Shown here piece by piece: positions 1 to 64,000 of a stretch of DNA of 64,000 nucleotides. Location: contig VGEB01000003.1 of NCBI GenBank assembly GCA_016869435.1, forward strand, positions 1,008 through 65,007. Reading direction: 5' to 3'. The notes beneath the pieces were generated by a model. That model did no database searches. It was not told where the DNA came from and saw nothing but the letters and a program-made list of their open reading frames with translations. Numbering within the stretch: position 1 is the first letter of the stretch; every line of letters begins with the position of its first letter. The position numbers and the translations under genes were made by a program. The stretch comes from Alphaproteobacteria bacterium (lineage in GTDB: Bacteria > Pseudomonadota > Alphaproteobacteria > Rhizobiales > Beijerinckiaceae).

Positions 1-483
1 GACGCGCATCGTTTCGACTTGCCGCGCCCGATGCTCGGTCGGCAAGGCGCCGACTTTTCGCTATCTGGTCTCAAAACCGCCGTTCGGCAGGAAATCCTCA
101 AGCTGCAAGCGCCGAATGAAAAGGACGTGAGGGATCTTGCGGCCTCCTTCCAAGCCGCGATCGTCGACGTGATCGTGGACAGAGTGCGCGCCGGCGTGCG
201 GCTCTTCGCCGAAAATGAGGGGCGGGCGCCGCAGGGCTTTGTCATCGGCGGCGGAGTCGCCGCCAACGGCGCCATTCGCCGCGCGCTGATGCGACTATGC
301 GCCGAAAGCGGCCTGAGGTTCATTTCGCCGCCGCCGGCGCTCTGCGCCGACAATGGCGCGATCATCGCTTGGGCGGGACTCGAGCGTCTCAAGCGTGGAC
401 TGACCGACGATCTCGACTTTGCTGCGCGTCCGCGCTGGCCGCTCGACGCTGCGCCAAGCCGGTCGCATCACGGCAAGGCGTGA
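1..483 (+). CDS. tsaD: tRNA t6A synthesis protein TsaD, 3' part (5' end lies outside the window)
   Basis: Frame is open from base 1. Motifs [17 protein letters not shown] and [12 protein letters not shown] are present, and gpsA lies downstream as usual. Confidence 0.95.
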
Positions 484-494
484 GGCGCGCCTCG

Positions 495-1046
495 ATGCGA
501 TTTCTTTTCCTGGCGGCGCTTGGGGCCATGACGCTCGCGCCAATGCCGCAACCGTCCGGACTCCTTGCCGAAGAGCCGACGGTCGCTGGCGTGCGCGTGC
601 TCTACGGACCTGGCGAGGGCTTCGGTTCCGTCGACGCGCGGCTTATCGGCGAGGCGCGCCGCTCGATCGACATGGCGGCGTATGTCTTGACTGACCGCTC
701 GCTGACGACGGCGCTTGGCCGCGCCGCCATGCGTGGCGTAAAGGTGCGCATCTATCTGGACGGCGATGACATGAGCCGCGGCGCTCCAGCCATCGAAGAG
801 ATCGCCGACGCCCCCAATATCGAGATTCGCCGCAAGGGCCGTTCGCGCGATCTGATGCATCTCAAATCGTATCAAGTGGACGGACGCATCTTACGCAGCG
901 GCTCGGCGAATTTCTCGATCTCGGGCGAAATTTATCAGGACAATGATCTGATCGTGATTGAAAGCCCGCAGGCGGCGGCCCGGTTTCGCGAAGCATTCGA
1001 GAGGCTGTGGTCGCGGTCCGACAATCAGCGGGTTGGCCTGAGATGA
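495..1046 (+). CDS. Phospholipase D superfamily protein with a single HKD motif (Nuc-like nuclease) and a probable signal peptide
   Basis: HLKSYQVD...SGSANFS matches HxKxxxxD...GSxN, and IDMAAYVLTD is present. The N-terminus MRFLFLAALGAMTLA is hydrophobic. ATG at 495. Confidence 0.85.
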   Translation: MRFLFLAALGAMTLAPMPQPSGLLAEEPTVAGVRVLYGPGEGFGSVDARLIGEARRSIDMAAYVLTDRSLTTALGRAAMRGVKVRIYLDGDDMSRGAPAIEEIADAPNIEIRRKGRSRDLMHLKSYQVDGRILRSGSANFSISGEIYQDNDLIVIESPQAAARFREAFERLWSRSDNQRVGLR

Positions 1047-2032
1047 CGCGGGCGACGGTCGCCGTGCTCGGCGCAGGCGCCTGGGGCGTCGCGCTCGCCA
1101 ATGTCGCCGCCCATGGCCGCGCGCGCGTTCCGCTGTGGGCGCATGATCCGAGGACTGCACAGGCGCTTGCGCGCGACCGTGAGAACAGGCGCCGACTGCC
1201 GGGATTGCCGCTTGCCGCCGCCGTCGCGCCAACCGCGGACATTTCGATTTTGCATGAAGCGGAAATCGTTCTCGCGGTGACGCCCGCACAAGCGATACGC
1301 ATGACGGCGCGGGCCGCGCGGCCTTACATGCGCGACGGCGCCGCTTTCGTGATCTGCGCCAAGGGCATCGAGCGCGATAGCCGCAAATTCCTGAGCGATG
1401 TTGCGCGCGAAGAACTGCCCCAGGCCGACATCGCGGCGCTTTCGGGACCGAGCTTCGCGGCGGATGTCTGCCGCGGGCTGCCGACGGCGGTCACGCTCGC
1501 GGCGCATGACGAGCCGCTGGCGCGATGCCTTTGCGAAGAGCTTTCGACAAAGACGTTCCGGCTTTATCGCTCAACTGACGTGCGCGGCGTCGAGATCGGC
1601 GGGGCGGCGAAAAATGTCCTCGCCATCGCCGCGGGCATGAGCCATGGCCGTGGGCTGGGCGCGAGCGCGCAGGCGGCGCTTATCGCGCGCGGATTCGCCG
1701 AGCTGATGCGCCTCGGGCGCGCGCTTGGCGCGCGTCAGGAGACGTTGATGGGTCTTTCCGGGTTGGGCGACCTCGTTCTCACCTGCGGCTCGGCGCAATC
1801 GCGCAATTTCGCGCTCGGCGAAGCGCTGGGGCGGGGAGAATCGGCGAAGGACGCCGCGCATGGCAAGCTCGCGGAAGGCGCCTTTACGGCGCGCGTTCTC
1901 GTCGAAATGGCGCACGCCCATCAGATCGAGTTGCCGATCGCTGAAGCTGTCGACGCCATTCTTTCGGAGCGCCTGAGCGTCGACGACGCCATTGAAGCTC
2001 TTCTGCTGCGTCCGCTAAAAGCAGAAAGCTGA
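1043..2032 (+). CDS. gpsA: NAD(P)H-dependent glycerol-3-phosphate dehydrogenase
   Basis: GAGAWG, CAKGIE, LSGPSFA, GGAAKNVLAIAAG and GLSGLGDLVLTC...SRN motifs. The start overlaps the upstream stop (ATGA). Confidence 0.95.
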   Translation: MTRATVAVLGAGAWGVALANVAAHGRARVPLWAHDPRTAQALARDRENRRRLPGLPLAAAVAPTADISILHEAEIVLAVTPAQAIRMTARAARPYMRDGAAFVICAKGIERDSRKFLSDVAREELPQADIAALSGPSFAADVCRGLPTAVTLAAHDEPLARCLCEELSTKTFRLYRSTDVRGVEIGGAAKNVLAIAAGMSHGRGLGASAQAALIARGFAELMRLGRALGARQETLMGLSGLGDLVLTCGSAQSRNFALGEALGRGESAKDAAHGKLAEGAFTARVLVEMAHAHQIELPIAEAVDAILSERLSVDDAIEALLLRPLKAES

Positions 2033-2057
2033 TCTCGTCTCAAGGGCGGCAGGTCGT

Positions 2058-3932
2058 CTAGTTCGAATCCAAAATCTCGCGCATCTTCACGGCGAGCTGC
2101 TCCAGAGTGAACGGCTTCGAAAGCAGCTTGACGCCTGGGTCGAGAACGCCATTGTGCAGGATGGCGTTGCGCGTATAGCCGGTAATGAAAAGCACACGCA
2201 GACTGTGTCGACGAAAAACCGCCTCCCGTGCGAGACGCGCGCCGTCCATATCCGGCATGACAACGTCGGTAAGCATCAAGTTGATGTCGGGCCGCTGCCG
2301 AATGATGTCGATCGCCGCGCGTCCGTTCTCGGCTTCCAGAACGGTGTATCCCAATTCGCGGATGCCCTGTGCGGTGACGCGGCGGGCCGTATCGTCGTCT
2401 TCGACGATGAGCACGATCTCTTCCGGTCTTCCAAGCGGGAGCTGAAGAGGCTTCGACCTCGGCGCCGATACTGGCGCCGACGCTTCCGCGTGATCGAATC
2501 GCGGAAGATAAAGCTTGATGCAGGTTCCGAGTCCGGGTTCGGAATAGATTTTTACGTGTCCGCCCGATTGCTTGACGAATCCATGGACCTGCGAGAGCCC
2601 CAGTCCCGTGCCTTTGCCGGTCGGCTTTGTTGTAAAGAATGGATCGAAGGCCTGTGAAATGACCTCGGGCGACATGCCTTGACCCGTGTCGGTGACGGCG
2701 ATCATCACATATTGGCCAGGCTTCACTTCCATGTTTTCAGCGGCGTAGGCGTCATCGAGATAGCAATTGGCTGTCTCGATCGTCAGCTTGCCGCCGTTTG
2801 GCATCGCGTCGCGGGCATTGACCGCGAGATTGACGATAGCGCTTTCCAATTCGTGCTGATCGATTTTCGTCGACCATAGGCCGCCAGCGAGCACGGTTTC
2901 GAGTTCGATCCCTCCGCCAAGCGCGCGGCGCACCATGTCGGAAATGCTGGAGACGAACTTGTTCGGGTCGAGGGGTCGCGGCGACAATGGTTGTCGTCGC
3001 GAGAACGCGAGCAGCCTGCGCACCATCGCCGCCGCGCGATCGGCCCCGTCCATCGCCGAGTCGATGAGCTGGACAAATTCGCCGTCCGAACCCGCAAGTT
3101 TCCGCTGCAGCAGGTGAAGACTGGCGACGATGACGCCAAGCATGTTATTGAAGTCGTGCGCAATGCCGCCGGTAAGGTGACCGAGCGCTTCAAGCTTTTG
3201 CGCCTGCCGCAACTGTGACTCCAGCGCTTCGCGGCGCGTCGTTTCTGCGATCAGCTGGTCATAAGCGGACTTGAGCGAGTCGCGCGACGTTTGCAGCGAC
3301 GTCATTTGTTTTTTCGCGTTGAGAAGCGAGAATATCCCCAGAACGAGGATTATCGCTCCGACCGTCCAAATGGCCGCGTCGAATTGGCCGCCCGCGGCGT
3401 TGAGCTCGCGCTCGCGCGACTCAAGCAAACTTCCCTCAGATTCGATCATCGCGCCGATTACCGCGCGGAGCCGATCCATCAGCGCTTTTCCGCGTCCGGA
3501 CTTGATAATGTCGACCGCCTTGTCGAACTGGCCAGCGCGCGTGGCGGCGATCGTATCATTGATAATCTCCAGCCTTTCGCCAAGCAGCGGCCGTATCTCC
3601 GCGATGGACTGAAGCTGCTGGGGATTGTCCCTCACCAGTTCCGAAAGCTGGTCGAGAAGACCGGAGAGTTTGGCCGAAGCTTCGCTGCAGGGCTCCAGGT
3701 AGCGCTCATCCCGAGTGATCATGAAGCCGCGTTGGCCGCTCTCGGCGCCCTGGAGCAACCCGGAAAACTGATAAAGGTCGCTTTGCACCATGAGGGTGTG
3801 GCGCATCCACGCCCCGGCCGCTCGGCGTTGGAATTCGGCGTGCACGGCGACATAAGCGGCGAGCGCAAGCACTGCGAAGCCCAAAGCGATGCCAAACAGT
3901 CCGGAAGCGAAGAATTTACGTGACGGAGACAT
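2058..3932 (-). CDS. Hybrid sensor histidine kinase (TM-CHASE3-TM-HisKA-HATPase-receiver)
   Basis: AESGQRGFMIT (CHASE3), GGIAHDFNNML (H-box), NLAVNARDAMP, DTGQGM, FFTTK...GTGLGL, and a receiver domain with LLTDVVMP-type and KPF motifs. Confidence 0.93.
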   Translation of the reverse strand: MSPSRKFFASGLFGIALGFAVLALAAYVAVHAEFQRRAAGAWMRHTLMVQSDLYQFSGLLQGAESGQRGFMITRDERYLEPCSEASAKLSGLLDQLSELVRDNPQQLQSIAEIRPLLGERLEIINDTIAATRAGQFDKAVDIIKSGRGKALMDRLRAVIGAMIESEGSLLESRERELNAAGGQFDAAIWTVGAIILVLGIFSLLNAKKQMTSLQTSRDSLKSAYDQLIAETTRREALESQLRQAQKLEALGHLTGGIAHDFNNMLGVIVASLHLLQRKLAGSDGEFVQLIDSAMDGADRAAAMVRRLLAFSRRQPLSPRPLDPNKFVSSISDMVRRALGGGIELETVLAGGLWSTKIDQHELESAIVNLAVNARDAMPNGGKLTIETANCYLDDAYAAENMEVKPGQYVMIAVTDTGQGMSPEVISQAFDPFFTTKPTGKGTGLGLSQVHGFVKQSGGHVKIYSEPGLGTCIKLYLPRFDHAEASAPVSAPRSKPLQLPLGRPEEIVLIVEDDDTARRVTAQGIRELGYTVLEAENGRAAIDIIRQRPDINLMLTDVVMPDMDGARLAREAVFRRHSLRVLFITGYTRNAILHNGVLDPGVKLLSKPFTLEQLAVKMREILDSN

Positions 3933-3994
3933 GTCGATCAGGCGACGGGCTGCAACGCAGAACAGTCTACGACGCGCATCAAATTTGCGAAAGG

Positions 3995-5827
3995 TCAGGG
4001 AACCTGCCGCACCGCGCCTTTCGCCGCGCTCGTCGTCATCGAAGCGTAGGCGCGCAGCGCCGTCGTAATCTTTCGCGGCCGGGGTTTAGCCGGGGCGAAT
4101 CCCTTGGCGGACTGTGCGGCGCGGCGCGCCGCGAGTTCGTCGTCAGCGACCGCAAGCGTGATCGTGCGCGCCGGAATATCGATTTCGATGCGATCGCCGT
4201 CTCTGACCAGCGCGATTGCGCCGCCTTCCGCCGCCTCGGGAGATACATGGCCGATGGACAGTCCCGCCGTGCCGCCGGAAAATCTTCCGTCGGTGACGAG
4301 AGCGCAGGCCTTTCCGAGCCCTTTCGACTTCAGATAACTCGTCGGATAGAGCATTTCCTGCATGCCGGGTCCGCCGCGCGGGCCTTCGTAACGGATGACG
4401 ACGACGTCGCCGGCCTTTACGTCGCCCGTAAGAATTCCCGAGACGGCGGCGTCCTGGCTTTCAAAGACCTTGGCGGCGCCGGCGAATTTCAGGATCGACT
4501 CGTCGACGCCAGCGGTTTTCACGATGCAGCCGTCGAGAGCGAGATTGCCGCTGAGCACCGCGAGCCCGCCATCCTTGGAGAAGGCGTGCGCGGCATCGCG
4601 TATCGCGCCTTTTTCGCGATCGCCGTCGAGTTCCTTGTAGCGGCGGTCCTGGCTGAAGGCGACTTGCGTCGGCACGCCGCCAGGCGCGGCGCGGAAGAAT
4701 GTGCGCGCCGTCTCGCTCTGCGTCACCGCGATGTCCCAGCGCGCCACCGCGTCGCTGATCGAGGGGCTGTGCACGGTCGGAAGATCGCCATGCAAAAGTC
4801 CGGCGCGCAACAGCTCGCCGAGAATGGCGATAACGCCGCCGGCGCGATGCACGTTCTCGAGATGAACGTCGGGCGCGGATGGCGCGACCTTGCAAAGAAC
4901 CGGCACCCGCCGCGACAGCCGGTCGATGTCGGCCATTGTGAAGTCGACCTGGGCCTCATGCGCCGCCGCAAGAAGATGCAGCACGGTATTGGTGGAGCCG
5001 CCCATGGCGATGTCGAGCGTGATGGCGTTCTCGAAGGCGTCGAAGCTCGCGATCGATCGCGGCAACACGCTTTCGTCGTTCTGCTCGTAATAGCGGCGCG
5101 CCAGATCGACGATGAGATGACCGGCTTCGACAAACAGGCGGCGACGATCGGCATGCGTGGCGAGCGCCGATCCATTGCCGGGAAGCGACAGACCTAATGC
5201 CTCCGTCAGACAGTTCATGCTGTTGGCCGTGAACATACCCGAACAGGAGCCGCAGGTCGGACAGGCGGAGCGTTCGATGGTCGCGACGTCCGCCTCGCTG
5301 ACCTCGTCGTCGGCGCCGGCGATGATCGCGTCGACCAGATCGAGCGCATGCTCCTTGCCGGCGAGCACGACTTTGCCTGCCTCCATCGGACCGCCGGAAA
5401 CGAATACCGTCGGAATGTTGAGACGCAGCGCCGCCATCAGCATGCCCGGCGTGATCTTGTCGCAATTGCTGATGCAGACAAGCGCGTCGGCGCAATGCGC
5501 ATTGACCATATATTCGACGCTGTCGGCGATGAGATCGCGCGAGGGCAGGGAGTAGAGCATCCCGTCGTGGCCCATGGCGATTCCGTCATCGATCGCGATG
5601 GTGTTGAATTCCTTTGCGACGCCTCCGGCCTTTTCAATCTCGGCGGCGACGAGCTGGCCAAGGTCCTTCAAATGGACATGACCCGGCACGAATTGCGTAA
5701 AGGAATTGGCGACGGCGATGATCGGCTTGCCGAAGTCTTCCTCCTTCATGCCCGTCGCGCGCCACAGGCCCCGCGCGCCGGCCATGTTGCGGCCGTGGGT
5801 CGTCGTGCGTGAACGATATGGAGGCAT
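3995..5827 (-). CDS. ilvD: Dihydroxy-acid dehydratase
   Basis: [64 protein letters not shown] and TDGRFSGG. Start placed at ATG 5827. Confidence 0.97.
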
Positions 5828-6012
5828 TGAACTCTCGTCGTCGCGAAGGTTCGTCGTTCGAACCATTTCAGAGACGACTAGCGCAGCGAATGAAACGCCG
5901 CAACCGTGGGCGGCGCCGACTCGCCCCGACTTTGGAGGCGTTGGGCTTGACCTTGGGCCCAACGCAAGCGCGCGACGAGAAGTTTAACTCTCGCGCAGCC
6001 CTTTAAACACGC

Positions 6013-6270
6013 TCAAGCCGCGCGGCGTTCAGCCGACGTCAGCAGCTGAGTGACGCAATCTCGAACGGCGTTGATCGAAGCGAAGCTCTGCCGACGCAGC
6101 ATAGAGACGGGGAATTCTATGTCGAAGGCTTCTTCAAGCGCGAGCATGGTGCGGATCGCTGCGAAAGGCGTCAATCCTGCGCCGTAGAGATCGTCAAGAT
6201 CCGACAATTGCGCCACCGGCATATGCAGACGGCCGTGCTCTTGCAACAGACGGCGTATGGTGTTCATCAT
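6013..6270 (-). CDS. Acyl/aminoacyl carrier protein-like protein with Pro at the phosphopantetheine Ser position
   Basis: DLYGAGLTPFAAIRTMLALEEAFDIEFP...RQSFASI resembles the rhizobial carrier-protein pattern DLYxAGLSSF...MLxLEExFDIEFP...SFASI. Confidence 0.8.
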   Translation of the reverse strand: MMNTIRRLLQEHGRLHMPVAQLSDLDDLYGAGLTPFAAIRTMLALEEAFDIEFPVSMLRRQSFASINAVRDCVTQLLTSAERRAA

Positions 6271-6508
6271 CGATTCCAACTCCAGGAGCTCCGCGAATTG
6301 AACCGCAGGGCTGCAGCGATGTCGGCGCGATAAGCGCGGTTGATTCCTAACAATCGTAACTAGTGCGGCAAGGATTCGGGCACCTCGCCTGAACGGAGGA
6401 TGAATTCGTGGCGTTCGCATCACGTTTTGGCTTACGAATGGTTAATCCAATACGCTGCCGCGCGCCCTACTGTGGCCATTTTTGTTTGGTCGCTCTATGT
6501 TAGACGCG

Positions 6509-7264
6509 ATGCGAATTCTGCCGCTTCTTCTCCTCACGATCATCGCCCTTTTGGCAGCCCTGCCTGTACGCCAGGCGGCGGCCGAGGAGTTGGGACCGCC
6601 GTCGATCGAATCGTTCGGAGAGGATGGCGAAAATTTCCTGTTCATTCCGGGCATTGGAAGAATTCCGCTGCCGCCCGGGACCCGCGCGCTTGGTCCGGGG
6701 CAGGGGGGAGGCGAATTAGCGCCCGAGCGGCGCGCGCCTGCGGCAGGACCGCCTGCAAGCCCTAAAGACCCTGCCGAGCGGCGGGCGGAAGAATTGGCGC
6801 GGCTTTATCTGCGCCTGGAGCAGGCCGAGGATGAGCGCGAGGCCAAGAGCGTCGCGGCGGCGATCTTCAACCGCTGGTCGCGCTCGGAGTCGGACACGAT
6901 CAATTTGCTTGCGGCCCGCGCCCTTGCGGCGACCGACGCCGGCGCGCCTGCGCTCGCGCTGAGCTTGCTCGACTATGTCGTCACGCTCGCCCCGCAGTGG
7001 TCCGAAGGCTTTGTGCTGAGGGCGAAAGTGCGGGCCGAGCAGGGCGACGACGTTAGCGCCGTCGCCGACCTTGAAATTGCGTCAACGCTCGACCCGAAGC
7101 GTTTCGACGCCTTCGCCGCTCTCGGCGCGCTCAAGGAAAAATCCGGGGACAAGAAAGGCGCGCTCGCCGCCTATCGAAAGTCGCTCGCCATCTCGCCCCA
7201 GCAGGAATCGCTCCGAAAAATCGAGGAGCGCCTACATATTGAGATCGAAGGCCGCGATATCTGA
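6509..7264 (+). CDS. Exported TPR-repeat protein
   Basis: Signal peptide, Pro-rich linker and TPR-like helices ([51 protein letters not shown]). Confidence 0.75.
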
Positions 7265-7280
7265 AGCTGCGGGGAGTGAG

Positions 7281-7889
7281 ATGACGACCGAAAGGCAGGC
7301 TACGGGTTCGATTGCGCCCGAAGCTTTGGAGCAGCTGTTTACCGGCGCCCGGACTCATAACGGCTGGCTTGACAAGGAGGTCCCCGACAGCGTGCTCGAA
7401 CGCGCGGTGGACTACGCCAAATGGGGGCCGACGAGCGCCAATTGCTCGCCGATGCGCGTCGTCTTCGTGCGCTCGCGCGAGGCGAAGGCCCGACTCGCGC
7501 CGGCGATGTCGGACGCCAACCGTCCGAAGACCATGGCTGCGCCGGCCACGGCGATCGTCGCCTATGATCTCGACTTTCCAGAGCATCTTCCGCGCCTTTA
7601 TCCCGCGACGGACGCCCGTTCATGGTTCGTCGGCAACGACGTCTTGATCGAAGAGACCGCCTTTCGCAATGGTTCGCTCCAGGGAGCCTATCTGCTGCTC
7701 GCGCTTCGCGCGGTAGGACTCGATTGCGGACCGATGAGCGGCTTCGACAGGGCGAAGGTCGACGCAGAATTTTTTGCCGGCACGCGGATTAAGTCCAACT
7801 TTCTGATCAATATCGGATATGGCGATCACGCGAAGCTCTATCCTCGCGGACCAAGATTCGATTTCGAGGAAATCGCCAGCATTCTCTAG
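7281..7889 (+). CDS. rutE: Nitroreductase-family malonic semialdehyde reductase (RutE-like)
   Basis: [37 protein letters not shown] and [11 protein letters not shown]. Confidence 0.85.
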
Positions 7890-7900
7890 GAGGCCGCCAT

Positions 7901-8290
7901 ATGACTTTGCGAATTATTCCGCAACGCTTCGCCCCGCAGGCGCAGGGCTTGCTGCGCATCGCCGCCGCTCTGCTTTTTCTGCAGCACGGAACGGCCAAGC
8001 TCTCCGGCGTTCCGCACGTCGCCATGTTTGACGGGTTGCAACTGATCTCGCTTCTGGGCGCGGCGGGGATTATCGAACTTGTCGGCGGCGTATTGATTCT
8101 GCTTGGCCTGTTCACCCGGCCCGTCGCCTTTGTTCTTTCGGGCCAGATGGCGGTCGCCTATTTCTTTTTTCACGCCGGTCAGGAGTTCTGGCCGATCCTC
8201 AACAAGGGAGAGCTCGCCGCCCTCTACTGCTTCGTTTTTCTGTTCTTTGCGGCGGCGGGTCCGGGCGCCTTCGCGCTCGACCGCGAGTAG
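7901..8290 (+). CDS. DoxX family membrane protein
   Basis: LLRI...FLQHGTAKL, ELVGGVLILLGLFTRPVAF, GQMAVAYF, NKGELA and GPGAFALD. Confidence 0.9.
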   Translation: MTLRIIPQRFAPQAQGLLRIAAALLFLQHGTAKLSGVPHVAMFDGLQLISLLGAAGIIELVGGVLILLGLFTRPVAFVLSGQMAVAYFFFHAGQEFWPILNKGELAALYCFVFLFFAAAGPGAFALDRE

Positions 8291-8354
8291 CGTCGCGGCG
8301 CATGAGCCGCTACTTCTATTGACAATGGACGCCGGGAACATATTCCCTTGCGCT

Positions 8355-8963
8355 ATGTCCGAGACGGCTGTCACCGCAAAGCGACGTTCCCAAGCGCTGG
8401 CGCTGCCCAATCTGCTTACCTATGGCCGCGTCGTCGCCGTTCCGGTGGTCGCGGGACTGCTTCTTGGCTTCACCGAGCATTGGGCGCGATGGACGGCGCT
8501 CGGGGTTTTCACCGCCGCGGCCGTGACGGATTTTCTCGACGGTTATTTCGCGCGGATATGGCAACAGCATTCGCCGCTCGGACGGATGCTTGATCCGATC
8601 GCCGACAAGCTGCTCGTGGCGACGACTCTTATGGCGCTCGTCGCCGACCAAACCCTCGCCGGCTGGACGATCTGGGCGGCGATCATCATCCTGTGCCGGG
8701 AAATCCTCGTGTCGGGGTTGCGCGAGCATTTGGCCGAGCTCAAGGTGCGGCTGCCTGTCTCGGCCATCGCCAAGTGGAAAACGACGGCGCAGCTGGTGGC
8801 GCTGGGGTTCCTGATCGCCGGCCCGGCGGGCGAAGTCGTCCTTCCTGGCACGGTCAAGATCGGCGCGTCTCTCCTGTGGGCCGCTGCGATCCTGACGCTT
8901 TACACAGGTTTCGACTATCTGCAGTCGGCATGGGACCATTTCGGGGAAGACGGGCCGGGATGA
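8355..8963 (+). CDS. pgsA: CDP-diacylglycerol--glycerol-3-phosphate 3-phosphatidyltransferase
   Basis: LPNLLTYGR, TDFLDGYFAR...GRMLDPIADK, REILVSGLRE and AKWKT. Confidence 0.95.
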   Translation: MSETAVTAKRRSQALALPNLLTYGRVVAVPVVAGLLLGFTEHWARWTALGVFTAAAVTDFLDGYFARIWQQHSPLGRMLDPIADKLLVATTLMALVADQTLAGWTIWAAIIILCREILVSGLREHLAELKVRLPVSAIAKWKTTAQLVALGFLIAGPAGEVVLPGTVKIGASLLWAAAILTLYTGFDYLQSAWDHFGEDGPG

Positions 8964-9211
8964 AGGCGCTGTATTTCGCTTGGGTGCGCGAACGCATCGG
9001 TCTGGCGGAAGAGGAGATTGCGCCGCCGGGCGATGTGGTCACGGTTCGCCAGCTGATCGACTGGCTTTCGGCGCGCGGCGAAGGCTATGCGGCCGCGTTC
9101 GCCAATCCGGCGACGATCCGCGCCGCGCTCGACAAGACCCATGCAGGACCGAATGCGCCGATCGGCGCCGCCCGCGAGATCGCCTTCTTCCCACCGATGA
9201 CGGGGGGGTGA
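8960..9211 (+). CDS. moaD: Molybdopterin synthase sulfur carrier subunit
   Basis: MKALYFAWVRERIG at the N-terminus and EIAFFPPMTGG at the C-terminus. ATGA overlap with pgsA. Confidence 0.95.
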   Translation: MKALYFAWVRERIGLAEEEIAPPGDVVTVRQLIDWLSARGEGYAAAFANPATIRAALDKTHAGPNAPIGAAREIAFFPPMTGG

Positions 9212-9212
9212 G

Positions 9213-9680
9213 ATGGCGCAGCCGCCGGCGCCCTCCGTGCACGTGCAGGCTGAGGATTTCGATCCCGGACGCGAACAGGCGCTGCTGACCCGGGGACGGC
9301 GGGACATCGGCGCGCTCGTCAGCTTCGTCGGCCTCTGCAGGGACGAAGACGGCGCGCTCGAGTCGCTGGAGCTCGAACATTATCCCGGCATGGCGGAAGC
9401 CGAGATCGCGCGCGTTGCGGATCAGGCGTTCGAGCGATGGCCCTTGCAGGGCCTCACCATCATTCATCGCTTCGGCCGCATCCGGGTTGGCGAGCGAATC
9501 GTTCTGGTGATCGTGGCGGCGCGCCGACGCGCTGACGCCTTTGCCGCCGCGGAATTTCTGATGGACTATCTCAAGACCCGCGCGCCCTTCTGGAAAAAGG
9601 AGCGCCGCGTCGACGGCGCCGCCGGAGATTGGGTCGAGGCGAAATCCGAGGACGACGCCGCCACTGAGCGCTGGCGCTAG
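9213..9680 (+). CDS. moaE: Molybdopterin synthase catalytic subunit
   Basis: GALVSFVG, LELEHYPGMAE, IIHRFG and MDYLKTRAPFWKKE. Confidence 0.95.
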   Translation: MAQPPAPSVHVQAEDFDPGREQALLTRGRRDIGALVSFVGLCRDEDGALESLELEHYPGMAEAEIARVADQAFERWPLQGLTIIHRFGRIRVGERIVLVIVAARRRADAFAAAEFLMDYLKTRAPFWKKERRVDGAAGDWVEAKSEDDAATERWR

Positions 9681-10267
9681 ATCAACTGCTGCGGCGCGAT
9701 GAGATGCGCGAGCCACCCGTGCAGCGCGACCATCGCGACCGCGAGAAACAGCGTCGCGAGGGTGAAGACATCGAGATTTTCTCTGGGCACGCGCATCATG
9801 GTCGGCAGACCGACGGAGAAAACATAGATTCCGTAAAAGCCGAGCACGTCCAGCCAGCGAAGGCCGGGTATCAGGCCAAAGAGCGAAGCCAGCCAGACCG
9901 GGGTATAGGAATAGGCGGTCAGCATCAGGGCGCGGCGGTCGTCGGTCTTTCCGTCGAAATGGGGCGCAATGGCCGATATGACGAAGGCGGCGAGAAAGAA
10001 AGCCGGGAGGCTGAGAAGATATTGAACGAAAGCGCGATAGAGCCCGGCCGCGAACGTCGGGTGCATGATTCCCTGCGAGCCATAGGAAAAGCCGAAGAGC
10101 CATGAGCCGAAAAAGCTCGCGAACGGCGGAAGCAGAGCCAATATCGCGATATAGCCGCGGTAGAGATCGAAGACCGACGTATCCTCGTTGGAGATCTGCG
10201 CCCACTCGGACTGCGGCGCCAGAATTAAGCCCTTGATCCGCGAGAATAATCTCATTCCCGTCTCCAT
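9677..10267 (-). CDS. Yip1 family membrane protein
   Basis: RIKGLILAPQSEW, several TM segments, APHFDG, and AYSYTPVWLA...LYGIY-like motif. Alternative start at 10255. Confidence 0.8.
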   Translation of the reverse strand: METGMRLFSRIKGLILAPQSEWAQISNEDTSVFDLYRGYIAILALLPPFASFFGSWLFGFSYGSQGIMHPTFAAGLYRAFVQYLLSLPAFFLAAFVISAIAPHFDGKTDDRRALMLTAYSYTPVWLASLFGLIPGLRWLDVLGFYGIYVFSVGLPTMMRVPRENLDVFTLATLFLAVAMVALHGWLAHLIAPQQLI

Positions 10268-10392
10268 TGATTCGCCGCAAGCGTGATAATAATCGGAGCG
10301 GGCTTGCGGGCGCTGGGCGCTCCATGCGAGGGAGAATGCGGCCACTGCGGCCGGTTCGGTGATCGACAGTGCAACCTAACGCGACGGGCCGC

Positions 10393-11376
10393 ATGAGAAA
10401 ACTGCTGGAATATTTTTGGCCGACGGTCGGCCTCGTCGCTGTCGTCGCCTCTTTCTTCCTTCTCTATCGCGAATTCAGAGGAGAATCCGTCGGCGTTGAA
10501 GTTTGGGCGAATCTGAAGGCGATACCCACGACCCATTATCTTCTTGCCGGCCTGTCGACGCTCGTCGCCTATGCGGCGCTCGCCTGGTACGATCGCATCG
10601 CGCTCCTGCATCTGGGCGTCAAGCATATCAACTGGCTGTTTATTTCGGTCTGCTCGTTCACGACATACGCCCTGTCCCATAATATCGGCGCAAGCGTGTT
10701 CTCGGGCGCCATGGTGCGCTATCGGGCCTATTCGACGAAGGGGCTGACTGCGACGCAGGTCGCGACCCTGGTGGTGCTGTGTTCATATACGTTCGGCTTC
10801 GGCAATGTGCTGCTCGCCGGACTATTGCTTACCTATAACCCGGCGATCATGCAGCGCCTGTCGGGCTTCCTGCCGGACGTCTTGACGAACCCGAGCACCG
10901 CGCTCGTCGTCGGTCTTGCCTGCCTCGCCTTCGTCGTTCTCTACATCATCGGATCGCTAATGCATTTCCGCCCGATCCACCTCTTCGGGCGCTTTGAAAT
11001 TCTCTATCCACGGCCCGCCATCATGCTGCGCCAGCTCTTTGCCGCGCCCCTGGAGCTCATCGGCGCTGCCGGCATCATCTATTTCGCGCTGCCGGAGCAG
11101 GGCAATCCGGGCTATCTCGTCGTGCTCGGCGCCTTTCTCCTGTCCTTCTCGGCGGCCTTGGTGTCCCATGCGCCGGGCGGTCTCGGGATTTTCGAACTGC
11201 TGTTCATCAACGTGATGCCCGACGTGCCGCGGCTGAAGGTTCTGGCGGCGCTGCTTATTTGGAGACTCTTCTATCTCATCATCCCCTTGCTGATCGCGCT
11301 CGTCGTCGTCGCGCTTTTTGAGCGCCGCAAACTCGTCGAGCGCTGGCGAGGGATAGAGCAACAGCTGCAAAAGTAA
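10393..11376 (+). CDS. UPF0104 / lysylphosphatidylglycerol synthase TM-domain (flippase-like) protein
   Basis: YDRIAL, SHNIGASVFSGAMVRYRAYS, HAPGGLGIFE and LLIWRLFYLIIP. There is no C-terminal synthase domain. Confidence 0.85.
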   Translation: MRKLLEYFWPTVGLVAVVASFFLLYREFRGESVGVEVWANLKAIPTTHYLLAGLSTLVAYAALAWYDRIALLHLGVKHINWLFISVCSFTTYALSHNIGASVFSGAMVRYRAYSTKGLTATQVATLVVLCSYTFGFGNVLLAGLLLTYNPAIMQRLSGFLPDVLTNPSTALVVGLACLAFVVLYIIGSLMHFRPIHLFGRFEILYPRPAIMLRQLFAAPLELIGAAGIIYFALPEQGNPGYLVVLGAFLLSFSAALVSHAPGGLGIFELLFINVMPDVPRLKVLAALLIWRLFYLIIPLLIALVVVALFERRKLVERWRGIEQQLQK

Positions 11377-11379
11377 AAA

Positions 11380-11402
11380 ACGCCGGCCATATTGACCGGC
11401 GT
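11380..11402. terminator. Probable bidirectional intrinsic terminator
   Basis: ACGCCGG...CCGGCGT stem preceded by an A-run, lying between convergent genes. Confidence 0.55.
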
Positions 11403-11429
11403 CTTGAACGATCGGCGTTTGTCGCCGGG

Positions 11430-11705
11430 CTACATGCGATATTGCTGGAGACGCGTCGTTCGCAACCCCGCAAGGCCGTGCTGGTCGATCGACATCTGCC
11501 AGCTCAGGAATTCGTCGACCGTCAGCGTATAGCGGGTGCAGGCCTCGTCCAGCGAAAGCAGGCCGCCGCGCACCGCCGCCACCACTTCCGCCTTGCGCCG
11601 AATAACCCAGCGCTTGGTCGAAGCGGGGGGTAAATCCGCAACGGTCAGCGGACTGCCATCGGGACCGATGACATATTTGACACGGGGACGATGCGTCTCG
11701 GTCAT
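11430..11705 (-). CDS. sciP: CtrA inhibitor SciP (DUF1153)
   Basis: VKYVIGPDGSPLTVADLPP..TKRWVIRRKAEVVAAVRGGLLSLDEAC.RY.LT.DEFLSWQ is the SciP signature. Confidence 0.95.
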   Translation of the reverse strand: MTETHRPRVKYVIGPDGSPLTVADLPPASTKRWVIRRKAEVVAAVRGGLLSLDEACTRYTLTVDEFLSWQMSIDQHGLAGLRTTRLQQYRM

Positions 11706-11762
11706 CTCACTCACTCGCTACTCAAACAACCTTGGTGCAGCGATCGTTATAGAGGCCCCGCT

Positions 11763-11777
11763 TTAAAAATTGGCTAA
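11763..11777. promoter_or_regulatory. Near-consensus CtrA box upstream of sciP
   Basis: TTAA-AAATTGG-CTAA matches TTAA-N7-TTAA with one mismatch, about 60 bp upstream of the sciP start. Confidence 0.55.
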
Positions 11778-12044
11778 ACGAACAGGTTCTACAAGCAATG
11801 GAAAATAAACCAAATTTTAGGAAGATGCGCCGTCCGGGAGACTTCGTGAATCTTCCGCAGAAGCCTCAATACGCCAATGACGGCCTCGTTTTGCCTGGAA
11901 TTGCTTGCGCCGCGCGCTTCGCGTCCGTCCCGCAACAGTAAAAATCTTAGCGCGCAATCGTATGGATTTGGCAAAGCTCTAAGAACGGGTCGTTAACTGC
12001 GTTAACTCTTCGAGCAAAGGTGTGACAGCGAGTCCGGACAGCGA

Positions 12045-12656
12045 ATGACATGCATTGGGGTGATTCTCGCCGGCGGATTGTCGCGGCGCATGGGCGGGGG
12101 CGACAAGCCGCTCCTGGAGATAAAAGGTAGGCCGATCCTTCAGCATGTGATCGATCGGCTGAAGCCGCAGTGCGCGGCGCTGGCGATCAACGCCAACGGC
12201 GATCCAGCGCGGTTTTCGGCTTTCGGCATGCCGGTGATCGCCGACAGTGTCGAAGGCTTCGCGGGACCGCTCGCCGGCATCCTGGCAGGAATGGATTTTG
12301 CCGCCGCGAGAGGTGCGGCCGACGTGTTGAGCGCGCCGGGGGACACGCCATTCCTGCCCGCCGATCTCCTGTCGCGGCTCCAAGCCGCCCGCGGGCGTAG
12401 CGGCGCGCGCATCGCCGTCGCGGCATCGAACGGGCGGACCCATCACGCCGTGGCGCTGTGGCCGGTCGCGCTGCGCGACGAACTGCGGCGCGCGCTCGTC
12501 GAGGAAGGCGAGCGCAAAGTGTCGACCTTCATCAGCCGGTTTGCAAATGTCGCCGTCGACTGGCCGGTCGAGCCTTACGACCAGTTCTTCAATGTGAACA
12601 GGCGGGAGGATCTGGCCAGCGCCGTCGCGATAGCCAAGGAGAGATCGCGCGGCTAG
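12045..12656 (+). CDS. mobA: Molybdenum cofactor guanylyltransferase
   Basis: GVILAGGLSRRMGGGDK, AINAN, GPLAGILAG, PGDTPFLP and FFNVN. Confidence 0.95.
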   Translation: MTCIGVILAGGLSRRMGGGDKPLLEIKGRPILQHVIDRLKPQCAALAINANGDPARFSAFGMPVIADSVEGFAGPLAGILAGMDFAAARGAADVLSAPGDTPFLPADLLSRLQAARGRSGARIAVAASNGRTHHAVALWPVALRDELRRALVEEGERKVSTFISRFANVAVDWPVEPYDQFFNVNRREDLASAVAIAKERSRG

Positions 12657-12695
12657 ATTGACGCGCGACGATGCCCCAGGGGACTGACGCTGCCT

Positions 12696-13265
12696 ATGAG
12701 CGCGCAAGCGAAAAAGAGTCTGAAAGAGAAAGTCGAAGAGGAAGCCAAGGCCTTCTTTCCGGTCTTCCTCTATGTGTGGTTTCTGCTCGCCGTGCTTGGC
12801 GTGCATAAGTCGATCGTCTTGTCTCAGGCGCATCTCGTGCAGCATCAGGGATTCGCCGTCGTCAAGGCGCTCGCCTTCGCCAAGGTGCTGTTTATCGCCA
12901 ACAAATTCGGTGTCTGGCGCGTCTTCGACAAAATGCCGCTGATCACGCCCATTCTTGTCAAATCGCTGCTGTTCGGCCTGCTGCTGATCGTCATGGACAT
13001 CGCGGAGCAGGCGTTGCTTGAGCATATTTGGCCGTCCCACGTCGACCATGACGGCGTCGACCTCAGCAATCTGCGCACCTTGCTTTCGGTCGGACTCGTG
13101 AGCTTCGCTGCGCTGATTCCTTTCTTCGGCTATCGCGAATTTGCAAAGCTGATCGGGGATAAGGAGCTGCTGAACGTTCTCTTCGTGCGTCGGGAGATGT
13201 TCGTTCCGCAGCGCGAGGTCGAGCGGGCGGCCGCGCCGGCGCCTGCGGAAACCGTCGAAAGCTAA
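12696..13265 (+). CDS. Hypothetical multi-pass membrane protein
   Basis: About four hydrophobic segments and coding-like codon use. No motif recognised. Confidence 0.7.
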   Translation: MSAQAKKSLKEKVEEEAKAFFPVFLYVWFLLAVLGVHKSIVLSQAHLVQHQGFAVVKALAFAKVLFIANKFGVWRVFDKMPLITPILVKSLLFGLLLIVMDIAEQALLEHIWPSHVDHDGVDLSNLRTLLSVGLVSFAALIPFFGYREFAKLIGDKELLNVLFVRREMFVPQREVERAAAPAPAETVES

Positions 13266-14293
13266 ACGAAGCCGGGATCGATTTCGACGGCGGCTTCGAG
13301 CCAGGGAGGCGTCGGCAGGTTCTGACTGCGCAAGAACTCGGCGTTGAACAGCTTCGACGCGTAGCGCGCGCCGCCGTCGCAGAGCACCGTCACGATCGTG
13401 TTGCCGGGTCCCATATCGCGCGCGAGTCTGATCGCCCCGGCGACATTGATTCCCGAAGAACCGCCGAGCAGCAATCCCTCTTGTTCGGCGAGATCGAAGA
13501 CGACCCGCAGCGCCTCGTCGTCCGGAATGCGATAGGCGACGTCAATCGGCGCGCCCTCGAGATTGGCGGTGATCCGGCCCTGGCCGATTCCTTCCGTGAT
13601 CGACGAGCCTTCGGCCTTCAGCTCTCCGGTCGTGTAATAGGAATAGAGCGCCGCGCCGAAGGGATCGGCGAGCCCGATCTTCACTTCCGGATTTCTCTCC
13701 TTGAGCGCCATGCCGACGCCGGCGAGCGTGCCGCCGGTGCCGCAGGCGCAGATGAAGGCGTCGACCGCGCCGTCGAGCGCTTCGTATATCTCGGGGCCGG
13801 TCGTGGTGAGATGGGCGACGCGGTTGGCGACATTGTCGAATTGATTGGCCCAAACCGCGCCGTTGGGCTCTTCCCTGGCGAGGCGTTCGGCGAGTCGTCC
13901 GGAGAGCTTCACATAATTATTGGGATTGGCGTAGGGAACCGCCGGCACTTCGACGAGCTGCGCGCCCTGCAGGCGCAACATGTCCTTCTTTTCCTGGCTC
14001 TGGGTGTCGGGAATGACGATCACCGTGCGAAAGCCGAGCGCATTGGCGACGAGCGCGAGTCCAATGCCGGTATTGCCGGCGGTGCCTTCGACGATCGTTC
14101 CGCCCGGCTTCAAGAATCCTTTCGCGCGCGCGTCTTCGACGATCGACAGGGCGGCGCGGTCCTTCACCGAACCGCCGGGGTTCATGAATTCCGCCTTGCC
14201 GAGGATGCGGCAACCAGTGGCCTTGGAGGCCGCGCGCAGTTCGATGAGTGGCGTGCGTCCGATCGCTTCGATGACGCTGGGGGCGACGGTCAT
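13262..14293 (-). CDS. cysK: Cysteine synthase (PLP-dependent O-acetylserine sulfhydrylase)
   Basis: KAEFMNPGGSVKDR, EGTAGNTGIGL, NQFDN, GTGGT, EGIG and GGSSGINVAGA. Confidence 0.93.
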   Translation of the reverse strand: MTVAPSVIEAIGRTPLIELRAASKATGCRILGKAEFMNPGGSVKDRAALSIVEDARAKGFLKPGGTIVEGTAGNTGIGLALVANALGFRTVIVIPDTQSQEKKDMLRLQGAQLVEVPAVPYANPNNYVKLSGRLAERLAREEPNGAVWANQFDNVANRVAHLTTTGPEIYEALDGAVDAFICACGTGGTLAGVGMALKERNPEVKIGLADPFGAALYSYYTTGELKAEGSSITEGIGQGRITANLEGAPIDVAYRIPDDEALRVVFDLAEQEGLLLGGSSGINVAGAIRLARDMGPGNTIVTVLCDGGARYASKLFNAEFLRSQNLPTPPWLEAAVEIDPGFV

Positions 14294-14322
14294 GGATGAT
14301 TCCCGGCGAGTGCGAATCGTTC

Positions 14323-15207
14323 CTAGCCGAACGACGCCTTTCGCTCAAAGGCGAAAATCGCGCCATGCCGCGCCCGCTCGCCGGGCTCAAGGACTCTCAT
14401 CGAAGGTTTTTCATAGAGATCGCCGTGAAAATCCTCGGGATCGCCGTGGCCGGTCCATGGCTCGATGCACAGATAAGGCGCCGGCGGAAGCGTCCAGAAT
14501 CCGACATGAGGGAAGTCTTGCAGGGTCACCGCAAGACGCCCGCCTTCGCCGTTGTCGAAAACAAGGCTGTGGCTTTCAAGATTGAGAAAGCACAGGGCGT
14601 CGCGCGCGAACATCTGCGGCTCGAGCGGCAGCCGCCGGCCGACAAGCGGCGTTTTGCGGATCGGCTTTGAAAAGAGTCCGCCGGGCCCGATCACTGGAAC
14701 GTCGGGGCGCTCCTCCTTCTCGAAGACGATCGCATGCGGCGAGGCGGAGCCGGCGAGCGGCCAGCGAAAGGCGGGATGCAGACCGCAAGCATAGGGAAGG
14801 GGCCGAGAACCGATGTTCGCGACGATGAGACTGTTTTCGAGCGCGCCGGCGTGAAGCCGGAATTCCACTTCGAAGCGGAAGGCGAAGGGATAGAGCGCGC
14901 GGGTCTCGTCATCGTCGATGAGCGCAAGGCGCAGATAGTCGTCGCGTCGCTCGGCGACGTCAAAGCGCTTTTTCCAGGCGAAGCCGTGCAGCGCAAGCGG
15001 ATAGGTTTTGCCGTCGACGCGGATGCTTCCGTCGCGGGTCCAGCCGACGACCGGAAACAGCACGGGCGCGGTCTGGTCCCAGATATTGGGGTCCTTCGCC
15101 CAGATCAGGTCGACTCCCCGCGCGCGCCATGCCGCCAGCTCCGCGCCGAAGAGCAAAATCTCGGCGCGGTCGCCGGAGAGATGGGTGAGCTCAATCGCGT
15201 CGGTCAT
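14323..15207 (-). CDS. Aldose 1-epimerase family protein
   Basis: GAELAAW, APVLFPVVG, HGFA, YPFAF, GLHPAF and YLCIEPWTG. Confidence 0.9.
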   Translation of the reverse strand: MTDAIELTHLSGDRAEILLFGAELAAWRARGVDLIWAKDPNIWDQTAPVLFPVVGWTRDGSIRVDGKTYPLALHGFAWKKRFDVAERRDDYLRLALIDDDETRALYPFAFRFEVEFRLHAGALENSLIVANIGSRPLPYACGLHPAFRWPLAGSASPHAIVFEKEERPDVPVIGPGGLFSKPIRKTPLVGRRLPLEPQMFARDALCFLNLESHSLVFDNGEGGRLAVTLQDFPHVGFWTLPPAPYLCIEPWTGHGDPEDFHGDLYEKPSMRVLEPGERARHGAIFAFERKASFG

Positions 15208-15369
15208 TGGCCAGTCCTATCGCGAGACGCAAGCGCAGGCGAATGCTTACAAAATGAGCGTTACCTGCCTTTGCGCCGCTTGAGCGGCCACAATCGGCGC
15301 AATAATGTCCCGCCGCCAACCCTGTGGTAGCGCGATGCGCAGCGCTTCGAACGCCAATGAGAAGGGCTT

Positions 15370-16061
15370 ATGACGATTAGCAATTTGGTCGCGGATATCG
15401 GCTCCGGCGCCTTCAGCGTAGAGGTGACTCTCTTTTTTACGACGTTCACCACGCTGCTCGCGGTCATCAATCCTTTTGAGGTGCTGCCAATCTTCCTGAT
15501 GCTCCAGCGCGAAAAAAACGATGTGGAGCGACGCCGGGTGGCGTTTCTGTCCTGTCTCTATGCGCTGTTGCTGATCCTGTTTTTCCTGTTCTTTGGCGCG
15601 GTAATCTTAAAAATATTCGGCGTCTCGCTGAATATGGTTCGGATCGCCGGCGGCATCGTGCTGACGCGAATCGGATTTGAACTGTTCCTGCCGTCGTCAA
15701 ATGAGAAAGCAGCCTTGCGCCACCCGGCCCCAACGCCGACGTCGCCTTCATGCCGCTGGCGATGCCGCTCATGATCGGTCCCGGCGTGATCGCAACGGTT
15801 CTCGGCATGACGGCCACCATCGAGCATTCTTCCCACGAAGCGCTGGCCTTCGGCGCCATCCTCGCCGCGATATTTCTCGCGGTCGGCGTGACTTACGGCT
15901 GTCTCGCCTTCGCCGCGCGATTGACGACGTTTTTGGGGCCGCTGGGAATCGATGCGGCGACCAGAATCGTCGGTTTTTTCGTCTCGGCGATGGGCGTGTC
16001 TCTGGTCTTCACCGGCGTGATCCATGAGCTGGAGTTACATGGGCTGAGCGGATTGCATTAG
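15370..16061 (+). pseudogene. MarC family membrane protein, frameshifted near 15705-15749
   Basis: The N-half (LLAVINPFEVLPIFL, RIAGGIVL) is in one frame. The C-half (DVAFMPLAMPLMIGPGVIA, RIVGFFVSAMGV) is in another. Confidence 0.8.
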
Positions 16062-16090
16062 CCCCGTTGCGAGACCGCGGGGCGCGATGG

Positions 16091-17281
16091 CTACAGACAT
16101 CGCAAGGTTTCGCCGAGCCGCAGATAAATCTCGCGATGCGCGTCGCGCAGGCCAGGCACCCAGGGTTTGAGCTGCGCCCCTACGACGGCGTCGAAGTGAT
16201 CGAACCGCTGTCCGATCGCCTTGTCGAGATATTCGTAATACCAGCGCCCCGGCTTGAGTCGTTGGCGTCGGAAGACGCCTTCGCCTCCCACTGGCTCCTC
16301 GCGCGCCGTAAACGGATAGCGCTGCGAGATGACGCTCACGGCGCCGTCGTTAGGCCGCCACTGCGGCAGCGAAAGTTCGCCGCCGCCCCAGCCGACGATC
16401 GGCGCCTTGGCGAATCGCGCCTCTCGCGCCTGATAGAGCGCCGGCTGCCAGAGAATGGGATGAATGGTGGGGTCTGGCCGCCAGGCCTTGCCGAAAAAGC
16501 CGGAGGCGCGGACATAAGTAGCGTTGGTCACGAGCGAGAGATAGTAGGTGCCGTGATGCGATCTGAACCGGGCGTTGGCGTTACGGCAGCCCTGGAGCGT
16601 CATATCGAAGATGAGATTGTCCTCCCCGGCGACAAAGTCGCCGGCGTCCAGACGCGCCATCGCTTGCAGCGGATCCGCTTCACGTTCGGTCCACTGATCG
16701 AGATGGAGATCGAACGGCTTGCGCATTGCGCTCGGAACGCCGGCGGCCATTCCGAGAAAATTGAACGAGTCCGCGATGAGCCGGCTCGGTCTGCGCTTGA
16801 AACGGCCGTCCGTCTGGTCGCATCCAAAGCCGTAAGGCAGCAAAGAACCGTTAATGGCGCCAGCGACGCTGACCACGCCTTCGATCCAGTCCGCGCTCGT
16901 TCCCCTGGCCCAGAAATCGTCGGCGAGCAGCGCTTGTAACTGCATGGCGGTCTGGACGCCCGCGCCATGGCCGACCAGGATCACGGGGTTCCTTTCCGAC
17001 CAGTTTGGCGCAAAAGGGTCCGCATATTCCCGTGAGTAGCGGGCGTGGCGCGCCTCGTTGCTGTGCCGTTCGCCATAGTCGACCCTTCCGCCGCCGATCT
17101 GAGCGAAAAGTTCGCAGGCTCGGTCGTGAAACGAACTGATCGGACCGACCTTCGCTTCGTGGACCGCAAAGGGTTCGCCGATCTGGTCGAGCGCGTCGCC
17201 CCAGTAGGGAAGGTCGAACTCGTCAGGCCCCCAGCCAAAGAAATCATGCACGAAAACAATATGCGAGGATTTGAGCGTCAT
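16091..17281 (-). CDS. Lipase-fold alpha/beta hydrolase (Staphylococcus/Geobacillus lipase-like) lacking the nucleophile Ser
   Basis: VHDFFGWG, GPISSFHDRACELFAQI.GGRVDYG..H, LVGHGAGVQT, NDGAVS and DHFD. Start placed at ATG 17281. Confidence 0.75.
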   Translation of the reverse strand: MTLKSSHIVFVHDFFGWGPDEFDLPYWGDALDQIGEPFAVHEAKVGPISSFHDRACELFAQIGGGRVDYGERHSNEARHARYSREYADPFAPNWSERNPVILVGHGAGVQTAMQLQALLADDFWARGTSADWIEGVVSVAGAINGSLLPYGFGCDQTDGRFKRRPSRLIADSFNFLGMAAGVPSAMRKPFDLHLDQWTEREADPLQAMARLDAGDFVAGEDNLIFDMTLQGCRNANARFRSHHGTYYLSLVTNATYVRASGFFGKAWRPDPTIHPILWQPALYQAREARFAKAPIVGWGGGELSLPQWRPNDGAVSVISQRYPFTAREEPVGGEGVFRRQRLKPGRWYYEYLDKAIGQRFDHFDAVVGAQLKPWVPGLRDAHREIYLRLGETLRCL

Positions 17282-17574
17282 TCGCCGGTCCGCCGTCGAC
17301 AGAAATAAGAAAAAAGTGCTTATTCGAAGGAGGGCATCATATTGTTCGATCGCGCTCGTTCGAGCGTCGCTCTGGTATTGCGATGCCAAAAAACTAGCGG
17401 CGGCGCCCGGCCAAGCGCTTCATCAAAACGGACGGGGCAAGAAAAATTCCAACAAGATTCTGACGCGGCTAACTAATGGCGGCATAAAGAGAATTTGCAG
17501 GCCGTCCCAGATGCCGATTGTAGGCGCTTGCGTCCGATGCCGGGGACGCTTAGCCACTCACTTTGAGGGCGGCA

Positions 17575-19371
17575 ATGTCCGATTCGATCACTCCAGCCTT
17601 TCTTGGGGTCGAGCGTTCCGTGCTCGGCCGACGGTGGCGCGGGCGGCTCGACGCCAGAGGCGAGGCGCAGGCGCTCGCGCTGACGCAGGCGCATGGGATC
17701 GACGATTTTCTTGCGCGGGTGATCGCCGGGCGCGGCGTCACCGTCGCTGAAGCCGCTGGCTATCTCGATCCCAAACTGCGCGACCTCCTGCCAGACCCGT
17801 CCTCGCTGCGCGACATGGACGCCGCCACCGATCGGCTGGCGACTGCGATTGAATCAGGCGAGCAGATCGCCATTTTCGGCGACTATGACGTTGACGGCGC
17901 GTGTTCCTCTGCGCTGCTTATCGACTTTTGGCGCGCAGCCGGGGCGCCGGAGCCCCTTCTGCATATTCCTGACCGGATCGTCGAAGGCTATGGGCCGAAT
18001 GTCGAAGCGATCCGGGATCTTGCAGGCCGCGGCGCGACTCTTCTCGTCACCGTCGACTGCGGCGCCACGAGTCATGAGGCCTTCGCCGCCGCGCGCGCGC
18101 TCGGTCTCGATGTGATCGTTCTTGACCATCACCAGGCCCCGGAGGTGTTGCCCGAGGCGCTCGTCGTCAATCCCAATCGGCTCGACGAACTGTCGGGGCA
18201 GGGCGCGCTCTGCGCCGCGGGAGTGGTTTTTCTTGCGCTCGCCGGCCTCTCGCGGACGCTGCGGGCGCGCGGGTGGTGGCGCGAGGATCGTCCTGCGCCC
18301 GATCTCCTCGCCGCGCTGGATCTCGTCGCGCTGGCGACGGTCGCCGACGTCGCTCCGCTGGCGCGGCTCAACCGGGCGCTGGTCGCCAAGGGCCTGTTGG
18401 TGATGGGCGCGCGATCGCGGCCGGGCCTCGCCGCGCTCATGGACGCCGCCCGGCTGAACGGGCCGCCGCGCGCGCGCGATCTGGGATTCGCGCTCGGTCC
18501 ACGCATCAACGCCGGAGGGCGGATCGGCGACGCCGGACTCGGCGCGCGTCTCCTGACGCTCTCCGATTGCGTTGAAGCGCGTCGCATCGCCCTGGAGCTC
18601 GACCGGCTGAACGGCGAGCGTCAGATCGTCGAGCGGGCGACATTAGAGCAGGCGGTCGCCCTGGCCGACGCGCAATTGGCGAGATCCAACCGACTGTCAT
18701 GCTTAGTGATCGAAGGCGAGGACTGGCATCCGGGCGTCGTCGGATTGATCGCGTCACGTTTAAAGGAACGCTTTAATATTCCTACTTTTATAATTGCTTT
18801 TAATGGAGAATATGGAGCTTGTTCAGGTAGAAGTTTAAGTGGTGTCGATCTTGGTTCGGCGGTGCGGCGCGCGGTCGATCTGGGTTTGGCGATCAAAGGC
18901 GGCGGGCACGCGATGGCGGCCGGCGCGACGTTGACCCGCGACAAGGTTGGCGACTTTCGCGCCTTTCTCAACGAGGCGCTCGAAGCCGACGTCGCGGCGG
19001 CGCGCCTTGATGATGCGCTTGTGCTCGATGCGGCGCTTGCGGGACGAGGCGTCAGTCTCGATCTGCTGCGACGGGTCGAACGGGCAGGGCCCTTCGGGCA
19101 GGGCAATCCGGAGCCGCTGTTTGCCCTGCCCGAACAGCAGGTCGCATTCGCGCAGACTGTCGGGTCCGATCATGTGCGCGCTCGTTTGCGCTCGCGCGAT
19201 GGCGCGACGGTCGACGCGATAGCATTTGGCGCGGCAAGCTCGCCGCTCGGCGACGCCCTTCTTAGAGGAGAGCGCACTCAGTTTCATGTCGCGGCGAAGC
19301 TCTCCGGAAGTGTCTTTCGGGGCGTCGAGCGCGTCGAGACGCGAATCGTCGACCTCGCGCGCGTTCAATGA
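17575..19371 (+). CDS. recJ: Single-stranded-DNA exonuclease RecJ
   Basis: GDYDVDGACS, PDRIVEGYGPN, TVDCG, LDHH, ATVADV, FALGPRINAGGR, GGGHAMAAG and GPFGQGNPEP. Confidence 0.97.
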   Translation: MSDSITPAFLGVERSVLGRRWRGRLDARGEAQALALTQAHGIDDFLARVIAGRGVTVAEAAGYLDPKLRDLLPDPSSLRDMDAATDRLATAIESGEQIAIFGDYDVDGACSSALLIDFWRAAGAPEPLLHIPDRIVEGYGPNVEAIRDLAGRGATLLVTVDCGATSHEAFAAARALGLDVIVLDHHQAPEVLPEALVVNPNRLDELSGQGALCAAGVVFLALAGLSRTLRARGWWREDRPAPDLLAALDLVALATVADVAPLARLNRALVAKGLLVMGARSRPGLAALMDAARLNGPPRARDLGFALGPRINAGGRIGDAGLGARLLTLSDCVEARRIALELDRLNGERQIVERATLEQAVALADAQLARSNRLSCLVIEGEDWHPGVVGLIASRLKERFNIPTFIIAFNGEYGACSGRSLSGVDLGSAVRRAVDLGLAIKGGGHAMAAGATLTRDKVGDFRAFLNEALEADVAAARLDDALVLDAALAGRGVSLDLLRRVERAGPFGQGNPEPLFALPEQQVAFAQTVGSDHVRARLRSRDGATVDAIAFGAASSPLGDALLRGERTQFHVAAKLSGSVFRGVERVETRIVDLARVQ

Positions 19372-19647
19372 TGGCGATTAGACTGTGGCGCTTCGGCCAC
19401 AGCGCTCTTCAATCTTTCGCTGCGGCTGCGTTTAGATTGGGACTGTCGCATTTTGGTCTCATTTGAGACGCCTCCTGACGCAGGCGTAACTGCGTTTAAC
19501 GGCAAGTTCATACATCAACGAGAAACTCCTCGGGTCGCATTCGCGCGATGGTCCTGTTGCGCGAGAAAAAGGAGATGCGTCGCCAGTTAACGCGTCTCTC
19601 ATTGCAGATCCGCTGCGGGTCGACGCACGAGGGCAAGGACCGTCAGG

Positions 19648-20655
19648 ATGCGATCTGTCGTCTTCAAGAACGTTGTTTGTGCTCGGCGTGCGGTCTCCAG
19701 GCCAAAAATCCTCGTTAACCTGCTGTCTCTTGTCTGTCTGGGCGCGCTCGCCGGATGCTCATCCTCTGGGTCGCACAGGAGCGCAAGCCTCGGCGGTTTG
19801 GGTCAGATCGACCCGCGGTATGGCGTTCGCCCAAGCCCGCGGGTGATTGCAGAGGGCGAAGAAGTGCCGAAAGGCGGCGGCGCTTATATGGTCGGCAAGC
19901 CATACAAGATCGCCGGCCGAACCTATTATCCGAGCGAGAGGCCCTATTCGGCGGTCGGAACAGCGTCCTGGTACGGGTCGGATTTCCACGGGCGCCGCAC
20001 CGCTAATGGCGAAATTTTCGACAGGGCGTCGATATCGGCCGCTCACCCGACCATGCCTCTCCCCAGCTATGCCCGGATCACCAATCTGCGCAACGACCGT
20101 TCGATGGTGGTGCGCGTCAATGATCGCGGGCCTTATCATGGCGGGCGCGTGATGGACGTATCGCAGCGGGTGGCGGAAGCGCTCGATTTCCACGGCGTGG
20201 GGACGACGCGCGTTAAAGTGGATTGGATTGGCCGCGCCGAACTTGAGGGTGACGACGACGCCAAACTCCTGGCGACGCTGCGCGACGATGGCGCGCCCGC
20301 TCAGCTCGACGCCTCACCGTGGACAATGCTGGCTTCAGCAAATGAGGCGCCGGCGCAGACGGCGCGCAACGACGAAAGAGCCGAGGCCGCGGAGCTTTCG
20401 GCACGCATCGCCTATGAGAACGCTCAGGCCTCCAACGATCCCACGCTTGCCTATGCGGCTCAGGAAAAAGACGCGCCGCTGCCGCCGTCGCGCGAGCAAG
20501 CGGGGATTGATGAGGACACCGTCGCCTCGACCCGGAAGGCGAAGACAGCCGTCGCGCCGCTGCCGCCGATGCGGCCCGCGCATTTTGGCGCCCGTCAGGC
20601 TTCGGCGCGGGACGCCGTCCGGCAGGCGCTGATCTCCTCCGTCAGGACCAACTGA
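19648..20655 (+). CDS. rlpA: Septal ring lytic transglycosylase RlpA family lipoprotein
   Basis: Lipobox ALAGC, then GTASWYG..FHGRRTANGEIFD, SAAHPTMPLPSY and VRVNDRGPY. Confidence 0.93.
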   Translation: MRSVVFKNVVCARRAVSRPKILVNLLSLVCLGALAGCSSSGSHRSASLGGLGQIDPRYGVRPSPRVIAEGEEVPKGGGAYMVGKPYKIAGRTYYPSERPYSAVGTASWYGSDFHGRRTANGEIFDRASISAAHPTMPLPSYARITNLRNDRSMVVRVNDRGPYHGGRVMDVSQRVAEALDFHGVGTTRVKVDWIGRAELEGDDDAKLLATLRDDGAPAQLDASPWTMLASANEAPAQTARNDERAEAAELSARIAYENAQASNDPTLAYAAQEKDAPLPPSREQAGIDEDTVASTRKAKTAVAPLPPMRPAHFGARQASARDAVRQALISSVRTN

Positions 20656-20745
20656 CGGGATCATATCGAGATTGCAATTTTCGGCGCCGCGCGCCATCTT
20701 CTCCGCGCTCCGCCGCGCCGCGGCGTCAACAAGGGGAGCGCGCCC

Positions 20746-21933
20746 TTGCCGAAGTTTTCGGTGCGATGCCTGATCCTGGCCGTTCTTGCATGGGCAGGGC
20801 TGGGCGCCGATTTCGCCAGCGCCCAAGGTTTTCAGACAAGCGTCCCCAGCGCGATTCTGATCGACGCCGGGACCAATACGGTCTTGTTCGAGAAAGGCGC
20901 TGACGACTTCGCCAAGCCCGCTTCGACCGTAAAAATTCTCACGGCCGAGCTGATCTTTCAGGCCCTCGCCGAGGGCAAACTGAAGCTTGAAGACGAATTC
21001 ACCGTCTCCGAGCACGCCTGGCGCACCGGCGGGGCGCCGGCTGGCGGATCGGCGATGTTCCTGCCGCTCAACAGCAGCGCCCGCGTCGAAGATCTTGTTC
21101 GCGGTCTGGTGATCCAGTCGGGCAATGACGCCGCGATCACGCTTGCGGAAGGTCTGGCGGGCTCCGAAGAAGCTTTCGTGACGCGGATGAACAAGCGCGC
21201 CGCCGAGCTCGGCCTCGTTAAGTCGCGCTTTGGCAATCCGTGGGGCATGGACGGCCCCGATCAAAAAGTGACGGCGCGCGAAATGGCGAAGCTCGCTGCC
21301 CATATCGTCAAGACCTATCCGCAGTATTACGGCTATTTCGGCGAGAAGGAGTTCACCTGGAACAAAATACGTCAGCAGAACCGCAATCCGCTGCTCACCA
21401 TGAGCATCGGCGCGGACGGGCTCAAGACCGGCAATATCGATAAGGAAAGCGGCTATGGATTGGTGGGCTCCGCGACGCAGGACGGCCGGCGCCTCATCGT
21501 CGCCATTTATGGCGCGAAGTCTGCGAAGGAGCGGGCCGAAGAAGCGCGGAAATTGCTGCAATGGGGATTCCGCAACTTCGAAGAGAAGGAGCTGTTCAAA
21601 GCCGGCGAGCCGATCGGCCCGGCCCAGGTCTATGGCGGGACGCAGGGCTCCGTGGAGCTGACGGCCAAGGAAGACATCAAGGTGCTGTTGCCGCGCGGCT
21701 CGAATGAGAGGCTGATGGGCAAGATCGTTTACGAAGGTCCTGTGCTGGCGCCGGTTGAAGCGGGGGCGGCGGTCGGCCGCCTCGAAGTCAAGCGGGGCAA
21801 CGCCGTCGTGCTGGAGCAGCCGCTGCAAACCGCCGAAGCGGTCGAGCAGGGATCGCTTCCGCGCCGCGCCTTCGACGCCATTTACGAATCGGCTGCCGCC
21901 GCCATTCACCAGAAACTGTCCGGCAAGAAATGA
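20746..21933 (+). CDS. dacA: D-alanyl-D-alanine carboxypeptidase
   Basis: PASTVK (SxxK), QSGNDAA (SxN) and GLKTG (KTG). TTG start. Confidence 0.92.
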   Translation: MPKFSVRCLILAVLAWAGLGADFASAQGFQTSVPSAILIDAGTNTVLFEKGADDFAKPASTVKILTAELIFQALAEGKLKLEDEFTVSEHAWRTGGAPAGGSAMFLPLNSSARVEDLVRGLVIQSGNDAAITLAEGLAGSEEAFVTRMNKRAAELGLVKSRFGNPWGMDGPDQKVTAREMAKLAAHIVKTYPQYYGYFGEKEFTWNKIRQQNRNPLLTMSIGADGLKTGNIDKESGYGLVGSATQDGRRLIVAIYGAKSAKERAEEARKLLQWGFRNFEEKELFKAGEPIGPAQVYGGTQGSVELTAKEDIKVLLPRGSNERLMGKIVYEGPVLAPVEAGAAVGRLEVKRGNAVVLEQPLQTAEAVEQGSLPRRAFDAIYESAAAAIHQKLSGKK

Positions 21934-22607
21934 CCTTCCAGACGACGCCCGAAATAGGCCGCTTCGTCACCTTCGAGGGCGGCGAGGGCGTCGGCAAGTC
22001 GACGCAGCTTGCGCGGCTCGCCGCGCATTTGCGCGATTGCGGCTTCGAAGTGGTGACGACGCGCGAGCCGGGCGGCACGGAAAAAGCTGAGAAGCTGCGC
22101 GACTTCCTGCTGTCGGGACGCGTCGCGCCGCTTGGTCCGCTCGCCGAGGCGGCGCTGTTTTCCGCGGCGCGCGCCGACCATGTCCAGGCGCTGATCGCGC
22201 CAGCCCTGAAGCGCGGCGCTTGGGTGCTGTGCGATCGCTTCGCCGATTCGACGCGCGCCTATCAGGGCGCGCGCAGCGGCGTCGACGCCAAGACTTTGGC
22301 GTTGCTCGAAAGAGCGGCGACGGGCGACACCCGGCCGGATCTGACCATCGTGCTCGACCTGCCGGCGCGGGACGGGCTGGCGCGGGCGGCCTCGCGGCGA
22401 GATGGCGGCGAACGCGCCGACCGCTTCGAAAGCGAGGAGCCGTCGTTCCATGAGGAGCTTCGCCAGGCCTTCCTCGAGATCGCCGAAAGTGACCCGGCAC
22501 GCTGCTGCGTGATCGACGCGTCCTTGTCCGTCGACGAGGTCGCCCGGACGGTGCGCGCGCTCGTTCATGACCGCTTCCTTGCGCATGCCGCGCAAGCTGC
22601 GCAATGA
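21930..22607 (+). CDS. tmk: Thymidylate kinase
   Basis: FVTFEGGEGVGKSTQ, TREPGG, CDRFADSTRAYQG and PDLTIVLD. Confidence 0.96.
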   Translation: MTFQTTPEIGRFVTFEGGEGVGKSTQLARLAAHLRDCGFEVVTTREPGGTEKAEKLRDFLLSGRVAPLGPLAEAALFSAARADHVQALIAPALKRGAWVLCDRFADSTRAYQGARSGVDAKTLALLERAATGDTRPDLTIVLDLPARDGLARAASRRDGGERADRFESEEPSFHEELRQAFLEIAESDPARCCVIDASLSVDEVARTVRALVHDRFLAHAAQAAQ

Positions 22608-23674
22608 GTCGCGACGAAGCGAACCCCGAAAGCGACCGCTACGACGACGCCCCGCATCCGCGGGAGACTCTCGCCCTGTTCGGTCACGTCGAGGCGGAAC
22701 GCGAACTCCTCGACGCCTACCGTCGCAACAAGATGGCGCAGGCCTGGATCATCGGTGGGCCGGAGGGCGTCGGCAAGGCGACGCTTGCCTGGCGCCTGGC
22801 GCGATTTCTCCTCGCCCATCCCGGACCAGGCGCCGCCGCGGTCCAGAACGCCGAAAGCCTCGCGGTCGCTGAGGACCATCCGGCGGCGCGCCGCATCGCT
22901 TCGCTGGCGCTCGCCGATATTTTTCTGCTCCGCCGGGCCTGGAACGAGAAGACCAAGAAGCATTTCACCGAAATTCGCATCGAAGAGGTGCGCAAGGTCA
23001 TCCAGGCCTTCCATCAGGCTTCTGGAACGGGAGGCTGGCGCGTCGCCATCGTCGACTGTGCCGACGATCTCAATCGCGCCAGCGCCAACGCGCTGTTGAA
23101 GCTGATCGAGGAGCCGCCAGAACGTTCGCTGTTTCTGCTCGTCGCGCATCAGCCCGGGCGCATCCTGGCGACCATCCGCTCGCGCTGCCGCAGACTGATG
23201 CTCGGTCCCCTGTCGCCGGAAGACACGATCGCCGCGGTGAAAAATATTGGGTCCCCCTGGTCGGAGGCGCCGGAGGCGGATCTCATCGTCGCCGCGGCGC
23301 GCGCCGACGGCTCGGTGCGCGAAGCGCTGCGGCTGCTTGGCGATGATGGCGTCGCCTTCGACGCCGCCGTTCGCCGTCTCTTCGAGCGGCTGCCGCAGGT
23401 CGATTGGCTCGGCGCGCATATGCTCGCCGACAAGCTCACCGGCCGTGACAATGAAGCCGCCTATGAAACCTTCATGCGCGCGACGCAGAGGCATCTCGAC
23501 GTGCGGGTCCGCGAGCTTGCAGGAACTGGCGCGCCGCCAATCAGACTGGCCGGCTACGCCCGCGTCTGGGAGGAGATTCGCAGCGCCGCTCGCGAGACCG
23601 AAGTGTTCAATTTCGACAAGCGCGCGCTGGTGCTGGGCGTCTTCGAGCGGCTGGCGCGGGCGGAAGGGCCGTAG
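22604..23674 (+). CDS. holB: DNA polymerase III delta' subunit
   Basis: GPEGVGKATLA, WRVAIVDCADDLN..SANALLKLIEEPP and TIRSRC. Confidence 0.93.
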   Translation: MSRDEANPESDRYDDAPHPRETLALFGHVEAERELLDAYRRNKMAQAWIIGGPEGVGKATLAWRLARFLLAHPGPGAAAVQNAESLAVAEDHPAARRIASLALADIFLLRRAWNEKTKKHFTEIRIEEVRKVIQAFHQASGTGGWRVAIVDCADDLNRASANALLKLIEEPPERSLFLLVAHQPGRILATIRSRCRRLMLGPLSPEDTIAAVKNIGSPWSEAPEADLIVAAARADGSVREALRLLGDDGVAFDAAVRRLFERLPQVDWLGAHMLADKLTGRDNEAAYETFMRATQRHLDVRVRELAGTGAPPIRLAGYARVWEEIRSAARETEVFNFDKRALVLGVFERLARAEGP

Positions 23675-23679
23675 TTGTA

Positions 23680-23880
23680 ATGAAAGACGAATACGATTTT
23701 TCGAAGGGCGAGCGTGGCAAGTATTTCCGCGGCGAACTCGAATTTTCTCCCCCTGTCCATTTGGAGCGGGAGGTGAAGGAGTTCTTGCTTTCGCGCGCCG
23801 AGGCCAAGGGACATTCGCTTGATGAGATCGTCAACGAATTGCTCAAGGAAGACATTCTGCGCATTAAGGCGGCGAGTTAA
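23680..23880 (+). CDS. Small CopG/BrnA-like antitoxin-type protein with no adjacent toxin
   Basis: MKDEYDFSKGERGKYF...PVHLE..V..FL...A..KG....IVN.LLK resembles antitoxins I recall beside BrnT-type toxins. Confidence 0.6.
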   Translation: MKDEYDFSKGERGKYFRGELEFSPPVHLEREVKEFLLSRAEAKGHSLDEIVNELLKEDILRIKAAS

Positions 23881-23920
23881 TGGGCTGGCGTTTTGCGACA
23901 AGCGCGACCATGACGCGAGT

Positions 23921-25159
23921 CTAAATCCTATCCTTCGCGACCGCCTCTTCGAGAAGTTGCTGGACGACCGCGGGATCGCGCGGGAAGCCGGCGCGAATCC
24001 ATTCAGCTTGCAACAATTTTAGCACTTCGCCCAAAGCCTTGCCGGGCGCGACGCCGCGGGCGATCAGGTCCGCGCCCTTTATCGGAAAGGCGGGCGTCGG
24101 CGTTTCTTCGAGATAACGAGCGGCTTCGAGCCAATCGGCGGCATCCGCCGCCGCCGCGCTTTCTGCATGCGCAAGCGCCAGCGCGTCGGCGGCGGTGCGC
24201 GCGCCGCATAGGAAAAGCATCTCGCGCAGATGCGACGGCGGCGGCGGCACGTCGCGTCCGTGCAGCGGCGCAAGCGTTCGCGCCGCCGCCGCAAGCCGCG
24301 CGAATTCGTCGTTGGAGAGCCGCAGGCGGTCGCGCAGCCGCTCGGCGTCTTCGATCGTCAGCGCCGAGAAGGCCGCTAGGCGCAAGACCGCATCCGCGGG
24401 CCTGCCCATAGCCCTCTCGCGCTCGGCAAGCCGTTGCAGGCGCGAGGGATAGCCGATGCCGAGAATCACTTCGATGACTCCGGCGTGCGACATGGCGCGT
24501 AAAATCTCGGGCGCCCGGCGCGCGAGCATCAGCTTCATCAATTCGGCGCGGATGCGCTCGCGCGACAGTCGCGAGAGATTTTCCCGTGCAACAATCGACT
24601 CATGCAGGCCTTCGCGGTCGAACGGCCCTTCGCCATGGGAGGCGTTGAAGCGGAAAAAGCGCAATATGCGCAGGTAATCCTCGCGAATCCGCGTCGCGGC
24701 GTCGCCGATGAAACGGATGCGCCGCGCCTCAATATCCGCAAGCCCGCCCGTGTAATCGTGTATCTCTCCGTCGGGGGAAAGCGACAGCGCGTTGATGGTA
24801 AAGTCGCGCCGCTTGGCGTCCTGCTCGAAATCGCCGCCGAATCGAACCTTGGCGAAGCGCCCGTCGGTTTCGACGTCTTCGCGCAGCGTCGTGACTTCGA
24901 AAGGCGTTCCCGCGACGACGATCGTCACGGTGCCGTGTTCGAACCCCGTCGGCACGCCTTTGAGGCCGGCGTCGCGCGCGGCCACAAGGACGGCCTCGGG
25001 CAAGGCTGTCGTGGCGAGGTCGATCTCATGAGGCGGCAAGCCCAGGAGCGCGTCGCGCACCGCGCCGCCGACGACCCGCGTCTCGGCGCCGGTCCTGGCG
25101 AGCGCAGCGAACAGCGTCGCCAAACGCCGATCGTCGAGAAGTCTCTGCGCCGGGTTCAT
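23921..25159 (-). CDS. cca: CCA tRNA nucleotidyltransferase / poly(A) polymerase family
   Basis: VVGGAVRDALLG...EIDLAT, GFEHGTVT, FEVTTLRED, RRDFTINAL and IREDYLRILRFFRF. Start placed at 25159 (ATGA overlap). Confidence 0.92.
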   Translation of the reverse strand: MNPAQRLLDDRRLATLFAALARTGAETRVVGGAVRDALLGLPPHEIDLATTALPEAVLVAARDAGLKGVPTGFEHGTVTIVVAGTPFEVTTLREDVETDGRFAKVRFGGDFEQDAKRRDFTINALSLSPDGEIHDYTGGLADIEARRIRFIGDAATRIREDYLRILRFFRFNASHGEGPFDREGLHESIVARENLSRLSRERIRAELMKLMLARRAPEILRAMSHAGVIEVILGIGYPSRLQRLAERERAMGRPADAVLRLAAFSALTIEDAERLRDRLRLSNDEFARLAAAARTLAPLHGRDVPPPPSHLREMLFLCGARTAADALALAHAESAAAADAADWLEAARYLEETPTPAFPIKGADLIARGVAPGKALGEVLKLLQAEWIRAGFPRDPAVVQQLLEEAVAKDRI

Positions 25160-25413
25160 TCGAAACGGCCCGGCGTCAATTTTCCATTTTCGACATGGGC
25201 CGGCACATAGGCGCCCTGATTGAGCCCGGTGAGGCCGAACGTCACCACGCCGACGATGGCGATCAGGAGACCTGCGATCGTCAACAGCGAAACGATCCTG
25301 CCATGCCAGAGTTCGCGCACGAAGGGCCAGCGCCGCTGCAGCAAATGAAAAAGCGCATAGGCGACGAAAGGCGTGAGAAAAAGCAGGGCGGTTTCGACGA
25401 TTGCGCGCCACAT
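25156..25413 (-). CDS. DUF6111-like small membrane protein
   Basis: LFLTPFVAY, a TM segment and YVPAHVENGKLTPGRFE. This is the usual position upstream of the CCA enzyme. Confidence 0.8.
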   Translation of the reverse strand: MWRAIVETALLFLTPFVAYALFHLLQRRWPFVRELWHGRIVSLLTIAGLLIAIVGVVTFGLTGLNQGAYVPAHVENGKLTPGRFE

Positions 25414-25600
25414 GGGCGAGAGCGCCTTTCAGGATGAGGGCCGGCGACTGGAATATACATGGCGTCGGTCAAACGGCGTTTAATGCAGGCGCGGGAACGA
25501 CCTGTCATCTCCGAATTGTCTATAACCGGCAAAAGATTGCCCAAAGCGTCGGCAGCGCTTGAATTACCGGGGCGGACGGATCAAGATTGCGCTTGGCCAT
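25414..25600 (-). pseudogene. Possible decayed remnant of the CoA pyrophosphatase (Nudix) gene expected at this position
   Basis: Fragments LLPVIDNSEMT and DAMYIPVAG weakly resemble the Nudix VLIPVxxRxExT and YAMPxxxxYIWGxTAG segments. Confidence 0.3.
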
Positions 25601-25736
25601 AATCGCGCCGCTTCGCCCCTGAAAATCCGTGCGAAGCCGATGGCGCGGGACAATTGGATCAACAAGCGGCGGAACTCGGCAGCTCCGCCGGCGCGCCCGA
25701 TCCTCCTCCTGGAAAGTCTGCCCGAGCAAAGCTGAA

Positions 25737-26741
<1,005 letters not shown>

Positions 26742-26774
26742 CGCATCTTGATGCGTCCTGCTTCGCCGTCATCG

Positions 26775-26892
26775 CTAGATCACGCTGCATTTGGGCGGAA
26801 TCGCCCCAATGCAGATAACGTGATCGATTCCAAAAGTTTAGAGCGCGCTCGATGCGAAAAACCGGTTCCCACTTTTTCGCAGCGCGCTCTAG
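26775..26892. repeat. Rhizobiales intergenic palindromic repeat, copy 1
   Basis: AGATCACGCTGCATTTGGGCGGAATCG...GAAAAACCGGTTCCCACTTTTTCGCAGCGCGCTCTAG. Near-identical to 35486-35601. Confidence 0.85.
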
Positions 26893-26922
26893 AGCGTCGC
26901 GTCATCACCGAGAAGGCTGACG

Positions 26923-27858
26923 ATGTTCGCTGACGTCACCACGCGCGCCTACGATCCCGCGCGGCGCAATCCTGCCGACGGCGCGGCGGCGGCGGATCTT
27001 GCGAGCCGAATGCCGAGGCTGGTGGCGCGCGCTCGCGAAATTGCGGCGAGCCTCGCCTATGGCGTCCACGGCCGCAAGCGGGCGGGCGTCGGCGAGACGT
27101 TCTGGCAATATCGGCCCTTTGCCTCGGGCGAGGCGGCGCATCGCATCGACTGGCGCCGCTCGGCGCGCGGCGATCAGCTCTATGTGCGCGAGCGTGAATG
27201 GGAGGCCGCGCACGACTATTTCCTGTGGATGGATTGTTCGCCATCGATGGCCTTCGGCTCTTCTCTCGCGGCCGACGACAAGCTTTCGCGCGGCGTCACC
27301 CTGGGGCTGGCGCTGGCCGACGTTCTCGTGCGGGGCGGCGAACGGGCCGCGGCGCTGGGCCTGACCGCGCCGGTCTCGGCCCGCGACGTGATCGACCGAC
27401 TCGCGCGCGCTCTGGCCGACAGCGCAATGGCGGCGGCGCACGATGATCTTCCGCCGCAGGCGCCGATGCGCCCGCGCGCCCGCGTCGTGCTGATTTCCGA
27501 CTTCCTCATCGAACCCGATATGCTCGCCGCGCGGCTGCGACGCTTCGCCGACGCTGGCGCGTCGGGCGCGATCCTGATGGTGACCGACCCTAGCGAAGAA
27601 TCGCTGCCGTTCTCAGGCGAAACCACCTTTCTCGACACGGACGGCGGACCCGCCTTTTACGCCGGCGATGCCCGAAGCTTGCGCGCGGATTATGCGAAAC
27701 GGTTTGAAGCCCATCGCGACGCCGTGCGCCGCACCGCGCAACATGTCGGCTTCATCTTCCTGCAGCATCGCACCGACAGGCCGGCCGCAGAGGCGGCGCT
27801 TGCGCTGGCGATGGGTCTACTGGGTTCGGACGGCGTGGGGTTCGAGGAGCGGCGCTGA
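26923..27858 (+). CDS. DUF58 domain protein (vWA-like MoxR partner)
   Basis: GVHGRKRAGVGETFWQYRPF, IDWRRSAR, LYVREREWE, DCSPSM and VVLISDF. Confidence 0.92.
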   Translation: MFADVTTRAYDPARRNPADGAAAADLASRMPRLVARAREIAASLAYGVHGRKRAGVGETFWQYRPFASGEAAHRIDWRRSARGDQLYVREREWEAAHDYFLWMDCSPSMAFGSSLAADDKLSRGVTLGLALADVLVRGGERAAALGLTAPVSARDVIDRLARALADSAMAAAHDDLPPQAPMRPRARVVLISDFLIEPDMLAARLRRFADAGASGAILMVTDPSEESLPFSGETTFLDTDGGPAFYAGDARSLRADYAKRFEAHRDAVRRTAQHVGFIFLQHRTDRPAAEAALALAMGLLGSDGVGFEERR

Positions 27859-30626
27859 TGTTTTCCTTCGCTGCGCCGCTCGCGCTGTTCGGCCTCCTCA
27901 GCCTGCCGCTCATCTACTGGCTGCTGCAGGTGACGCCGCCGCGACCGCGCGAGATCGTGTTTCCGCCGACCAAAATCCTGCGCGAGCTGAAGCCGGACGA
28001 TGAGACGCCCGCGAAGACTCCCTGGTGGCTGGTGACGCTGCGGCTGGCGCTCGCCGCGGCGTTGATTTTCGCGATGGCGGGGCCGGTTTGGGCGCCGAGC
28101 GGCGTCGTGGCCTCCGCCGCGCCGACGCTGATCGTGATCGACGACGGCTGGCCGGCCGCGCCAACATGGGAGCGCCGCATCGCCGGGGCCCAATCGCTTA
28201 TCGAGGCGGCGGCGCGCGCGGGCGGCCCGGTCGCCGTCGCGCTCGCCTCCGAGAGTGCTGCGCCTGCTCTGGGCGACGGACCGCGCGCGCTGGAAAAGCT
28301 GCGCCCGGCGCGGCCCAAGCCCTTTCTGCCGGAGCGCAAGCCGATCGGCGAACAGGTTGCAGCCTTCGCGCGAGCGCATCCCACGGCGCGCATCGTCTGG
28401 ATCAGCGACGGCCTCGCGCAGGGCGATGCAGCAGGTTTTGCGCGCGCATTGAAAGAGTCGGGGGCGAGCGGCGTCGAGGTCTATGTCGAAGATCATGCGC
28501 CGCGGGCGCTGGTCGCGCCGACCAATGACGCCGCCGCGCTCAGCGTCGACGTGCTGCGCGCCGGCGGCGAGGAGTCGACGGTTGTCGAAGCGCTCGACGC
28601 CAAAGGACGGACAATCGGCCGCGCCGCTGCGCAATTCGGCGCCGCTTCGCGCGTTCGCGCGAAAATCGAACTGCCGGTCGAACTGCGCAATGAGGTCAGC
28701 CATCTGCGCATCGAAGGCGAGAATTCCGCCGGCGCCGTTGCGCTGCTCGACGCGCGTTCGAAAGTGAAACGCGTCGCGCTTGTCGGCGGCGAGGGCGCCG
28801 ACGAGGCGCAACCGCTGCTCTCGCCGCTCTACTATCTCGAAAAAGCGCTTGCGCCCTTCGCTCAGGTGCGAACCGCGCGTCCTGGCGTCGTCGATCCGGT
28901 GCAGGCGTTGCTCGCCGAGAATCCCAATATCATGGCGCTCGCCGATGTCGGTCTTGCCCCCGGCGAAACCTTCGACGCTTTGTCGCGCTTTGTCGACGAA
29001 GGGGGGACGCTGGTGCGCTTCGCCGGGCCGCGCCTCGCCAACGCGGATGACGAGCTTTTGCCGGTGCGCCTGCGTCGCAACGGCCGCGTGCTCGGCGGCG
29101 CGATGTCGTGGGAAGAGCCAAAGTCTCTGGCCGAATTCGACGCCGCGAGCCCCTTCTTCGGTCTGCCCGCGTCGAAGGACGTCACGGTGCAGCGGCAGGT
29201 TCTCGCCGAGCCCGATCCGGGACTCGCTGACAAGACCTGGGCGCGCCTTTCCGACGGCACGCCGCTTGTAACGGCGGAGCGTCGCGGCAAGGGGTTGATC
29301 GTACTCTTTCACGTCAACGCCGACGCCAACTGGTCGAATCTGCCGATCTCGGGACTGTTCGTCGAGATGCTGAAGCGGATCAGCGTCATGGCCGGGGAAT
29401 CGGCGGCTTCGGGCGGCGAACGATCGGACATTGTCGCTGATCAGTCGGCCTTGGCGCCGATGCGCATTCTCGACGGATTTGGCGCGCTCGGCGCGCCCGG
29501 CCCGACCGCGCAGAGCATACCGCCCGGTTTCGACGGTCCGGCAAGCGCCGAACATCCGCCAGGACTTTATGGGGCAGGGGACGCGTTCATCGCCGTGCAG
29601 ACGCTGCGCCCTGATGACGAAATCAGCGCTTTCGATTTCGCAGGCGCGGGGCTGAGCGCCAGCGCGCTGCAATCTGGCGCTCAAACCGATCTGCGTGGTC
29701 CGCTGCTCCTCTTCGCTCTCGTCGCCTTCATCGCCGACGCGCTGATCGCCATGGCGCTCGGCGGCAGGCTTCGGCTGCGGCCGTTCGGCGCCGCGACGGC
29801 TGCAATGCTGGCGCTGCTCTGCGCGCCGGCGACGATGGATGAATCGCGCGCCGAACCTGCGCCGAGATCGGCCGTTTCCCAGCGTGACAAGGACGCCGCG
29901 CTGACGACGCGCCTCGCCTATGTGATCTCGGGCGACGCCCGCGTCGACGAAACCTCGCGACTGGGCCTCGAGGCGCTCTCTCAGGCGCTCAACTCGCGCA
30001 CGTCCTTCGCACCAGGCGATCCGGTCGGCGTCGATCCGGCGAAGGACGAACTCGCATTCTATCCCATGCTCTATTGGCCGATCGTCGCCGGCGCGCCGCA
30101 GCCCTCAGCCAAGACGACGGCAAGAGTCGCGGCCTATATGAAACAGGGCGGAACGGTCGTCTTCGATACGCGTGACGCTCTCTCGCAACGCATCGGCGGC
30201 GCGCCGACGCCCGAGACGCAATGGCTGCGCGATCTGACCAAAGGCCTCGACATTCCGCCGCTTGAAGTGACGCCGCGCGATCACGTCATTACCAAGACCT
30301 TCTATCTGCTCGACGGATTCGTCGGCCGTTTCGCTAATGGCGAGACCTGGGTCGAGGCGCTGCCGCCGGAGCCCAAGGATCAGGCCGCGCGCCCCGTGCG
30401 CGCGACCGACAGCGTCTCGGCGATCGTCATCACCTCTAACGACCTCGCCGCCGCCTGGGCGCAGGACAAGCGCGGCCAGCCGCTGTTTCCGCTGACGCCC
30501 GGCGGCGCGCGCCAGCGCGAATTCGCGATCCGCGGCGGCATCAATCTCGTGATGTATACGCTGACCGGAAACTACAAATCCGACCAGGTTCATGTCCGCG
30601 ACTTGTTGGAAAGGCTCGGCCAGTGA
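27858..30626 (+). CDS. BatA-N-terminal / DUF4159 domain membrane protein
   Basis: LPLIYWLLQVTPPRPREIVFPP (BatA-like), IVIDDGW and C-terminal YPMLYWP...GINLVMYTLTGNYKSDQVH. Confidence 0.88.
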   Translation: MFSFAAPLALFGLLSLPLIYWLLQVTPPRPREIVFPPTKILRELKPDDETPAKTPWWLVTLRLALAAALIFAMAGPVWAPSGVVASAAPTLIVIDDGWPAAPTWERRIAGAQSLIEAAARAGGPVAVALASESAAPALGDGPRALEKLRPARPKPFLPERKPIGEQVAAFARAHPTARIVWISDGLAQGDAAGFARALKESGASGVEVYVEDHAPRALVAPTNDAAALSVDVLRAGGEESTVVEALDAKGRTIGRAAAQFGAASRVRAKIELPVELRNEVSHLRIEGENSAGAVALLDARSKVKRVALVGGEGADEAQPLLSPLYYLEKALAPFAQVRTARPGVVDPVQALLAENPNIMALADVGLAPGETFDALSRFVDEGGTLVRFAGPRLANADDELLPVRLRRNGRVLGGAMSWEEPKSLAEFDAASPFFGLPASKDVTVQRQVLAEPDPGLADKTWARLSDGTPLVTAERRGKGLIVLFHVNADANWSNLPISGLFVEMLKRISVMAGESAASGGERSDIVADQSALAPMRILDGFGALGAPGPTAQSIPPGFDGPASAEHPPGLYGAGDAFIAVQTLRPDDEISAFDFAGAGLSASALQSGAQTDLRGPLLLFALVAFIADALIAMALGGRLRLRPFGAATAAMLALLCAPATMDESRAEPAPRSAVSQRDKDAALTTRLAYVISGDARVDETSRLGLEALSQALNSRTSFAPGDPVGVDPAKDELAFYPMLYWPIVAGAPQPSAKTTARVAAYMKQGGTVVFDTRDALSQRIGGAPTPETQWLRDLTKGLDIPPLEVTPRDHVITKTFYLLDGFVGRFANGETWVEALPPEPKDQAARPVRATDSVSAIVITSNDLAAAWAQDKRGQPLFPLTPGGARQREFAIRGGINLVMYTLTGNYKSDQVHVRDLLERLGQ

Positions 30627-30657
30627 GCGACCGGGCTTTTCCAGACGTCTCAACGAC

Positions 30658-30763
30658 GTCATGGCCGGGCTTGTCCCGGCCATCCACGTCGGGACAATGC
30701 GCGGATGCGACGAAACTTGCGCGGCGGCGCGGCGTGGATGCCCGCGACAAGCGCGGGCATGAC
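30658..30763. repeat. REP-like GTCATGGCC...GGCATGAC double-hairpin element, copy 1
   Basis: GTCATGGCCGGGCTTGTCCCGGCCATCCACG...GTGGATGCCCGCGACAAGCGCGGGCATGAC. Related to 43330-43435. Confidence 0.85.
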
Positions 30764-30786
30764 GGCGCTGCATGGGGCTGGGGCGC

Positions 30787-32865
30787 ATGAGCGACCTGAC
30801 GCTCGCCTTTTCGCCCCTCATTCCCTGGGTCGTTCTGATCCTCTTCGGCGTTATCGGTTTCGGCGCCGTTGCGCTGATGGCCGCGAGGGGCCAGCGCGGC
30901 ATCGGCTTGCGCGCCTTCGCGCTCGCCTTGCTGATCGCGGCGCTCGCCGATCCATCGCTGGTGCGCGAGAAGCGCGATCCGCAAAAGAGCGTCGTCGCCG
31001 TCGTGATCGACAAGAGCGACAGTCAGAAATTCGGCGCGCGAGACGCGCAGACGGACGAGGCGCGCAAGGCGCTCGACTCGGCGCTCGCCAAATTCGGCGA
31101 TGTCGAGACGCGCACGATCAGCGTCTCCAATGACGCTTCCGGCAATGACGGCACCAAGCTCTTCGGCGCGCTCGCCGAAGTCTTGAAGGACGTTCCGCCC
31201 GAGCGAATCGGCGGCGCGATTCTTCTCACCGACGGCGTCGTTCACGACATTCCCGCCAAAGCCGAGGCGGTCGGCTTCAAGGCGCCGATCCATGCGCTGG
31301 TGACGGGCCATCAGGGCGAACGCGACCGACGCATCGAACTTGTCGAGGCGCCGCGCTTCGGCATCGTCGGCAAGGATCAGATCATCCGCGCCCGCGTCGT
31401 CGATCTTGGCGGCGACGGCGCGCGCATCCCGATTTCGGTGCGCCGCGACGGCGAAGCGCTCCCGACATTCAGCCCCGTCCCCGGCGACATCGTCAGCATT
31501 CCGGTGCGGATCGAACATGGCGGGCAAAATGTCGTCGAACTCGAAATACCGCCGGCGCCAGGCGAGCTGACGCCGCTCGACAACAAGGCGGTGCTGTCGA
31601 TCGAAGGCGTGCGCGACCGACTTAAGGTGCTGCTCGTGTCGGGCGAGCCGCATCCCGGCGAGCGAAGCTGGCGCAATCTTCTACGCGCCGACGCCAACGT
31701 CGAACTGGTGCATTTCACCATTCTGCGGCCGCCGGAAAAGCTCGACATCACCCCCGCGAGCGAACTATCGCTGATCGCCTTTCCGACCGCCGATCTCTTC
31801 GGCCGCAAGATCAACGAATTCGATCTCATCATCTTCGATCGCTATTCGAGCCAGACGACTCTGCCCTCGATCTATTTCGAGAATATCGCCAATTACGTCG
31901 AGAACGGCGGCGCCTTTCTCGCGGCGGTCGGCCCCGATTACGCGACGCTGCGCGGGCTCTATTACTCGCCGCTCGAAAATATCCTGCCGGCGCGCCCCGA
32001 CGGCGCGCTTTTCGAACAGGCGTTTCGCGCCCGCGTCAGCAAGGACGGCGAAAAACATCCGGTGACGCGCGGACTGGCGGGCGCCAATGCCGAGCCGCCG
32101 AATTGGGGCGAATGGTTTCGACAGGTCGACGCCAATGTGGTGAAGGGCGACTCGATCATGTCGGGCGTCCGCGACAAGCCGCTGCTGGTGCTGTCGCATG
32201 AAGGCAAAGGCCGCGTGGCGCTGCTGCTCTCCGACCAGATCTGGCTCTGGGCGCGCGGCTTCGAGGGCGGCGGTCCGCATATCGATCTGATGCGCCGTCT
32301 CGCCCATTGGCTGATGAAGGAGCCAGATCTCGAAGAGGAGGCGTTGCGCGCCGCCGCGCATGGCCGCGACGTGAGCGTCGAGCGCCAGACGATGAAGGAA
32401 ACGCCCGCGCCGGTGATGGCGACGGCGCCTTCCGGCGCGCGCGAGGAGATTGCGGTTGCGCAGAGCGAACCCGGACTGTGGCGCGCGCGTTTCGACGCGA
32501 AGGAAATGGGCCTGTGGCGCTTCGAGAGCGAGGGTCTGACGGCGCTCGTCAATGTCGGCCCGCCCAATCCGCGCGAGTTCCGCGAAGTCGCGTCGACGAC
32601 GGAAAAGCTGCAGCCGCTGGCGGAGGCGACGGGCGGAACCGCGCGGCGTCTTTCGAACGGCGGCGCCGATACGGTTGCAATGCCGCGCGTCGTGGAACTG
32701 CGCGACGCCAACCGCTATGGCGGGTCGGACTGGATCGGAATCAGGCAGACCGGCGCCTCGACGCTGGTTGGCGTCGAAATCGCGCCGCTCGGACTCGGAT
32801 TATGGGCGATGCTGGCGCTTGTCGGCGCCGTGGTCGCTGCCTGGGGCTGGGAGGGGAGAAGGTAA
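30787..32865 (+). CDS. Conserved membrane protein of the MoxR operon (vWA-like plus glutamine-amidotransferase-like domain)
   Basis: N- and C-terminal TM segments, VVIDKSDSQ, ILLTDGVVHD, VLLVSGEPHPGERSWRNLL and ELSLIAFP. Confidence 0.85.
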   Translation: MSDLTLAFSPLIPWVVLILFGVIGFGAVALMAARGQRGIGLRAFALALLIAALADPSLVREKRDPQKSVVAVVIDKSDSQKFGARDAQTDEARKALDSALAKFGDVETRTISVSNDASGNDGTKLFGALAEVLKDVPPERIGGAILLTDGVVHDIPAKAEAVGFKAPIHALVTGHQGERDRRIELVEAPRFGIVGKDQIIRARVVDLGGDGARIPISVRRDGEALPTFSPVPGDIVSIPVRIEHGGQNVVELEIPPAPGELTPLDNKAVLSIEGVRDRLKVLLVSGEPHPGERSWRNLLRADANVELVHFTILRPPEKLDITPASELSLIAFPTADLFGRKINEFDLIIFDRYSSQTTLPSIYFENIANYVENGGAFLAAVGPDYATLRGLYYSPLENILPARPDGALFEQAFRARVSKDGEKHPVTRGLAGANAEPPNWGEWFRQVDANVVKGDSIMSGVRDKPLLVLSHEGKGRVALLLSDQIWLWARGFEGGGPHIDLMRRLAHWLMKEPDLEEEALRAAAHGRDVSVERQTMKETPAPVMATAPSGAREEIAVAQSEPGLWRARFDAKEMGLWRFESEGLTALVNVGPPNPREFREVASTTEKLQPLAEATGGTARRLSNGGADTVAMPRVVELRDANRYGGSDWIGIRQTGASTLVGVEIAPLGLGLWAMLALVGAVVAAWGWEGRR

Positions 32866-32915
32866 GGGACGCCGAAATCGAACCCCTTCCGCTTTGATCG
32901 TGATAAAGTGCCATC

Positions 32916-33131
32916 ATGAATCAACGTCCGGCGACATCTTTCATCCCTGAGCCGCAAGCCTTGGTCGGCGCCTGTCGACGCTTTGGTCCATTCGGGCCGG
33001 CCTATGAGATCATTGGCGTCGGCAAGGAAGAGCCCTTGGGCGATCGTTGGATGCAAATTCGCGTGCTCGAATCCGGCGAAGTCGTCGATTACAAGTTTAG
33101 TGAAATTCTAGACGATCCGAAGGAGCGTTGA
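32916..33131 (+). CDS. Small hypothetical protein (DUF5397-like), candidate VapD partner
   Basis: LVGACRRFGPFGPAYEII...ESGEVVDYKFSEILDDP. Its stop overlaps the vapD start (TGATG). Confidence 0.65.
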   Translation: MNQRPATSFIPEPQALVGACRRFGPFGPAYEIIGVGKEEPLGDRWMQIRVLESGEVVDYKFSEILDDPKER

Positions 33132-33469
33132 TGTTTGCCATCGCGTTCGATTTGGTCGTCAGCGAAATCCAAATCCATTATGCGAAAGGTGTCGCGCAGG
33201 CCTATTCGGATATTCGCGACACGCTCTCCAAGTTCGAATTCGACTGGGTTCAGGGCAGCCTTTACGTGAGCAAGAACGAGGATTTGGCAAAATTGTTCTC
33301 CGCTATCATGGCGCTACGGAGCCTGCCTTGGTTTCCGCTTGCGGTGCGCGACATACGCGCCTTTCGCGTCGAGCAATGGTCCGACTTCACTCAAATGGTG
33401 AAGGGCGCGCTTCTCCTGCTAATCTCCCGCCATCTTGGAGATTCGCCTTGGCCAACTACCGCGCAATAG
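33131..33469 (+). CDS. vapD: VapD (Cas2-like) virulence-associated nuclease
   Basis: MFAIAFDL, AYSDIR..L, VQGSLY and VRDIRAFRVEQWSDFT. The C-terminal ~20 aa look like read-through. Confidence 0.85.
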   Translation: MFAIAFDLVVSEIQIHYAKGVAQAYSDIRDTLSKFEFDWVQGSLYVSKNEDLAKLFSAIMALRSLPWFPLAVRDIRAFRVEQWSDFTQMVKGALLLLISRHLGDSPWPTTAQ

Positions 33470-34584
33470 GTCTCATGTCCGGCACGTCGATGGACGGCGT
33501 CGACGTCGCGCTCATCGAAACCGACGGCGACGCCGCCGTCGCCTTCGGGCCGACGGGACATTACCCTTACAACGACGCCGACCGCGCGCTGCTGCGCAAC
33601 GCGCTCGCCGAGGCCGCGACGCTGGAGGACCGCGACGCGCGGCCGGGCGTGCTCGCCTTCGCCGAGCGCATGGTGACCGACCGCCACGCCGAGGCCGTGG
33701 AGACGCTGATCGGCGACAACGCCATCGATCCGGCGAGCGTCGATATCGTCGGCTTTCACGGCCAGACCGTGCTGCATCGTCCCAAGCAGGGATTGACGAT
33801 TCAGATCGGCGACGGGCCGGCGCTCGCGGCGCGTCTCGGCCTAGACGTCGCCTATGATTTCCGCGCCGCCGACATCGCCGCGGGCGGGGAGGGCGCGCCG
33901 ATCGTGCCCGTGTTCCATCGGGCGCTCGTCGCTGGCGGCGGGATGAAGGGCGAAGTGGCGCTCCTAAACATCGGCGGCGTCGCCAATGTCACCTATGTCG
34001 CCGACGGCGAGGAGCCGATCGCCTGCGACACCGGGCCTGGCAATGCGCTCATCGACGATCTGATGCTCCAGCGCACCGGCGCGCCGATCGACCGGCACGG
34101 CCATATGGCGGCGCGCGGCCGCGTCAACGAAGCGACGCTGCTCAAAATGCTGGCGCATCCGTTCTTCGATCAGGCGCCGCCGAAATCGCTCGATCGCAAC
34201 GCCTTCGCGCTCGACGCGGTCGCCAAGCTCTCGACCGAGGACGCCGCGGCGACGCTCACCGCCTTTACCGCGGCCTCGGTGCTGCGGCTTTTCCCGCATC
34301 TGCCGACTCAGCCGCAGCTGCTCATCGTCTGCGGCGGCGGCGCGCGCAATCCGATCCTCGTGCGCGAGCTCGTCATGCGCCTGCCGTGCAAGGTGACGAC
34401 GGCGGATGCGGTCGGCTGGTCGGCGGATTCGATGGAGGCGCAGGCCTTCGCCTATCTCGCCGCGCGGGTCTTGGAGGGGCTGCCGATCACCTTCCCGACG
34501 ACCACCGGCGCCCCGCAAGCCATGCCCGGCGGCGTGCTGGCGCGGGCGGAATCATCTGTCATTCCCGGCAGGCCGCAGGCCTGA
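33448..34584 (+). CDS. anmK: Anhydro-N-acetylmuramic acid kinase
   Basis: AIGLMSGTSMDGVD, GFHGQT, GGEGAP, LNIGGVAN, DTGPGNAL, GGGARN and EAQAFAYLA. TTG start at 33448 follows GGAG. Confidence 0.95.
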   Translation: MANYRAIGLMSGTSMDGVDVALIETDGDAAVAFGPTGHYPYNDADRALLRNALAEAATLEDRDARPGVLAFAERMVTDRHAEAVETLIGDNAIDPASVDIVGFHGQTVLHRPKQGLTIQIGDGPALAARLGLDVAYDFRAADIAAGGEGAPIVPVFHRALVAGGGMKGEVALLNIGGVANVTYVADGEEPIACDTGPGNALIDDLMLQRTGAPIDRHGHMAARGRVNEATLLKMLAHPFFDQAPPKSLDRNAFALDAVAKLSTEDAAATLTAFTAASVLRLFPHLPTQPQLLIVCGGGARNPILVRELVMRLPCKVTTADAVGWSADSMEAQAFAYLAARVLEGLPITFPTTTGAPQAMPGGVLARAESSVIPGRPQA

Positions 34585-34660
34585 CCGGGAATCCAGAGTC
34601 AATGTAGTAAGGCTGATTTTACGCTGGATTCCTGAACGCGCTTCGCGCGTCGGGAATGAC
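34558..34660. repeat. REP-like GTCATTCC...GGAATGAC element overlapping the anmK stop
   Basis: GTCATTCCCGGCAGGCCGCAGGCCTGACCGGGAATCCAG...CTGGATTCC...CGGGAATGAC inverted arms. Confidence 0.8.
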
Positions 34661-34669
34661 AATGGAGCC

Positions 34670-35344
34670 TCAATCTCCCCGCGCGGGAATGGCGATTCTC
34701 GGCGGATTGCCGAGGCGCCGGTCGAGATAGGCGTCGACATGGGCGATCAGAGGCTCGACCCTGTTTTCGAAGAAATGGTTCGCGCCTTCGACCACCGCAT
34801 GTTCGATGACGATGCCCTTCTGAGTTTTGAGCTTCTCGATGAGTCCCGTCACCTCCTTGAGCGGCGCGACGCGGTCCTGATCGCCATGGACGAAAAGGCC
34901 CGAGGACGGGCAGGGGGCGAGGAAGGAGAAGTCGAAACGGTTCGCGGGCGGCGCGACCGAAATGAAGCCCTCGATCTCCGGGCGGCGCATGAGAAGCTGC
35001 ATGCCGATCCAGGAGCCGAAGGAGACGCCGGCAATCCAACAGGCGCGCGCCTCCGGATTGACCGACTGCGCCCAATCGAGCGCCGCCGCCGCGTCAGACA
35101 ATTCGCCCAGGCCATGATCGAAGGCGCCCTGCGACCGGCCGACGCCGCGGAAATTGAAGCGCAGGACGGAAAAGCCGCGCTCGGCAAAGGCATAGTACAG
35201 GTGATAGACAATCTGATTGTTCATCGTGCCGCCGAACTGCGGATGCGGGTGCAGCACGATCGCGATCGGCGCGCCGCGCGTGGCGGACTGATGAAAGCGG
35301 CCCTCAAGCCTGCCGGCCGGACCGGTGAAGATAACCTCGGGCAT
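34670..35344 (-). CDS. Alpha/beta hydrolase (usual SUF-neighbouring family)
   Basis: MPEVIFTGPAGRLEGR, HPHPQFGGTMNN, RFNFRGVGRSQG and GVSFG. Confidence 0.92.
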   Translation of the reverse strand: MPEVIFTGPAGRLEGRFHQSATRGAPIAIVLHPHPQFGGTMNNQIVYHLYYAFAERGFSVLRFNFRGVGRSQGAFDHGLGELSDAAAALDWAQSVNPEARACWIAGVSFGSWIGMQLLMRRPEIEGFISVAPPANRFDFSFLAPCPSSGLFVHGDQDRVAPLKEVTGLIEKLKTQKGIVIEHAVVEGANHFFENRVEPLIAHVDAYLDRRLGNPPRIAIPARGD

Positions 35345-35485
35345 TCATGATCCCTTGCGAAACTGGCAGGCGCGCCTTCTACCACGCGGGCCACAGTGAA
35401 ATGCAAGGAAATTCGGCGGTGAGAGGCGCGGCGAATTTTGACCGTCCCGCCCAAAGGAATCGGCGAGCCCGGCCGTCTATGGTCT

Positions 35486-35601
35486 CAGATCACGCTGCAT
35501 TTGGGCGGAATCGCTCCAAATGCAGATAACGCAATCGATTCCTAAAGTTTAGAGCGCTCTACGCGAAAAACCGGTTCCCACTTTTTCGCAGCGCGCTCTA
35601 G
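35486..35601. repeat. Rhizobiales intergenic palindromic repeat, copy 2
   Basis: Same orientation as 26775-26892 and near-identical to it. Confidence 0.85.
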
Positions 35602-35624
35602 CGGGGCAAAGTAGCGGGGGAGAA

Positions 35625-36164
35625 TTGCCGGGGGAAGAAACCGACGGCGACTTGGCGCAACGGGCGGCCGCCGGCGACCGCGCCGCTTTCGCGACGCTGG
35701 CCGAACGCCACTACGATCGCGTCTACGCCCTCGCCTGGCGCTGGAGCGGCGCGCGCGTGGAAGCGCAGGACATCGCCCAGGACTCAATGGTGAAAATGGC
35801 GACGGCGATGAACGGCTTCCGCAACGACTGCGCGTTTGCGACCTGGGCCTATCGTATCGCCTATACGACTGCGGTCGACCATATCAGGGCGCGGCGCAGA
35901 ATCGTCGCGCTCGAACCGGCGCGAATATCGGCGCTTGCCGACGGCGCCGACAGCGGGACTCCGGAGAACGAAATGATGGGGCAGGAGCTTTGGCGCGCCG
36001 TGCGCGCGCTGCCGGATCAGCAGCGCGACGCCGTGCTCCTCGTCTATGCGCAGGATCTGTCGCATGGCGAAGCGGCGGCGCTGATGGGCTGTTCGGAGAA
36101 GACGGTGTCGTGGCATCTGCATGAGGCGCGCAAGCGCCTCAGAATCATTCTGGAGGCGGTGTGA
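35625..36164 (+). CDS. ECF sigma-70 factor
   Basis: AQDIAQDS...F.TWAYRIAY..AVDHIR (region 2) and LPDQQRDAVLL...LSHGEAAALMGCSEKTVSWHLHEARKRL (region 4). TTG start follows GGGGGAGA. Confidence 0.92.
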   Translation: MPGEETDGDLAQRAAAGDRAAFATLAERHYDRVYALAWRWSGARVEAQDIAQDSMVKMATAMNGFRNDCAFATWAYRIAYTTAVDHIRARRRIVALEPARISALADGADSGTPENEMMGQELWRAVRALPDQQRDAVLLVYAQDLSHGEAAALMGCSEKTVSWHLHEARKRLRIILEAV

Positions 36165-36377
36165 TGCGGCGTTTATCGCAAGGTCGCGCAGACGTAGCGA
36201 CCCCGTCGTCCCCCTCCCCACGCTTTAGCGGCGGGGAGGGGTTAGGGGTGGGGGGCGATTCCGCCGCGCGCAGAATCCGCATTGCCCCCCACCCGGTTCG
36301 CTTCGCGAGCCACCCTCCCCGCCGCTTCGCGGGGGGAGGGATGGGCGTGGCTTGCATCATTGCGCAGTGGGAGGCGG
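36160..36377. mobile_element. Short palindromic insertion (CCCTCCCC...GGGGAGGG family) at the sigma/vWA junction
   Basis: Two hairpins at about 36210-36240 and 36312-36341. GGAGGCGG direct repeat at 36152-36159 and 36370-36377. Confidence 0.55.
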
Positions 36378-36381
36378 CAGG

Positions 36382-38436
36382 ATGATCGAACCTGATCTCA
36401 CACGTCTCAAGGACGCGCCTGTTCCGCCGCCCGACGATGACGCCAAGCGCGTAGCGCTCGCGGCGGCGACAGCGGCATTCGAAAAAGGCGCAGCCGGCGC
36501 CCAAGGATCGGCGGCACCGCAACGTCTCAGTCACGCATCCACTCCAACGGAAGGGAAAAGGAAGATGCGTCAGACGTTTCATTTCAACCGTGCGCTGGCG
36601 GCCTCGATCGCCGTATTGATGATCGGCGCGCCCGCCGCTTTCATGCTTTCGCGCAACTATTCTTCGTCGGTGGGCGGAAGCGCATCCAATTTTCCGGCGA
36701 GCCTTTCCGCGCCGCCGGCCAAATTGGCCGTCGCCCCGCCGATGGAGGCTCGGTCCGAGCTTCAGCCGTCGCCGGCGCCAAGGGCAGACGTCGCGCGAGA
36801 AGAGATGGCGAAGACGGCGAGGAGCGCAGCAACGCTTGGCGGCCAAGTCGATGGCGTCGCCGCCGCCTTGCCGCCAGCGCGTCCCGTCGGCGCGGTTCAT
36901 GACGGCGCCAAACGGAAGCTGTCGCGATCCGCTCATGACGCGAGGTCGATCGCTGCGGTCGAAACAAGCGCCTCGCCGCCGATCGATAGACACGTTGCGA
37001 CGGAGAGCGAATTTCGCGACAGGTTCGATTCAAAGGAGATCAACCCCGTCAAAGTTGCGGCGACGGAGCCGGTCTCGACCTTTTCGATCGACGTCGACAC
37101 CGCCTCTTACGCCTTCGCCCGCCGCGCCCTTAACGCCGGGCGGCTGCCGCCCAAGGATTCGGTGCGGGTCGAGGAGTTCGTCAACTACTTCCCTTATAAC
37201 TATGCGAAGCCTGAGAGCGCGCAGACGCCTTTCAAGCCGACGATTACGGTGACGCCCAGTCCGTGGAGCGCCGGCAACCGCCTGGTTCATATCGCGATAC
37301 AGGGCTATGCGCTGCAAAGCGTCGAGCGTCCCCGCGCCAATCTCGTCTTTCTGATTGACGTGTCGGGCTCAATGTCGCCGGATGATCGGCTGCCGCTCGT
37401 CAAGAACGCGCTCCGAATGCTCGTCGACGAATTGAAGCCTGACGACACGGTCGCGGTCGTGACCTACGCTTCGGGTTCGGGCGTCGCTCTCGAACCGACC
37501 AAAATCTCTGACAAGGCCAAAATTCTGGCCGCGATCGACGCGCTCGGCGCGGGCGGCTCGACCGCCGGCGCGCAAGGCATTCAGGACGCCTACCGCCTCG
37601 CTGAGGCGAGTTTCGACAAATCCGCCGTCAATCGCGTGATACTTGCGACCGACGGCGATTTCAATGTCGGCGTCAGCGATCAAAGCGAATTGAAAGGGCT
37701 GATCGAAAGAAAGCGCGAGAAGGGCGTTTTCCTGTCCATACTCGGCGTCGGCAAGGGCAATTACAATGACGCGCTGATGCAGACGCTGGCGCAGAACGGC
37801 AATGGCGCGGCGGTCTATGTCGATAATCTCAATGAAGCGCGAAAGGCGCTTGTTGAGGAGGCGTCGTCGACGCTTTTTCCCATCGCCAAGGACGTGAAAA
37901 TTCAGGTCGAATGGAACCCCGCACGCGTATCCGAATATCGTCTCATCGGCTACGAGACCCGCGCGCTGCGGCGCGAGGATTTCAATAATGACAAGGTCGA
38001 TGCTGGCGATGTCGGCTCCGGCCACCGCGTCACCGCGATTTATGAAATTACCCCGGCGGACTCGGATAAGAAGCTTGTCGACGAACTGCGCTACGGAAAG
38101 CAAAAGGCGCCGGCGGCGGGACAGGCGAGCGCGGAAAGCGAGCTCGGTTTCCTGAAGCTGCGCTACAAGCTGCCGAAGGAAAACGCGTCGCGGCTCGTCA
38201 CCCAACCGATCGCCGACTCGCAGAGCGCCGAAAGCGTGGCGCGCGCGCCGGAGGACGTGCGCTTCTCCATCGCCGTCGCCGCTTTTGCACAACTGTTGAA
38301 AGGCGCGCCCTATCTCGGCAATTACGGCTATGACGACGTGATCGCGCTGGCGCAAAGCGCCAAGGGCGACGATCCATTCGGCTATCGCGCGGAATTCGTC
38401 AATCTGGCGCGCCTCGCCAAGTCGCCGCAGCCTTGA
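36382..38436 (+). CDS. Membrane-anchored vWA domain protein (YfbK-like), probable anti-sigma
   Basis: Short N-terminal domain and one TM (ASIAVLMIGAPAAFML), then STFSIDVDTASY, LIDVSGSM (MIDAS), ILATDGDFNVG and YRLIGYETR. Confidence 0.9.
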   Translation: MIEPDLTRLKDAPVPPPDDDAKRVALAAATAAFEKGAAGAQGSAAPQRLSHASTPTEGKRKMRQTFHFNRALAASIAVLMIGAPAAFMLSRNYSSSVGGSASNFPASLSAPPAKLAVAPPMEARSELQPSPAPRADVAREEMAKTARSAATLGGQVDGVAAALPPARPVGAVHDGAKRKLSRSAHDARSIAAVETSASPPIDRHVATESEFRDRFDSKEINPVKVAATEPVSTFSIDVDTASYAFARRALNAGRLPPKDSVRVEEFVNYFPYNYAKPESAQTPFKPTITVTPSPWSAGNRLVHIAIQGYALQSVERPRANLVFLIDVSGSMSPDDRLPLVKNALRMLVDELKPDDTVAVVTYASGSGVALEPTKISDKAKILAAIDALGAGGSTAGAQGIQDAYRLAEASFDKSAVNRVILATDGDFNVGVSDQSELKGLIERKREKGVFLSILGVGKGNYNDALMQTLAQNGNGAAVYVDNLNEARKALVEEASSTLFPIAKDVKIQVEWNPARVSEYRLIGYETRALRREDFNNDKVDAGDVGSGHRVTAIYEITPADSDKKLVDELRYGKQKAPAAGQASAESELGFLKLRYKLPKENASRLVTQPIADSQSAESVARAPEDVRFSIAVAAFAQLLKGAPYLGNYGYDDVIALAQSAKGDDPFGYRAEFVNLARLAKSPQP

Positions 38437-38446
38437 GGGCGCGCCT

Positions 38447-38668
38447 ACCTCCCCCTTGCGGGCGGGGAGGTCGAGCGCCAAAGGCGATCGGGTTGGGGGC
38501 ATCGGCAAGATTGCACGCCCGCCCACCCCACCGGTTCGTTGCGCTCGACACCCTTCCCGTCAAGGGGAGGGATGAACTCCGCCGCAGTCTCCCTTATCCT
38601 GAAAAGGCGCAGGTGCCGCCGCAAATTCCATCCCCCTGAAAAGGGGAAGGGAAGGTTGGGGTGGGGCC
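38447..38668. repeat. Cluster of CCTCCCC...GGGGAGG hairpins
   Basis: ACCTCCCC..GGGGAGGT, CCCTTCCC..GGGGAGGG and ATCCCCCTGAAAAGGGGA. Shares CCACCC-CCGGTTCG with the 36160-36377 insert; a fragment recurs near 40543-40586. Confidence 0.7.
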
Positions 38669-38776
38669 AGACCTTTCGCCCGATCCGAGGAAACGCCGCG
38701 CACGCCTCCTTGCTCGGTGGGGCGGACGTGCTAGCCTGCGCATCGAGCAAAACGATATTGACGAAAGCGTTTGCAG

Positions 38777-40531
38777 GTGGCCGAAGAGCCCAAGGACGAG
38801 GTGACGGCACCGAATATACAGAGCCGCGAAATCCTCGAAGCCTGGCTAAAGGACAAGCCGCGCGAGGTGGCTATCGCGATTGCCGCAAGGGCAGCGTTGC
38901 GCGTGGTGCCCTTGGTGGCAGTCGACATTCCAAGTACGAGCGACGTAGAGACGAGAAAACACTTTCTGAATTTAATGGCCGTAGTCTTGCGAGCGACCGC
39001 ACTTGTTCGTGTTGTAGGGGGGTACGCGACTAAAATAGAAAAGTTAGGGATGGTCTCGCGCGCCGAGGCAACGATGGAGACCTTGGTTTCGGTCGACGTC
39101 CTCAGGTTCCATCCAAGCACAAAATTTTTTGTTGAGGGTACGTTCGGAATTCTCCGTACCCTTGGCCGCGATTTCGAATCGTTTGCTGCAAGCGCGATCC
39201 GGGATACAGTCTACGCCGCCGCCAACAGCCCTTTCGCTCCTGCGGCTCCCACCTCCATGCCGGTCGAGGATGCAGCAGACTTTGCCGCCGCCGCCGCATG
39301 GGAAGCGGTTTCGTGCGATGCAGGTTTCATCGCGCGGGATGGAGGGGAGCTCTATCGTCTTTCGAAACACGCACGAGCGCTCGCGCATAAAGAGCCGCTG
39401 TGGTTGGCCGGAACGCCGGACGAGGCGAAATACAATTGGTCTCGCCTCCGCGACGCCCTGCCGCCCGAAGACAACTGGCAGGTCTGGATCGATTGGTACG
39501 ACCGTCGCCTTAAAGGCATCGCCGACTCGGAAGAAATCGAATTCGTCTACGCCACCGTCCCCGAATCTGACTGGGACAAAGGCCCCGCCGCCGCCAACGC
39601 TTGGATCAAGGCGAGATTGGAGGAGATCGAAAAAGATATCAGGAGCGTAACAGGTGCGGCTCAATTTCACGATGGTATCGACGCCGAAATCGTACGCCGT
39701 CCGCCTCCCCCGCTCGAAAACGTCCCTTCCGTCTTCACCTACGGCGTCAACGCCGCCGGGCAGATCGATATCAAGGCCGGCCCGCAAAACCTTCCATTGA
39801 TCACTCACACCGGCGATGAGGCGACGCATCGTCGCTGGCTCGACGCCGCGCGCAAACTCGCGGAGCGCCTTGCGGCGGACTTAAGAGCTCAGAAATTCAA
39901 TGCCGGGCCGCAGTATCGAGAACGGCTGGAGCAATATGTCGCCGATATTCCGTCGGAACAGGACGACGGCAATATCGTGCTCGCGGACGCAGAAGCGCGA
40001 GCGCTACATAGCTTGTTCATCGCCGAAACGTCCGCGCTGAACGAAGGTTTTGCGGCGCGATTGAAGGCATTTCTCGAAACGCATTTCGCGCTTCTCGCCT
40101 TTTATGAAGACGAGATGCGGCGCTTTCACCACGCCGCCGAAAAAGGGAATTTGCGAGCGCCATTTCCGCGCGAGGCGGTCGAAAAAGTTGACGCGATCGT
40201 GTTGGCGAACACCCCGACTGTTTTTGCGCCTCGAGTTGCGGAGGGACTACAGGAAACGGAGCGCGAACCGCCGCGCATTGAACTTGAACCAGAAGACGTG
40301 CGCGCCAAGGTGCCGATCCAACCGCCTGCACATCCATTTGGCGACGCCGATTATGAGAAGGCGCGGGCTCTCGGAATTCTTGGTTCGCGCAACGCTCTGT
40401 ACCGCGCAGTGCGGGACGAAGTGATAAAGGACCCCGAAAAGTCCTTGGCGAGAATTTCGATCGCGAAAGACATTTATGAGGCCGGCAAACCTATGTTCGA
40501 ATACTTGCTGAAGTATTTTTTGGAAAGCTGA
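38777..40531 (+). CDS. Large hypothetical, probably helical, protein
   Basis: Open frame of about 585 codons containing WLKDKPREVAIAIAARAALRVVP, EPLW and WQVWIDWYDRRLKG...WDKGPAAANAWI. No function recognised. Confidence 0.75.
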   Translation: MAEEPKDEVTAPNIQSREILEAWLKDKPREVAIAIAARAALRVVPLVAVDIPSTSDVETRKHFLNLMAVVLRATALVRVVGGYATKIEKLGMVSRAEATMETLVSVDVLRFHPSTKFFVEGTFGILRTLGRDFESFAASAIRDTVYAAANSPFAPAAPTSMPVEDAADFAAAAAWEAVSCDAGFIARDGGELYRLSKHARALAHKEPLWLAGTPDEAKYNWSRLRDALPPEDNWQVWIDWYDRRLKGIADSEEIEFVYATVPESDWDKGPAAANAWIKARLEEIEKDIRSVTGAAQFHDGIDAEIVRRPPPPLENVPSVFTYGVNAAGQIDIKAGPQNLPLITHTGDEATHRRWLDAARKLAERLAADLRAQKFNAGPQYRERLEQYVADIPSEQDDGNIVLADAEARALHSLFIAETSALNEGFAARLKAFLETHFALLAFYEDEMRRFHHAAEKGNLRAPFPREAVEKVDAIVLANTPTVFAPRVAEGLQETEREPPRIELEPEDVRAKVPIQPPAHPFGDADYEKARALGILGSRNALYRAVRDEVIKDPEKSLARISIAKDIYEAGKPMFEYLLKYFLES

Positions 40532-40615
40532 CGCCCAAGCGGGCCCTTCGCGCCACCCTCCCCGCAAGGGGCGGCACCCCTCCCGCTTTGGCGCGAGAGC
40601 AGTTACATTTCCCTT

Positions 40616-41770
40616 ATGGCCCGCGTCTATCTCGACCACAACGCAACGTCGCCTCTGCGCCCGCAGGCGCGGGCGGCGATGCTCGATGCGCTGGAGACGC
40701 TCGGCAATCCGTCTTCGGTCCACGCCGAGGGAAGGGCGGCGAAGACCCTGCTCGAAAACGCGCGAGCGGCCGTCGCCCGAGCGATCGGCGCGCCGCGCCG
40801 CGGCGTCGTCTTCACCAGCGGCGCGACCGAGGCGGCGAGCCTGGCGCTGTCGCCTGGGCTGCGTCGAGAAAGCGACGCCGCGCCGATTGACGCTCTGCTG
40901 GTCGCCGCCGGAGAGCATTTCTGCGTCTCGCAAGGCCATCGCTTTCCGCATGAGGCTATGGAAACCGTTCCGCTGACCCGCGACGGGACGCTCTCGCTCG
41001 GATCGCTGGAGGCGGCCTTGGCGCGGCGCTCAGGTCAGCGCGTGATGCTGGCGTTGCAGGCCGTCAACAATGAGACCGGCGTCATTCAGCCGGTCGCCGA
41101 GGCGGCGGCGCTGGTCCATGCGGCGCATGGCGTCGTCGTCTGCGACGCCGTGCAAGCCGTCGGCCGGCTCGAAACGACATTTGCGACGACGGACGCCGAC
41201 ATATTGTTCTTTTCCTCACACAAGCTCGGCGGGCCGATGGGCGTCGGCGCGCTCGCCTTTCGCGACGACGGCCTTCATCTGGAAACGCCGATGCTGCGCG
41301 GCGGCGGCCAGGAGTTCGGGCGCCGGGCCGGGACGGAGAACGTCGCTGGAATCGCCGGATTTGCGGCGGCCGTGACCGCAGCGACCGCCGACATGGCGGC
41401 TGAGGGGCCACGGCTTGCCGATTTGCGCGACGCCCTGGAGCGACAAGTCTTGAAAGTCGCCCCGGACGCCCGATTCTACGGTGCAAGGGCGCCGCGCGCG
41501 CCGAACGCCAGCGCATTCGCGATTCCAGGCCTTGCCGCGCGCACTTTGCTGATGGCGATCGACCTAGAGAATGTCGCGCTTTCGGCGGGCTCGGCCTGTT
41601 CTTCGGGCAAGATGACGGAATCTCACGTTCTTGCGGCGATGGGCGCGGCGGAAAGGGAGGCGCTGAGGGCCAGTTTGGGTTGGTCTTCGACGCGAGAGGA
41701 TGTAGAACAGTTTGGAAAGGTTCTTGCACGTGTCGTGGATCGTATGAGGTCGCGGCATTCCGCCGCCTAG
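40616..41770 (+). CDS. Cysteine desulfurase (NifS/IscS class)
   Basis: YLDHNATSP, GNPSSVH, FTSGATEA, NNETGVIQP, SSHKLGGP, RAGTEN and SAGSACSSG. Confidence 0.93.
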   Translation: MARVYLDHNATSPLRPQARAAMLDALETLGNPSSVHAEGRAAKTLLENARAAVARAIGAPRRGVVFTSGATEAASLALSPGLRRESDAAPIDALLVAAGEHFCVSQGHRFPHEAMETVPLTRDGTLSLGSLEAALARRSGQRVMLALQAVNNETGVIQPVAEAAALVHAAHGVVVCDAVQAVGRLETTFATTDADILFFSSHKLGGPMGVGALAFRDDGLHLETPMLRGGGQEFGRRAGTENVAGIAGFAAAVTAATADMAAEGPRLADLRDALERQVLKVAPDARFYGARAPRAPNASAFAIPGLAARTLLMAIDLENVALSAGSACSSGKMTESHVLAAMGAAEREALRASLGWSSTREDVEQFGKVLARVVDRMRSRHSAA

Positions 41771-41849
41771 TCGACGCCAAATTGGCTGGGCGGAGGCGGA
41801 ACGATCGGCCGGCGGGCCTTGAACCCGTCGTGACGAGGAGAAAGAAAAG

Positions 41850-43319
41850 ATGGCGGCTCGTCAGGAGACCGTTGCGCGCGTCGAGTCGATCGACGTCGAC
41901 GCCTATAAATACGGGTTTTCGACCGATATCGAATCGGAAAAGGCCCCCAAGGGCCTGAATGAAGACATCGTTCGTTTCATCTCGGCCAAAAAGAGCGAGC
42001 CGCAGTGGCTCACCGACTGGCGCCTGGAGGCGTATCGCCGCTGGCTGACCATGCCCGAGCCGAACTGGGCGCGCGTGCACTATCCGCGCATCGACTTCCA
42101 GGATCTCTACTATTACGCCGCGCCGAAATCGACGCCAGGCCCGAAGTCGCTCGACGAAGTCGATCCCGAACTGCTGCGCACATATGAGAAGCTTGGCATT
42201 CCGCTGCGCGAGCAGGAAATACTCGCCGGCGTCGAGACCCGCCGCGTCGCCGTCGACGCCGTATTCGACAGCGTGTCCGTAGCGACAACCTTCAAGGAGG
42301 AGCTGGCAAAGGCGGGCGTGATCTTCTGCCCGATCTCCGAGGCGGTTCAGACGCATCCGGAACTGGTGCAAAAATATCTCGGCTCGGTGGTGCCGGCGAC
42401 CGACAATTTCTACGCGACGCTGAACAGCGCGGTCTTCTCCGACGGCTCCTTCGTCTATGTGCCGAAGGGGGTGCGCTGCCCGATGGAGCTTTCGACCTAT
42501 TTCCGCATCAACGAGCAGAAGACCGGGCAGTTCGAGCGCACGCTGATCATTGCGGATGAGGGCTCCTATGTGAGCTATCTCGAAGGCTGCACCGCGCCGC
42601 GGCGCGACGAAAATCAATTGCACGCGGCGGTGGTCGAACTCGTCGCGCTCGACGACGCCGAGATCAAATATTCGACGGTGCAGAACTGGTATCCGGGCGA
42701 CAGCGAGGGCAGGGGCGGCATTTACAATTTCGTCACCAAGCGCGGCGATTGCCGCGGCCGCAATTCGCATATTTCCTGGACTCAGGTCGAGACGGGTTCG
42801 GCGATCACCTGGAAATATCCCTCTTGCATCCTGCGCGGCGACGGCTCGCAGGGCGAGTTCTACTCGATCGCGGTGTCGAACGGCTATCAGCAGGTCGACA
42901 GCGGCACCAAGATGCTGCATCTCGGCAAGAACACGAAAAGCCGCATCATCTCCAAGGGCATTTCGGCGGGAAGGGCGCAGAACACCTATCGCGGTCAGGT
43001 TTCCGCCCATCGTAAGGCCGACGGCGCGCGCAACTTCACCCAATGCGACAGTCTGCTGATTGGCCACGACTGCGGCGCGCATACGGTTCCCTATATCGAG
43101 TCGAAGAACCCGAGCGCGCAGTTCGAACATGAAGCGACGACGAGCAAGATTTCCGAGGATCAGCTGTTCTATGCGATGCAGCGTGGATTGACGGCGGAAG
43201 AGGCGACCGCGCTGATCGTCAACGGCTTCGTGCGCGACGTTCTGCAGCAGCTGCCGATGGAGTTCGCGGTCGAGGCGCAGAAGCTGATTTCGATCTCGCT
43301 CGAAGGGAGCGTGGGGTGA
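41850..43319 (+). CDS. sufB: Fe-S cluster assembly protein SufB
   Basis: [31 protein letters not shown] and [12 protein letters not shown]. Confidence 0.97.
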
Positions 43320-43329
43320 CGCCTTCACC

Positions 43330-43435
43330 GTCATGGCCGGGTTTGTCCCGACCATCCATTCAGCTCACCGCGCGTCGGCTTATAGAATGATTGCGAACAC
43401 GAGGACGTGGATGGCCGGCTCAAGGCGGCCATGAC
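43330..43435. repeat. REP-like GTCATGGCC...GGCCATGAC element, copy 2
   Basis: GTCATGGCCGGGTTTGTCCCGACCATCCA...GTGGATGGCCGGCTCAAGGCGGCCATGAC. Confidence 0.8.
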
Positions 43436-43463
43436 AGCCGGAGACTGAGAAGAGTTTTTGACC

Positions 43464-44216
43464 ATGCTCGAAATTAAAGACCTGCACGTCGCCGTCGGCG
43501 AACACGAAATTCTCAAAGGCCTTACGCTCAGCGTGAAGGCCGGCGAAGTCGCGGCGATCATGGGGCCGAACGGGACCGGAAAATCGACGCTCTCCTACAT
43601 CGTCTCCGGCCGCGAAGGCTATGACGTTACGCAAGGCGACGTGCGTCTCAATGGCGAGAATATTCTCGACCTCGATCCGGCCGAGCGCGCCGCCAGGGGC
43701 GTTTTCCTCGCCTTCCAATATCCGGTCGAAATCCCCGGCGTCGCGACCATGACCTTCCTCAAAGCGGCGCTCAACGCGCAGCGCCGCGCCCGCGGCGAAC
43801 CCGAATTGCAGACGCCGGAGTTCATGAAGCGCGTCAGGGAAGCCGCCGCCTCTCTCGGCGTTTCGCAGGACATGCTGCGCCGGCCGCTCAACGCCGGCTT
43901 TTCTGGCGGCGAGAAGAAGCGGATGGAAATCCTGCAGATGGCGCTTCTGCAGCCGCGTCTCGCCATTCTCGACGAGACGGATTCGGGGCTCGACATCGAC
44001 GCGCTGCGCGTCGTCGCGGACGGCGTCAATGCGCTGCGTTCGCCAGAGCGCGCCTTCGTCGTCATCACCCATTATCAGCGCCTGCTCGAATATATCAGGC
44101 CCGATACGGTGCATGTGATGGCGCAGGGGCGCATCATGCGGTCGGGCGGTCCAGAACTTGCTCAGGAGCTCGAAGAGCGCGGCTATCAGGATTACATCGC
44201 GCAAGAGGCGGCATGA
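43464..44216 (+). CDS. sufC: Fe-S cluster assembly ATPase SufC
   Basis: MGPNGTGKSTL, FLAFQYPVEIPGV, GFSGGEKKR and ILDETDSGLDID. Confidence 0.97.
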   Translation: MLEIKDLHVAVGEHEILKGLTLSVKAGEVAAIMGPNGTGKSTLSYIVSGREGYDVTQGDVRLNGENILDLDPAERAARGVFLAFQYPVEIPGVATMTFLKAALNAQRRARGEPELQTPEFMKRVREAAASLGVSQDMLRRPLNAGFSGGEKKRMEILQMALLQPRLAILDETDSGLDIDALRVVADGVNALRSPERAFVVITHYQRLLEYIRPDTVHVMAQGRIMRSGGPELAQELEERGYQDYIAQEAA

Positions 44217-44220
44217 GGTG

Positions 44221-45513
44221 ATGATCAAGCTCGCGAGCGAAGCGGAAGCGACGCTTTCCTCCTTCTACGAAGAGATGCGCGCCAAGGGCGCGCCGCGCCT
44301 GCGCGCCGCGGCCTGGGCGGCGTTCTCGGAGTTCGGCCTGCCGAGCCGCCGCGTTGAGTCGTGGCATTACACCGACCTCAAGACGGCGATGAGCAGGCCG
44401 GCGCCGCTCGCCACCTCTTCGCGCGGCGCCATGCCGCTGCCGCGGGCGCATGACTCGCTGCGGCTGGTCACGCTCGACGGCGTTTTCCGTGCCGATCTTT
44501 CCGACATCGCGCGGCTTCCCGAAGGCGTCGCCGTCCAATCGCTGCGCGACGCGCTGGCGCAGGGCGAGCTGCATGTGATGTCGGCGCTGGCCAGCGCTGA
44601 TATTGGCGCGCAGGATCCGATCCTCGCGCTCAATGCGGCGCTGATGCAGGACGGCGTCGTCGTTCAGATCGCGCCGGGCGCAAAAATCGCGCGCGCGATC
44701 GAGCTTGCGACATTTTCGTCGGCGGAGGCGGCGCAGTCGACCTATACGCGCGCGCTCGTGATGCTGGGCGAGGGCGCTCAGGCGACATTGATCGAAACGC
44801 TTGGCGCGCTGTCGGCGGCGCCGGCGCAGGACAATGGCGCGCTCGTGCTTCGACTGGCGGCCAGCGCGCGCGTCGAACTCGTGACGCATCTCTCGGGGGG
44901 CGTCGATCAATCGATCCGCGTCGCGTCGCTGCTTGCGCATCTCGATGCGGACGCAAGGATTCATTCCTTCGCCCTGATCGAGGGAGAAGGCCTGCATCGC
45001 CGGCAGATTTTCGTACGCCTCGACGGGGAGAAGGCGAGCGCCGTCTTCAATGGCGCGACGCTGGGGCGCGGTCGGCTGCACGCCGACACGACGCTGATCG
45101 TCGACCATGCGAAGCCTTCCGGACAAAGCCGCGAATGTTTTCGCAACATTCTCGACGATCAGAGCGTCGGGGTGTTTCAAGGCAAGGTCATTGTGCGCCC
45201 GGGCGCCCAAAAGACTGATGGCGCGATGCAGTCGAAAGCGCTGTTGCTCTCCGAGCAGGCGACGATGAACAACAAGCCGGAGCTCGAAATCTTCGCCGAC
45301 GACGTTCAGTGCGGCCATGGCGCGACGTGCGGCAGGCTCGACAAGGACCAGTTGTTTTACTTGACCGCGCGGGGCCTGCCGCGCCGCGAGGCCGAGGCCT
45401 TGCTCATCGAGGGCTTCGCCAATGAGGCGATGGAAGCGCTGGAGGACGAGCAGTTGAAGGCGTTTTTGAGCGATCGCGTCAGCGTTTGGCTTTCTCGAAG
45501 GATCGGTCGATGA
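44221..45513 (+). CDS. sufD: Fe-S cluster assembly protein SufD
   Basis: GLPSRRVESWHYTDL, GVFQGKVIVRPGAQKTD and KPELEIFADDVQCGHGAT. Confidence 0.95.
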   Translation: MIKLASEAEATLSSFYEEMRAKGAPRLRAAAWAAFSEFGLPSRRVESWHYTDLKTAMSRPAPLATSSRGAMPLPRAHDSLRLVTLDGVFRADLSDIARLPEGVAVQSLRDALAQGELHVMSALASADIGAQDPILALNAALMQDGVVVQIAPGAKIARAIELATFSSAEAAQSTYTRALVMLGEGAQATLIETLGALSAAPAQDNGALVLRLAASARVELVTHLSGGVDQSIRVASLLAHLDADARIHSFALIEGEGLHRRQIFVRLDGEKASAVFNGATLGRGRLHADTTLIVDHAKPSGQSRECFRNILDDQSVGVFQGKVIVRPGAQKTDGAMQSKALLLSEQATMNNKPELEIFADDVQCGHGATCGRLDKDQLFYLTARGLPRREAEALLIEGFANEAMEALEDEQLKAFLSDRVSVWLSRRIGR

Positions 45514-46754
45514 ACGAGATCGCGCGCATCGAGACGCCTTACGACATCGACGCGGTTCGCGCCGACTTCACGATCCTTGGCGAGCGTCCCTATGGCAAGC
45601 CGCTCGCCTATCTCGATAACGCCGCCTCGGCGCAAAAGCCGCGCGCGGTGATCGAACGGCTGGCGCAATTCTACGAGCATGAATACGCCAATGTGCACCG
45701 CGGCCTGCATTATCTCGCCAACGCTTCGACCGAGGCTTATGAGGGCGCACGCGAAACGGTTCGCCGCTTCCTCAATGCGGAATCGACCGACGAAATCATT
45801 TTCACCCGCGGCGCGACCGAAGCCCTGAATCTCGTCGCCGCCGCTTATGGCGAGGCCCACATTGGCGAGGGCGACGAGATCATCCTGTCGGTGATGGAGC
45901 ATCATTCCAACATCGTGCCCTGGCATTTCCTACGCGAACGCAAGGGCGCGGTGCTGAAATGGCTTGAGGTCGACGATGACGGCCGCATCGACCTTGAGGC
46001 TTTCGAGAAGCTCTTCACGAAGCGCACGAAAATCGTGACGCTCACCCATATGTCGAATGTGCTCGGCGCGCCGACTCCGATCGCAGATGTCGCGCGCATC
46101 GCCCATGTCCACGGCGTTCCGCTCTGCGTCGATGGTTCGCAGGGCGCGGTGCATCTTGACGTCGACGTGCAGGCGCTCGACGCCGACTTTTATGTGCTGA
46201 CCGGCCACAAGCTCTACGGTCCAACCGGCATCGGCGCGCTTTACGGAAAGCGGAAATGGCTCGAGACCCTGCCGCCCTATGCGGGCGGCGGCGAGATGAT
46301 CGAAACCGTGACGCGCGAAACTGTCACCTACAATGCGCCGCCGCAGCGCTTCGAAGCCGGCACGCCGCCGATCGCCCAGGCGGTAGGGCTTGGCGCGGCG
46401 CTCGACTATATGGAGCGCCTCGGCCGCGACGCGATCCGCGCGCATGAAGCGGGACTGACCGCCTATGCCCATCAGCGATTGTCGCAGATCGAGAGGTTGA
46501 GAATTTACGGTCGGGCGCCAGACAAGGGGCCGATCGTGTCCTTCGACATGGCGACGGCGCATGCGCATGACATCGCCACGGTGATCGATCGCTCCGGCAT
46601 CGCGGTGCGCGCCGGGACGCATTGCGCCATGCCGCTTCTGGCCCGGTTCGGCGTCACCTCCACCTGCCGCGCTTCCTTTGCGCTCTACAATACGCGCGAG
46701 GAGATCGACAGGCTGGCGGAGGCGCTGGACAGGGCCCGCTCTCTGTTCGCCTGA
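45510..46754 (+). CDS. sufS: Cysteine desulfurase SufS
   Basis: YLDNAASAQKP, NVHRG, EHHSNIVPW, TGHKLYGPTG, RFEAGTP and RAGTHCA. Confidence 0.95.
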   Translation: MNEIARIETPYDIDAVRADFTILGERPYGKPLAYLDNAASAQKPRAVIERLAQFYEHEYANVHRGLHYLANASTEAYEGARETVRRFLNAESTDEIIFTRGATEALNLVAAAYGEAHIGEGDEIILSVMEHHSNIVPWHFLRERKGAVLKWLEVDDDGRIDLEAFEKLFTKRTKIVTLTHMSNVLGAPTPIADVARIAHVHGVPLCVDGSQGAVHLDVDVQALDADFYVLTGHKLYGPTGIGALYGKRKWLETLPPYAGGGEMIETVTRETVTYNAPPQRFEAGTPPIAQAVGLGAALDYMERLGRDAIRAHEAGLTAYAHQRLSQIERLRIYGRAPDKGPIVSFDMATAHAHDIATVIDRSGIAVRAGTHCAMPLLARFGVTSTCRASFALYNTREEIDRLAEALDRARSLFA

Positions 46755-46770
46755 GGAGAACTTCGTGTTC

Positions 46771-47148
46771 ATGAACGATGCTCCGAATCCAAGCGAAGGC
46801 GGACGCGCCGCAGCGCCGGACCAAACGCCTCAGGCCCTTGAAAATGAGCGCTTGACGGACGACATCGTGAAGGCGCTCAAGACCGTTTACGATCCCGAAA
46901 TTCCGGCCGACATCTACGAGCTTGGCCTGATCTACCGGGTCGATATTTCGGAGGATGGGATCGTTGAAATCGACATGACGCTGACCGCGCCGGGATGCCC
47001 GGTGGCGGGCGAAATGCCGATATGGGTCAAGAATGCGGTGAGCGCCGTGCCTGGCGTCGGCGATGTGAAAGTGAATATGGTGTTTGATCCGCCCTGGGAC
47101 CAAAGCCGCATGTCGGATGAGGCGCGCGTCGCGCTCGACATGTGGTGA
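46771..47148 (+). CDS. sufT: SUF-associated DUF59 protein (SufT-like)
   Basis: LKTVYDPEIPADIYELGLIY, MTLTAPGCPVA and VFDPPWD. Confidence 0.9.
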   Translation: MNDAPNPSEGGRAAAPDQTPQALENERLTDDIVKALKTVYDPEIPADIYELGLIYRVDISEDGIVEIDMTLTAPGCPVAGEMPIWVKNAVSAVPGVGDVKVNMVFDPPWDQSRMSDEARVALDMW

Positions 47149-47177
47149 AGGGGCGCCTTGACGGGAACGGTTTTGCG

Positions 47178-47570
47178 ATGACGGCAATGATGAAAATGAG
47201 CGTGATGAACGTCAGTCCCGCCGCCGCGGCGCGCGTCCGGGGATTGCTCGCCACGGCGGACGAAGGCAAAGGACTGCGCGTCTCGGTCGAGAAGGGCGGC
47301 TGCGCCGGCATGTCCTACAGAATGGAGATCGCCGAACCCAAGAAGGGCGACGAGATCATCGAGGTCGACGGCGGCCGCGTGATTATTGACTCCGCGGCGG
47401 TGCTCTATCTGCTCGGCACGACGATGGACGTGAAGACGACGCAGTTCTCCTCGACTCTCGTGTTCGAAAATCCCAATCAGACCTCGGCCTGCGGCTGCGG
47501 CGAAAGCGTCGAACTGAAGCCGGCCGACCCGGAAAAACTCGCTGCGGCCTCCGCGATTTCGGGTTCCTGA
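47178..47570 (+). CDS. sufA: A-type Fe-S carrier (HesB/IscA/SufA)
   Basis: GGCAGMSY and FENPNQTSACGCGES. Confidence 0.92.
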   Translation: MTAMMKMSVMNVSPAAAARVRGLLATADEGKGLRVSVEKGGCAGMSYRMEIAEPKKGDEIIEVDGGRVIIDSAAVLYLLGTTMDVKTTQFSSTLVFENPNQTSACGCGESVELKPADPEKLAAASAISGS

Positions 47571-47733
47571 CGGCGGCGAGGCCGTGAGAGGCAGGAGTCT
47601 TCCAAAAAGACGACAAGCAATGCTACAAATAATTGAATTTATTGGATGTTCATGACGCGTCGATGCTGGCGTCGCGCGTTCGAATCGCCTATAGAACTGT
47701 GACGCAGAACGCTCTTCTTGAACTGGCGCGCAA

Positions 47734-50460
47734 TTGGCCGACGACGAGACCAAAAAAGACGACTCCGACAAGCCCGGCTCCGACATAAAGCCGGTCTCGA
47801 TCACCGACGAGATGAAGCGCAGCTATCTCGATTACGCGATGAGCGTCATCGTATCGCGCGCGCTGCCGGATGTCCGCGACGGCTTGAAGCCGGTGCATCG
47901 GCGCATCCTGTTCTCGATGCACGAGAACGGACATACGCCGGACAAGGCCTATGTTAAGTCGGCGCGCATCGTCGGCGACGTGATGGGTAAATACCACCCG
48001 CATGGCGACGCGGCGATTTACGACGCGCTGGTGCGCATGGCGCAGCCCTTTTCGATGCGGCTGCCGCTCATTGACGGCCAGGGCAATTTCGGTTCGGTCG
48101 ACAATGATCCGCCGGCGGCGATGCGCTACACCGAGTCTCGGCTCGCGAAGCCTGCGCTGGCGCTGCTCGAAGATATCGACGAAGGGACCGTCGACTTTCA
48201 GCCCAACTATGACGGCAAGGAGCATGAGCCAACAGTCCTGCCGGCGCGCTTTCCCAATTTGCTGGTCAATGGCGCCGGCGGCATCGCCGTCGGCATGGCG
48301 ACGAACATACCGCCGCATAATCTCGGCGAGGTGATCGACGCCTGCATCGCCATGATCGATCGCCCTGACATCACCGTCGCAGAGTTGATGGAGATCGTGC
48401 CGGGGCCGGACTTCCCGACGGCGGCGACGATCCTCGGGCGCGGCGGCATCCGCAACGCCTTCGCGACGGGCCGCGGGTCGATCATCATGCGCGCCAGGTC
48501 CGAGATCGAGACTCTGCGCAAGGACCGCGAAGCGATCATCTTCACTGAAATTCCCTATCAGGTGAACAAGGCCGCGCTGATCGAGCGCATCGCCGAGCTG
48601 GTGCGGGAAAAGAAGATCGAGGGCGTCGCCGATCTGCGCGACGAGTCCGATCGCGACGGCATGCGCATCGTCGTCGAACTGAAACGCGACGCTGTCGCCG
48701 ATGTCGTTCTGAACCAGCTGTGGCGCCACACCGCGCTGCAGTCGAGCTTCCCCGTCAATATGATCGCGCTGAACGGCGGGCGGCCGGAGCTGATGACGCT
48801 CCACGACGTGCTGCGCGCCTTCGTCGATTTCCGCGAGACGGTCGTCACCCGGCGCACCAAATTCCGCCTCGCCAAGGCGCGCGACAACGCCCATCTGCAG
48901 GTCGGCCTCGCCATCGCCGTCGCCAATATCGACGAAGTGATCCGCCTCATCCGCACCTCGCCGGACGCCGCCGCGGCGCGCGAGGCGCTGATGGCGCGCG
49001 AATGGCCGGCGAAAGACATGGCGCCGCTCGTCGAACTGATCGCCGATCCGCGCCACAGGCTCAGCGACGAGGGCGCGATCCGGCTTTCGGAAGCGCAGGC
49101 GCGCGCCATTCTCGATCTGCGTCTGCAACGGCTGACCGCGCTCGGCCGCGAAGAAATTTCCGAAGCTTTGAACAAGCTCGCCGCCGAAATCGCCGATTAC
49201 CTCGACATTTTGCGTTCGCGCGAACGTCTCTTCGGCATCGTCAAGGAAGAGTTGCTGGCGGTGAAGGACGCACACGCCACGCCGCGCCGCACGCAGATCG
49301 TCGAGGCCGACGGCGAGGTCGAGGACGAGGACCTGATCGCGCGCGAAGACATGGTGGTCACAGTCTCGCACGCCGGCTACATCAAGCGCGTGCCGCTCTC
49401 GACCTATCGCGCGCAGCGGCGTGGCGGCAAAGGCCGATCCGGCATGCAGACGAAGGAGGAGGATTTCGTCCACCGGCTCTTCGTCGCCAATACTCATACG
49501 CCGGTTCTGTTCTTTTCCTCGCTCGGCAGAGCTTACAAGGAAAAGGTGTGGCGACTGCCGCTGTCGGCGCCGCAGGCGCGCGGCAAGGCGCTCGTCAATC
49601 TGCTGCCGCTCGAGCAGAATGAGCGGATCACCACGATCATGCCGCTGCCCGAGGACGAGGAGAGCTGGGCGACGCTCGACGTGATCTTCGCGACGACAGG
49701 CGGAACGGTGAGGCGCAACAAGCTCTCGGATTTCGTCGACGTGCGCCGCAACGGCCTCATCGCCATGAAGCTCGACGCGGGCGAAGCGATCGTCGACGTC
49801 GCGACCGCGACCGACCGCGATGACGTGCTGCTGACGACGCGCGACGGACAATGCATCCGCTTCGCCGTTCCGGAAGTGCGCGTCTTTCAGGGGCGCACCT
49901 CAATGGGCGTGCGCGGCGTGGCGCTGGGGTCCGACGATCGCGTGATCTCGCTCTCCATTCTCAATCATTTCGACGCGTTGAGCGAGGAGCGCACCGCTTA
50001 TCTGAAGCGCGCCAATGCGCTGCGCCGGCGCATGGGCGAGGACGTGTCGCCAGAGGCGGGGAGCGAGAGCGAAGAGGCGACCGCCGTCGAACTGTCGGAT
50101 ACGCGTTTTTACGAGATGCAGGCGGCCGAGCAGATCATTCTCACCGTCTCCGAGAACGGTTACGGAAAACGTACGAGCTCTTACGAATATCGTACAACTG
50201 GACGCGGCGGCAAAGGCATCGTCGCGATGGCGGTGAACGCCAGGAACGGCAAGCTCGTCGCTTCCTTCCCGGTCGCCCACGGCGACGAAATCATGCTGGT
50301 GACCGACGGCGGCCAGTTGATCCGCTGCCCGGTCGACGGCATCCGCATCGCCGGGCGCGGCGCTCAGGGCGTCATTGTTTTCGACACCGCGGAAGATGAG
50401 CGCGTCGTCTCCGTCGAACATATTGGCGACGTCGGCGACGGCGAGGACGCCCAGAGCTAA
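47734..50460 (+). CDS. gyrA: DNA gyrase subunit A
   Basis: [43 protein letters not shown] and the GyrA-box QRRGGKG. TTG start. Confidence 0.98.
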
Positions 50461-50490
50461 GTCAGGCCCTTCGGCAGTGGAGGAGGCGCA

Positions 50491-51261
50491 ATGAGCGACG
50501 GCGACGACGCAGGCGGCCCAGCGCTGGTCACCGGCGCGCCGCGCCGCATTGGACTCGCGATCGCCGAACGCTTCGCGCGAGAAGGCCAGCCGGTCGTGCT
50601 GCACGCCTCTCCGCGCTCGGCCGAGGAGGCGGAGCTCGCCGCGCATGCGATCAGGCTACGCGGCGGCCGCGCGGCGACGGTGATCGCCGACCTCGCCGAC
50701 GCCGATTCGACGCAGCGCCTCATTGAGCAGGCCAGCGAAGCCTTCGGCCCGCTGCGGCTCCTCATCAACAACGCCTCGATCTTCGAGGTCGATGCGGCAG
50801 AAGACTTCGTGCTGGAGCTTTACGAGCGGCAGATGCAGATCAATCTGCGCGCGCCGCTGCTGCTGTCGCGCGACTTTGCGGCGGCGCTTGCGGCGACCGT
50901 CAATGGCGCGATCATCAATATTCTCGACCAGCGCGTCTGGCGTCTGACGCCGCGCCATTTCACCTATACGCTGTCGAAATCGGCGCTGTGGGCGGCGACG
51001 CAGACCATGGCGCAGGCTTTCGCGCCGCGAATCCGGGTCAATGCGGTGGGGCCGGGCCCGGTCTTTCCCAACGCTGCGCTCGGCGAGAAGGAATTCGAAA
51101 TGGAGGCGCGCGGCGTTCCGCTGGAGCGCGCCGCCGACGTTTCGGGCGTGGTCGACGCCGTCATCTACCTCAGCCGGGCGAAAAGCGTCACCGGGCAGAT
51201 GATCGCGGTCGACAGCGGCCAGCATCTGGGCTGGCGCACGCCAGACATGGGACCGGAATAG
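50491..51261 (+). CDS. SDR oxidoreductase (pteridine-reductase-like)
   Basis: TGAPRRIG, LINNASIF, YTLSK, RVNAVGPG and VTGQMIAVDSG. Confidence 0.9.
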   Translation: MSDGDDAGGPALVTGAPRRIGLAIAERFAREGQPVVLHASPRSAEEAELAAHAIRLRGGRAATVIADLADADSTQRLIEQASEAFGPLRLLINNASIFEVDAAEDFVLELYERQMQINLRAPLLLSRDFAAALAATVNGAIINILDQRVWRLTPRHFTYTLSKSALWAATQTMAQAFAPRIRVNAVGPGPVFPNAALGEKEFEMEARGVPLERAADVSGVVDAVIYLSRAKSVTGQMIAVDSGQHLGWRTPDMGPE

Positions 51262-51277
51262 GCCGGATGATGCGGGA

Positions 51278-51514
51278 TCAGTCGGCGCTCGGCAGCCGGC
51301 GGATGGTGAATTCGATGCGGCCGTCGTCCAATTCGCGCCAGAACTCGACCTCGGTCATATAGGCGGCCTTGGGAAAGCGCTCGAACCATTCGCGCGCCTT
51401 CGCCCGCGCCTCGCCGCGTTCGAGCGTGAAGGTCTCACGCCGCCAGCCGCGGCCTTCGCGATTGGCAGCGAAGCGCTGCGCAAGGTCTCTCGGCGAACTT
51501 TTGGGTGCGCTCAT
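51278..51514 (-). CDS. Small conserved hypothetical protein
   Basis: GWRRETFTL.R.EAR.KAREWF.RFPKAAYMTEVEFW.....GRIEFTIRRLPSAD looks like a real alphaproteobacterial small protein. Confidence 0.75.
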   Translation of the reverse strand: MSAPKSSPRDLAQRFAANREGRGWRRETFTLERGEARAKAREWFERFPKAAYMTEVEFWRELDDGRIEFTIRRLPSAD

Positions 51515-51639
51515 ACTCATACTCTGGCGCTCGACCGGGGCAATCAATTTAGCGCAATGGGCGCGGGATGGGGAGTCGCGGGTCCTTGCGACGCTGGAGC
51601 CCGCTTTCCCGCGCCTCCAAACCGCGCTAGACCCGAGCC

Positions 51640-53199
51640 ATGCCTGAGCGTCCTCCCTACATGATCACGACCGCCATTCCCTATGCGAATGGCGCGCCGC
51701 ATATCGGCCACGCCTATGAACGCATCGCCACTGACGCTTTCGCCAGGTGGAAGCGGCTCGACGGCTATGACGTGCTGTTCGTTACCGGCATGGACGAGCA
51801 TGGCCAGAAGATGCAGCGCACGGCCGAGAAGGAGGGGCTGACGCCGCTGGCGCTCGCCGACCGCACCGCCGCGCAATTCGCCCGCATGGGCGAAGCGCTC
51901 AACGCGCGCGCCGACGACATCGTGCGCACGACGCAGCAGCGCCATAAGGAGACGGTGCTCGAAATTTGGCGGCGGATGGCGGCGAACGGCGATCTCTATT
52001 TGTCCAAATACGCCGGCTGGTATTCGGTGCGCGACGAAGCCTATTACGACGCGGACGAACTGACCGAGCGCGATGGCAAGAAATTCGCGCCAACGGGCAC
52101 GCCGGTAGAGTGGGTGGAGGAGGAGAGCTGGTTCTTCAAACTGTCGGCCTATGCCGAGAGGCTGCTGGCGCATTACGAGGCGCATCCGGAATTCATCACG
52201 CCCGAGCACTACCGGAATGAGATCGTCGCTTTCGTGAAGCGGGGACTGACCGACCTCTCGGTCTCGCGCACGACCTTCGACTGGGGCATCGACATTCCGC
52301 CGAGCGCGGAGACCGGCGCCAAGCATGTGATGTATGTCTGGGTTGATGCTCTTACGAATTACGTAACGGCTACCGGATTCCTTACGGAAGACAGAAACAA
52401 GGCGCGGTTCTGGCCCGCCGACGCTCATGTCATCGGCAAGGACATCACTCGCTTTCATGCCATCTATTGGCCTGCATTTCTTATGTCGGCGGGCGCGCCT
52501 TTGCCCAAACAGATCGTCGTGCACGGCTTCCTGTTTTCGCGGGGCGAGAAAATGTCGAAATCGGTCGGTAATGTCGTCGATCCGATCGATCTCGCCGAGC
52601 GTTATGGCGTCGATCAACTGCGCTACTTCTTCCTGCGGGAAATTCCCTTCGGCCAGGACGGCAATTATTCGCACGAGGCGATCGTCAATCGCATCAACGC
52701 CGATCTCGCCAATGATCTCGGCAATCTGGCGCAGCGATCGCTCTCGATGATCGCCAAGAATTGTATGGGCGCCGTACCGCGTAAACATGCGCTGACAAAC
52801 GCCGACAATGAGATTCTGGCGAAGGCGGCGGATGCGCTGGCGAAGGCGCGCGCGGCGATGGAGGAATACGCGCCGCATCACGCGCTCGCGGAAATCTTCC
52901 GCGTCGTCGCCGAGGCCAATCGCTATTTCGCCGCGGAGGAGCCCTGGGCGAAGAAGAAGACCGATCCAGCGCGCATGGAGACGGTCCTCTACGTCACCGC
53001 CGAGACGCTGCGCCGGCTGGCGATTCCCTTGCAGCCGTTCATGCCCGATTCCGCCGGCAAGCTGCTCGATCTCCTGGACGTAGGGCCGGACGAGCGCGAC
53101 TTCGCGCACGCGGGCGAAGCGAACGCGCTCCAGGAGGGTGCGCCGCTGCCGCCGCCGACGCCGATATTCCCGCGATTCGTGGAGGAAGAGGCGATCTGA
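51640..53199 (+). CDS. metG: Methionyl-tRNA synthetase (short form)
   Basis: [14 protein letters not shown] (HIGH), [30 protein letters not shown] and KMSKS. Confidence 0.97.
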
Positions 53200-53261
53200 G
53201 ATCTAAGGGCCGATGGTTTCACGATTGATTGGTAAGCCGCACATTCGATGAGGAGGGCGAC

Positions 53262-53924
53262 ATGAGCATCAGCGACCTGCAAATCATGTTTTGGTTTGGA
53301 CTGGCGCTCATTCTTGTCGGACTGATTCTGCTGCCGTTCAATTTTTCCGGCGGCGGCATGAGCAAGATCAAATTGCCCGCTATCGAGATGGAGCTCAACG
53401 GGCCGGCGCTGTTTGTGATGTTTCTCGGCGCCGGATTGATGTGGTTTTCGATCTCGAAAAGAGAGACGGACCTGCCGCCGGCGCCCGCTGCGATCTCGCC
53501 GCCGCCATCCGCCGTCACGGCTGTTTCTCCGCCGCCGCCGCCGGCTCCGGAGCCAGCGCCCGAGCCAGCGCCGCCGCCGGAACCCTCCGCCGCCCCGACC
53601 GGGGATAAAAAAGGGTTCGGCGTCGTCTTGATCGCGTCGAGCGTCCCGTCAACGGCGAATCAGCAGGCGATCAAGGCGAAAGAGCTCGCGCCGGCCGACT
53701 CCGACATTATTCTCTATCGTCGCAAATCGGCATGGGTAGTGGTCATTCACTACGCCAACAGTCTGAAGGCGGCGGAGGACCTGTCCCGCTACAGGGGCGA
53801 AAAGGATTGGGCGAGCGCCTACGTCGTCAATCTGGGAACGTGGTGCCCGCTCGCCAAGCCAACCACCGTGCCGCTCCCTGCCGGGGAGCAGCCGACCGCT
53901 GGTTTCGACTGCCGCCTGAAGTGA
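53262..53924 (+). CDS. Two-TM protein with Pro-rich linker and possible SPOR-like C-terminal domain
   Basis: Two hydrophobic helices, a PPPAPEPAPEP linker and an alpha/beta-looking C-domain with a Cys pair. ATG follows GAGGAGG. Confidence 0.7.
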   Translation: MSISDLQIMFWFGLALILVGLILLPFNFSGGGMSKIKLPAIEMELNGPALFVMFLGAGLMWFSISKRETDLPPAPAAISPPPSAVTAVSPPPPPAPEPAPEPAPPPEPSAAPTGDKKGFGVVLIASSVPSTANQQAIKAKELAPADSDIILYRRKSAWVVVIHYANSLKAAEDLSRYRGEKDWASAYVVNLGTWCPLAKPTTVPLPAGEQPTAGFDCRLK

Positions 53925-54181
53925 CGCCGCGTCCCCAGCGCTTGCCACGCGCTCACCACAATTCAGGGGTTTCAGATGGCGGGCGGCGCCGATGATTGTG
54001 GCTTGGACTTTACGGGCTTGCCGGTCAAAGTCCTGGCGTGCGATTATGGGGCGTCGGGGCTTCTCTTGATCGAGCCGCCCGTCGCGCCGCTCGATCGAGC
54101 TTGCGCAGCAGCATCCGCCTTGGTTGCGTCGTATCTCGAAACGTCTCAGAACGGCTCTTTTCTCACAGAGGAACTCAAGGA

Positions 54182-54664
54182 ATGGCGCGTGGTATTTCGA
54201 CGATCCTGACGGCGGTCATCTCCGGCGCGATCGGTTTTGGATTGGGCATCTACGCGGCGCCGACCGAAGGCGTCGCCAATCTGAAAGCGGCGATCGAAGG
54301 CCGGTTCAAACCTGCCGCCCCAACTGAGGAGGGTGCGCCGGAGGGCGCGCCCGCCGCCCCAGCCGAATCGGAAACTCCAGCGCAGCCCGACGTGTCGGCC
54401 GCGCCGCCCACGGAGGCGCCTCCGGCTGAGCAGCCGGCCGTCGTCGAGACGCCAAACGTCCCGCCGCCCCCCGCTCCGACGGCGACCGAAGCGCCGCCGC
54501 CGCCTCCTCAGGCTGTCGCGCCGCCGCCCGCGGCCATGCCGGAGGCGGCGCCAGCGCCCGCGCCGGCCGCGACCCCGGAGCCTGCGCCGAAGCCGAAGCC
54601 CAAGCCGAAGCCGAAGCCTAAACCGAAGCCGAAGCCCGCGGAGGAGCCGGCGGCCGAGCAGTAG
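54182..54664 (+). CDS. Membrane-anchored Pro/Ala-rich protein with a (PK)n tail
   Basis: One N-terminal TM, a low-complexity body and PKPKPKPKPKPKPKP. Confidence 0.65.
   Translation: MARGISTILTAVISGAIGFGLGIYAAPTEGVANLKAAIEGRFKPAAPTEEGAPEGAPAAPAESETPAQPDVSAAPPTEAPPAEQPAVVETPNVPPPPAPTATEAPPPPPQAVAPPPAAMPEAAPAPAPAATPEPAPKPKPKPKPKPKPKPKPAEEPAAEQ
54587..54636 (+). repeat. Coding hexamer tandem repeat (CCGAAG)n encoding Pro-Lys
   Basis: ccgaagccgaagcccaagccgaagccgaagcctaaaccgaagccgaag. Confidence 0.8.
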
Positions 54665-54753
54665 GCTCGTAACAGCTTTGTCGCAGACCCCGCCGCCCGA
54701 GCCGAGCGGGGGTCTGCGGCGAGCCGTCGTCCTGATGGATTTCCCAACAGCGC

Positions 54754-55122
54754 CTACTGCGACGCGGTCATCAGCTCGAGCACATGGCCATCCGGGCTCT
54801 TGAAATAGACGCCGCGGCCGCCGTTCCAGTCGTTGAGCTGGCCATCCGTGAATCGTCCCGGCGCGCTTCCGAAGGCCACGCCTTCGTCCTTCACGCGCCC
54901 GAAGATCTTGTCGAACTCTTCGTCGCTGACGTGAAACGCATAATGGCTCGATCTGAAACCCTCATCCTTGTCAAACAGCAAAGTTAGCTCGCTGTTGACC
55001 TTCACCGGCGCGAAATGGCCCTTGGGGCCGTCGTAGCGCAGCCCGAAAATCTGCGCGAACCAACGCGCCGCGGCCTCCTTATCGCGCGCCGGCACGATCG
55101 TGTGATTGAGGATGATGGCCAT
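54754..55122 (-). CDS. VOC / glyoxalase family protein
   Basis: LNHTIVPARD, HYAFHVSD and GRGVYFKSPDGHVLELMT. Confidence 0.9.
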   Translation of the reverse strand: MAIILNHTIVPARDKEAAARWFAQIFGLRYDGPKGHFAPVKVNSELTLLFDKDEGFRSSHYAFHVSDEEFDKIFGRVKDEGVAFGSAPGRFTDGQLNDWNGGRGVYFKSPDGHVLELMTASQ

Positions 55123-55198
55123 TGATCAAGCTCCGCCTGTCTCCTGACAGGGATTAAGATGGGAACTCGCGGCGCTGCAGTCACGAGCGTCGCGGCGC

Positions 55199-56344
55199 TC
55201 ACTCGCTGCGCCAGAAAGCCGCCAGCGCGCCATCCGGCTCGCGATGCACGCGAACGCCGAGCGGCGCGCATTCGCGATCGAGCGTATGCGCCAGCCATTC
55301 GGCATCGGCGCTCGACGCCCGTTCCAGCCGCAAGCGCCGCAAATGCATCGGGATCAGTCGAAGTCGCAGGAGCTCGCCGCTCGCGGCGTCGATATCTGCG
55401 AAATACATGAGCGAAAGGTCGCCGCGAAAGCTCTCGTAGCCGCTGATGCCTTCATAGTCGTTCAAAAAGTCGCCGCAGCCATAAAGGATCAAACGGTTGC
55501 GATAGACCTCAAATCCCTTCGGATGATGTGACGAATGTCCGTGAAGGATCGAGGCGCCGCCTTCATCGATCAACCGATGCGCGAATTGTCGTTGCGCGCT
55601 CGAAACGTCGTAGCCCCAGTTCGGGCCCCAGTGAATTGAAACCACCAAAATGTCGCCGGGCCGCGCGGCGCTTCGCGCCAGATCACAGACGCGGGCAGCG
55701 CTTTCCGAGGAAAGGTCGGGGAGAAGATTGACGCCCGGCGAAACTCGGGTCGCCGCCCAGTCGACAGGCGTTCCGCTGTCGGGCAGGGCGAAGGACAGAA
55801 CGACGATCCTTGCCTTTCCGGGAACGTCCAGGATCGCCGGCCGCTGCGCGTCATCGATCGTTCGTCCCGCGCCGGCGAATGCCACGCCGAGACGCGCGAG
55901 CGTGTCGAGCGTCTCAACAAGGCCGGACGGCCCCCAATCGAGAACATGATTGTTGGCGAGCGCGCAGCAATCGATTCTCGCGGCGCGCAGACATTCCGCG
56001 TTCTGCGGACTGACGCGATAATTGATCGCCTTGGGTTCGGCGGTCTCGCTGCGCGTCACGCTCGTTTCGAGATTGACGATGCGGGCGTCGGGGGCTTGCG
56101 CGAGAAACTCGTCAAGCGCATCGCCCCAGACGTACGAAAAATCGACGGGCCGCTGAATCGGCCCGGACGCCGCTTCGGCCAAACAAACATATTCTTCGGC
56201 CGAGGAGACATATTCCTCGTAGAGCATAGGCGGGCAGGGCGAGGGAAGGATCTGGTCGACGCCCCGGCCGATCATTACGTCGCCACATAGAAACAGTCTG
56301 ACGGCACGCGCGCCGCAGATTCTCGGCGGCGCGGCGACGCTCAT
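55199..56344 (-). CDS. CapA / poly-gamma-glutamate synthesis family metallophosphoesterase
   Basis: GDVMIGRG, VNLETSVT, ALANNHVLDWG, VSIHWG, HGHSSHH and YGCGDFLNDYEGI. Confidence 0.9.
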   Translation of the reverse strand: MSVAAPPRICGARAVRLFLCGDVMIGRGVDQILPSPCPPMLYEEYVSSAEEYVCLAEAASGPIQRPVDFSYVWGDALDEFLAQAPDARIVNLETSVTRSETAEPKAINYRVSPQNAECLRAARIDCCALANNHVLDWGPSGLVETLDTLARLGVAFAGAGRTIDDAQRPAILDVPGKARIVVLSFALPDSGTPVDWAATRVSPGVNLLPDLSSESAARVCDLARSAARPGDILVVSIHWGPNWGYDVSSAQRQFAHRLIDEGGASILHGHSSHHPKGFEVYRNRLILYGCGDFLNDYEGISGYESFRGDLSLMYFADIDAASGELLRLRLIPMHLRRLRLERASSADAEWLAHTLDRECAPLGVRVHREPDGALAAFWRSE

Positions 56345-56610
56345 ATCACGGGCGGCAGGCTCTCTTCGTCGTCGCCGCCAAGAAGCGAGACGATTTCGCC
56401 GGCTACATCCTTAAGCGGCGCGCCGGCGCCGAACACATCCCGATCGCCAGACATCCACATCGACGCCTCCTCGACGTCAGCGATCGTCGGGCGCAAATCC
56501 ATGATCGCCGACAGCGTCGCGTCATCGATTTCGCCGAGAACGTCGATCACGTCCTTGATGGTCGCCAACGGACGGCCGTCGGAGCCCTGGGTGGAAGACT
56601 GCGTCAACAA
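56341..56610 (-). CDS. Small acidic hypothetical protein
   Basis: TTG start follows AGAGAGGA. Contains DVLGEIDDATLSAIMDLRPTIADVEEA. Its stop overlaps the CapA-family start. Confidence 0.65.
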   Translation of the reverse strand: MLTQSSTQGSDGRPLATIKDVIDVLGEIDDATLSAIMDLRPTIADVEEASMWMSGDRDVFGAGAPLKDVAGEIVSLLGGDDEESLPPVI

Positions 56611-56841
56611 TGTCCTCTCTGATCCGTAAACGTCCCGCCTGAGCGGGGATCGCCGAAGATGGCTATCAAAATATAGCGCCGCAGTTGCGCGCCGCGAAGA
56701 AGCGCCCAGCGAAAATTTGTGTTTTCCGTCGACGAAGCCATATTGCGGGCGTTGGCGCCTCACTTATCGGCCAGGCTCTCAGATTGGCCCGAGCGACCGC
56801 GCCGATGCGACTTAAATGACGCTGCTTCCCGACCGAGACCG

Positions 56842-57633
56842 ATGCTGATCGATACCCATTGCCACCTGGACTTTCCCGATTTCGCGCCCGAACTCGCGGA
56901 GACGATCGCGCGCGCGAAGGCGCGCGGCGTCGGGAGGATGATTACGATTTCGACGCATCTGTCGCGTTTCGAGCGGGTCAAAGCGGTCGCCGAAGCCTAT
57001 CCGGACGTGTTCTGCACCGTGGGGACGCATCCGCATCATGCGCATGAGGAAGCCGAGCCGACGGTCGACGCGCTCGTCGCCCTGTCCCAGCATCCAAAAT
57101 GCGTCGGATTGGGGGAAGCCGGTCTCGATTATCACTACGACCATGCCCCGCGCGAAGCGGCGCAGCGCATCTTCCGCATTCACGTCCAGGCCGCCCGCGA
57201 AACCGGGCTGCCGCTCGTCATCCATACCCGCGACGCTGATACCGACTGCGCCGCCATTTTGAAGGATGAAATGGGGAAGGGGGCGTTCCCCGCCCTGCTC
57301 CATTGCTTCACCAGCGGTCGCGCGCTCGCCGAGACGGCGCTGGAGCTGGGGCTCTATATTTCCTTCTCTGGCGTTGTGACGTTCAAGAACGCCGAATATC
57401 TGCGCGAAATCGCCCGCGACGTCCCGCTGGAGCGGATGCTGGTCGAAACTGACGCGCCATTCCTCGCGCCCGTGCCCTACCGGGGCAAGCGCAATGAGCC
57501 CGCCTTCGTCGTCGACACTGCGCGCACGCTCGCCGAGCTAAAGGGGATCAGCGCCGCTGAACTTGCGATCGCGACGACCGAAAACGCGCTTCGGCTCTTT
57601 TCGAAAATGCCGCAGCTGGACGCCGCCGCGTGA
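56842..57633 (+). CDS. tatD: TatD family DNase
   Basis: LIDTHCHLDF, GTHPH, GEAGLDYHY, VIHTRDA, LHCFT and LVETDAPFLAP. Confidence 0.95.
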   Translation: MLIDTHCHLDFPDFAPELAETIARAKARGVGRMITISTHLSRFERVKAVAEAYPDVFCTVGTHPHHAHEEAEPTVDALVALSQHPKCVGLGEAGLDYHYDHAPREAAQRIFRIHVQAARETGLPLVIHTRDADTDCAAILKDEMGKGAFPALLHCFTSGRALAETALELGLYISFSGVVTFKNAEYLREIARDVPLERMLVETDAPFLAPVPYRGKRNEPAFVVDTARTLAELKGISAAELAIATTENALRLFSKMPQLDAAA

Positions 57634-58424
57634 GTCTCAGAATCAGGATTCTCGGTTGCGGCTCGTCAGGCGGCGTGCCGCGCGTCGGGCAGGGCTGGGG
57701 GAAATGCAATCCCGACAATCCCAAGAACCGGCGCCGCCGCTGCTCAATTCTCGTCGCGCGCGGGCCTGCCGAAGCGGCGACGCAGCTGCTCGTCGACACC
57801 GGCCCCGATCTGCGCGAGCAGCTCATCGACGCGAATGTCAAATGGCTCGACGCGGTCCTCTATACCCATCCCCACGCTGACCACACCCATGGCGTCGATG
57901 ATGTGCGCGGCTTGGTCATCATGAGCGGACGGCGCATTCCGGCCTATATGGACGAGCCAACGTCTCGCGCCTTCGCCAAGAAGTTCGACTATATCTTCAA
58001 GACGCCGCCCGGAAGTTTCTATCCGCCGCTGATGATCGAGCATCGGCTGCATCTCGGGCGCGCCGTGACAATCGACGGGCCCGGCGGCGAAATCGTTGCG
58101 ACGCCGTTCCGCCTCGACCATGGCGACATGGACGCGCTCGGCTTTCGCTTCGACAATGTGGCCTATACGCCCGATCTCCACGCCATTCCGCCCGAGAGCG
58201 CCCAATATCTCGAAGGGCTCGATCTCTGGATCATCGACGCGCTACGCCATCAACGGCACGGCACGCATCTCTCGGTCAGCCAGGCGCTGGACTTCATCGC
58301 CCATTTTAAGCCGAAGCGCGCAGTGCTTACCGATCTGCACGTCGATCTTGATTACGACGCGCTCGCCGCGGAGCTGCCGGAAAATGTCGCGCCGGCGTTT
58401 GACGGCATGACGCTGGAAGCCTGA
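57630..58424 (+). CDS. MBL-fold metallohydrolase (PhnP/YcfH-neighbour type)
   Basis: ILGCGSSGGVP, VDTGPDLREQ, THPHADHTHGVDD and HLS..QAL. GTG start. Confidence 0.92.
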   Translation: MSLRIRILGCGSSGGVPRVGQGWGKCNPDNPKNRRRRCSILVARGPAEAATQLLVDTGPDLREQLIDANVKWLDAVLYTHPHADHTHGVDDVRGLVIMSGRRIPAYMDEPTSRAFAKKFDYIFKTPPGSFYPPLMIEHRLHLGRAVTIDGPGGEIVATPFRLDHGDMDALGFRFDNVAYTPDLHAIPPESAQYLEGLDLWIIDALRHQRHGTHLSVSQALDFIAHFKPKRAVLTDLHVDLDYDALAAELPENVAPAFDGMTLEA

Positions 58425-58932
58425 CGTCCGGGACCGCGATGCAGAGCCTATCGTTTAGTTCCATAATATCGATTATGCGAATCACGGACGAGCGTTCCGC
58501 CGTTTCGCCGTCGTCCCCGTTACGCCGCCCACGCAATCGCGCGCGGACGCCCGCCGATGGAGTGTGGCCCGCGACGCCGTAAAGCTTTTGCACGGCCGAT
58601 GCGGCGGGCGCATTGCCGACCGGCGCCGAAAATCTACTGCGCGTCTGATCTAAGGTCCTGCAAACGCAAACATTCCTCCCGAGCCACGACATCGGGAGGC
58701 GGCCCTCAAACCGTGGCGGCTGTTTGGATTTTTAGATCGACCCATGGAATTTTCTGGCCTTCCGGGGCCAAACTCTGGTAAAAGGCTCGCTGCGCGGGAC
58801 TATATGGCATTCAAGAGCACATCATCGTCGTTTGCGAACGGGCGCTTTTTTTGCGGCCCGAACGTAGACGCCTGGGCGCACTAAGGTTGGCATAGCAGTC
58901 TTGCCTTATTTGGCGGAGACGAGCAGGTAGAC

Positions 58933-59601
58933 ATGAGCAAAGGTAGAGATTTTCGGGGCCCCCGCAAGCGCGGGTTCGATGATGACGCCCCGTTTAGTTA
59001 TGACGCTCCGCGGCCGAGCCGGCCGCCGCGTTCGCAGTTTGGAGGCGGCGGATTTCCTGACGCGCCGCCCCCGATGATGAACGAACCCGCTGTCGACGCT
59101 ATCGTAAAATGGTTCAAGCCTGATAAGGGCTTCGGCTTTGTCGAGCTCGCCAATGGCACCGGCGACGCGTTTCTCCATATCGGCGCCGTCCAGGCGGCGG
59201 GATATGATTCCCTGCCGCCGGGCGCGAAATTGCAGGTCCAGGTCACGAGTTCGGTGAAGGGCCAGCAGGTGGCGCGGATTCTCGAGGTCGATCTCGCCGG
59301 CGCGGCCGAGCGGGCGCCGCCGCCGCGCACCGGCGGGGGTGGCGGATTTGACAGTCCCCGGCCCCGTCGTCAGGCGCCCGATCCGTCGACCGCCGTTCCG
59401 GTCTCCGGCAAGGTCAAATGGTTCGACGAGACGAAAGGCTTTGGCTTCGTGCAGTCGAATGACGGCGGCAAGGACGTCTTCGTGCACATTTCGATTCTTG
59501 GCCCGTCAGGCGTGAATCGCCTTGCTGAAGGCCAGCCGGTGACGATGCAAGTCGTCGATACGGCGAAGGGTCGCGAGGCGCTGTCCATCATCCTGGACTG
59601 A
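58933..59601 (+). CDS. Cold-shock protein with two CSD domains
   Basis: VKWFKPDKGFGFV...DAFLH and VKWFDETKGFGFV...DVFVH, with RGG-rich leader and linker. Confidence 0.93.
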   Translation: MSKGRDFRGPRKRGFDDDAPFSYDAPRPSRPPRSQFGGGGFPDAPPPMMNEPAVDAIVKWFKPDKGFGFVELANGTGDAFLHIGAVQAAGYDSLPPGAKLQVQVTSSVKGQQVARILEVDLAGAAERAPPPRTGGGGGFDSPRPRRQAPDPSTAVPVSGKVKWFDETKGFGFVQSNDGGKDVFVHISILGPSGVNRLAEGQPVTMQVVDTAKGREALSIILD

Positions 59602-59675
59602 TCGGGCGCTGCCCGCACTGCGCCGCCTCCTCCTTGCGGGGAGAGCGGCGTTTTCTTTTTGGGGGGTCAAGACCC

Positions 59676-60497
59676 ATGTCCGCCCGCCAGACAGGCGATA
59701 TCGCCCGACTGATCGAAATCATGGCGGCGCTACGCACGCCGGGCAGCGGCTGTCCCTGGGATCTGGAGCAGGATTTCCATTCGATCGCCCCCTACACGAT
59801 CGAGGAAGCCTATGAAGTCGCGGACGCCATCGAGCGCGCTGACCTCGCCGATCTCAAGGACGAATTGGGCGATCTCCTGCTCCAGGTCGTGTTCCACGCG
59901 CGGATGGCGCAGGAGCAGAACGCTTTCGCCTTCCCGGATGTTGTCGACGCCATCTGCGACAAGCTCATTCGCCGGCATCCTCATGTTTTCGGCGACCGCC
60001 AATCGCTCGACGCCGGGGGCGTGAGCGCGCAGTGGAGCGAGATCAAAGCGCGCGAAAAGGCGGAGAAAGAGGGCGGGCGACCGGAAAGCCTGCTTGACGG
60101 CGCGCCGCTGGCCCTGCCCGCGCTCACCCGCGCGCTAAAGTTGCAGCAAAAGGCGTCGACCGTCGGCTTCGACTGGGACGACGCACAGCAGGTTCTCGCC
60201 AAGATTCGCGAGGAAACCGAAGAAGTTGCCGCGGAGCTCGCCCTGCCCGGCGCGAGCGCGTCGCCGGCGCTTGAAGAGGAGATCGGCGATCTCTTGTTCG
60301 TCGTCGCCAATCTCGCGCGTCACGCCAAAGTCGATCCCGAACAGGCCCTTCGCGGCGCCAACGCCAAATTTGAGCGGCGCTTCCGTCATATTGAACGCCG
60401 CCTTGCCGAGAAGGGGCGTTCAACCGAGGCGGCGTCTTTGGACGAGATGGAAGCCTTGTGGGTTGAGGCGAAGCAGGCCGAGCGCAAGCCGCGCTGA
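59676..60497 (+). CDS. mazG: Nucleoside triphosphate pyrophosphohydrolase MazG
   Basis: GCPWDLEQ...IEEAYEVADAI, ELGDLLLQVVFH, RRHPHVFG and EIGDLLF. Confidence 0.95.
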   Translation: MSARQTGDIARLIEIMAALRTPGSGCPWDLEQDFHSIAPYTIEEAYEVADAIERADLADLKDELGDLLLQVVFHARMAQEQNAFAFPDVVDAICDKLIRRHPHVFGDRQSLDAGGVSAQWSEIKAREKAEKEGGRPESLLDGAPLALPALTRALKLQQKASTVGFDWDDAQQVLAKIREETEEVAAELALPGASASPALEEEIGDLLFVVANLARHAKVDPEQALRGANAKFERRFRHIERRLAEKGRSTEAASLDEMEALWVEAKQAERKPR

Positions 60498-60516
60498 TGC
60501 GCGGCGCATTTGATCG

Positions 60517-61896
60517 CTACGACGCCGCTTTCCGGCGCCGCGCGCGAGAACCGCGAACGATTTCAGCTTGCGGAAAGCGCTTGGCGAGGCCGTCCGAGCG
60601 CTCCGGATCGACGCGAACCATGAGATGAACGCCGCCCTCAGGCAGCGCTTGGCGCTCGAGCACTTCGGTATGGGCGTGAAGCCAGGCGAGTCCCGCGCCG
60701 TCGGCCGCGTCCACGTCGAGTTCAAACCGAATGCGCCCCGCCGCAAGCTTCTCTTCGATTCGCGCCGCCAGTTCGTCGAGGCCCTGCCCGGTCAATGCAG
60801 ATACGAGCGTCGGCCGCCGTCGAGGCTCGATCCCGCGCGCGGCCAGCCGAAGCGCCGACAGCCGTTCCGGATCAAGCGCGTCGATCTTGTTCCAGACCTC
60901 CAGAATTCGGCCCTCGCCTTCGCCTTTGAGACCGAGTTCGTCGAGGATCGCCTCCACGTCTTTCGCCTGCGCCTCCCAATCTTCGTGCGAAACGTCGCGA
61001 ATATGGAGAACTACGTCGGCGAGGGTCACTTCTTCGAGCGTCGCTCGAAAGGCCGAGACGAGCATCGTCGGCAGATCGGAAATGAATCCCACCGTGTCTG
61101 ACAGAAGGATGCGGGCGCCATGCGGCAGTTTGATCTGACGCAGCGTCGGATCGAGCGTCGCGAAAAGCATATCCTCGGCCAGAACTTCCGCCCGCGTCAG
61201 TCGATTGAACAGCGTCGACTTGCCGGCGTTGGTGTAGCCGACGAGCGCGACCACCGGATAGGGAACATCGCGCCGGGTCTTGCGATGCAAAGCGCGGGTG
61301 CGCTTCACTTTGTCGAGATCATGCTCGATGCGCCGCATCCGCTCCTCGATCAGGCGGCGGTCGGTTTCGATCTGCGTTTCGCCAGGGCCGCCAAGAAAGC
61401 CGAAGCCGCCGCGCTGACGTTCGAGATGGGTCCAGGAGCGCACCAGTCGCGATTTCTGATAGGCGAGATGCGCAAGCTCGACCTGCAGCGCGCCCTCCTT
61501 GGTGCGGGCGCGCTCGCCGAAGATTTCGAGAATGAGCCCAGTACGGTCGATGACCTTGGCGTCCCAGGCCTTTTCGAGATTGCGTTGCTGCACCGGCGAA
61601 AGCTGGCAATCCATGCTGACCAGCGCCGCGTCCTTCGCCTTGACGATTTCTGCGATCTCCTCGACCTTGCCCTTCCCGAGGAAAGTGGCCGGTCGGACCT
61701 CATTCAGCGAAATTGCCGATTGGCCGACGACATCGAGGTCAATCGCCTGGGCGAGGCCAACCGCCTCCGCGAGGCGCGCCGCCGGGTCGCGGGTGCGCGC
61801 GGCTCCGCCCTGGGCCAGATAGGGTCCGACAACCAACGCCCTGGCGGCGGCCGCCTTCGAGGCCGCGCCTTTTCTTGCTTCGCTGTCCGCCCTCAA
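60517..61896 (-). CDS. hflX: GTPase HflX
   Basis: GKGKVEE, DRTGLILEIF, GPGETQIETDRR, VGYTNAGKSTL, LFATLDPT, DTVGF and NKID. TTG start inferred. Confidence 0.95.
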   Translation of the reverse strand: MRADSEARKGAASKAAAARALVVGPYLAQGGAARTRDPAARLAEAVGLAQAIDLDVVGQSAISLNEVRPATFLGKGKVEEIAEIVKAKDAALVSMDCQLSPVQQRNLEKAWDAKVIDRTGLILEIFGERARTKEGALQVELAHLAYQKSRLVRSWTHLERQRGGFGFLGGPGETQIETDRRLIEERMRRIEHDLDKVKRTRALHRKTRRDVPYPVVALVGYTNAGKSTLFNRLTRAEVLAEDMLFATLDPTLRQIKLPHGARILLSDTVGFISDLPTMLVSAFRATLEEVTLADVVLHIRDVSHEDWEAQAKDVEAILDELGLKGEGEGRILEVWNKIDALDPERLSALRLAARGIEPRRRPTLVSALTGQGLDELAARIEEKLAAGRIRFELDVDAADGAGLAWLHAHTEVLERQALPEGGVHLMVRVDPERSDGLAKRFPQAEIVRGSRARRRKAAS

Positions 61897-61900
61897 TCGC

Positions 61901-62164
61901 CTACCGTTGCTTCTCGGCCTGCCCGTCGTCGTCGCCCGGCTCGAACATTTGTATGGGGTGTCCGGGCATGATCGTCGAGATGGCGTGCTTGTAAACGAGC
62001 TGGGAATGCCCGTCTCGCCGCAGCAACAGGCAAAAATTGTCGAACCAGGTGACGATTCCCTGGAGCTTGACGCCATTAACGAGGAAGATGGTGAGCGGGA
62101 CTTTGTTCTTCCTGACGAAATTCAAAAATGTATCTTGCAGATTTTGCGAACGCTCTGACGACAT
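61901..62164 (-). CDS. hfq: RNA chaperone Hfq
   Basis: [27 protein letters not shown]...FDNF and [13 protein letters not shown]. Confidence 0.97.
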
Positions 62165-62396
62165 CGGCTGTCCTGTTCTGTTTTTTAGCCGAGCGGAATT
62201 GACGCCGCCCCCAAGGGATCGTTCTTCTTTTTTCGCCGCCGTGTTCATTAGAGCCTTTCAAATGACGAAGCGCAAGGCGCAACCCAGGCCGGCGACGCCG
62301 CGAATTGATCAAAATCATCGTTGATAAAGCCCCGCCAGCCGAAGCGCGGCGCTTCATGCATTACATTACTTTTATATCGTATGTTTATGTTTCCTA

Positions 62397-63761
62397 TCAC
62401 TCTACCGAGAGCGACTTGAGCTTTCGGTGTAAGGCCGAGCGCTCCATGCCGATGAACTCGGCCGTGCGGGAAATATTCCCAGAAAATCGATTTAGCTGCG
62501 CGACGAGATATTCGCGTTCGAAAACTTCCCGGGCTTCTCGAAGAGGCAGGCTCATCAATTTTTCGCCGCGCACGCCCGCAGGCGTCGCCGGGACGAGTTC
62601 GCCGACGTCGGCGGGGAGCATTTCCGCGGTTATCGTCGCGCCAGGATCGCCCGACGTCAGGATCATCAGCCGCTCCACATTGTTTTTTAACTGCCGAATA
62701 TTGCCGGGCCAGTCGTGCAATTGCAGGACCGCGAGCGCGTCTTCGGAGATTCTCCGGCGCGGCATGCCGGAGGCGAGCGACATGTTCTCCATGAAATATT
62801 CGATGAGGGCCGGAATGTCCTCGCGCCGCTCCGCGAGCGACGGCACCCGGATCGGCACCACGGCGAGCCGATGGAACAGATCTTCGCGCAGCGTTCCCTC
62901 CTCGATCGCCGAGGCCAGATCGCGCGCCGACGAGGAGATGATGCGCACGTCGACCTGGACCTTGTTCGATCCGCCGACCCGCTGGAAAGTCTGGTCGACC
63001 AGCACGCGCAGGATTTTCGCCTGAGTGTCTTTCGGCATGTCGGCGATTTCGTCGAGGAACAGCGTTCCGCCATGGGCCTCCTCGAGCGCGCCGATCTTTC
63101 GCTCGCCGTCCACGCCTTCGCGTCCAAACAGCTCGATTTCCATATTTTCCGGCGTGATCGTCGCGGAATTGATGACGACGAACGGTCCTCCGGCCCGGCT
63201 TGACGCCTCATGGATGCAGCGCGCCGCGAGTTCCTTGCCCGTACCCGGCGCGCCGGTGATCAACACGCGGGAGTTCACCGGGGCGACCCGGCCGATGAGC
63301 TGCTGCAGTTGATGCGCCGGCGGAGAATTGCCGACGATGCGATCGAACGCCCCTGCCCGCTGCCGCAAGGCGGAAAGTTCACGCCGCAACTGGTAGGCCT
63401 CGAGCGCGCGTTCAGCGACGAGCACCAGCCGATCAGCCTTGAAGGGCTTCTCGATGAAGTCGTAAGCGCCGATCTTGATGGCGCTGACCGCGGTTTCGAT
63501 ATTGCCGTGGCCGGAGATCATGACCACTGGCAAGCCTTTGTGCTGCTTCTGCACCTGTTCGAGCACCTGGAGTCCGTCGAGCCGAGACCCTTGCAGCCAG
63601 ATGTCGAGAAAAACGAGGTGCGGTCGCCGGCCGGCGATCGCGGCGAGCGCTTCGTCGGAATCTTTGGCGGTACGGACTCCATGTCCCTCGTCGCTGAGAA
63701 TTCCGGCGACGAGCTCTCTGATGTCCTCTTCATCGTCGACAATTAAAATATCGGTGGCCAT
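62397..63761 (-). CDS. ntrX: Response regulator NtrX
   Basis: Receiver LDIWLQGS, AAA domain GAPGTGKE with ELFGRE (no GAFTGA), WPGNIRQL and HTH ERSALHRKLK. Confidence 0.95.
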   Translation of the reverse strand: MATDILIVDDEEDIRELVAGILSDEGHGVRTAKDSDEALAAIAGRRPHLVFLDIWLQGSRLDGLQVLEQVQKQHKGLPVVMISGHGNIETAVSAIKIGAYDFIEKPFKADRLVLVAERALEAYQLRRELSALRQRAGAFDRIVGNSPPAHQLQQLIGRVAPVNSRVLITGAPGTGKELAARCIHEASSRAGGPFVVINSATITPENMEIELFGREGVDGERKIGALEEAHGGTLFLDEIADMPKDTQAKILRVLVDQTFQRVGGSNKVQVDVRIISSSARDLASAIEEGTLREDLFHRLAVVPIRVPSLAERREDIPALIEYFMENMSLASGMPRRRISEDALAVLQLHDWPGNIRQLKNNVERLMILTSGDPGATITAEMLPADVGELVPATPAGVRGEKLMSLPLREAREVFEREYLVAQLNRFSGNISRTAEFIGMERSALHRKLKSLSVE

Positions 63762-64000
63762 TATTCCCCGCTCTGCCCCGCATCGCTTGCTTGCGCCGCC
63801 GCACTGTCGGCCCGAACGCTCGCTGCGCGCGTCTCTTCCTTCGAAGACGTCTCCCCGGCGAGGGGCAGGACGAGCCTGACACAGGCCCCCCGACCCGATG
63901 GCGCGTCCAGCAACTCCAGCCGGCCTCCGTGATCCTCGATGATCTTCGCGACGATTGGCAGGCCCAGACCGGTGCCGTCCGATCGCGTCGTCATATAAGG
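63761..64000 (-). CDS. ntrY: Sensor kinase NtrY, C-terminal end (5' part lies outside the window)
   Basis: [26 protein letters not shown], directly upstream of ntrX. Confidence 0.85.

Follow-up and report, generated by a model that had tools for sequence, protein, structure and literature searches.

A genus-wide AT-rich island in the recJ gene of Methylocystis, maintained by selection on its nucleotides

Genes and A/T-ending codon clusters of the window

The window, which is the whole stretch of 64,000 nucleotides analysed here, belongs to a Methylocystis genome, that of a methanotroph with 63% GC and an assembly of 3.16 Mb. Its features are collected in Table 1. The product of recJ is matched by the solved RecJ structures 8y30, 5f54, and 2zxo, and its database homologues are 598 aa in length. 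The segment of recJ with the strongest excess of A/T-ending codons is only ~27% GC, has sharp borders, and includes an in-frame run of 24 consecutive A/T-ending codons at 18772-18843.

Table 1. Positions of the genes, codon clusters, and patches in the window
Feature	Position	Strand	A/T-ending codons	Description
recJ	17563..19371	+		single-stranded-DNA exonuclease gene; DHH, DHHA1, and RecJ_OB domains (Pfam)
recJ AT-rich island	18754..18855	+	31/34	codons 398-431, within the DHHA1 domain; spans the GSGRS motif
recJ island, conserved core	18772..18840	+		FNIPxFxIAFNGExGxxSGRSLS
class-V aminotransferase (cysteine desulfurase) gene	40616..41770	+		Pfam PF00266
cysteine desulfurase cluster	41672..41731	+	13/20	conserved core 41693-41725; C-terminal end of the gene; weaker than that of recJ
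gyrA patch	50158..50202	+	11/15	shallow, clade-specific
metG patch 1	52342..52395	+	11/18	shallow, clade-specific
metG patch 2	52447..52482	+	8/12	private to the source genome; noise
ntrX patch 1	62472..62495	-	7/8	private to the lineage of the source genome and G001
ntrX patch 2	62679..62702	-	5/8	noise

A maximal-segment scan of the 2485 ORFs of the genome against synonymous shuffles gave the recJ patch a segment score of 28.9, with a null maximum of 15.8, and no other A/T-ending segment of the genome scored as high; its gene-wide scan-corrected p is <0.0005. The patch is also the lowest-GC 60-bp window within any gene of normal GC3 and, among 1857 genes compared, the 17-codon stretch with the rarest codons (-1.07 vs -0.84 for the runner-up). 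The rare codons include AGT, AGA, ATA, TGT, TCA, and two TTA, the last being the rarest codon of the genome (1.2% of Leu codons). Among the patches listed in the initial annotation, that of recJ is the only one beyond chance in this genome alone.

The initial annotation had described a window-wide pattern of short A/T-ending patches on conserved motifs of housekeeping genes. Its hand counts, given in Table 1, are all exact and in frame, and Pfam bears out the gene identities. The pattern itself did not hold: a comparative test on four genomes finds one extreme island, in recJ, and one moderate cluster, in the cysteine desulfurase gene, and the rest are shallow or noise. The weaker hints in tsaD, in gyrA at ~49490, and in hflX have gene-wide scan-corrected p values of 1.0.

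The cysteine desulfurase cluster has a gene-wide scan-corrected p of 0.11 in the source genome. In the four-genome test, however, 6 of 11 columns are A/T-ending and the score is 15.9 (family-wise p<0.002). The source genome and all 11 other Methylocystis tested have 10-14 A/T-ending codons out of 20 at this position, and two outgroups have 3/20 and 7/20. Within its core GAT GTA GAA is invariant, and the adjoining TTT/TTC GGA/GGC ... CTT GCA is mostly retained. It is comparable in kind to the recJ island, conserved and likewise kept AT-rich by selection, but milder.

The patches in gyrA, metG, and ntrX are absent from the results of the window-wide comparative test. In gyrA the patch has a gene-wide scan-corrected p of 0.001 and is not significant genome-wide; its A/T codons are common to G001, G014, G017, G012, and partly G008, and deeper Methylocystis have GGC TAC GGC AAG CGC ACC TCG at this position. 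For metG the in-gene scan gives p=0.69. Its first patch has 9-12/18 A/T-ending codons only in the nearest clade of the source genome and 0-7/18 in deeper genomes, and its second has 0-3/12 in all relatives, including G001. The first ntrX patch (scan-corrected p 0.07, gene-wide) recurs in G001 with 6/8, and other genus members of normal GC have 1-3/8; the 6/8 of low-GC G009 matches its background of 48% A/T-ending codons. The second ntrX patch has a scan-corrected p of 1.0 and a fixed-site shuffle p of 0.12, with 0-4/8 in relatives and 6/8 in low-GC G009. The gyrA and first metG patches are young clade-level fluctuations, and the remaining non-conserved patches reflect chance.

Conserved A/T-ending clusters were found in about 1% of 393 sampled genes. 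As a control of the method, the same scan finds the known parS site (GCTGTTTCACGTGAAACA) embedded in rsmG of this genome. Candidate clusters at 25160-25366, 33385-33423, and 36475-36579, and several elsewhere, were rejected as they lie in ORFs over-extended at the 5' end or in the wrong frame.

Distribution of the recJ island and selection on its nucleotides

The recJ island was found in all 38 Methylocystis genomes whose sequence was read. Its core pattern TCNGGWAGRAGYTTAARYGGNGTNGA has matches in 41 of 185,579 species genomes, among which every named one is Methylocystis or Methylocystaceae and the rest are unclassified alphaproteobacterial MAGs; three come from isolates with finished genomes (M. 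parvus M6-2022, Methylocystis sp. JAN1, and M. rosea SV97). The island is missing in 10 outgroup genomes of other genera and families, and five sister genera of the same family have the usual GC-rich codons at its position. In four deep genomes (the source genome, G010, G005, and G004) 20 of the 23 core columns are A/T-ending, and the comparative test on these genomes scores recJ at 65 vs a null maximum of 12.7. The codons TTT, GCT, TCA, GGT, AGA, AGT, and TTA of the core are retained in 25-35 of 36 crown genomes. The same island nucleotides are retained in the low-GC clade of G009 and its relatives, in which about 50% of all codons are A/T-ending. Neither the island nor the cysteine desulfurase cluster is a recent foreign patch or an assembly error. 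Relatives with the same codons, named beforehand in the initial annotation as grounds against its reading, were found for both the recJ and the cysteine desulfurase patches. In two MAGs, contig breaks are located at the recJ island.

Pairs of genus members agree at synonymous A/T third positions in 75% of cases within the patch and in 32.5% elsewhere in recJ, and in the deepest genus pairs the values are 77% vs 28.5%. For A/T pairs at 4-fold sites, identity is 79% within the patch vs 64% outside. The shift extends beyond synonymous positions, since GC at codon positions 1 and 2 is 0.45 (range 0.39-0.50) in the island core vs 0.64 (0.54-0.70) in outgroups, and the remainder of the region shows 0.62 vs 0.63. 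Purifying selection on nucleotides thus keeps the recJ island AT-rich within Methylocystis, and it spans synonymous sites, within-class A/T identity, and amino-acid choices favouring AT-rich codons. Purifying selection on A/T codons was not among the readings offered in the initial annotation.

The strongest of the alternatives is a pure translational pause, by which a rare-codon cluster slows ribosomes in DHHA1 and aids co-translational folding, the identity of the nucleotides being irrelevant. The island is indeed the rarest-codon stretch of the genome, conserved rare-codon clusters within domains are documented (PMC5438181), and the cysteine desulfurase cluster is consistent with such a role. 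Conserved rarity alone, however, does not describe the island: codon identity is kept, the 4-fold sites conserve A or T itself, and the shift reaches non-synonymous positions. Moreover, the low-GC clade retains the same nucleotides though the codons are less rare there, and the RecJs of outgroups, with the same fold, do without such a cluster. A pause as the whole explanation is therefore unlikely.

A neutral relic, that is, a patch acquired horizontally long ago and yet to drift from its foreign composition, would suit the abrupt lineage-specific origin and the hybrid state of two basal lineages described below. It is nevertheless very unlikely, since A/T third positions elsewhere in recJ turn over fast (32% retained) and those of the patch do not, so that the island has not approached the composition of the host as fast as neutral drift would take it; with pressure towards GC, A/T sites that were neutral would be expected to be the least stable of all.

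Origin of the recJ island

Two genomes, G349 and G373, are sister to all remaining members of the genus (supports 0.93-0.97 in a tree from about 190 aa). The AT block of G349 aligns with the crown consensus free of gaps (57/73) up to TGTTTAAGTGGCG, after which comes a GC-rich segment of 36 nt, CAACAGCGATAGGCTCGGGGCGCAGCATCGCGGGCG, coding for the native-like ATAIGSGRSIAG, with GGCG repeats at both bounds. In both basal lineages a GSGRS motif that is GC-rich and native-like comes directly after the AT block. From this hybrid state, one ancient short-patch insertion is plausible, the direction of the 36-nt indel being based on the two basal genomes and the ~190-aa tree. The amino-acid sequence of the patch looks native to the family, with an NGE loop common to G288 and G196 and an identity not below that of the flanks; therefore, an origin in situ under selection is also possible.

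The signature of a possible donor would be an AT-rich recJ encoding ...FNIPSFAIAFNGE.GTGSGRSLSG. No donor was found by pattern in the 185,579 genomes, by protein searches, in viral contigs, or in the source genome itself. Matches of a region-restricted protein search were saturated by Methylocystis, and a profile search of 1.84 billion representatives gave Methylocystis-like sequences, then ordinary Hyphomicrobiales-type RecJ, and no donor. The lone match in a viral contig was dismissed as a chance 20-mer in an unrelated protein of a contig with 39% GC.

These results bear on the three processes proposed in the initial annotation. Repeated short-patch recombination is unsupported as an ongoing process, given the codons shared among relatives, although a single ancient event is plausible for the recJ block. 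An error-prone, AT-biased burst of synthesis is unsupported because it would leave the later conservation unexplained; in addition, the changes relative to outgroups comprise both transitions and transversions on one strand, as read by eye from codon tables, and a deaminase burst was rejected on the same observation. An error of assembly or polishing is refuted by the occurrence of the recJ block in assemblies made independently for other species, some of them finished genomes.

A recent or recurring exchange of short patches with distant AT-rich homologues across many motifs, or chimeric assembly, is extremely unlikely. The sharp borders, the location of patches on conserved motifs, and the later origin of the gyrA and first metG patches within one clade are what recurrent recombination would produce. 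However, all relatives share the recJ codons, the searches by genome pattern, protein, and profile found no AT-rich donor, and the patches outside recJ do not exceed the null expectation when this genome is taken by itself, with only recJ and the cysteine desulfurase gene standing out in the comparative test and conserved clusters being as infrequent as given above. A co-conversion scar left by a homing intein or endonuclease formerly in the GSGRS motif is hardly credible, even though the motif is conserved and belongs to a catalytic domain. No intein-sized gap interrupts the match to this part of recJ in 75 of 78 Methylocystis genomes, the split matches falling at the ends of contigs or at adjacent breaks; the recJ matches in the 17 other genomes are contiguous, and a scar leaves the synonymous conservation unexplained.

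Possible function and comparison with known systems

Signals that could explain the constraint were sought at the island. Rfam on 18500-19800 gave only sub-threshold chance matches, all outside the patch. The tRNA scan found none in the window, and the scan for sigma-70-like promoters and terminators found nothing in the patch. There is no consensus RNA structure on either strand (alifold 0 kcal), and single-sequence folding of the patch has a z-score of +0.47. A search of the genome for a second copy or a complementary sRNA-like partner returned nothing beyond chance 11-13-mers, most of which derive from the GC-rich flanks. The island contains no parS-like motif, and by eye no CtrA (TTAA-N7-TTAA) or sigma-54 motif. 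A dif-like site is situated elsewhere, outside the island.

A proposed history of the recJ island can be described as follows. The island may have arisen once, in the stem lineage of Methylocystis, most likely when a short piece of AT-rich homologous or ectopic DNA was spliced in, initially next to the native motif. This state of AT block plus native motif would persist in the two basal lineages, and the crown lineage would subsequently have lost the native 36 nt. Purifying selection on its nucleotides has since held the island AT-rich, presumably in the role of a DNA- or RNA-level element within the coding sequence. As RNA, the island is an unstructured AU-rich stretch of the rarest codons of the genome, which would slow ribosomes; an RNase or an AT-binding nucleoid protein could also land there. 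This account, which combines a single stem-lineage origin, later nucleotide-level selection, and an island acting as an embedded DNA or RNA element, is given a probability of roughly 0.6.

A wider generalisation is possible, though doubtful. The island might represent a new kind of functional element defined by composition, namely an AT-rich DNA or AU-rich RNA module of ~70-100 bp that short-patch recombination brought, a single time, into a conserved catalytic motif and that was then put to use, for example as a nucleoid-protein landing pad, an RNase entry site, or a rare-tRNA-dependent gate on RecJ synthesis. It might then belong to a broader, as yet undescribed group of lineage-specific AT islands in housekeeping genes of GC-rich bacteria.

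Overall, selection rather than mosaicism is the main message: throughout the history of the genus, strong GC pressure has left the synonymous sites of this 100-bp piece of a repair gene frozen. If the selected effect lies at the DNA or RNA level, the recJ island would offer an accessible model for 'hidden' codes in the coding sequence of GC-rich bacteria, with a natural experiment built in, as the basal lineages hold both motif copies. Gene-level annotation and screens for horizontal gene transfer miss such sub-genic islands, as the initial annotation had stated, and therefore it was right to flag them. Caution is advisable in the codon optimisation of methanotroph genes, and also in MAG assembly, given the two MAGs with contig breaks there.

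Three known systems invite comparison. Position-conserved clusters of synonymous rare codons inside domains have been documented (Chaney et al. 2017, PMC5438181). Like these, the recJ island is a beyond-chance run of the rarest codons at a fixed intradomain position, and it is conserved in the Methylocystis homologues. Unlike them, it is confined to one genus and missing from sister genera with the same fold, it conserves codon and nucleotide identity beyond rarity, its compositional shift also moves amino acids to AT-rich codons, and it is extreme in size. The tract would resemble the products of short-patch (SPDIR-like) recombination in being <100 bp, with sharp borders, and in replacing or extending resident sequence, and in the basal lineages a 4-nt repeat bounds a junction that looks like a microindel. 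It differs from such a process in that it would be a single event at the base of the genus whose product has been under selection since, and in that the donor search was negative. Finally, as with parS within rsmG/gidB, a nucleotide-level constraint overrides codon preference at the recJ island; unlike parS, the island is 70-100 bp long, non-palindromic, without a match to a known motif, and mostly defined by its composition.

The A/T-rich block of recJ

The window (C3:1008-65007) comes from an assembly of 209 contigs (3.155 Mb, GC 62.9%), which a pattern search of 185,579 species genomes assigned to Methylocystis, a genus of methanotrophs. Pfam agrees with the gene names given in the initial annotation, with RecJ (DHH, DHHA1 at residues 380-474, and RecJ_OB domains), a class-V aminotransferase (cysteine desulfurase), GyrA, MetG, an NtrX-type sigma-54 activator, and HflX, and the hand counts of A/T-ending codons made there are each exact and in frame. 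For the genome, 2485 ORFs were called and maximal A/T-ending segments were scored against 20 synonymous shuffles per gene. The recJ patch, which covers the GSGRS motif of the DHHA1 domain, is the best segment of the genome (31 of 34 codons A/T-ending; score 28.9 versus a null maximum of 15.8), while the remaining high-scoring segments are mostly ORFs over-extended at the 5' end or read in a wrong frame. Among genes with normal GC3, no 60-bp window is lower in GC (27%), and across 1857 genes no 17-codon stretch has rarer codons; the block includes TTA twice (the rarest of all, at 1.2% among Leu codons) as well as AGT, AGA, ATA, TGT, and TCA.

The block is present in every genus member in a DNA search of 30 relatives with alignment, and by protein-guided retrieval it was found in 18, then 38 of 38, Methylocystis genomes, including those with a RecJ identity of only 56-64% in that part of the protein. 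At this position, five further genera of the family use ordinary GC-rich codons (e.g. GGC TCG GGC CGC TCG GTC), as do other families, and the patch DNA had no real match when searched against another 300 genomes from the order. In a pattern search, the core motif TCNGGWAGRAGYTTAARYGGNGTNGA matched 41 of 185,579 species genomes; its named carriers are Methylocystis or Methylocystaceae only, the others being MAGs labelled just Alphaproteobacteria. Two complete genomes, M. parvus M6-2022 and Methylocystis sp. JAN1, and the M. rosea SV97 scaffold are among the named carriers. The recJ block is a real, old, shared derived character of Methylocystis. Since it is present throughout the genus, complete genomes included, and absent from the other genera examined, an assembly artefact and a recent import, both of which had been considered for it, can be rejected.

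Within the genus, the island is richest in AT in the lineage of the window genome (31/34) and its relative G001, by added AT-ward changes: Gly to Cys (TGT) ahead of SGRS in both, and ATA ATT, ACT, and GCT in the window genome. In two fragmented MAGs, G015 (C498/C390) and G354 (C450/C408), the recJ match is divided between two contigs that end at, or adjoin, the island, which suggests that the island hampers short-read assembly.

Other patches and conserved clusters

Features of the window and of the genome sample (p, gene-wide and scan-corrected; score, cluster score in the 393-orthologue sample)
Feature	Coordinates	p	Score
recJ patch, codons 398-431	18754-18855 (+)	<0.0005	55
recJ core	18772-18840		
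Cys desulfurase patch	41672-41731	0.11	16
Cys desulfurase cluster	41693-41725		
gyrA patch	50158-50202	0.001	
metG-1	52342-52395	0.69 (both metG patches)	
metG-2	52447-52482	0.69 (both metG patches)	
ntrX-1	62472-62495	0.07	
ntrX-2	62679-62702	1.0	
tsaD hint		1.0	
gyrA hint	~49490	1.0	
hflX hint		1.0	
beta-eliminating lyase, codons 129-142	C12:33007-34386		12.0 (just over null)
rsmG (gidB), codons 111-116	C5:32410-33048		12.8
5' cluster of ORF 23921-25411 (-)	25160-25366		
5' cluster of ORF 33328-34584 (+)	33385-33423		
vWA-type gene, long ORF	from 36352		
vWA-type gene, likely start ATG	~36565		
vWA-type gene, false A/T-ending cluster	36475-36579		
dif-like site	58456-58483 (-)		

Syntenic regions from three progressively deeper genomes (G010, G005, and G004) were searched together with the window for clusters of alignment columns with an A/T-ending codon in every genome, with labels permuted within amino-acid classes (20 genes, 7456 codons). 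Just two clusters went beyond the null: the recJ core (20 of 23 columns; score 65 versus a null maximum of 12.7) and that of Cys desulfurase (6 of 11 columns; score 15.9, family-wise p<0.002). Three additional hits of a two-genome test were rejected as ORF over-extensions. The apparent conserved clusters at the 5' ends of two ORFs have a local amino-acid identity of 0.32-0.42 and are most likely upstream non-coding or other-frame sequence, with the start codon called too early. The long ORF of the vWA-type gene also over-extends; its likely true start follows AAGGAAG, both being kept in G010, and the A/T-rich stretch upstream is non-coding DNA.

In a genome sample of 393 orthologues (135,434 codons), real internal clusters were found in recJ, Cys desulfurase, a beta-eliminating lyase, and rsmG, and therefore about 1% of genes have such a cluster; recJ is alone in cluster strength among those sampled. 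The rsmG cluster, outside the window, is the known parS site GCTGTTTCACGTGAAACA, kept in G010, and its recovery serves as a positive control that the scan can detect DNA-level elements inside genes. The lyase, tryptophanase-like by sequence appearance, has AAT ATC GAA TAT GT. ... ATT GAT TTA in common with G010.

The gyrA patch scored 11.7 and ranked about 28th genome-wide (2485 ORFs), where about one segment scoring at least 12 and about seven scoring at least 10 are expected under the null; patches other than recJ and gyrA fall outside the top 60 segments. The A/T codons of gyrA are common only to the nearest clade (G001, G014, G017, G012, and partly G008), deeper Methylocystis having ordinary codons, and metG-1 shows the same shallow pattern. 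Among normal-GC members, metG-2 and both ntrX patches are confined to this genome or the window/G001 lineage; the low-GC Methylocystis G009 has 6 of 8 at both ntrX sites, matching its own background. The Cys desulfurase patch is conserved genus-wide: 10-14 of its 20 codons are A/T-ending in the window and in 11 of 11 other genus members tested, across which GAT GTA GAA is invariant, and two outgroups have 3/20 and 7/20.

The initial annotation was thus right about an extreme patch in recJ, but the rest is mostly shallow or at chance level, and the window-wide pattern fails as stated, since only two clusters exceed the null in the four-genome test. Neither a recurrent mosaic-making process nor an artefact is plausible.

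Within an AT-rich intergenic gap, the dif-like site GATTCGCATAATCGATATTATGGAACT differs from the 18-nt dif core at 3 positions (chance expectation 0.01 matches), and cumulative GC skew reaches its maximum at ~52-56 kb; the replication terminus probably falls within the window.

Origin of the recJ block

In a RecJ-fragment tree built with the patch masked, the basal genomes G349 and G373 are sister to all other Methylocystis, the crown (support: genus 0.935, crown 0.933, pair 0.965). Their recJ loop is 12 codons longer and holds a decayed AT-rich and an intact GC-rich copy of GSGRS. The AT block of G349 matches the crown consensus at 57 of 73 positions in an ungapped alignment that runs as far as ...TGTTTAAGTGGCG. 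Next come 36 GC-rich nucleotides, CAACAGCGATAGGCTCGGGGCGCAGCATCGCGGGCG, followed by TCGAT. These 36 nt code for ATAIGSGRSIAG, which resembles the native motif of outgroups, and the AT copy ahead of them has decayed to SSSSSCLS; they are flanked by GGCG repeats, and removal between these gives the exact crown sequence.

The origin of the block is ancient and probably single. As read from these alignments, the simplest history would be insertion followed by differential copy loss: an AT-rich homologous fragment may have been spliced into recJ at the base of the genus, creating a tandem GSGRS motif in two codon "dialects", after which the native GC-rich copy would have been lost in the crown and the AT copy left to decay in the basal lineages. 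Short-patch recombination, proposed earlier as a recurrent process, is therefore plausible as one ancient event at recJ, but unsupported as a recurrent one. The opposite direction, with the GC-rich segment re-inserted in the basal clade, is possible. Against a spliced-in fragment, the patch protein still looks like one native to the family, its NGE loop for instance being common to the genomes G288 and G196. No donor of the AT-rich fragment was found in 185,579 genomes by pattern, in protein and profile searches, or in viral contigs.

Selection and the nature of the block

The island is under purifying selection at the nucleotide level. In the patch, 75% of genus pairs agree at synonymous A/T third positions, compared with 32.5% in the remainder of the gene fragment (77% versus 28.5% for the deepest clade pairs), whereas G/C third positions are identical in 49% versus 59%. 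Across the genus, 79% of A/T-A/T pairs at 4-fold sites are identical in the patch versus 64% outside, and therefore identity is constrained besides composition, only moderately. Among 36 crown genomes, several codons are near-fixed (TTT 35/36, GGT 33/36, TTA 32/36, TCA 31/36, and AGA 29/36). GC at codon positions 1+2 of the core is 0.45 (0.39-0.50) in the genus versus 0.64 (0.54-0.70) in outgroups, while the rest of the region is equal (0.62 versus 0.63), and every amino-acid replacement in the island favours an AT-rich codon (R/Q to N, R/K to I, A to S, L to F/I, and V/I to L). Together, these results indicate a pressure on nucleotides beyond codon speed alone.

Searches of the island gave no Rfam family, promoter-like site, conserved RNA fold, or parS-like motif, and the genome contained neither another copy of it nor a complementary partner. 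Of 78 genus genomes, 75 had a match, and none of these carried an intein or another insertion of intein size. As RNA, the island is unstructured and AU-rich, with the rarest codons. It probably acts as an embedded DNA or RNA element.

Among described categories, the position-conserved rare-codon cluster (PMC5438181) comes nearest. Unlike such clusters, the recJ island is limited to one genus, its nucleotide identity is conserved, and its non-synonymous positions are shifted; because of these features, a pure translational-pause element is rated below the broader nucleotide-level reading and seems unlikely. The proposed history is similar to short-patch illegitimate recombination at microhomologies (10.1101/2023.11.22.568220).
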